Shown one piece after another: positions 1 through 24,954 of a stretch of DNA of 24,954 nt (position 1 is the stretch's first letter; the number at the start of each line of letters is the position of its first letter). Source of the stretch: a virus (lineage: Duplodnaviria > Caudoviricetes). The DNA is taken from positions 1-24,954 of the IMG/VR virus record IMGVR_UViG_3300017589_000096. One strand, 5' to 3'. Made by a program: the position numbers and the translations under genes. The notes below the pieces were generated by a model, which had not been told where the DNA came from, made no database searches, and saw only the letters and a program-made list of their open reading frames with translations.

Positions 1-53
1 AGAGTACGCGTCTGGGGGGCGCGTGGTCGGACGTTCGAATCGTCTCACCCCGA
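1..53 (+). tRNA. tRNA-Pro(GGG), 5' part lies upstream of the window; integration target
   Basis: Anticodon arm CGCGT-CTGGGGG-GCGCG, variable loop TGGTC, T-arm GGACG-TTCGAAT-CGTCT, acceptor 3' strand CACCCCG plus discriminator A; CCA not encoded. Confidence 0.95.
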
Positions 54-109
54 CTAACTGATAATTAAGCACTTACATTAAATTGTAGGTGCTTTTTTTA
101 TTGATTGGT
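11..109 (+). repeat. attL direct repeat (tRNA 3' half plus terminator)
   Basis: Matches 24040..24138 at 98 of 99 positions (A82 vs G24111). Confidence 0.97.
67..99 (+). terminator. Intrinsic terminator of tRNA-Pro
   Basis: AAGCACTTACA-ttaaat-TGTAGGTGCTT followed by a T run; duplicated in attR. Confidence 0.85.
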
Positions 110-130
110 GGAACACAAATGGAACACAAT
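105..130 (+). repeat. Putative integrase arm-type sites (TGGAACACAA x2), left end
   Basis: 26-mer TTGGTGGAACACAAATGGAACACAAT is identical to 23910..23935 and has an 11-bp internal period. Confidence 0.8.
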
Positions 131-240
131 CATCCTTTATAGCCTTAATACTGTAGATTATTTAAGTATAATATAGACTATTTTCAATGCTTGCTTTTGT
201 ATCTCAAAACAAAAACATATAGAATTTGTAGCTTTGCAAA

Positions 241-429
241 TTAATATAATCCTAGTATTGTTTCAATAAAATGCTTTATTGGAGAGCTATTTAGCGCTAT
301 TTCTATGATTAATGGATATAATATATATTTCCACAATAAAGATAGAAACATAGAGAGCTTTATTTGTCTGAAATACTTTGGCCTTTTCTTAGGAGCAATT
401 CTTCTTTTTTTTCTGTAATGTTTAGACAT
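241..429 (-). CDS. Small hypothetical protein with basic N-terminus and one hydrophobic segment
   Basis: ATG start, K/R-rich first 22 aa, then LSMFLSLLWKYILYPLIIEIAL; short, so it may be spurious. Confidence 0.45.
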   Translation of the reverse strand: MSKHYRKKRRIAPKKRPKYFRQIKLSMFLSLLWKYILYPLIIEIALNSSPIKHFIETILGLY

Positions 430-1054
430 AGCATCTTGATTTTAAATAATATCAAGAATGCTCGTCTTGCTCGTCGCAAAGATCATTCCTTAGTTTTAAA
501 TATCAAAGGACAAAGAAATTCTATTTCTAACAACTGTCTGGATGTGCTTTATTTGTTTATAATTCAGGTGATTATTTGATATTTTGCTGATCTTCTCCGT
601 TTATAATTCCTGCAAAAGCAATATTAGCTCCGCCATATTTTATTATTGCTTACAAGATTGATTTAAAAGATGTTATGTTATTGTTATCCCCCTTGTATCC
701 TATTTAAGTTTATGTCCAGATTCCGGACATTTGTGCTAATATTAATCTATATGCATGTGATATGCGTATTCCGGTATGAATTAAGCACGGGACAACATCA
801 CGAGTAAAATATAATGTTCTCTAAGAGGAGAAGGGGGTGATTTGAAATCACATCCTCTTTTCCGGCACAGCTAAATAGTTTTTGATTGGAATACCCAAGA
901 ACCCAAGTACGGTTTATTCCTACTCCTGCAAGATGAATAACTTCAATTCGATTCTTTTCAAAAAAAATAAAGATACTATTTCCCTTTTGTCCCAAATTGC
1001 CAACCCCTTATACATGTAAAAATACAACCTTTGATAAATTAAAAAGAAAAAGGT

Positions 1055-1516
1055 ATGCCAATTTTTGAAGTAAACGGACAACAGTACGAAGTTGAAGATC
1101 GCTATACAAGCGACTTCGCGAAAGAATTTCCTTCAGCGGTGACTAGGATTGAAAAAGATGATCATATTTTAGAGGTCGCTGCGGGTGATTACTCTCAATA
1201 CCTTTCCTCATTAAAAGATTATAGGCACGTCGTTCCTGAAAAAGCTATGAGGAATTTGATTGGAGAAAGTGTTAAAGGGGAATATCAGATTCCATCCTGG
1301 ATAGCAAGGCCTCCGCAATCATCTCAATATTCTAAACCAATGCAATCTACTAATTCTATTAGTGTTCCTAAGAGCCAAATGCTTGATATGGATATTATTG
1401 TTAGGCAGAATAAAGACGAGAGAACCCAAAAGACAAAGATGGCCCAATACCTAAAGGCTCAGGGCTATAAAAGAGAGGACATTATAAGTATTCTTAAGAC
1501 TGTAACAGCAGAATAA
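1055..1516 (+). CDS. Hypothetical protein, first gene of the giant-protein operon
   Basis: 153-aa ORF with ATG after an A-rich leader; ends 1 nt before the giant ORF. Confidence 0.85.
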   Translation: MPIFEVNGQQYEVEDRYTSDFAKEFPSAVTRIEKDDHILEVAAGDYSQYLSSLKDYRHVVPEKAMRNLIGESVKGEYQIPSWIARPPQSSQYSKPMQSTNSISVPKSQMLDMDIIVRQNKDERTQKTKMAQYLKAQGYKREDIISILKTVTAE

Positions 1517-1517
1517 T

Positions 1518-4500
1518 ATGCCAATAGATTTATCAAAATTGAATGTTAGTGATACATCAGATATTGATGATATCGTGAATGAATTATTCTCGGAAGAATC
1601 TCCGAAAGTGAATACTCAGGAACCTATTAAAGAAGTGCCGGGAGCTTCCGTCCCATCTTATCAGACAAAACCTGAAGATGTGGGCTTTGAGAACGTGCTT
1701 GATAAAAAAGGTTTTGAGCAAAGATACAATGTAAACCCGAACGTTTTAAGCGGTAGACAAACCGATCCAATTCAAAAGAGTATCGAAAGTTTGCGGGAGA
1801 AGGTTGGTAAAAAAACTAACATTGGATACGAAGTTCCTCTAGGAATTATTGGTGGTATCGCTTCTCTTTCTTCTCCTGCTATAAATGTCGCTTCTAGGAT
1901 TCCATGGGTTAAAGATGCAGCGAATAAGATTATCCCTGATGGAATAAAAAGAAGAATAAACGAATCAGAGATAACAGCAGCAACAGAGAATGAGCTTAGG
2001 AGGGCGGAAAGATCCTCTAATCTAAAAGGAAGTGCGATCAATCAATTTGGGCAATCATTTTATAGTGGGGTTAAGGATGAAGGGAGTATGCTCACATTTG
2101 GGCTGAGCGAACTTGACAACGACATAACATTACTCCATATTGCCAAGAAAGCAGAGAAAGAAGGCTTTGATAATCTCCCTGAACGTGAGCAGGATCTTCT
2201 AACTGCTTCAGCTCTTAGGATAGCTGCGGAGGCCGCAAACAGTGACGAGAAAACGGCAATGCAAATAGCTGGTATGTCTACAGCAGAGTCTATGCCTTAT
2301 ATGCTTCAATTCCTGATTACTAGTCCTGTGGCAAGCTTGGCTACTACACCAGTAAGAGCTGCTATAAAGACAGCAGCAGAAAAAGCAATTAAATCAGGCG
2401 TTAATAGTAAGCTAGCAAGTGTTATTAAGGGAGCAGCAAGAACAGCAGCGGTAGCCACAAAAGCGGGTGCTATGTCGGTTATGCAACCAACAATGTATGC
2501 TGATGCAGTTTCACGAGGCACTGGTAAAGCTACTTTAGACGAAAACGGAAAGTATGCAGGCATGGAAGATGCGGAGAGCGCACCTGTAGCAGCATATAAG
2601 GCTTTTGCAAATGCGACTGTAGAGAATCTTTCCGAACACTCAGGTGCCATGTTAAGTGGAGCTACAGGATCTGCGGCACGTGCTCTTAAGAAAGTTCCCG
2701 CTTTGGGTGGGTTCATTTCTAACGTACAAAAGAATAACGTACTATCTGGAGCTACTAAGATGATGAAAGCTGTAGGGTTCAATGGTGCACCTGAGGAGTT
2801 CTTCGAAGAGCAGGTTTCTACTGGTTTAAACTCTTTAATCGTTGGAGATAGCCAATTCTCAGACTTCACAAACTGGAAGCAACAATTAGCCACGTTAATC
2901 AGTGTAGGAGCAACGGCCGGGGCAATGACTTCTACAGGCTCTTTGATGTCCGTTCCTTATAAAAAACAGATTAAGAATAACTACTCAGAGGCTACGGATC
3001 TCGTTAAAGATTACTTCTCCCCAGATGAATTTGATCAATTCAGGGCCTCTCTATCTAATATGAATATAGATTCACGTCCGGACTTTATTAGTTCAGTAGC
3101 AGAGTCTAAAGGATTTAGTACTGATGAAGTGAAGGATCTAACTGTTTTTGCTACTCGTCAGGCGCAATATGATGGTTATGTAGGGGCTGTGTCTGATTAT
3201 ATCGAAGAGGAAAAGGTAATAGCTCAACAAGAGATTGATAGGGTATCCAATAAGGATATGGGAGAGATCGTGCAGGTAAAAGGCTTCGGGGGGGACCCTG
3301 TGAATATTATAGGAGGATTTGTGGTGATAGATGAAAACGGTTTCGTGGATAAAAATAAGTCTTCCCAGACTCTTTACTATTTAGATGAAAATGGCAAAAG
3401 GAAAATGACTACTCCAGATAAGTTTGGACAATTAATCAAACGTCTACCATTATCACACGCCTACGCTGCAGAGTTTAGGAAGGTGGAGGATGATATCCTT
3501 ATTAAAGAAGAAAATGAGCTTGCGGACGAGGAATCACCCGAACAAGCACAACAGGACGCTATTTTATTGGCTGAAAATGGGAACCAGGTAGAAACTCCCG
3601 AAGGAGTAGGAACTATCTCACAGGTAGAACAAGACGAGAATGCAGCGATTGTTTTATTCCCAAATGGAGTAAGTAAGAAGTTTGCATTAGCTATTCTTAA
3701 GCCTGCTAAACCTAATATTGATCCTCCAACGTCCGGACAGGGAGTTTTGATAGACGAGTCTAAACCTATAACATCGCAGGGAGAAGAGGCAAACCCAACG
3801 TTACAAACCGTAGAATCTGGTGTTTCGCCCACGCAAGCCGCACCCGTATTTCCGGTTGATAAGGAAAATAATATAGACTATTCTCAGATTCAAGAGCCTG
3901 AGATGTACGCACAAGCTTTACAGAGTGAGTTTGAAGGCGATGCCGTCTCTGTTATAGACGAACAGATTCAATCCGCTCAATCGAGATTAGAGAAAGCTGG
4001 TAAGAATTCGGATGCTATTAAGCGTAGACGGGCCATGAAATCTGAACAAGCAGAGGTTGATCGCTTAAACAAAGTGAAAGCTATTCTTTCTCCAAGTGAG
4101 CAAGTTGTAAACGAAATGCCACTTGAAAACATAGGAAATGAGGAAGCGTCACCGAGCGAAGAAAGCAATATGATAGATTTGTCTCAACTTACTGAACCTG
4201 AAAGACGGAAGTATGTTACTGAAAACTCGACTGATCCTATTGAATTAGCTGACCTTTACGATCAGGTTAAAGAAGAGACGGAATACGCTCAGATGATGCC
4301 GTGGGAAGCCGCTTTAGTGGGTAGAAAAGTAAGCAAAGACTCTTTCATCGAGAACTCAGATAAGAATAACATCACAGGGGCTATGAACAAATCGTGGTTC
4401 TCAAAGGATGGTAAGGGTTTAGACGTTATCGCGGCTGAACTCTCAGAATATGGTATTCCTGTAACCGAACAAGATTTAGTAAACTTCATTATCTCACATC

Positions 4501-7500
4501 CGGGGAACAACGTTAAGAAGCGTTCTCAACTCTCTATTGATACGGATCGTAAGTTTAAAGAGGTCGTGAAGAATCTAACGGGTCAAGAGGTTGGTGGAGT
4601 TGACTCTCCTTCGGGGAAATTAATCTTAGCCGGTTTAAGAGCCGGGGCAAGAAGCGAACAAGAAAGACAATCTATGCCTTTCGATGCTTACACTATACCT
4701 GATTCAGTATTAAATTTCTTTGAAGAAACGGGGTTAAATCCGGAAGATTTTAATAGCTTTGAGGAGTTAGGCCAAGCGGTTAATAGTGAAGTGGAAAGCG
4801 GAACATTCGTATTTCCTTTAAGCCCTACAGATTTACAAACAATTAATAATATCATAAACCATGGAATCGAACAGCAAGCAGACTACGAACAATTCAGTAC
4901 AAGAGTTGAAAAAGCAGGGCTTAAGAGAGCAGCTCAACAACCTGTACTTGAAACAACCGAAACAGAAGCAGGAACCGAAGGAGAAAAAGAAGGAATAGAG
5001 CCTACTCCCGAAGAGATTGCGGAGATTGAAGCGCAATTAGAAAAGCCTAAGAGAGCCGGCAGCGTTATTGACATCATCAACGAGATAGCAACAGAGCAGA
5101 ATCTTCGTGATGCAGAGAAAGATGTGAACACTACTCCGACTGAAGCTCAGAAAGAAGCAGGTAACTATAAGATGGGACACGTGACCATTCAAGGGTTAGA
5201 TGTATCTATCGAAAATCCTAAAGGTTCTCAGAGATCGGGCAAAGACGATACAGGTAAAGAGTGGTCTGTAACACTAAACAATACCTACGGTTACATTAAA
5301 GGAACTAAGGGGAAAGATGGAGATCATGTAGATGTCTTTATCGGAGATGCCCCTTCCTCTGAGAATGTATTTGTAGTTGATCAGGTTAATAAAGACGGAT
5401 CATTTGACGAGCACAAAGTTATGTTAGGATTTAACTCCTTAGAGGATGCTGAATCGGCGTACCTATCTAACTACTCCGAAGGATGGACCGGATTAGGCTT
5501 TACTTCTCCAATGGGGATTGAGGAATTTAAAACGTGGGTTAGCGAAGGAGTTAAAGGCGTCCCTTCAAGTGAGTATATTCAGGAGAGATCAAAAGATGTT
5601 ACTAACGAAGAATACCCGAACTCTCCTATTTCTAAAGATGGAACGATTGTTGATTCGGATGGTAATCCTATGACACTATACCATGGGACAACATCAGAAA
5701 AGGTTAATTCAATAAAAGATTTGTCTCCGAATAGCGCAGGTTCCAATGCGAATTTTAATGGAGCCGGAATCTACTTGTCCCCTACATTATCTGATGCACT
5801 TGAATATTCAAACGGAAATAGAGATAAGGTGTATAGTGGAACTGTGAAGTTTACGAATCCTTATATTCATTATGGTATATCGGGTATGAGTAACGAAGAG
5901 GCTTTAGCTGAAACTAAAAGGCTAAAAGATTTAGGTCATGACGGGGTCATAGTCTATGGTAGTAAGGAAATGCGAAAGATTGGAGCGGATCCTATAGAAA
6001 TTATAGCGTTTGACCAAAAAAGTATAACGGAAACTCCAGCAGGTGAAGAGCTTGTTGAAGATGAATTGTTGTTCAGATCAAAAAAACAAAAAGATTCAAA
6101 TGTGCGTGATGAAACTCCTCTAAAAAACGGAGAAGAATATTATATTCGATTTACTGAGACATCGAATGAAGATCTCGAAAGAGGAACGTCATTAAATTTT
6201 ACCGGGTTACGCAAGAAAGACTACTCATTAAAAGCAGCAGCAGAGGTATTGGATATCGACAAAGATAATTTAGTCGTTGTCGATGGAGTATATGCCGAGG
6301 TTATAGATGGGCTGAACGGGTATAAACTGGAGGCTGAAACATTAGATGATGCGATAGAAGAACTCGAAAACGGTAAATATCAATTCTATGATGTTGGTAG
6401 ACCTGTCATATATGTTGGCAAATACTCTGAGAGAGGTTCTGATCAAACAGGAGATGGGGACGCTTTTTATCCCGTAAGAATTGCTTATGACGTGGTAAGC
6501 GAAAACAAAACTTCTGAAGCCGATCAAATCAAATCTGAAGCCGAAAAGAACGGAACATTCCTGAAGGCTTCGAACGGAAAAGATTCTAACCTTAACGAAA
6601 AACAGTGGATTCAAGTTCGAACCAAAGCTTTTAAAGAGTGGTTCGGTGATTGGGAGAATGATCCGGAGAATGCTTCCAAGGTTGTTGATGAAAATGGGGA
6701 GCCGTTGGTGGTTTATCATGGGACCGGAGGTGTGTTTACTGCATTTGATAAAGAAATGATAGGTTCTAGTTTTAATCAAGACTCAAATGGATTTTTCTTT
6801 ACAAATAATTTAAAGTCAGCCGAAGAATATGCTAATAGTACCCCATGGGGCACAACTAGAAAAAATGGAAATGTTATGGGCGTATTTTTGTCGATTTCAA
6901 AACCATACACATCAAAAATTGACTTTGATCCTATTGATGAATGGGATAACAACTATGAAAGTTACATAGATAAATCAAAAAAGAAAAAGGCAGATGGAAT
7001 AATTGTTAAAGCAAAAAAAGGACAAAGCATGTATGTAGCATTTGAGCCTAACCAAATCAAATCCGCCACAGATAATACCGGAGAATTCAGCCAAAACAAT
7101 GATGATATACGGTTTAGAGATGCGGAGATAGACAGACTTGACAAGGAGTATATGGATGCTGTCGAGTCTGGAGATATGGAAAAGGCTCAAAGAATAGTTG
7201 ACCAAGTAGCAAAGAAGAACGGGTACGTATCTGAGAGTGAGTACAGGTTATCTCACAGGGCCCCACATATGCAACCTAACACAACTCCACAACAGAGATT
7301 CGATGAAAGTCATGCTTTGAGTATTGAAGATATGGCAAATGGATACCTAAATGTACCGGATGAATTCTTTGATCCTAGAAATGGTGCACAATGGTACGGA
7401 TATGATACTCGTGAAGGGATGGAATCGTATCGTTCTCTAATGCGTGCAATGAGGGAAGTCAAACAGCAGATAAAAGACAATGGAGAGGTTATCGATATGC

Positions 7501-10500
7501 CTAAAGTAACCGTTTACAGAGCCGTTTCCAAAGAAGTGAAAGAAGGCTCTGTAAGAAATGGTGATTGGGTTTCTCTTTCACAAAGCTACGCTAAATCTCA
7601 TGGTAATGCATGGGTAGATGGACCTTCAAGAGTGATAAAAGAAGAAGTTCCTGCGGATCAAATATGGTGGGATAGCAATGATATTAATGAGTTTGGTGTT
7701 GATGATGGTAAAGGATACTCCTATAAGAATACCAAAAACAACAAAAAGCTGAACGAGACTATAACCCGTGATGATGAAGGGAATATTATTCTTCCTTCTA
7801 AGAGGTTTAATGATAGAAAGAGTGATGTTCGTTATAAATTCATGGGAGAAAAAGGGGCCGCAAATCTTGATAAAGCGGAAGAAGTTTCTATTCGTATAGA
7901 TAATTTAGCTATTGCTCGCAAGATGGAAGATTCAAGGATGGAGCCTAAAAAGATAAAAATGGCAACCGGATGGGAACGTGGATCTGACGGGAAGTGGAGG
8001 TATGAAACATCCGATATAAAAATTAATGATAAAGTCTTTGGGAAAAGAAATATAGGCGGGACAGATGTTCCTGAAAAGATAATGCTTTCCGACATTGTTG
8101 ACGACAAGGAGCTCTTCGAAGCATATCCATCATTGAAAGAGACTGAGGTGTCTATGTCTTTTGATAAGTCGGAGAATGGAAGCTGGAACAAACCGATGAA
8201 CTGGATAAGCTTATACGAAAACCATTTCGAGAATATTTATGATGCGGATTCTGAAAATAAAAAGTCAGAAATAAATAGCAAAATAAAGGAGATAAAAGGC
8301 AGCGAAGAATACAAGCGTGAATTAGAACTTGAAAATGAGCTTGACGAAAAGTTAAAAAAGGGAGAGATATCAATTGAAGGTTATCCGGAGTTTCCAGCAA
8401 TAGACTCATTAAACCCTCTATATGTTGAGCTTGAAAATGCAAAGAGTGAAGGTAGTGTGGTTGGATATTCTTTGAAAAAAAGCGCAAGATCTGTTCTGTC
8501 GCATGAGATACAACATGCAATACAAGACGAAGAGGGGTTCGCTACAGGTGGAAGCCCATCCGGACTATCGAAAGATGTGTTTTTGAATAAATCACAAAAA
8601 GAAAAGATAGCCGAAATTGATAGACTTTTTGATAAACTGAAAAATTCTGAATTGCCTAATTCAAATATGGATGAATTTGTCAAAGAAAGACGTAAGCTGT
8701 TTGATGAAAAGTCAAAAATATACGATTCTTTGAAAGAAATAGATTTGGAGAGTGCACAATATGAATACTATCGTAGGCTTGCTGGTGAAGTAGAGGCTCG
8801 AAATGTGGAATCTCGTTTGCTTATGTCAAAAGAGCAAAGATCTCAATCATTAGCTGAAAGCACCGAAGATGTATCAAGAGAAGATCAAATATTTTTGGAA
8901 AGTGGAACTTCAAAGAGTATTGAACCTATTGAAAAAGAAGCTACCGCATTAGCCGATTCTCTTAATACTCCTATCCGTGTAATTCGTGACATCAACGAGA
9001 TTACAAACGAGGATAAAAGAAAAGAGAAAAGAATGCGTTCGGCAAAGGGTTGGTATGATCCTAAAACCGGAGAGGTTGTTATCGTTCTTCCAAATGCTGA
9101 GAGTGTGGGGGATGTTCAATCTACAATCTTACATGAAATAGTAGGGCATAAGGGGTTGAGGGGTCTTTTAGGTGACAAGTTCGAGGATATGATGGATAAG
9201 GTGTATAAACATCTACCTAAGGCTACACGCAAGAAGATCATGGAATCGGCTGTGAATAAGTATCGATTTGACTACAGAACTGCTACTGAAGAGTATCTTG
9301 CGGAGTTCGTTGAAAAGGATGTAATGGAACCAAGTATCTGGCAGAAGATTAAGAGCGGGATTAAGGACTTCTTCCGTTCAATCGGCGTTGATCTTGAAAT
9401 GAACGATGCGGATATCGCTTACCTATTATGGAAGTCAAAGAACAGGCTTTTAAAAGGAGATGGACCTATTGAAGTTATAAACAAGGTAGCAGCAGGAGAA
9501 GAAGCTAAAGAGAGATTCAGAGAAGCGGCTTATAGTGATGCGGATGTTCTATCGGATGAATTAGATAAGTCAGCGAGAGAGGCGTGGGAGCGTCTCTCTA
9601 AAGACGAGAGAACGGTTCATGAGATAGTAAACGAAACGGCCGAAGTCAGAAAAGGAATATTGAAGTACGTCCCGACTAATGAGAACGTGAAGAAATCCAT
9701 CTATGAACTCACACAAGGTCTGTTTGATAATGCTGTTTCCTTAAGGAACCTTCAGCACCTTGTTAACTCAGTCTCAGACCAACCTATAGAGTCTTTTGCA
9801 AATCCATATCAATTCCTTACTACGATACCGGCAAGGAATGAAAATAAGATGAATACGTTCGTAAAAACGAAGTTCTCTAAAATCGGTCAAGCTATTAAAG
9901 AACTAGGTGTTCCTCGATCCACCGTTCAAATCTACGCTTATTTAAAGCATGGTTTAGAACGTAATGAGTACATGAGAGCACAAGACGTAAGAGAGAAAGG
10001 TGAGAAGCTCAAAGAGGCTGCCGATCTTCGAATACAAGCCATCTCGGATAGTATCGAAGCTATGAGCAGACAACTTGAAACGGCTGATAAAAAAGGCACG
10101 GATCGAATACTTGCTAAGATTGAAGGTTATAATTTGGCTATCGAAGGTGTTAAATCGGAGTTGGAATCTAAAAAGCAGGAATACGAAAAGAGTGTAAGCC
10201 TTAAAGATTATTCAGGTGTGTATGCCGTTGCGGATCTCTTCATTAAGAAGTCAGACGATAGAGAGTTTACCGTCGCTCAGATTGAAACAGCTATAGAGGA
10301 GTTCGAAAAAGAGCACGATGTTACTAAACTGTGGGAGGCCATTAACGGGGCAACAAAGTGGACGGTTCAGAATGAGTTTGAAATGGGCCGTATCTCAAAG
10401 GATTTAAGGGATAAACTCTTCTCTATGTACAAATACTACATTCCTTTAAAAGGATGGGAAGAAAAGAACGCCAATGAGGAATGGGATTACATTAGTGGAG

Positions 10501-12653
10501 GTGGTGTACCCGTGTCTCCTATTAAGAAATCCGGAGGACGTACGTCTTTAGCCTCTAATCTATTCGAGAATATCGGATTAGGTGCACAAACCTCGGTCAT
10601 GGGAGGACATAAGAACTTACTTAAGCTTCACGCTTTAAGGATGGTTAGAAATTATCCTAATCCTATGTATCGTGTATCTGAGGTATGGGCCGTGAAAGAA
10701 GGGGACGATTGGGTACAAAAAGCTCCTGAATATTCAGAAGATCCGGAGGTTTATGCTGATAATGTGGTGAAGTTCGAAGAGGAGATGAAAGAACTTAAAG
10801 ATTTGGGGCTTGCAAATAAATTAGGCGGTAAGCTTAATGTGGGTAGACCGATCACTAAGTACGAAGCAAAAGAGCATGAGATTTTAGTTTACGAGAATGG
10901 GAAACCTTACGTGATTTACATTAACGGGAACCCGGATATCGCAAGAGCCATTAATCTGACTTCAACAAAGCCTTACGACGTAAATATGAATGACGAAACA
11001 GGGAAGGATTACATGAAGAAAATCCTAAACGGAACATATTCTCTTATGAGATTTACAGGTCAAAACTTAACAAGTAGAAATCCTGCCTTTGTGGCAGCTA
11101 ACTTAGTAATGGACTCACAATGGGCTATTGCAGCAGCTACGGCTAAAGAAGGGTCAGATTATGCGAGGAGATTAGTAGGTAATTATATGTCACCTTCGAT
11201 TCATCGTTCTATTATGAGAGGAGTTAGAGGTAAATTAGATGAGTCAAACCCTATAGATAAACTATTTGGGGAGTTCCAAAGAGCCGGAGGAGAAACAGGA
11301 TATTCGGATTTATTCAAGGTGGACGACTTCGAGAAAATGATTAAAGACGAACTTAAGGACGGGGTAGACTGGAGAAAGGTTTACACTTGGTACACAGGGT
11401 CGATTGACACATTAAACAGATGGGCCGAACTCTCTTCCAGATTCTCAACTTTTGTTACGAGTAGAAACTCTGGTAGGGATGTTGAAAGATCCGCTTACGA
11501 TGCGAAGGAGATCACTCTAAACTTCAATAGAAAAGGAACCGGGGCATTCTTAGGTAATTGGTTGAAGTTTGCTTATTTATTCGCTGGTGCCGGTTTACAG
11601 GGAACTTATTCCATGGCCAACTTAGCTTTGAGCAAGAGAAGCCAAAAGAAGATTACGTTACTATTTGCATCTACAGCGATGTTAGGGTTTCTCGTTCCTC
11701 TAATCAACGAGATGTTTTTAGGTGGAGATGATGATGATCTCTATAATAACAAAGCGGATTACGAAAGGAAGAGTAATTTTATGATTCGTGTTCCCGGTAA
11801 GGATTCCTTTGTAAAGATTCCAATCGCTCAGGCTTTAAGACCTTTCTACGGAATAGGGGAATCCATGTATCAAATGGTAAAGGGGAATAGAAACGTTGGA
11901 GAAGGAGTTATGGATATTATAGGGGGATTTGGGATGATGCTTCCTTTCGATCCATTCGGGGGGAGCAGTTTGTGGCCGACATTCGCTCAACCGGGACTTC
12001 AGGTAAAAGAGAATAAAGACTTCTTTGGTAAGGAGATTTATAAAAATGATTCATTCAGTCAATACGATCCTGAATTTAAAAGAGCTTACGCTAATACATC
12101 TCCTATGATTGTGGAACTCACAAGAGCATTAAATGACATAACAGGGGGGGATGAAGTAACTAAAGGTAAGGTAAATATCAACCCGGGTATTGTTGAACAT
12201 CTTGTAGAAGGATATTTCGGTGGGGCGTTTAAATTTCTAAACGATGTAGGAAAACAAGTAAACGGAGCTCATGAGGTATCTAAGGGTAATCCTTATCCAT
12301 ATGATTCAAGAAGCTATCCTATTATCGGACGTTTCTATACGAATACATCTTCAGGAGCCGATATCAATGCTGAGTATTATAAATATGTGAATGATGCCGA
12401 AGAGATTTCTCACAGGGTTAAAAAGTATCAGGATTTAGGCAAAAAGGGAGATCTGGAAGCTTTCGATAAATCTCTCGAACTTATTAACAGTAAAGAGTAT
12501 CAAAATGCTATCTTTGTTAATAGGATGAAATCTCAGATTGACAACGTAAAAAAGAGTGCAAAAGATGCAGAAGGTGAAACGCTTAAGATGCTCAAAGAAC
12601 AAGAGAAGGAGTTAAAAATAATGATGTTAAACGAAATAGAGAAAATACAATGA
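1518..12653 (+). CDS. Giant polyvalent protein (3711 aa), phage ejection/internal virion protein-like
   Basis: Uninterrupted 11.1-kb ORF with InPase, ART-PolyVal, LPD23, two zincin and LPD38-like motifs (listed below) and an Ala/Gly-rich hydrophobic N-terminal region. Confidence 0.9.
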   Translation: MPIDLSKLNVSDTSDIDDIVNELFSEESPKVNTQEPIKEVPGASVPSYQTKPEDVGFENVLDKKGFEQRYNVNPNVLSGRQTDPIQKSIESLREKVGKKTNIGYEVPLGIIGGIASLSSPAINVASRIPWVKDAANKIIPDGIKRRINESEITAATENELRRAERSSNLKGSAINQFGQSFYSGVKDEGSMLTFGLSELDNDITLLHIAKKAEKEGFDNLPEREQDLLTASALRIAAEAANSDEKTAMQIAGMSTAESMPYMLQFLITSPVASLATTPVRAAIKTAAEKAIKSGVNSKLASVIKGAARTAAVATKAGAMSVMQPTMYADAVSRGTGKATLDENGKYAGMEDAESAPVAAYKAFANATVENLSEHSGAMLSGATGSAARALKKVPALGGFISNVQKNNVLSGATKMMKAVGFNGAPEEFFEEQVSTGLNSLIVGDSQFSDFTNWKQQLATLISVGATAGAMTSTGSLMSVPYKKQIKNNYSEATDLVKDYFSPDEFDQFRASLSNMNIDSRPDFISSVAESKGFSTDEVKDLTVFATRQAQYDGYVGAVSDYIEEEKVIAQQEIDRVSNKDMGEIVQVKGFGGDPVNIIGGFVVIDENGFVDKNKSSQTLYYLDENGKRKMTTPDKFGQLIKRLPLSHAYAAEFRKVEDDILIKEENELADEESPEQAQQDAILLAENGNQVETPEGVGTISQVEQDENAAIVLFPNGVSKKFALAILKPAKPNIDPPTSGQGVLIDESKPITSQGEEANPTLQTVESGVSPTQAAPVFPVDKENNIDYSQIQEPEMYAQALQSEFEGDAVSVIDEQIQSAQSRLEKAGKNSDAIKRRRAMKSEQAEVDRLNKVKAILSPSEQVVNEMPLENIGNEEASPSEESNMIDLSQLTEPERRKYVTENSTDPIELADLYDQVKEETEYAQMMPWEAALVGRKVSKDSFIENSDKNNITGAMNKSWFSKDGKGLDVIAAELSEYGIPVTEQDLVNFIISHPGNNVKKRSQLSIDTDRKFKEVVKNLTGQEVGGVDSPSGKLILAGLRAGARSEQERQSMPFDAYTIPDSVLNFFEETGLNPEDFNSFEELGQAVNSEVESGTFVFPLSPTDLQTINNIINHGIEQQADYEQFSTRVEKAGLKRAAQQPVLETTETEAGTEGEKEGIEPTPEEIAEIEAQLEKPKRAGSVIDIINEIATEQNLRDAEKDVNTTPTEAQKEAGNYKMGHVTIQGLDVSIENPKGSQRSGKDDTGKEWSVTLNNTYGYIKGTKGKDGDHVDVFIGDAPSSENVFVVDQVNKDGSFDEHKVMLGFNSLEDAESAYLSNYSEGWTGLGFTSPMGIEEFKTWVSEGVKGVPSSEYIQERSKDVTNEEYPNSPISKDGTIVDSDGNPMTLYHGTTSEKVNSIKDLSPNSAGSNANFNGAGIYLSPTLSDALEYSNGNRDKVYSGTVKFTNPYIHYGISGMSNEEALAETKRLKDLGHDGVIVYGSKEMRKIGADPIEIIAFDQKSITETPAGEELVEDELLFRSKKQKDSNVRDETPLKNGEEYYIRFTETSNEDLERGTSLNFTGLRKKDYSLKAAAEVLDIDKDNLVVVDGVYAEVIDGLNGYKLEAETLDDAIEELENGKYQFYDVGRPVIYVGKYSERGSDQTGDGDAFYPVRIAYDVVSENKTSEADQIKSEAEKNGTFLKASNGKDSNLNEKQWIQVRTKAFKEWFGDWENDPENASKVVDENGEPLVVYHGTGGVFTAFDKEMIGSSFNQDSNGFFFTNNLKSAEEYANSTPWGTTRKNGNVMGVFLSISKPYTSKIDFDPIDEWDNNYESYIDKSKKKKADGIIVKAKKGQSMYVAFEPNQIKSATDNTGEFSQNNDDIRFRDAEIDRLDKEYMDAVESGDMEKAQRIVDQVAKKNGYVSESEYRLSHRAPHMQPNTTPQQRFDESHALSIEDMANGYLNVPDEFFDPRNGAQWYGYDTREGMESYRSLMRAMREVKQQIKDNGEVIDMPKVTVYRAVSKEVKEGSVRNGDWVSLSQSYAKSHGNAWVDGPSRVIKEEVPADQIWWDSNDINEFGVDDGKGYSYKNTKNNKKLNETITRDDEGNIILPSKRFNDRKSDVRYKFMGEKGAANLDKAEEVSIRIDNLAIARKMEDSRMEPKKIKMATGWERGSDGKWRYETSDIKINDKVFGKRNIGGTDVPEKIMLSDIVDDKELFEAYPSLKETEVSMSFDKSENGSWNKPMNWISLYENHFENIYDADSENKKSEINSKIKEIKGSEEYKRELELENELDEKLKKGEISIEGYPEFPAIDSLNPLYVELENAKSEGSVVGYSLKKSARSVLSHEIQHAIQDEEGFATGGSPSGLSKDVFLNKSQKEKIAEIDRLFDKLKNSELPNSNMDEFVKERRKLFDEKSKIYDSLKEIDLESAQYEYYRRLAGEVEARNVESRLLMSKEQRSQSLAESTEDVSREDQIFLESGTSKSIEPIEKEATALADSLNTPIRVIRDINEITNEDKRKEKRMRSAKGWYDPKTGEVVIVLPNAESVGDVQSTILHEIVGHKGLRGLLGDKFEDMMDKVYKHLPKATRKKIMESAVNKYRFDYRTATEEYLAEFVEKDVMEPSIWQKIKSGIKDFFRSIGVDLEMNDADIAYLLWKSKNRLLKGDGPIEVINKVAAGEEAKERFREAAYSDADVLSDELDKSAREAWERLSKDERTVHEIVNETAEVRKGILKYVPTNENVKKSIYELTQGLFDNAVSLRNLQHLVNSVSDQPIESFANPYQFLTTIPARNENKMNTFVKTKFSKIGQAIKELGVPRSTVQIYAYLKHGLERNEYMRAQDVREKGEKLKEAADLRIQAISDSIEAMSRQLETADKKGTDRILAKIEGYNLAIEGVKSELESKKQEYEKSVSLKDYSGVYAVADLFIKKSDDREFTVAQIETAIEEFEKEHDVTKLWEAINGATKWTVQNEFEMGRISKDLRDKLFSMYKYYIPLKGWEEKNANEEWDYISGGGVPVSPIKKSGGRTSLASNLFENIGLGAQTSVMGGHKNLLKLHALRMVRNYPNPMYRVSEVWAVKEGDDWVQKAPEYSEDPEVYADNVVKFEEEMKELKDLGLANKLGGKLNVGRPITKYEAKEHEILVYENGKPYVIYINGNPDIARAINLTSTKPYDVNMNDETGKDYMKKILNGTYSLMRFTGQNLTSRNPAFVAANLVMDSQWAIAAATAKEGSDYARRLVGNYMSPSIHRSIMRGVRGKLDESNPIDKLFGEFQRAGGETGYSDLFKVDDFEKMIKDELKDGVDWRKVYTWYTGSIDTLNRWAELSSRFSTFVTSRNSGRDVERSAYDAKEITLNFNRKGTGAFLGNWLKFAYLFAGAGLQGTYSMANLALSKRSQKKITLLFASTAMLGFLVPLINEMFLGGDDDDLYNNKADYERKSNFMIRVPGKDSFVKIPIAQALRPFYGIGESMYQMVKGNRNVGEGVMDIIGGFGMMLPFDPFGGSSLWPTFAQPGLQVKENKDFFGKEIYKNDSFSQYDPEFKRAYANTSPMIVELTRALNDITGGDEVTKGKVNINPGIVEHLVEGYFGGAFKFLNDVGKQVNGAHEVSKGNPYPYDSRSYPIIGRFYTNTSSGADINAEYYKYVNDAEEISHRVKKYQDLGKKGDLEAFDKSLELINSKEYQNAIFVNRMKSQIDNVKKSAKDAEGETLKMLKEQEKELKIMMLNEIEKIQ
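5120..5550 (+). other. Domain: polyvalent-type inorganic pyrophosphatase (InPase); boundaries approximate
   Basis: PTEAQKEAGNYKMGH...IENPKGSQRSG...YGYIKGTKGKDGDHVDVF...FDEHKVMLGF. Confidence 0.88.
5650..6030 (+). other. Domain: ADP-ribosyltransferase (ART-PolyVal-like) copy 1; boundaries approximate
   Basis: LYHGT...GAGIYLS...A.EY...GHDGVIV...EIIAFD, an H-Y-E type arrangement. Confidence 0.78.
6550..7110 (+). other. Domain: ART-PolyVal-like copy 2 with its typical N-terminal extension; boundaries approximate
   Basis: VRTKAFKEWFGDWE...SKVVDENGEPLVVYHGT...GFFFT...DGIIV...YVAFEPNQIKSATDNTGEF. Confidence 0.8.
7130..7830 (+). other. Domain: third ART-like module; boundaries approximate
   Basis: EYMDAVESGDMEKAQRIVD leader, VTVYRAV...NGDWVSLSQSYAKSHG...DINEFG, ending ITRDDEGNIILPSKRFN. 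Confidence 0.55.
7835..8900 (+). other. Domain: LPD23-like plus zincin metallopeptidase; boundaries approximate
   Basis: FMGEKGA...MATGWERGSDGKWRYE...LFEAYPSL, then HEIQHAIQ..EGFA.GG and LAGEVEARNV. Confidence 0.78.
8950..9450 (+). other. Domain: second zincin-like metallopeptidase (MPTase); boundaries approximate
   Basis: KGWYDPKTGEVVIV...TILHEIVGHKGLR...ATEEYLAE. Confidence 0.75.
11380..12350 (+). other. Domain: LPD38-like C-terminal region with hydrophobic helices; boundaries approximate
   Basis: ELSSRFSTF...AKEITLNFNRKG...YLF, a hydrophobic helix, FVKIPI, NKDFFGKEIY, INPGIVEHLVEGYFGG. Confidence 0.7.
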
Positions 12654-12892
12654 GAAATAAATCTTTAAGCTGTAATGATAAATCCAATCAGCTGGAAAAG
12701 TTAGGAATAGACGTGTTTCTCAAAAGGAAGATCTTTACATTTTCTGCTTTGAGTCGTGTAACCGGAATCAACCAAAGACAGCTTCAATGTTATTCATCAG
12801 GAGTAAAAAAACCTCGAAAAAAACAGATATGCCGTATAGAAGCAGGTATAAAATTAATTGCATCAGAACTGTCCTCTATAACGCTGAAGTAG
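12650..12892 (+). CDS. Stand-alone HTH resembling the C-terminal DNA-binding half of Bacteroidetes HicB-like antitoxins
   Basis: IFTFSALSRVTGINQRQLQCYSSGVKKPR...RIE motif; ATGA overlap with the giant gene stop. Confidence 0.7.
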   Translation: MRNKSLSCNDKSNQLEKLGIDVFLKRKIFTFSALSRVTGINQRQLQCYSSGVKKPRKKQICRIEAGIKLIASELSSITLK

Positions 12893-12924
12893 CTTGATTT
12901 CTTGTTGATAAGTCTGAAGCTATA

Positions 12925-12954
12925 GGGGGGGGTAACTCTGAGTTACCTCCTTTT
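12925..12954 (+). terminator. Probable terminator of the giant-protein operon
   Basis: GGGGGTAAC-tctga-GTTACCTCC followed by TTTT. Confidence 0.65.
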
Positions 12955-13244
12955 GCTTAGGATGATAGAATTATACATACGAAACAAACTTCTATTTGAC
13001 CAATGTTTTATTCAGTTGTTTCAGGGAAGAAATGTTCCTTTTACTGTAATCCAGTATAGCACTTTGCCGACTTTATTTTTTTTCGAATTATTGGCTCTCC
13101 CCAATTCTTAATCAGGTGGTTTTATATTTCTATAATCTTAGCTGTAATATTGCACCTAATCTCAGGGTGAAACTATCGTGCGACTTTCTTTATTTCAAGG
13201 AGTGACTTAATTTGCAAGAAATTAGGGAATTAAATACAATACTA

Positions 13245-13287
13245 ATGCACTATATTGTTCCGTCTAAAGACTTTCAATATAGTGCAT
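13245..13287. terminator. 13-bp inverted repeat downstream of the XRE/HTH pair
   Basis: ATGCACTATATTG-N17-CAATATAGTGCAT; no clear T tail. Confidence 0.45.
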
Positions 13288-13323
13288 AATTGAGCTTCCC
13301 AATCTTCAAATCTGACAATTCTA

Positions 13324-13557
13324 TTAGTAATCTTGTCTGTTTTCTGCGGCCTTTAGGATTTCTGCCATTTTATACTCCACGTTGGATGGTCTTTTGTATC
13401 TTTTAATCTTCTGTTGGTTTACCCACCTTTCGATGTTTGACCTTCCAAATCTTTTGTAGGCCTGATTTTGAGAGAGGAAAACCTTTTCTTCTTTGATTTT
13501 ATGAGCTTCCAGGTACTTTAAGTACTGAAGTTGCTCCGGAGTAATTTCTACTAACAT
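13324..13557 (-). CDS. Small excisionase/winged-HTH-like DNA-binding protein
   Basis: LSQNQAYKRFGRSNIERWV...Y pattern; starts 2 nt after the XRE stop. Confidence 0.7.
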   Translation of the reverse strand: MLVEITPEQLQYLKYLEAHKIKEEKVFLSQNQAYKRFGRSNIERWVNQQKIKRYKRPSNVEYKMAEILKAAENRQDY

Positions 13558-13559
13558 AA

Positions 13560-13847
13560 TTATAAATTTGATTTAACGGTGTTTAAAAGGTTTTCTAAAG
13601 CTTCTTTACTATCGATTTTATAAGTTAATCCCTTGTATTGAACAAGGCCGTAAAGTTCATTATTGGGTGCTGCAAATAACTCTGTGATCGTAACATTTAA
13701 TGCTTTAGCTACTTTTTCCAGAGTGCCAACTGTTGGATTTCCTCTCAAAGACGCACGTAATGCTATATCAGTAACCCCAATTTTATCTGCCAATTCTTTT
13801 TGCAAAATACCTTTTTCCTTGCAAATTTCTTTAATTCTTAATTCCAT
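13560..13847 (-). CDS. XRE-family HTH transcriptional regulator
   Basis: LRIKEICKEKGILQKELADKIGV...GNPTVGTLEKVAKALNV..ELF. Confidence 0.92.
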   Translation of the reverse strand: MELRIKEICKEKGILQKELADKIGVTDIALRASLRGNPTVGTLEKVAKALNVTITELFAAPNNELYGLVQYKGLTYKIDSKEALENLLNTVKSNL

Positions 13848-13873
13848 AATATTAAATATTTGGTTTAATAGTA

Positions 13874-13904
13874 CAAAAATACTATATATTACAACATAAA
13901 CAAA
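13874..13904 (-). promoter_or_regulatory. Bacteroidetes housekeeping-sigma promoter for the XRE gene
   Basis: Minus strand TTTG-N19-TATTTTTG. Confidence 0.7.
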
Positions 13905-14022
13905 TGTTATAGTGTTTAGTTTTTGTGTTAAATAAATGTTAAATATTATTGTTGTATAATGTAAAGCAAATAATATGTATTATGTTTGCATTCGTAAACA
14001 AATAATAAAGCATTTATATATT

Positions 14023-14289
14023 ATGAAAGCAACATTCAACAAATCACGAATTATGAAATCAGCTTGGGCGATGTTCAAGGCGGGTAAATCGTATCGCAGG
14101 CATGTATTCACGTTTGGCGAATGTCTGAAGGCTGCATGGGCTGATGAGCGAATGAAAGTTGATAAGATGGACCGTCTAATGAGATTGCGCGAGAAAATGC
14201 CTGAGAGAGCCTACAATCCAATAAGCATTAATCAGCTGTCTGATACTTTAGTGAATTATTATACATACAACACCTTTAATAATGATTGA
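14023..14289 (+). CDS. Phage-type hypothetical protein divergent from XRE (start moved to ATG 14023)
   Basis: MKATFNKSRIMKSAW...FGECLKAAW, a pattern I recall from Bacteroidales phage ORFs beside XRE genes; TATGTTTG -7 box at 13981..13988. Confidence 0.75.
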   Translation: MKATFNKSRIMKSAWAMFKAGKSYRRHVFTFGECLKAAWADERMKVDKMDRLMRLREKMPERAYNPISINQLSDTLVNYYTYNTFNND

Positions 14290-14445
14290 TATGGATACGA
14301 AAACTGTTTTCAGATTGCTTTTCAGTCTGATTTTATTAATGATGTTCTGTGGTAACCCGGCTACCTTGCTAATTTCTCTTTCATCCTTTGCTTGGAGTTG
14401 CCAGAAGTTAATTTCATAATACTTAAACAATTTAATTATAAAACC

Positions 14446-14703
14446 ATGAATACAGAATTAAAAAACACTAGAGAATTTATTGTAGATGAAAATTCAATGT
14501 CTCTTGAATCAAAATGTAAGAAATTGGAAGAGAAGATTCGCAAATTAGAGGAACTGAACATCACACTTATGCAATGCTATATTAAGGCTCAAAATAGCGC
14601 ATTTAATTATTCGGAGAGAGCTGATTCACTGCAAAAAGAACTTGATGAAATAAAATACCCATGTTCTCAAAGGGTTAGACATCTTCAAATATTAAGAGGA
14701 TAA
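14446..14703 (+). CDS. Coiled-coil hypothetical protein (start moved to ATG 14446)
   Basis: Heptad-like LESKCKKLEEKIRKLEELN, AT-rich leader, hairpin immediately downstream. Confidence 0.7.
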   Translation: MNTELKNTREFIVDENSMSLESKCKKLEEKIRKLEELNITLMQCYIKAQNSAFNYSERADSLQKELDEIKYPCSQRVRHLQILRG

Positions 14704-14715
14704 GCGCTGTTATTG

Positions 14716-14755
14716 AATATAGCTGGACCGTACATGGTCTGGCTATATTTGTTTT
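14716..14755 (+). terminator. Intrinsic terminator
   Basis: AATATAGCTGGACC-gtacat-GGTCTGGCTATATT then TGTTTT. Confidence 0.7.
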
Positions 14756-15184
14756 AAGGAGTCTATATTTTGCCAACCCCTACAAATCATTAATGATATA
14801 CTTTGAAAGTACACCCTTTTAAGTCATTCACATGGGGTACTTTGAAAGTACGTCACCAGAAATGAACAATCTACTATTGTCCTAAGAAAAAGATGGGGTA
14901 ACTCAAAGTTACATCATTTCAAATTGAGAAGATTGAAGAAAACAGAAGATGAAACAGACTTTAAACTTCTTATAGAGAATGGAATTAAAGACTTAAAACA
15001 GTAATCAAAAGAAAGTTTGCCTAGCCAATATACACCGGTGGGAGGGATGGGGCTCTAAAAGCTTCAGTGGCTCAATATGAATTATATACAGGAAACGGCA
15101 TTCGTTTTAAATGATAAACCTTACATACAAACAATCTTATACTATAGTATTTATACTTATTTATTACAACAATTGATTGTTTTC

Positions 15185-15215
15185 TTTGTTTTATTGTAAA
15201 ATGGTATTACATTTG
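15185..15215 (+). promoter_or_regulatory. Consensus Bacteroidetes promoter of the TAC operon
   Basis: TTTG(15185-88)-N19-TACATTTG(15208-15), 21 nt before ATG 15237. Confidence 0.8.
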
Positions 15216-15236
15216 CCACCAAATCGAACCAACTCA

Positions 15237-15578
15237 ATGGGATATAAGTTTAAATTTAAGATTACAGATGAAACACAGCTAGAAGATGCATTGTCTGCTC
15301 TTGAAGATTTGGGGAAAGCAAATATAACTGAAATACCATTTAATTATATTTGTAAGATATTGGAATTTGTAGGGGCTGAACTACAAAAAGATACTATTGG
15401 ATCTCAAAAGAGATTTTATCATCCTGACTGTTGTACATTTGGTGGATATTTTGGTGTACATATTAAACACGGAGGAAAAGGTGAAGTCTCTGTTCTCAGG
15501 ATAAATTTTAAAACTTACATATTAAAAATAGCCCGCGAAATTATTAGGATTAACATTGAACGAAGAAAAGCTTATTAA
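15237..15578 (+). CDS. HicA-like toxin of a TAC system (start moved to ATG 15237)
   Basis: IPFNYICKILEFVG...GSQKRFYHP...VHIKH; lies directly upstream of hicB. Confidence 0.65.
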   Translation: MGYKFKFKITDETQLEDALSALEDLGKANITEIPFNYICKILEFVGAELQKDTIGSQKRFYHPDCCTFGGYFGVHIKHGGKGEVSVLRINFKTYILKIAREIIRINIERRKAY

Positions 15579-15589
15579 CAACTAAAATT

Positions 15590-16150
15590 ATGTCTAGAAA
15601 AAGTTTGGAGTACTACAAATCGATAGAGTACAATATTATTGTCCAGCCACAAGAAATGGATGGAGAAAAATGGTATGAAGCCTATTGTAACGAGTTTGGC
15701 GTTAGTGCATGCCATGGACTTGGGGATACTCCTTCGGAGGCGTTAGCGAGTTTTATTGTAGAAAAAAACGCTTTCATTGAATTTCTTTTTGATAAAGGAG
15801 AATTTATCCCAGAAAAAGAAAATTGTACTGAAAACACTGTGAGCGGAGTATTTACAGTTAGAACATCTCCATGGGTTCATTCCTCATTGATTAGACAAGC
15901 AAAAAAAGAAGACGTTTCTTTAAATGCTTATATTAATCAAATATTATGTTATGGAGCAGGAAGTAATTCTATTGCACATAATACGAATGAAAAATTAAGA
16001 GAGGTTAAAGATGTTTTACTTGTGGAGACTAGTAAGATATTAGAGAAAGTGAATGCTCTACACTATGACACAGATGAGTTATTTAACAAGAAGAGAGAGA
16101 ATAAAATCTCTCTTCTTCCTAGTTATGATCATTATTTATTTATTAAATAA
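15590..16150 (+). CDS. hicB: HicB antitoxin (RNase H-like fold plus RHH) with C-terminal extension (putative ChAD)
   Basis: LEYYKSIEY...CHGLGDTPSEAL...SGVFTVRTSPWVHSSL...VSLNAYI plus about 60 extra C-terminal residues. Confidence 0.88.
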   Translation: MSRKSLEYYKSIEYNIIVQPQEMDGEKWYEAYCNEFGVSACHGLGDTPSEALASFIVEKNAFIEFLFDKGEFIPEKENCTENTVSGVFTVRTSPWVHSSLIRQAKKEDVSLNAYINQILCYGAGSNSIAHNTNEKLREVKDVLLVETSKILEKVNALHYDTDELFNKKRENKISLLPSYDHYLFIK

Positions 16151-16157
16151 CTAAAAG

Positions 16158-16601
16158 ATGAAAGACGCTATAATAAAACCAGAAGAATATAAAGAAATTC
16201 TAAAATGTATTGATTTAAAATCTATATCACTCGTTGAATCATCTTTTAAAATATCAGACGAATTTAATCCAGCAGGAAGAGTAAGTTTGAATATGAATGA
16301 TAAATATAGTTTTGAAGAAAAAGACAGCATGATTATTTTTCATACAAATTTCAAATTTACTGGATCAAAGGAAGATTCTTCAACTTTAAAAAAAATGCCA
16401 TTGTTTACTTTAAAAGGTGAATTTATAGCGATATATGAGAAAAATAAAGAAATTCATATAACTGATGATTTTTTTGAAGTTTTTAAAGAAATAAGTCTTT
16501 CAATGATTGTTTGGCCATACATAAGAGAATATATTCAATCTACAATTGTAAGATCTGGATTACCTCCATTCTCTCTACCAGTTAGAAGAATAAATGAATA
16601 A
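16158..16601 (+). CDS. secB: SecB-like chaperone of the TAC system
   Basis: C-terminal IVWPYIREYIQSTIVRSGLPPFSLP; third gene of a toxin-antitoxin operon. Confidence 0.88.
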   Translation: MKDAIIKPEEYKEILKCIDLKSISLVESSFKISDEFNPAGRVSLNMNDKYSFEEKDSMIIFHTNFKFTGSKEDSSTLKKMPLFTLKGEFIAIYEKNKEIHITDDFFEVFKEISLSMIVWPYIREYIQSTIVRSGLPPFSLPVRRINE

Positions 16602-16628
16602 CAAGCATAACTGATGTATTAAATGGAT

Positions 16629-16661
16629 GAGCCTTACCAATCCGGTAGGGCTTCTTTATTT
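16629..16661 (+). terminator. Terminator of the TAC operon
   Basis: GAGCCTTACC-aatcc-GGTAGGGCTT then CTTTATTT. Confidence 0.7.
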
Positions 16662-16908
16662 AATAATAAATTGCATTCATGGACCTTATCCCCTCCTTAT
16701 CATACTCCATTTTTTCCACTTTACGACATGGATTATCATTTTTATAAGATCTTGGAAGTAAATCAAATAGTTAACATAATGAGGGAACTTGTTTTAACAG
16801 AGTTATATTCTGTCGTAATTTAAACATTGTCCCAAAGTTGCATTTTATCATTAATGGTAGTTAATGGATCAATAATAATATAAACAATCTCAATCAATTT
16901 TTAATTGA

Positions 16909-17118
16909 TTATGGTTTTTGCTGTTTTGCTGATTTCTTAATTAATAAAAGTATTAAAGCTAGAGTTTCAAAATAAGCAATAGAAACAGCCCATCCGAATA
17001 AATTATCGCTAACATAAATACCCAAGTATTCCAAAACAGAAATGTTTGCAAAAGAAAAGTATGCCGTTACCCCTGCAAATATCGCAATGGATAGTATTGA
17101 TAGTAAAATGTTTTTCAT
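16909..17118 (-). CDS. Small two-helix membrane protein
   Basis: Two hydrophobic segments and a basic C-tail; own -7 box TATATTTG at 17171..17178 (minus strand). Confidence 0.7.
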   Translation of the reverse strand: MKNILLSILSIAIFAGVTAYFSFANISVLEYLGIYVSDNLFGWAVSIAYFETLALILLLIKKSAKQQKP

Positions 17119-17194
17119 AATAGTATCATAGCAAATTTTACATGGATGCCTTGTAATAGAACTCTATTCGCAAATATATAAATATACTGAATAA

Positions 17195-17236
17195 CAGAGT
17201 GTTAAAATCAAATTAATTTAAGACTTTAACACTCTG
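17195..17236 (-). terminator. 12-bp inverted repeat at the end of the replication/packaging operon
   Basis: CAGAGTGTTAAA-N18-TTTAACACTCTG, 3 nt past the stop of the TerS-like gene. Confidence 0.55.
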
Positions 17237-17239
17237 CAT

Positions 17240-17521
17240 TCACTTTTTTCGACCTAGTTGGTTTAAGCTTTCGATTGTTAGCTGTATTGCGCTTTTGCCG
17301 TTTGGAGATGATAACTCTACTTGATTAGGCATAACTAATCTCAATAGAGCCGGCAAGAAGCGTGCTTTCTCTACAGAAGAAAGCTCAGTCCAGATTTTAT
17401 TGATTTCCGGGATAAGTGCCTCCACCTCCTTTTCAAGTAAAGGACGAAGATCCTTTCCGATCTTATTGGGTGTTCCTGCTGTTCTCCCTCCGGATTTCGG
17501 TGTTCCCTTCATTCGCCCCAT
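17240..17521 (-). CDS. Probable terminase small subunit-like DNA-binding protein
   Basis: N-terminal KGTPKSGGRTAGTPNK motif, helical core and VELS..NG tail, as in proteins found upstream of phage large terminases. Confidence 0.55.
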   Translation of the reverse strand: MGRMKGTPKSGGRTAGTPNKIGKDLRPLLEKEVEALIPEINKIWTELSSVEKARFLPALLRLVMPNQVELSSPNGKSAIQLTIESLNQLGRKK

Positions 17522-17757
17522 GGCTGTTTTTCTATTTTAGAAAACAATAGAAATCGGATACCCTTATTGGTTAACTCCTTGATGCGGGTGTCAAAGTTTT
17601 CTGAACGAACAAGTAGCACAGTATTATGTGTATCGCAAATGTATATTGGGATTCTTTCTGTTACACACTCCTGCTCTTTTGCTCGGTTCAAAAGCTCAAT
17701 TGCTTCAGCTCTTATCCTTTTCCCAAATGTATAGTCTAATAAATATCCCTCGTCCAT
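17509..17757 (-). CDS. Hypothetical protein
   Basis: Overlaps both neighbours in a tightly packed operon. Confidence 0.65.
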   Translation of the reverse strand: MDEGYLLDYTFGKRIRAEAIELLNRAKEQECVTERIPIYICDTHNTVLLVRSENFDTRIKELTNKGIRFLLFSKIEKQPWGE

Positions 17758-17975
17758 AATGCAGTCTTTTGAATGTAAACGTACTTCTTTCGGGTCAGAC
17801 GCAAGTTGTTCAAATGGGACAAAGCTTTGAATACTTCATCAATTTGCCGACTGTCTTCGGTCAATACTGCATTTGCAAGTTTTATGTAGAAGAACAGAAA
17901 CCTTTTCCTGCCAACTTTTGGCAATGATCTTTTTATGAAGGCTACCTTCTCAATCAGTGAAATTGAATTTTTCAT
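17736..17975 (-). CDS. Hypothetical basic protein
   Basis: ATG 9 nt after the dnaB stop, same strand. Confidence 0.65.
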   Translation of the reverse strand: MKNSISLIEKVAFIKRSLPKVGRKRFLFFYIKLANAVLTEDSRQIDEVFKALSHLNNLRLTRKKYVYIQKTALWTRDIY

Positions 17976-17984
17976 GTTTTGCTT

Positions 17985-19391
17985 TTAAAATGGTAAATTG
18001 TCTTTTTGTGGATTGCTTGAATTTGAAGGTCCTTTCTGAGGAGATTCTCTAGCATCGTAAATCTGTGTCAATGGCTCATTATATCTGAATGCTATTTTCC
18101 CTGCTCGGCCATCACGTTGTTTCGCTACACTTAAAAGACCGAGCCCTTTTTCTGCATTAGAGTCGTAATACTCTTCCCGGTGTACAAAGATTACTGTATC
18201 CGCATCCTGCTCGATGGCTCCGGACTCACGCAAGTCGGCTAGAACAGGGATTTTGCTTTCTCTACTTTCGCAATTTCGGTTGATCTGGGATAATAAAACT
18301 ATCGGGACACCAAGCTCTTTGGCCGCCACTTTTATTGCCCGGCTGGTCTGGGAAACTTCTGCCTCCCGGCCGTAGCTTCGGTTATCAGACCTCATATCTA
18401 AAAGTTGTAAGTAGTCAATCAGAACTAAATCAAGTCCATTTTTTTGCTTAATATTCCGGCATCTGGCCTTTATTTGCTGGATGTTTATAGTTGGGGTTTC
18501 GTCTATCTTGATGTTTAGCTTCGATATCTTACCCGCTGCATCACAATATTCATTTTCTTCTTGAGGAGATAATTTGCCTGCTTTTAGCATCTCAGTTGAC
18601 ACATTGCATTCCGAAAGGATCATACGTTGTGCGAGTGATACAGTTCCCATTTCAAGCGAAAATATAGCCACTTTCCGGCCTTGCAATGCAGCTGATTTCG
18701 CAAAGTAGAGTAGCATTGCTGTTTTACCCATGGCTGGTCTTGCAGCCAAAATAATGAGTTGTCCTGGTTGCCATCCTCCAGAAGTAAAATCTAACGTAGA
18801 TAGTCCGGTTTTAATTCCAAGACTTGATCCGGACTGTGCCGCTTTCTTCCGCTTTTCATATTCGGATATCGCATTACGCGAAGCCTCCGACATATCCATC
18901 CATTTTGCGCCAAAGGTCGTTTTCTCCATTATACCTTCGACTGCCTTTATTGATTCGGCAATCGAGTCGGATATGTCTGCGCTTGGATCAGATGCTTTGG
19001 CTGTTATCTCCATACCCGTTAGTAGCAATTGCCTAGAAAGCCAAAGTTCATGTAAATGAAGAGCATATTCTGATACATTTACAGACGATGAGACGGAAGA
19101 AGTAAGATTTGCCAATTCATAGCTTCCTCCAACATATTCAAGACTTCCGGTTCGTTCAAGTTTGTGCATGACCGTTAAAAGGTCGATCCTTACGCTGTTT
19201 TTGTGTAAGGTTTCTATTGCCTGGTATATCATTGCATACTTTTGATTATAGAAAACATCCGGGTTCAGTATTTGAACTACGTCATATATTGCATTACTTG
19301 CCATCAAAAGACATCCGATAAGAGTTCGCTCCGTAATTTCGTCATGCGGAAACACTAGCTGCTTTGCTGGTTCGTTTTTTTGTTTAGCCAT
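17985..19391 (-). CDS. dnaB: Replicative DNA helicase, element-encoded
   Basis: PHDEITER N-domain, Walker A AARPAMGKT, FSLEM, IDYLQL, LSQINR, DLRESGAIEQDAD, KQRDG. Confidence 0.97.
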   Translation of the reverse strand: MAKQKNEPAKQLVFPHDEITERTLIGCLLMASNAIYDVVQILNPDVFYNQKYAMIYQAIETLHKNSVRIDLLTVMHKLERTGSLEYVGGSYELANLTSSVSSSVNVSEYALHLHELWLSRQLLLTGMEITAKASDPSADISDSIAESIKAVEGIMEKTTFGAKWMDMSEASRNAISEYEKRKKAAQSGSSLGIKTGLSTLDFTSGGWQPGQLIILAARPAMGKTAMLLYFAKSAALQGRKVAIFSLEMGTVSLAQRMILSECNVSTEMLKAGKLSPQEENEYCDAAGKISKLNIKIDETPTINIQQIKARCRNIKQKNGLDLVLIDYLQLLDMRSDNRSYGREAEVSQTSRAIKVAAKELGVPIVLLSQINRNCESRESKIPVLADLRESGAIEQDADTVIFVHREEYYDSNAEKGLGLLSVAKQRDGRAGKIAFRYNEPLTQIYDARESPQKGPSNSSNPQKDNLPF

Positions 19392-19395
19392 TACA

Positions 19396-20172
19396 TCATT
19401 TGTTTACGGTTAAAGACTCGTGATATAAATCATCCAAATCAGGCATATTAGAGTTTATTTCATTTCTTATTGGCTCTGATCTGTTCAGTGATATGTTATC
19501 ATTCCAAACTTCTTGATTCAGGTACGTTTCGAAGTTCTTTCGATATTGTTTATCGGGAGTTGCATTCACATACCCCGAGATATGTTTTATTGCAAGTTCT
19601 TTGTTGGACATGGAAAGCTTATCCCATTTAGCTTTACTAGTTTTCCGGTTGCCCTTTTTCCCATATTGTTCCCAAACATTTTCAAAAGAAAACTCAGCCG
19701 GTGAATCTTTAGATTCGCCATTATATTTATTCTTCTTATTTACTTTACTTTCCTTTACTTGCGATTGGGTGGCTATCGCAAGGCTATCGGGTGGTGATTG
19801 GGTGGCGATATCGTCAGACTTCCATCTTATTTCATTCCCTCTTTTTCCAGCTTCAGAGAGTTTTTTCCTCTTCTGTTCGAGTGGGATCATTCTTCTGGTA
19901 AGACTTTCTGAAAAGAAAACAGAATTATCTTTTACCGTAAACAAGCTGTAATTGCCAACAACTGTTTTTACTTTTTCTGTTGTGGTATTATAACGTCTAG
20001 CCAATGCGGGGAGTAAGGTTACAGGATAGCAATAATCGGGCTGATCTCTTAGAACTTCAACAAGCATCCAATAAATTCCGTATCCCTCCATACCTAACTG
20101 CTCTATGAGCATAACGCACTTAGGATCATCTTTTGCATTTGAATCATGCGGGAAATAATATGCGTCTTTCAT
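19396..20172 (-). CDS. Phage-type replication initiator (DUF4373 / Lin1244-like N-domain)
   Basis: YFPHDSNAKDDPK...GMEGYGIYWMLVE, FENVWEQYGKK...YRKNFETYLNQ; adjacent to dnaB. Confidence 0.85.
   Translation of the reverse strand: MKDAYYFPHDSNAKDDPKCVMLIEQLGMEGYGIYWMLVEVLRDQPDYCYPVTLLPALARRYNTTTEKVKTVVGNYSLFTVKDNSVFFSESLTRRMIPLEQKRKKLSEAGKRGNEIRWKSDDIATQSPPDSLAIATQSQVKESKVNKKNKYNGESKDSPAEFSFENVWEQYGKKGNRKTSKAKWDKLSMSNKELAIKHISGYVNATPDKQYRKNFETYLNQEVWNDNISLNRSEPIRNEINSNMPDLDDLYHESLTVNK
19727..19815. repeat. Putative replication origin: five degenerate 11-bp iterons plus pyrimidine-rich TTTAC repeats
   Basis: GCGATTGGGTG GCTATCGCAAG GCTATCGGGTG GTGATTGGGTG GCGATATCGTC (19761..19815), next to TTTACTTTACTTTCCTTTACTT. 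Confidence 0.72.
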
Positions 20173-20831
20173 CTTGATAAAATTTTAGGTTGCCACTTTT
20201 TACACCATTCTTTGCGCAGATAATCCATGATTTGATCATACGATCGGACAAATCCGTTATTTATAAATTTGGTGATATCTTTTTCTAGATCCGCGAGTTC
20301 GCGCATCAAACATTCTTCACCTTTTCTATTGCGCATTTCAGATTCATGAGCCCCAAATACGATATGATTTAACGCCTTTGCAATGTTCTGTATAGCAATA
20401 GGTAATAAAGATAACGGGACAACTTTCTTTATAGCTCCTGTCATTTCCCGATATGAATCACCAGCATCACAACGATATCGCACAAGTTCATCATAAACAA
20501 ACTTCAAAACTTTAACCTTAAAGGCCGGGTTAAGCCACATAGCGAAATCCAAAAATAGGAGAGGGTCCATCCATGTTCCTGCATTTTTCCCCTTATTCGC
20601 CTTGGATTTCATCATAACGGAATTCCGATATGATGAATCTTGTTCCTCAGTCAATGCTTGAATAAATTCTTTTGTTGCCGAATTCTCAAGATAATGACTA
20701 ATTTGTTTTTGTTGACCACAAGAGAGATTCCATTGTTTGAGCAGTGAAGTTGCGTTAAACATCCCGTCAGAAGTTCTTTGAAGAATTTCAAAATCTCCCA
20801 TTTTTCGATTGAGAACCTGATTTGTTTTCAT
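20169..20831 (-). CDS. KilA-N domain protein (antirepressor-like)
   Basis: MKTNQ...QRTSDGMFNATSLLKQWN...GTWMDPLLFLDFAMWLNPAFKVKV. Confidence 0.9.
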   Translation of the reverse strand: MKTNQVLNRKMGDFEILQRTSDGMFNATSLLKQWNLSCGQQKQISHYLENSATKEFIQALTEEQDSSYRNSVMMKSKANKGKNAGTWMDPLLFLDFAMWLNPAFKVKVLKFVYDELVRYRCDAGDSYREMTGAIKKVVPLSLLPIAIQNIAKALNHIVFGAHESEMRNRKGEECLMRELADLEKDITKFINNGFVRSYDQIMDYLRKEWCKKWQPKILSR

Positions 20832-21163
20832 ATCAAACTCCTCCTCTTTGCCTCAATCAAGTATAGCTTGTGGGCTTTGATAAATATTTCTTCAGACAAT
20901 CCGGCAAGGCTTTCGGAGCTTCTTTTTTTTGCGTCTTTGGATCTTGAAATACGGTTCAATAACTCGTTGTTGGATAATAACATCAATCCATCAGATTCAC
21001 ATTCTGTATTTTGACTCGTGCTTAATTGCTTTTTTTGTGCAAAAAAACGTAGCAACCTTTTTGATCGTCGAAATAATTTTGTATATTTGATATGTCCGGC
21101 TACTATTAATTGCCCCTGCTTCGTGGCGGGGCTTTTTTTATTGATTTTCATCACTATTTGCAT
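20828..21163 (-). CDS. Hypothetical protein; start uncertain
   Basis: Overlaps the xis stop and the KilA-N start (ATGA); its 5' part overlaps an antisense terminator. Confidence 0.55.
   Translation of the reverse strand: MQIVMKINKKSPATKQGQLIVAGHIKYTKLFRRSKRLLRFFAQKKQLSTSQNTECESDGLMLLSNNELLNRISRSKDAKKRSSESLAGLSEEIFIKAHKLYLIEAKRRSLI
21112..21139 (+). terminator. Intrinsic terminator antisense to the replication operon
   Basis: GCCCCtGC-ttcgtg-GCGGGGC-TTTTTTT. Confidence 0.7.
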
Positions 21164-21498
21164 TTTAAGGATGTAAATTCTTTATCTTTTTCGTTTATAA
21201 ACTCATCGACCGTCTTTATCCGGTTTTCTAGTAGCCAGGATTCAATTTCTATACGTTTGAATAATACCTTTGATCCTCTTTTGTAATGTGGAATTTTTCT
21301 TTCCGAAATAAATTTATTTAAAGTATTTACAGAGAATCCGGTAAATTGGGAACATGCCTCTTTCCCGAATAATTCAGGAATTGAATCATTACTTTCTTGT
21401 GTCGTAGGAATGAATGAGCGAAATAGAGACTTTATCTGCCCGACAGTTAATGCCGCTATTGGAGTGGAGTCTGAAATTTGATAGTCTGCTTGATTCAT
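21154..21498 (-). CDS. Excisionase / HTH_17-type DNA-binding protein
   Basis: TPIAALTVGQ leader; EACSQFTGFSVNTLNK...IPHYKRGSKVLFKRIEIESWL. Confidence 0.88.
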   Translation of the reverse strand: MNQADYQISDSTPIAALTVGQIKSLFRSFIPTTQESNDSIPELFGKEACSQFTGFSVNTLNKFISERKIPHYKRGSKVLFKRIEIESWLLENRIKTVDEFINEKDKEFTSLKCK

Positions 21499-21643
21499 AA
21501 TCTTTGTTTTTTTAGATTAATAATTAGAGGCGTCCCTCATTATTGATCGATCATGATGCAAGATTACAACCAAATAAAAAACCACCTTGGGGTAAGGTGG
21601 TGTAAGGTGGTGGAAAAATGATATTTATTGAGATATCGTTGTT

Positions 21644-22564
21644 TTATGCTAAGTCTATTTCGTTATTTAATATTAATAAATCGCTCTTTGCTTCAGAAGA
21701 ATCTAAATTGTTGGCTTCTAGATAAATAATTACTTTCTGTAATACACCAGACATATGAAGACCTGATTTTTTGCCTCCATATAAATTAATCCGATTTCTT
21801 CTTTGTATGCAAAAGTTTAGTTTTTCCCTGAATTTTCTTGGGATTGCACATCCTCGAGTTTTGTCGAAATGTTGTAAGAACTCACTTATTTTTTCATTCT
21901 CAGATATTCCTGCATAGTGGCAAACTAGAGCAATGTGAATATAATCAAATTTTTGAAATTCAGAATGTGTATTAGCAAGGCATGATATCGGATGTTTAAC
22001 CTTTAAGTCTTCTTCCAATAAATCAAGACTGTTTAGTTGAGCATAAACTTCCGGGCCTACTTTCCTGCCTATTTTTTCTGATTCAATAATGTATTTTTTG
22101 TGTGTTCGTCTTTCTCTTGATATATGATCAAGAGTGTAGTGTTTATTCTTTAATTCATTGTCAAATTTAAACATCTGTGACTTAATTAATTTCATTTCTT
22201 CATCCTGAGATTTAGCCAACTCGTAAGTATCTTGTCCTTGAAAATCTGCAATAATTAGATCAAAATTTCCACAAAGGTTGATTGTTTGAAATTTTATTCT
22301 ATTAGTAATGTCTTCTAGATGTTTACCCGGAATAGGAATAGCATCAATACCTTTTTTTCGTGCCACTTCATTTGAGGCTTGCTGATATTGGTCCATTAAT
22401 GTGGTTTTATATTCATTAATTTTTACAGAAAGAATCTCTCTTAATTTAATAGCATCAGAGATAGAAAGATCAGAGTTTATTGCATACTCAATTAATACGG
22501 GAACGTCTGGACCCGTAATGTCTTTAATTGATTCGAAGTTGTGTAATAATTCTTCGCCTGTCAT
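21644..22564 (-). CDS. Hypothetical protein between int and xis, possible regulator (start moved to ATG 22564)
   Basis: About 306-aa ORF starting 10 nt after the integrase stop; no motif recognised. Confidence 0.75.
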   Translation of the reverse strand: MTGEELLHNFESIKDITGPDVPVLIEYAINSDLSISDAIKLREILSVKINEYKTTLMDQYQQASNEVARKKGIDAIPIPGKHLEDITNRIKFQTINLCGNFDLIIADFQGQDTYELAKSQDEEMKLIKSQMFKFDNELKNKHYTLDHISRERRTHKKYIIESEKIGRKVGPEVYAQLNSLDLLEEDLKVKHPISCLANTHSEFQKFDYIHIALVCHYAGISENEKISEFLQHFDKTRGCAIPRKFREKLNFCIQRRNRINLYGGKKSGLHMSGVLQKVIIYLEANNLDSSEAKSDLLILNNEIDLA

Positions 22565-22574
22565 AATGTAGTTA

Positions 22575-23900
22575 TTAAAGGACCTTTGCCGCTTCGTCAA
22601 TAATTGAACTACCGAAGCTGTCAAGGTAAGTATTTGTTGTTTCTAAATCAGAATGGCCTAATATCTGGCTTATAACCTCTCGGGGAACATTATTCCCTTG
22701 CAGAGTCATTGCCATAGTGTGCCGGCTTACGTATGAAGTAAGATTGGTATTTATTTCCAATTCCTTTGCCAATTCTTTTAGTGGATTCGAATAGTCTTTG
22801 TATCGATTCCGGATATGCTTATATAAGAGCTCTCCAGTTAACCCATCTTTTGATACTACCGGAATTAAGTACGGATCAATAATAATTGTGTTTGACTTGA
22901 ACCACTGTAAAAGATTTTCTATTTCATCCGTAACCTTTATCTGTATTGGTTTAACTTTCTTTTGATTCTTTGTCTTTTGACGCTTATATACTATGTATCT
23001 ACCTCCTTCATGCAATATGATATTCTTTTGGGTAAGCTTTGCCATATCCGTATACGCAATTCCATAACAATAGTAGGAAAACATAAACATTCTTCTCGCA
23101 GTTTCGGTAACGTCTGTTTTTCCCGGGGTATCTTTAATTTTCTGAAGGTATTCAGATGGTAAATACCGCTTTTCGGTCTCTTCTTCTAGTTTTGCAATCT
23201 CAAAACCTCCCTTTCCGAATGGGTAGGTTGAGATCGGACATTCCTTTTCTTTAAGGGCTATATTTAAAACGGCCCTTAAAGCCTTCATATAGTATTTCCG
23301 GGTATTACCTGAGCATCCTGAACGCTGTATGGTTTTACCTCCTGTTCCGTCTTTCTTCCTACGCCCTATTGAGTCTCTTGGCTTTTGCAACCACAAGTCA
23401 AATCCTCTCACAAACTTTATATCTATCTCACTAAACATTCGGTTTTCAAACTTTGGATCATATAGCTCCAGCATATGAAGTGTACGTTCGTAGCAAATAG
23501 CATTTCCGGTGTGATCGGTATCTCTTAAATCTTTAATAGTTCGGGTAAAGAATGGAGAAACTCTTCCTTGTCTCGACCGGTTTATGAATCTATCTTCAAA
23601 CTGATTAAGAGTCCAGTCTACTTTTTCGCGGTCAAATTCAGATATGATATCTAAAGCGCGAACCTTGTATCGCTCCAGTAGTTTATTGTAGTTTTTCCGT
23701 TCTTCGTTCTGCTCTTTTTGTTTTTCCCCTTTTAGACTTTTTATGATTACAAATACTTCGTTTTCATCACTCCAATAGTTTGGGTCAGCAAACATATTCA
23801 ACGAAATATATTTGCGAATTCTACTTTTTGTAATCCTTAATCTGATTGCAAATTTCCCCTCTTTGTTGGGTTTGTCTTTTCTTACTACAAAATTTACCAT
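22575..23900 (-). CDS. int: Tyrosine recombinase/integrase (Bacteroidetes type: arm-binding, SAM-like and catalytic domains); ATG 23900 preferred over GTG 23921
   Basis: IRLRITKSRIRKYISL arm domain; FMFSYYCYGIAYTDMAKL, RQKT, YVSRHTMA, LGHS...TNTYL. Confidence 0.95.
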   Translation of the reverse strand: MVNFVVRKDKPNKEGKFAIRLRITKSRIRKYISLNMFADPNYWSDENEVFVIIKSLKGEKQKEQNEERKNYNKLLERYKVRALDIISEFDREKVDWTLNQFEDRFINRSRQGRVSPFFTRTIKDLRDTDHTGNAICYERTLHMLELYDPKFENRMFSEIDIKFVRGFDLWLQKPRDSIGRRKKDGTGGKTIQRSGCSGNTRKYYMKALRAVLNIALKEKECPISTYPFGKGGFEIAKLEEETEKRYLPSEYLQKIKDTPGKTDVTETARRMFMFSYYCYGIAYTDMAKLTQKNIILHEGGRYIVYKRQKTKNQKKVKPIQIKVTDEIENLLQWFKSNTIIIDPYLIPVVSKDGLTGELLYKHIRNRYKDYSNPLKELAKELEINTNLTSYVSRHTMAMTLQGNNVPREVISQILGHSDLETTNTYLDSFGSSIIDEAAKVL

Positions 23901-23909
23901 AACTTTTTG

Positions 23910-23935
23910 TTGGTGGAACACAAATGGAACACAAT
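23910..23935 (+). repeat. Putative integrase arm-type sites, right end
   Basis: Identical to 105..130; lies in the integrase leader. Confidence 0.8.
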
Positions 23936-23986
23936 TAATCTAAATAGATATGATTAGATGTTGTTTCAATGTGTTGGTATACAGTG

Positions 23987-23994
23987 CAAATATA
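23987..23994 (-). promoter_or_regulatory. -7 box of the integrase promoter
   Basis: Minus strand TATATTTG (TAnnTTTG). Confidence 0.6.
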
Positions 23995-24039
23995 ATGAAA
24001 TACAAATAGATACAATAAAAAGAATAGTTAAAATAAGCC

Positions 24040-24138
24040 TCTGGGGGGCGCGTGGTCGGACGTTCGAATCGTCTCACCCCGACTAACTGATAATTAAGCA
24101 CTTACATTAAGTTGTAGGTGCTTTTTTTATTGATTGGT
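24040..24138 (+). repeat. attR direct repeat (duplicated tRNA 3' half plus terminator)
   Basis: Starts at the anticodon loop; matches 11..109 with one mismatch. Confidence 0.97.
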
Positions 24139-24420
24139 AGGACATGAATGATGTATCCAACATCTCCTGTAAATGATTTTTATTAAAAACATCTGCCATC
24201 TGCCACTAATCAGCTCAAAACTCTTTGCTGAAGCGGGTTCTTGAAGTGAGGGATGGCTAGTGACGGATCCATTTCATCTGTCATCTGTCACCCTGTGCCG
24301 TAAGTGTCTTAGTGATGCCATCTTCAAATCTTAAGCGAGAGCCTTTCCCTTTTCCTATGTAGATTTTTTCCTATGTAGATTAGTCGTTTTCACTTAACTC
24401 ACCAACGCTTTTCATAACGA

Positions 24421-24566
24421 TGATTAGTTGTTAAAGTAAAGTCTATTCTTCGTCTCTCAGCTGGGTGACCATCGTCCTCCAACTGTGTGACCATTGTCCC
24501 TCAGCTGAGGGACAATGGTCACACAGTTGGAGGACGAGTAACTCTTGGAGTGAAAACAACTAATCA
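24421..24566. repeat. Host REP/MITE-like element: four 22-bp units including a perfect 66-bp palindrome, inside 12-bp inverted repeats
   Basis: 24472..24537 is self-complementary; TGATTAGTTGTT (24421) pairs with AACAACTAATCA (24555). Confidence 0.8.
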
Positions 24567-24662
24567 ATGCCATGAGCGGAGCTAATGATATAAGGGAAAA
24601 TAGTTTTTATCCACTATGTAATAGCAGCGTATGGTAGTCCGGATTTTACTAAGCTACGCTAC

Positions 24663-24954
24663 CTATTTGAACGTAAGAATAAAGGATGTTTCCTTTTTGG
24701 AAGGAGAGCTTTTAAGGGTTAGGGTACCGCCATGCAATCGCATAATCTGGCGGGAGATACTTAATCCTATTCCTGAGCCACCCTCTTTGGTAGTAAAAAA
24801 CGGAATAAAGATATGATCGGCCATCTCGGGCGAAATACCAGGGCCATTATCCATTATCTCTAATGATACAGACTCGTCGGAATTACAGTATCCTTTTATT
24901 TGAATAAGTCCGTCCGATGCTTGTTCTACAGATTGCATCGCATTCTTCACAAGG
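24663..24954 (-). CDS. 3' end of a host sensor histidine kinase (HATPase_c); begins beyond the window
   Basis: KNA (N box), DNGPGI (G1), IFIPFFTTK (F), GSGIGLS (G2). Confidence 0.93.
   Translation of the reverse strand, partial: LVKNAMQSVEQASDGLIQIKGYCNSDESVSLEIMDNGPGISPEMADHIFIPFFTTKEGGSGIGLSISRQIMRLHGGTLTLKSSPSKKETSFILTFK

Follow-up and report, generated by a model that had tools for sequence, protein, structure and literature searches.

Our study describes an integrative element of 24 kb within a 24,954-nt stretch of a Caudoviricetes record (IMG/VR IMGVR_UViG_3300017589_000096; hereafter the window). With moderate confidence, we take it to be a capsid-less satellite that has exchanged its giant polyvalent protein with phages and that, judging from its genes, is predicted to travel in the particles of ~60-kb helper phages with the giant protein loaded into them. 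By analogy, the best reading is that of a PICI-like satellite whose hijack module would be the helper's DNA-delivery protein, comparable to the tape-measure swap of the PLEs.

The element is bounded by a direct repeat of 117 nt with 94 % identity (5–121 and 24034–24150, by repeat comparison within the window), in which the longest exact run is 71 nt, at 11–81; the att repeats originally described were confirmed. The left copy, attL (5–121, plus strand), consists of the 3′ part of tRNA-Pro(GGG) and the bases downstream, as indicated by its repeat partner attR (24034–24150, plus strand) and by a 100 % match of window positions 1–99 to the tRNA-Pro(GGG) locus of the Bacteroidales genome G042. As the record begins within the tRNA, ARAGORN found no complete tRNA in the window. 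A second, arm-type-like repeat pair (105–142, plus strand, and 23910–23947) looks like a pair of candidate integrase arm sites. Positions 24169–24954 are flanking host chromosome, with 95 % identity to G042, and one member of the P0003 cluster of related giant proteins is labelled M. fermentans; Macellibacteroides fermentans or a close relative of it is the likely host.

The 23 ORFs were scanned against Pfam, PHROGs and NCBIfam, several small ones giving no match at all. The giant protein was the sole ORF matching a virion family, a virion-protein homolog that sets the element apart from PICIs, which by definition carry no further structural or lysis genes of phages. No match was found among the 23 ORFs to a capsid, portal, TerL or tail gene, nor to the relaxase, coupling protein or T4SS of an ICE or IME, in agreement with the original prediction; the element thus lacks matches to the capsid, portal and TerL that define cf-PICIs. 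A capsid morphogenesis gene, which is not universal in PICIs, was likewise unmatched in the 23 ORFs, of which o82, o79 and o69 are orphans.

The backbone genes lie on the minus strand. A tyrosine integrase (22575–23921; Pfam), which with the att sites gives the integration module expected of a PICI, is followed by the variable gene o326 (21644–22624; Pfam scan and locus comparison), by o111, common to sibling elements, with an HTH_17 excisionase-like gene (20828–21498; Pfam and sibling comparison), and by a KilA-N domain protein (20169–20831; Pfam). A Lin1244_N/DUF4373-type replication initiator (19396–20172; Pfam, PHROGs) and a DnaB helicase (17985–19391; Pfam, TIGR00665 above cut-off, tree) form a replication module that is analogous to the PICI primase-replicase, although of different families. 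The predicted integrase, excisionase-like gene and DnaB were confirmed by these Pfam matches, as was the initiator; its iterons are modest, comprising an 11-mer present twice and one degenerate copy (19771–19804), which was equalled in 2 of 100 codon shuffles. The regulators found were the HTH_17 and HTH_3 matches only, where PICIs have an AlpA, MerR or Stl homolog; the latter is an XRE/HTH_3 candidate repressor (13560–13847, minus strand; Pfam). Beside it are o77 (13324–13557, minus strand; phrog_17289), a small gene common to sibling elements, and o104 with o103 (13975–14703, plus strand). The former of these two has a weak AcrIIA3-family match below cut-off and was found again next to XRE in sibling elements. 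The orphan ORFs o82 and o79 (17509–17975, minus strand), between DnaB and the TerS-like gene, are candidate helper-interference genes, an atlas search with o82 giving no usable match, and o69 (16909–17118, minus strand) is a small hydrophobic ORF matching nothing in Pfam, PHROGs or NCBIfam.

Our scan also revealed a cassette (15177–16601, plus strand) absent from the earlier account, which is likely, from its sequence, a HicA-HicB-SecB toxin-antitoxin-chaperone system (HicB and SecB Pfam matches; PD-T4-9_C, E 9e-7), HicA being assigned by position with no HMM match. It is missing from one variant, in which a contig joins 15098 to 17188.

The proposed TerS-like gene (17240–17521, minus strand) is a homolog of BKO1-TP3 gp58-type genes. 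As it had no HMM match in Pfam, PHROGs or NCBIfam, its identity rests on the synteny of its homologs, which directly precede TerL in L431, L273, L280, L281 and L321. Its structure model (pLDDT 71) had no fold match, a PDB sequence search was also empty, and a direct IMG/VR scan found nothing, near-identical records possibly lying outside the scan set. Almost half of the TerS-like loci (29/60) were integrase elements without any structural gene.

The giant protein itself (1518–12653, plus strand; 3,711 aa; Pfam, PHROGs) occupies 46 % of the element. Its Pfam domains above cut-off were LPD14, InPase, two ART-PolyVal, LPD23 and LPD38; an HExxH motif was also present, and InPase and the two ART domains have their catalytic-type motifs. 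Such a set of several disparate enzymatic and LPD domains is that of phage-type polyvalent proteins, to which InPase and LPD38 are described as restricted in the available part of PMC5512222. The C-terminal part shares 23 % identity (E 1e-22) with large proteins of Stx phages. In the accessible part of 10.64898/2026.04.10.717836, the LPD38 protein phi24B gp47 is reported in the virion proteome and proposed to be an ejection protein; the predicted ejection-type role here, that is, head packaging and release on infection, follows from homology to phi24B gp47, itself proposed and not demonstrated. A model of the C-terminal 850 aa (pLDDT 84) had no Foldseek match in the PDB, and the PDB sequence search was empty. 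Direct IMG/VR scans with the C-terminus and with the junction pattern also found nothing, with the same reservation about near-identical records outside the scan set.

The giants of P0003 and P0004, which are probably element-borne close relatives (their genomic context not being seen), are ~2,450 aa long with LPD38 alone annotated, so the conserved cargo looks like a conduit core and not a multi-enzyme weapon. The multi-enzyme emphasis of the original prediction was weakened accordingly, whereas its satellite reading is partly supported by the recurring capsid-less integrative element, the ejection-type giant and the existence of a candidate helper clade.

Core genes were intact, as predicted, except that a HicB-like gene after the giant is shortened and the N-terminal domain of the giant family is split off as a separate upstream ORF, o153 (1055–1516, plus strand), in which the domain (aa 1–65) is fused to an orphan tail. 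This stand-alone form was seen in this record only. We dropped the idea that this tail derives from the end of a mid-size gene of foreign origin, since no homolog was found. The split could block loading of the giant. A complex prediction between the N-domain of a phage giant and the tail of the mid-size protein (L111) scored 0.02, the controls not having been folded.

The usual home of giant relatives is before the portal gene of ~60-kb Bacteroidales phages. Of 220 loci, 148 had a portal gene no more than 1.5 kb past the giant, and 189 had portal, TerL, MCP or scaffold genes near it. The cultured phages BS-TP4 and BKO1-TP3 have the order giant-portal-TerL, and their arrangement of giant, then portal, TerL, scaffold and capsid was not found in the window. 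In L087, among the closest relatives, portal and TerL come after a giant with 77 % identity, and the L087 clade is our candidate helper. Helpers with a homologous giant had been proposed as a check; no co-resident helper was seen, as the giant was missing from 31 relatives of G042 and from five sibling records.

The locus L159 combines a 77 % identical giant with a following o80 at 89 %. The gene o80 (12650–12892, plus strand; locus comparison) is the C-terminal HTH half of a HicB-like gene, overlaps the giant's stop and marks the element-type junction; as L159 is only 4.6 kb long, its assignment to the elements depends on ~260 nt past the giant. Over the giant's final ~750 nt, L159 and phage L087 are 89–97 % identical, falling to 49 % past the stop; across the same boundary, identity between the window and L159 goes from 65 % to 92 %. 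Adjacent segments give conflicting trees. These sequence comparisons indicate that the giant copies of element and phage have recombined, right up to the stop codon. Between the window giant and L159, dN/dS was 0.067, a sign of constraint, although the low value may reflect time spent in phages. Of the substitutions listed within the giant, 29/33 were synonymous, a small subset that mixes phage and element contigs and is therefore not leaned upon.

The junction at 12653 was bridged in five of eight runs, from five studies (four without the best-holder study), by contigs that run on past the end of the giant into element genes, with 3–6 % divergence; runs X2, X3 and X7 had no bridging piece among the matches listed. 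One X6 contig spans 10736–14062, from the giant to o104, with 194 differences in 3,327 nt, and X6 record 23 covers the left side from 495 into the giant body. That the assembly fused a phage contig with a small element is barely credible: the element comes from one metagenome-derived record and no single compared contig covers its whole length, yet both borders of the giant are bridged independently.

A decayed BS-TP4/BKO1-TP3-like prophage that lost its structural block would account for the homologs of both the giant and the TerS-like gene in that family, and for the portal and TerL that come after L087, among the closest giants. This explanation is largely refuted and very improbable, as gene order differs and the junction recurs across the five studies. 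Furthermore, tblastn gave no match for the window's integrase, initiator or DnaB in 50-kb stretches of BS-TP4 and BKO1-TP3, and these genes group instead with small tape-measure elements. Neither a simple deletion nor a failure to recur, two of the outcomes that would have told against the original prediction, was observed, and L159 shows the same junction.

The DnaB tree placed the window in a seven-row clade (96/92) of small elements. Four siblings are att-bounded, 12–21 kb long and without a capsid, portal or TerL match. Tape-measure proteins are carried by L259, L302, L356, L357 and L366, and L308 has as its cargo a homolog of the mid-size gene that phages have ahead of the giant (pairwise E 9e-37 and 3e-32; P 0.005, best of 200 shuffles). 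The L308 DnaB is frameshifted but nearly identical to that of tape-measure-bearing L302, and its integrase lies beyond the record. An IMG/VR scan with the L308 cargo returned L308 only; 15 weak matches in 401 genomes were rejected, as the 15 fetched regions showed a presumed glutamyl-tRNA synthetase among housekeeping genes. The giant-bearing architecture was seen in the window's clade only, backbone genes downstream of the giant being found in 0 of 220 other giant loci.

Could the giant be a passenger of a real satellite, captured once, kept intact by phage recombination and unused in particles? We consider this rather unlikely. One contig joins 861 to 13360, a giant-free variant that, with the structural-gene-free TerS-like loci, shows the cargo to be dispensable. 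The split N-terminus, and giants lying alone amid host genes (L139, L114), a setting that the available text of PMC5512222 reads as remnants, also fit a passenger. Against this, the 11-kb ORF stays open across variants with differing domain sets (contig joints; P0003/P0004), the same functional gene class recurs in siblings, and the junction is maintained between giants of 77 % protein identity.

It is unlikely that the giant is instead an interference factor, an incompatible or dominant-negative conduit subunit that cuts helper infectivity and serves defence, not delivery. In phages the giant is preceded by small and mid-size partner genes that are missing here, its N-terminus differs from the P0001–P0004 clade, and PLE11 Rta exemplifies a satellite attack on the helper's conduit; however, the giant closely resembles phage copies and has repeatedly been exchanged with them, as expected of a compatible subunit that works, and the catalytic-type motifs of its InPase and ART domains are present.

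On the preferred satellite reading, helper infection or induction would trigger excision and replication, and the TerS-like protein would direct helper TerL onto element DNA, about 2.5 copies filling an unmodified head. The giant would enter the head beside or in place of the helper's ejection protein and build the conduit for DNA delivery, the InPase and ART domains being optional additions. If PLE11 is a guide, a conduit protein of its own may allow the element to disable the helper's copy, or outcompete it, and remain infectious. More tentatively, and with less than even confidence, Bacteroidales-wide satellites may hijack the injection step through one exchangeable conduit slot, updated by recombination, their particles injecting through a satellite protein with its own enzyme domains. 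The slot would hold a tape measure and chaperone where the helper is long-tailed, and an ejection protein, mid-size or giant, where it is short-tailed.

To our knowledge, known satellites redirect capsids, terminases or tails. The cf-PICIs encode their own capsid, portal and terminase and borrow tails; the present element similarly has a virion gene on a satellite, but for an internal protein and no shell. The element resembles PICIs and SaPIs, as these are characterized in the available parts of PMC10085698 and PMC6893505, in its att-bounded integrase, candidate regulator, replication module and TerS-like gene and in the lack of capsid, TerL and lysis genes. Type 1 SaPIs there have their own TerS, and concatemer packaging in full-size heads is possible. 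It differs in its Bacteroidales host, its initiator and DnaB in place of a primase-replicase, its size (24 kb versus a 9.5-kb median) and its virion-type gene, which PICIs typically lack. The string 'Bacteroid' had 0 occurrences in the main text of SatelliteFinder. With phi24B gp47, BKO1-TP3 gp55 and BS-TP4 gp3 (PMC5512222 and 10.64898/2026.04.10.717836, in their accessible parts) the giant shares a homologous C-terminal LPD38 core and InPase, although those proteins adjoin portal and partner genes in complete phages, whereas here the element has neither capsid nor partners.

The closest precedent weakens the claim that no such satellite class had been described. According to the available part of PMC12987554, PLE11 and other PLEs of Vibrio cholerae encode their own helper-type DNA-delivery protein (TMP with TAC) and form chimeric particles, the PLE TMP is 20 % identical to that of ICP1, and tmp genes are reported in some cf-PICIs. 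A satellite with its own version of the helper's DNA-injection protein in giant form was not found in the literature searched. The likeness to PLEs, here judged from genes, is that a probable satellite encodes a counterpart of the internal protein with which the helper delivers its DNA; the differences are another phylum, another backbone, no Rta-like gene identified in the element, and a captured protein that is a predicted head-packaged ejection-type polyvalent, 77 % identical to phage copies. Our data indicate an apparently undescribed set of Bacteroidales satellites, offering natural swap experiments on the loading of giant ejection proteins into heads, the same question that phi24B gp47 raises. 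If the reading holds, a satellite supplying the head-packaged injection protein would carry piracy through to the final stage of infection, and the PLE tape-measure swap would generalize to short-tailed phages.

The window is a single IMG/VR record of 24,954 bp. In it the element is bounded by a direct repeat of 117 nt (5-121 and 24034-24150; longest exact run 71 nt), which encloses 24,029 bp. The left repeat copy and the tRNA-Pro(GGG) locus of a relative of the host, G042, are 100% identical along 99 nt; 95% identity to the same genome was seen in the right flank of the element. In G042 this site (L351-L353; G042:C1 about 1,977,450-2,015,000) holds an unrelated prophage-like element of ~37.5 kb with a reverse transcriptase. 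Family-model scans of the 23 ORFs in the window returned integrase, xis-like HTH, KilA-N, Lin1244_N initiator, DnaB, XRE, HicB, SecB-like and giant protein matches and, outside the giant, no match to capsid, portal, TerL, tail, lysis, relaxase or T4SS families. Based upon the repeat pair and these scans, the anatomy in the original prediction (att repeats, integrase, initiator, DnaB and a giant protein, with no shell genes) stands with qualifications. At 15177-16601, a likely HicA gene precedes HicB and a SecB-like gene with a PD-T4-9_C match; this toxin-antitoxin-chaperone cassette may be an anti-phage system, and it is missing from a variant in public run X6. PD-T4-9 is a defence of the same toxin-antitoxin-chaperone type. 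A small gene, o104 (13975-14289), gave a weak AcrIIA3 family model match (E 2e-8, below the cut-off) and adjoins XRE in sibling elements too. The host flank contains a perfect 33-nt palindrome (24472-24537), within a repeat having a second copy elsewhere in G042.

The giant (1518-12653, + strand; 3,711 aa) had 1,137 homologues among 1,794 scored candidates. In the cultured phages BS-TP4 and BKO1-TP3 (64-65 kb), a small and a mid-size gene precede the giant and the portal gene directly follows it. We collected 249 giant-bearing loci, which are non-independent and include some duplicates, and restricted counts to the 220 that extend 3 kb or more past the giant; portal lay ≤1.5 kb downstream of the giant in 148/220, and portal, TerL, capsid or scaffold was present in 189/220. 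The C-terminal part aligned at 21-24% with large proteins of Stx phages, Bcep22 and Ralstonia phages. A study of phi24B describes its LPD38 protein, gp47, as found in the virion proteome, invisible in cryo-EM and put forward as an ejection protein (10.64898/2026.04.10.717836). As the status of gp47 is itself proposed, the ejection-type label for the window giant is one supported by homology. T7 and P22 have three ejection proteins each. Giants also occurred amid housekeeping genes with phage genes absent nearby (L139:1709-11710, intact at 3,334 aa; L114; L129; L154), and at L426:3-1696 a giant-type ORF is divergent from a TerS-like gene, with no space for the small and mid-size genes and with host genes beyond.

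In the window, the giant-family N-terminal domain resides in the upstream ORF o153 (1055-1516), a stand-alone split found in no other copy, and the giant starts with a different N-terminus of weak likeness to the homologue P0128 (E 0.004). Among phages, the N-domain type covaries with the C-terminal tail of the mid-size protein (8 beta-type/acidic, 17 helical/mostly basic; permutation p 5e-5, relatedness ignored), and the two may have co-evolved as docking partners during loading of the head. Should the N-domain serve as an address for loading, its separation could inactivate or retarget the window giant. That the giant acts as an interference factor is, in our view, unlikely. Both regions are often tandem duplications (L005, L006, L029, L035, L073, L111, L115, L200 and others), and one phage giant (L418:2318-9358) is likewise split near its N-terminus, into 447 aa and then a long ORF. 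Two giants of ~2,450 aa, P0003 and P0004, are probably element-borne, because they are 97-98% identical over 1,200 aa to L159, a 4.6-kb metagenome contig with an element-type junction; LPD38 is their sole annotated domain, so enzyme domains appear optional. The proposed multi-enzyme injection protein holds as to homology with ejection-type phage proteins, but its enzymes seem optional in close relatives and this copy has its N-terminal domain split off.

In L087 a giant that matches at 77% is followed by portal and TerL, as in a phage; P0001, on a 59.9-kb contig, is 96% identical to L087 and probably the same phage type. L159 is 89-97% identical to L087 across the final ~750 nt of the giant, but only 49% directly past the stop, whereas the window and L159 share 65% before the stop and 92% after it. 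The last 270 aa of L159 cluster with L087, P0001 and P0002 (95/94), and in the preceding 235 aa the window clusters with L087 and P0001 (96/95); a window plus L159 clade, a group chosen after the identities were seen, was rejected in both segments (p-AU 0.019 and 1.8e-5). Such recombination requires that the element and the phage share a cell, the situation predicted for a satellite and its helper. The first ~20 nt of o80 (12650-12892), the ORF after the giant, resemble the portal start of L087, which suggests that the original capture broke just within the portal gene.

When contigs from 8 public runs were aligned to the window, the junction at the giant end (12653) was bridged at 3-6% divergence in X1, X4, X6, X8 and X9; these runs come from five studies, or four when the best-holder study is set aside. 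A single X6 contig (10736-14062) connects the giant with o80, o77, XRE and o104, and L159 carries the giant at 77% and then o80 at 89%; that the record is an assembly chimera is very improbable. Backbone genes followed the giant in 0/220 other giant loci, which counts against generality: the architecture with the giant recurs within the clade of the window and has been seen in no other. The P0003 cluster includes a member labelled Macellibacteroides fermentans. One contig joins 861 to 13360 (68 nt on the short side), implying a giant-less variant of 11.5 kb; we consider it unlikely, if slightly less so than interference, that the giant is a passenger. Further joints lacked the toxin-antitoxin cassette, carried different internal domains or fused the o153 start to the giant body.

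An initiator scan recovered records of 10-13 kb that encode all three of integrase, initiator and DnaB, and genome searches added further ones. Att-bounded siblings of 12-21 kb in G087, G062, G039 and G078 had no capsid, portal or TerL match to a reference set that unrelated structural genes could escape. In the DnaB tree, the window pairs with L256 (100/100), a partial record ending after tail-like genes, within a 7-row clade (96/92) of small integrase elements. Judged from sequence, the backbone is a lineage of its own; that the element is a decayed prophage is improbable. Tape-measure cargo was indicated by PHROG matches in L259, L302, L356, L357 and L366, and weakly in L256 and L257; L259 also has a clear TerS (phrog_606, E 2e-25). 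The cargo of L308 is a 528-aa homologue of the mid-size gene that phages have upstream of the giant (profile E 6.6e-24; E 9e-37 and 3e-32 in pairwise comparison; lowest shuffle P 0.005), and the frameshifted DnaB piece of L308 differs very little from the one in the tape-measure bearer L302. In L303 (1459-5467 and 12948-17121), a tape-measure element lies beside a prophage whose tape-measure and preceding gene match the same PHROG families, a possible satellite-helper pair.

The TerS-like profile (window gene at 17240-17521, - strand) matched 22/183 family and 40/401 order genomes. The 60 loci, of 72 matches listed, comprised 15 giant-family phages, 3 tape-measure integrase elements, 29 integrase elements without a structural match and 13 unresolved. 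In L431 the TerS-like gene immediately precedes TerL, as do distant homologues in L273, L280, L281 and L321. Small integrase and TerS-like elements without a structural match are common in Bacteroidales genomes (L413-L472; 29/60 loci) and look like minimal satellites. On balance we lean towards the element being a satellite, in which a helper cue would trigger excision and replication, the TerS-like protein would direct element DNA into unmodified helper heads, and its own giant would be loaded into the particle as a conduit protein.

In the literature searched, which included few subscription journals, no satellite with an ejection protein and no Bacteroidales satellite family was described; an earlier description may exist. 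That a Bacteroidales-wide satellite family hijacks helpers at the DNA-injection step is a tentative proposal, less secure than the satellite reading itself. The element would work like PICIs, but falls outside them by the structural-gene criterion. A precedent for the proposed mechanism is PLE, which is reported to place its own tape-measure protein and chaperone into chimeric tails, thereby evading its own anti-tail factor Rta (PMC12987554), and the element, as read from its genes, would resemble PLE in this conduit swap.
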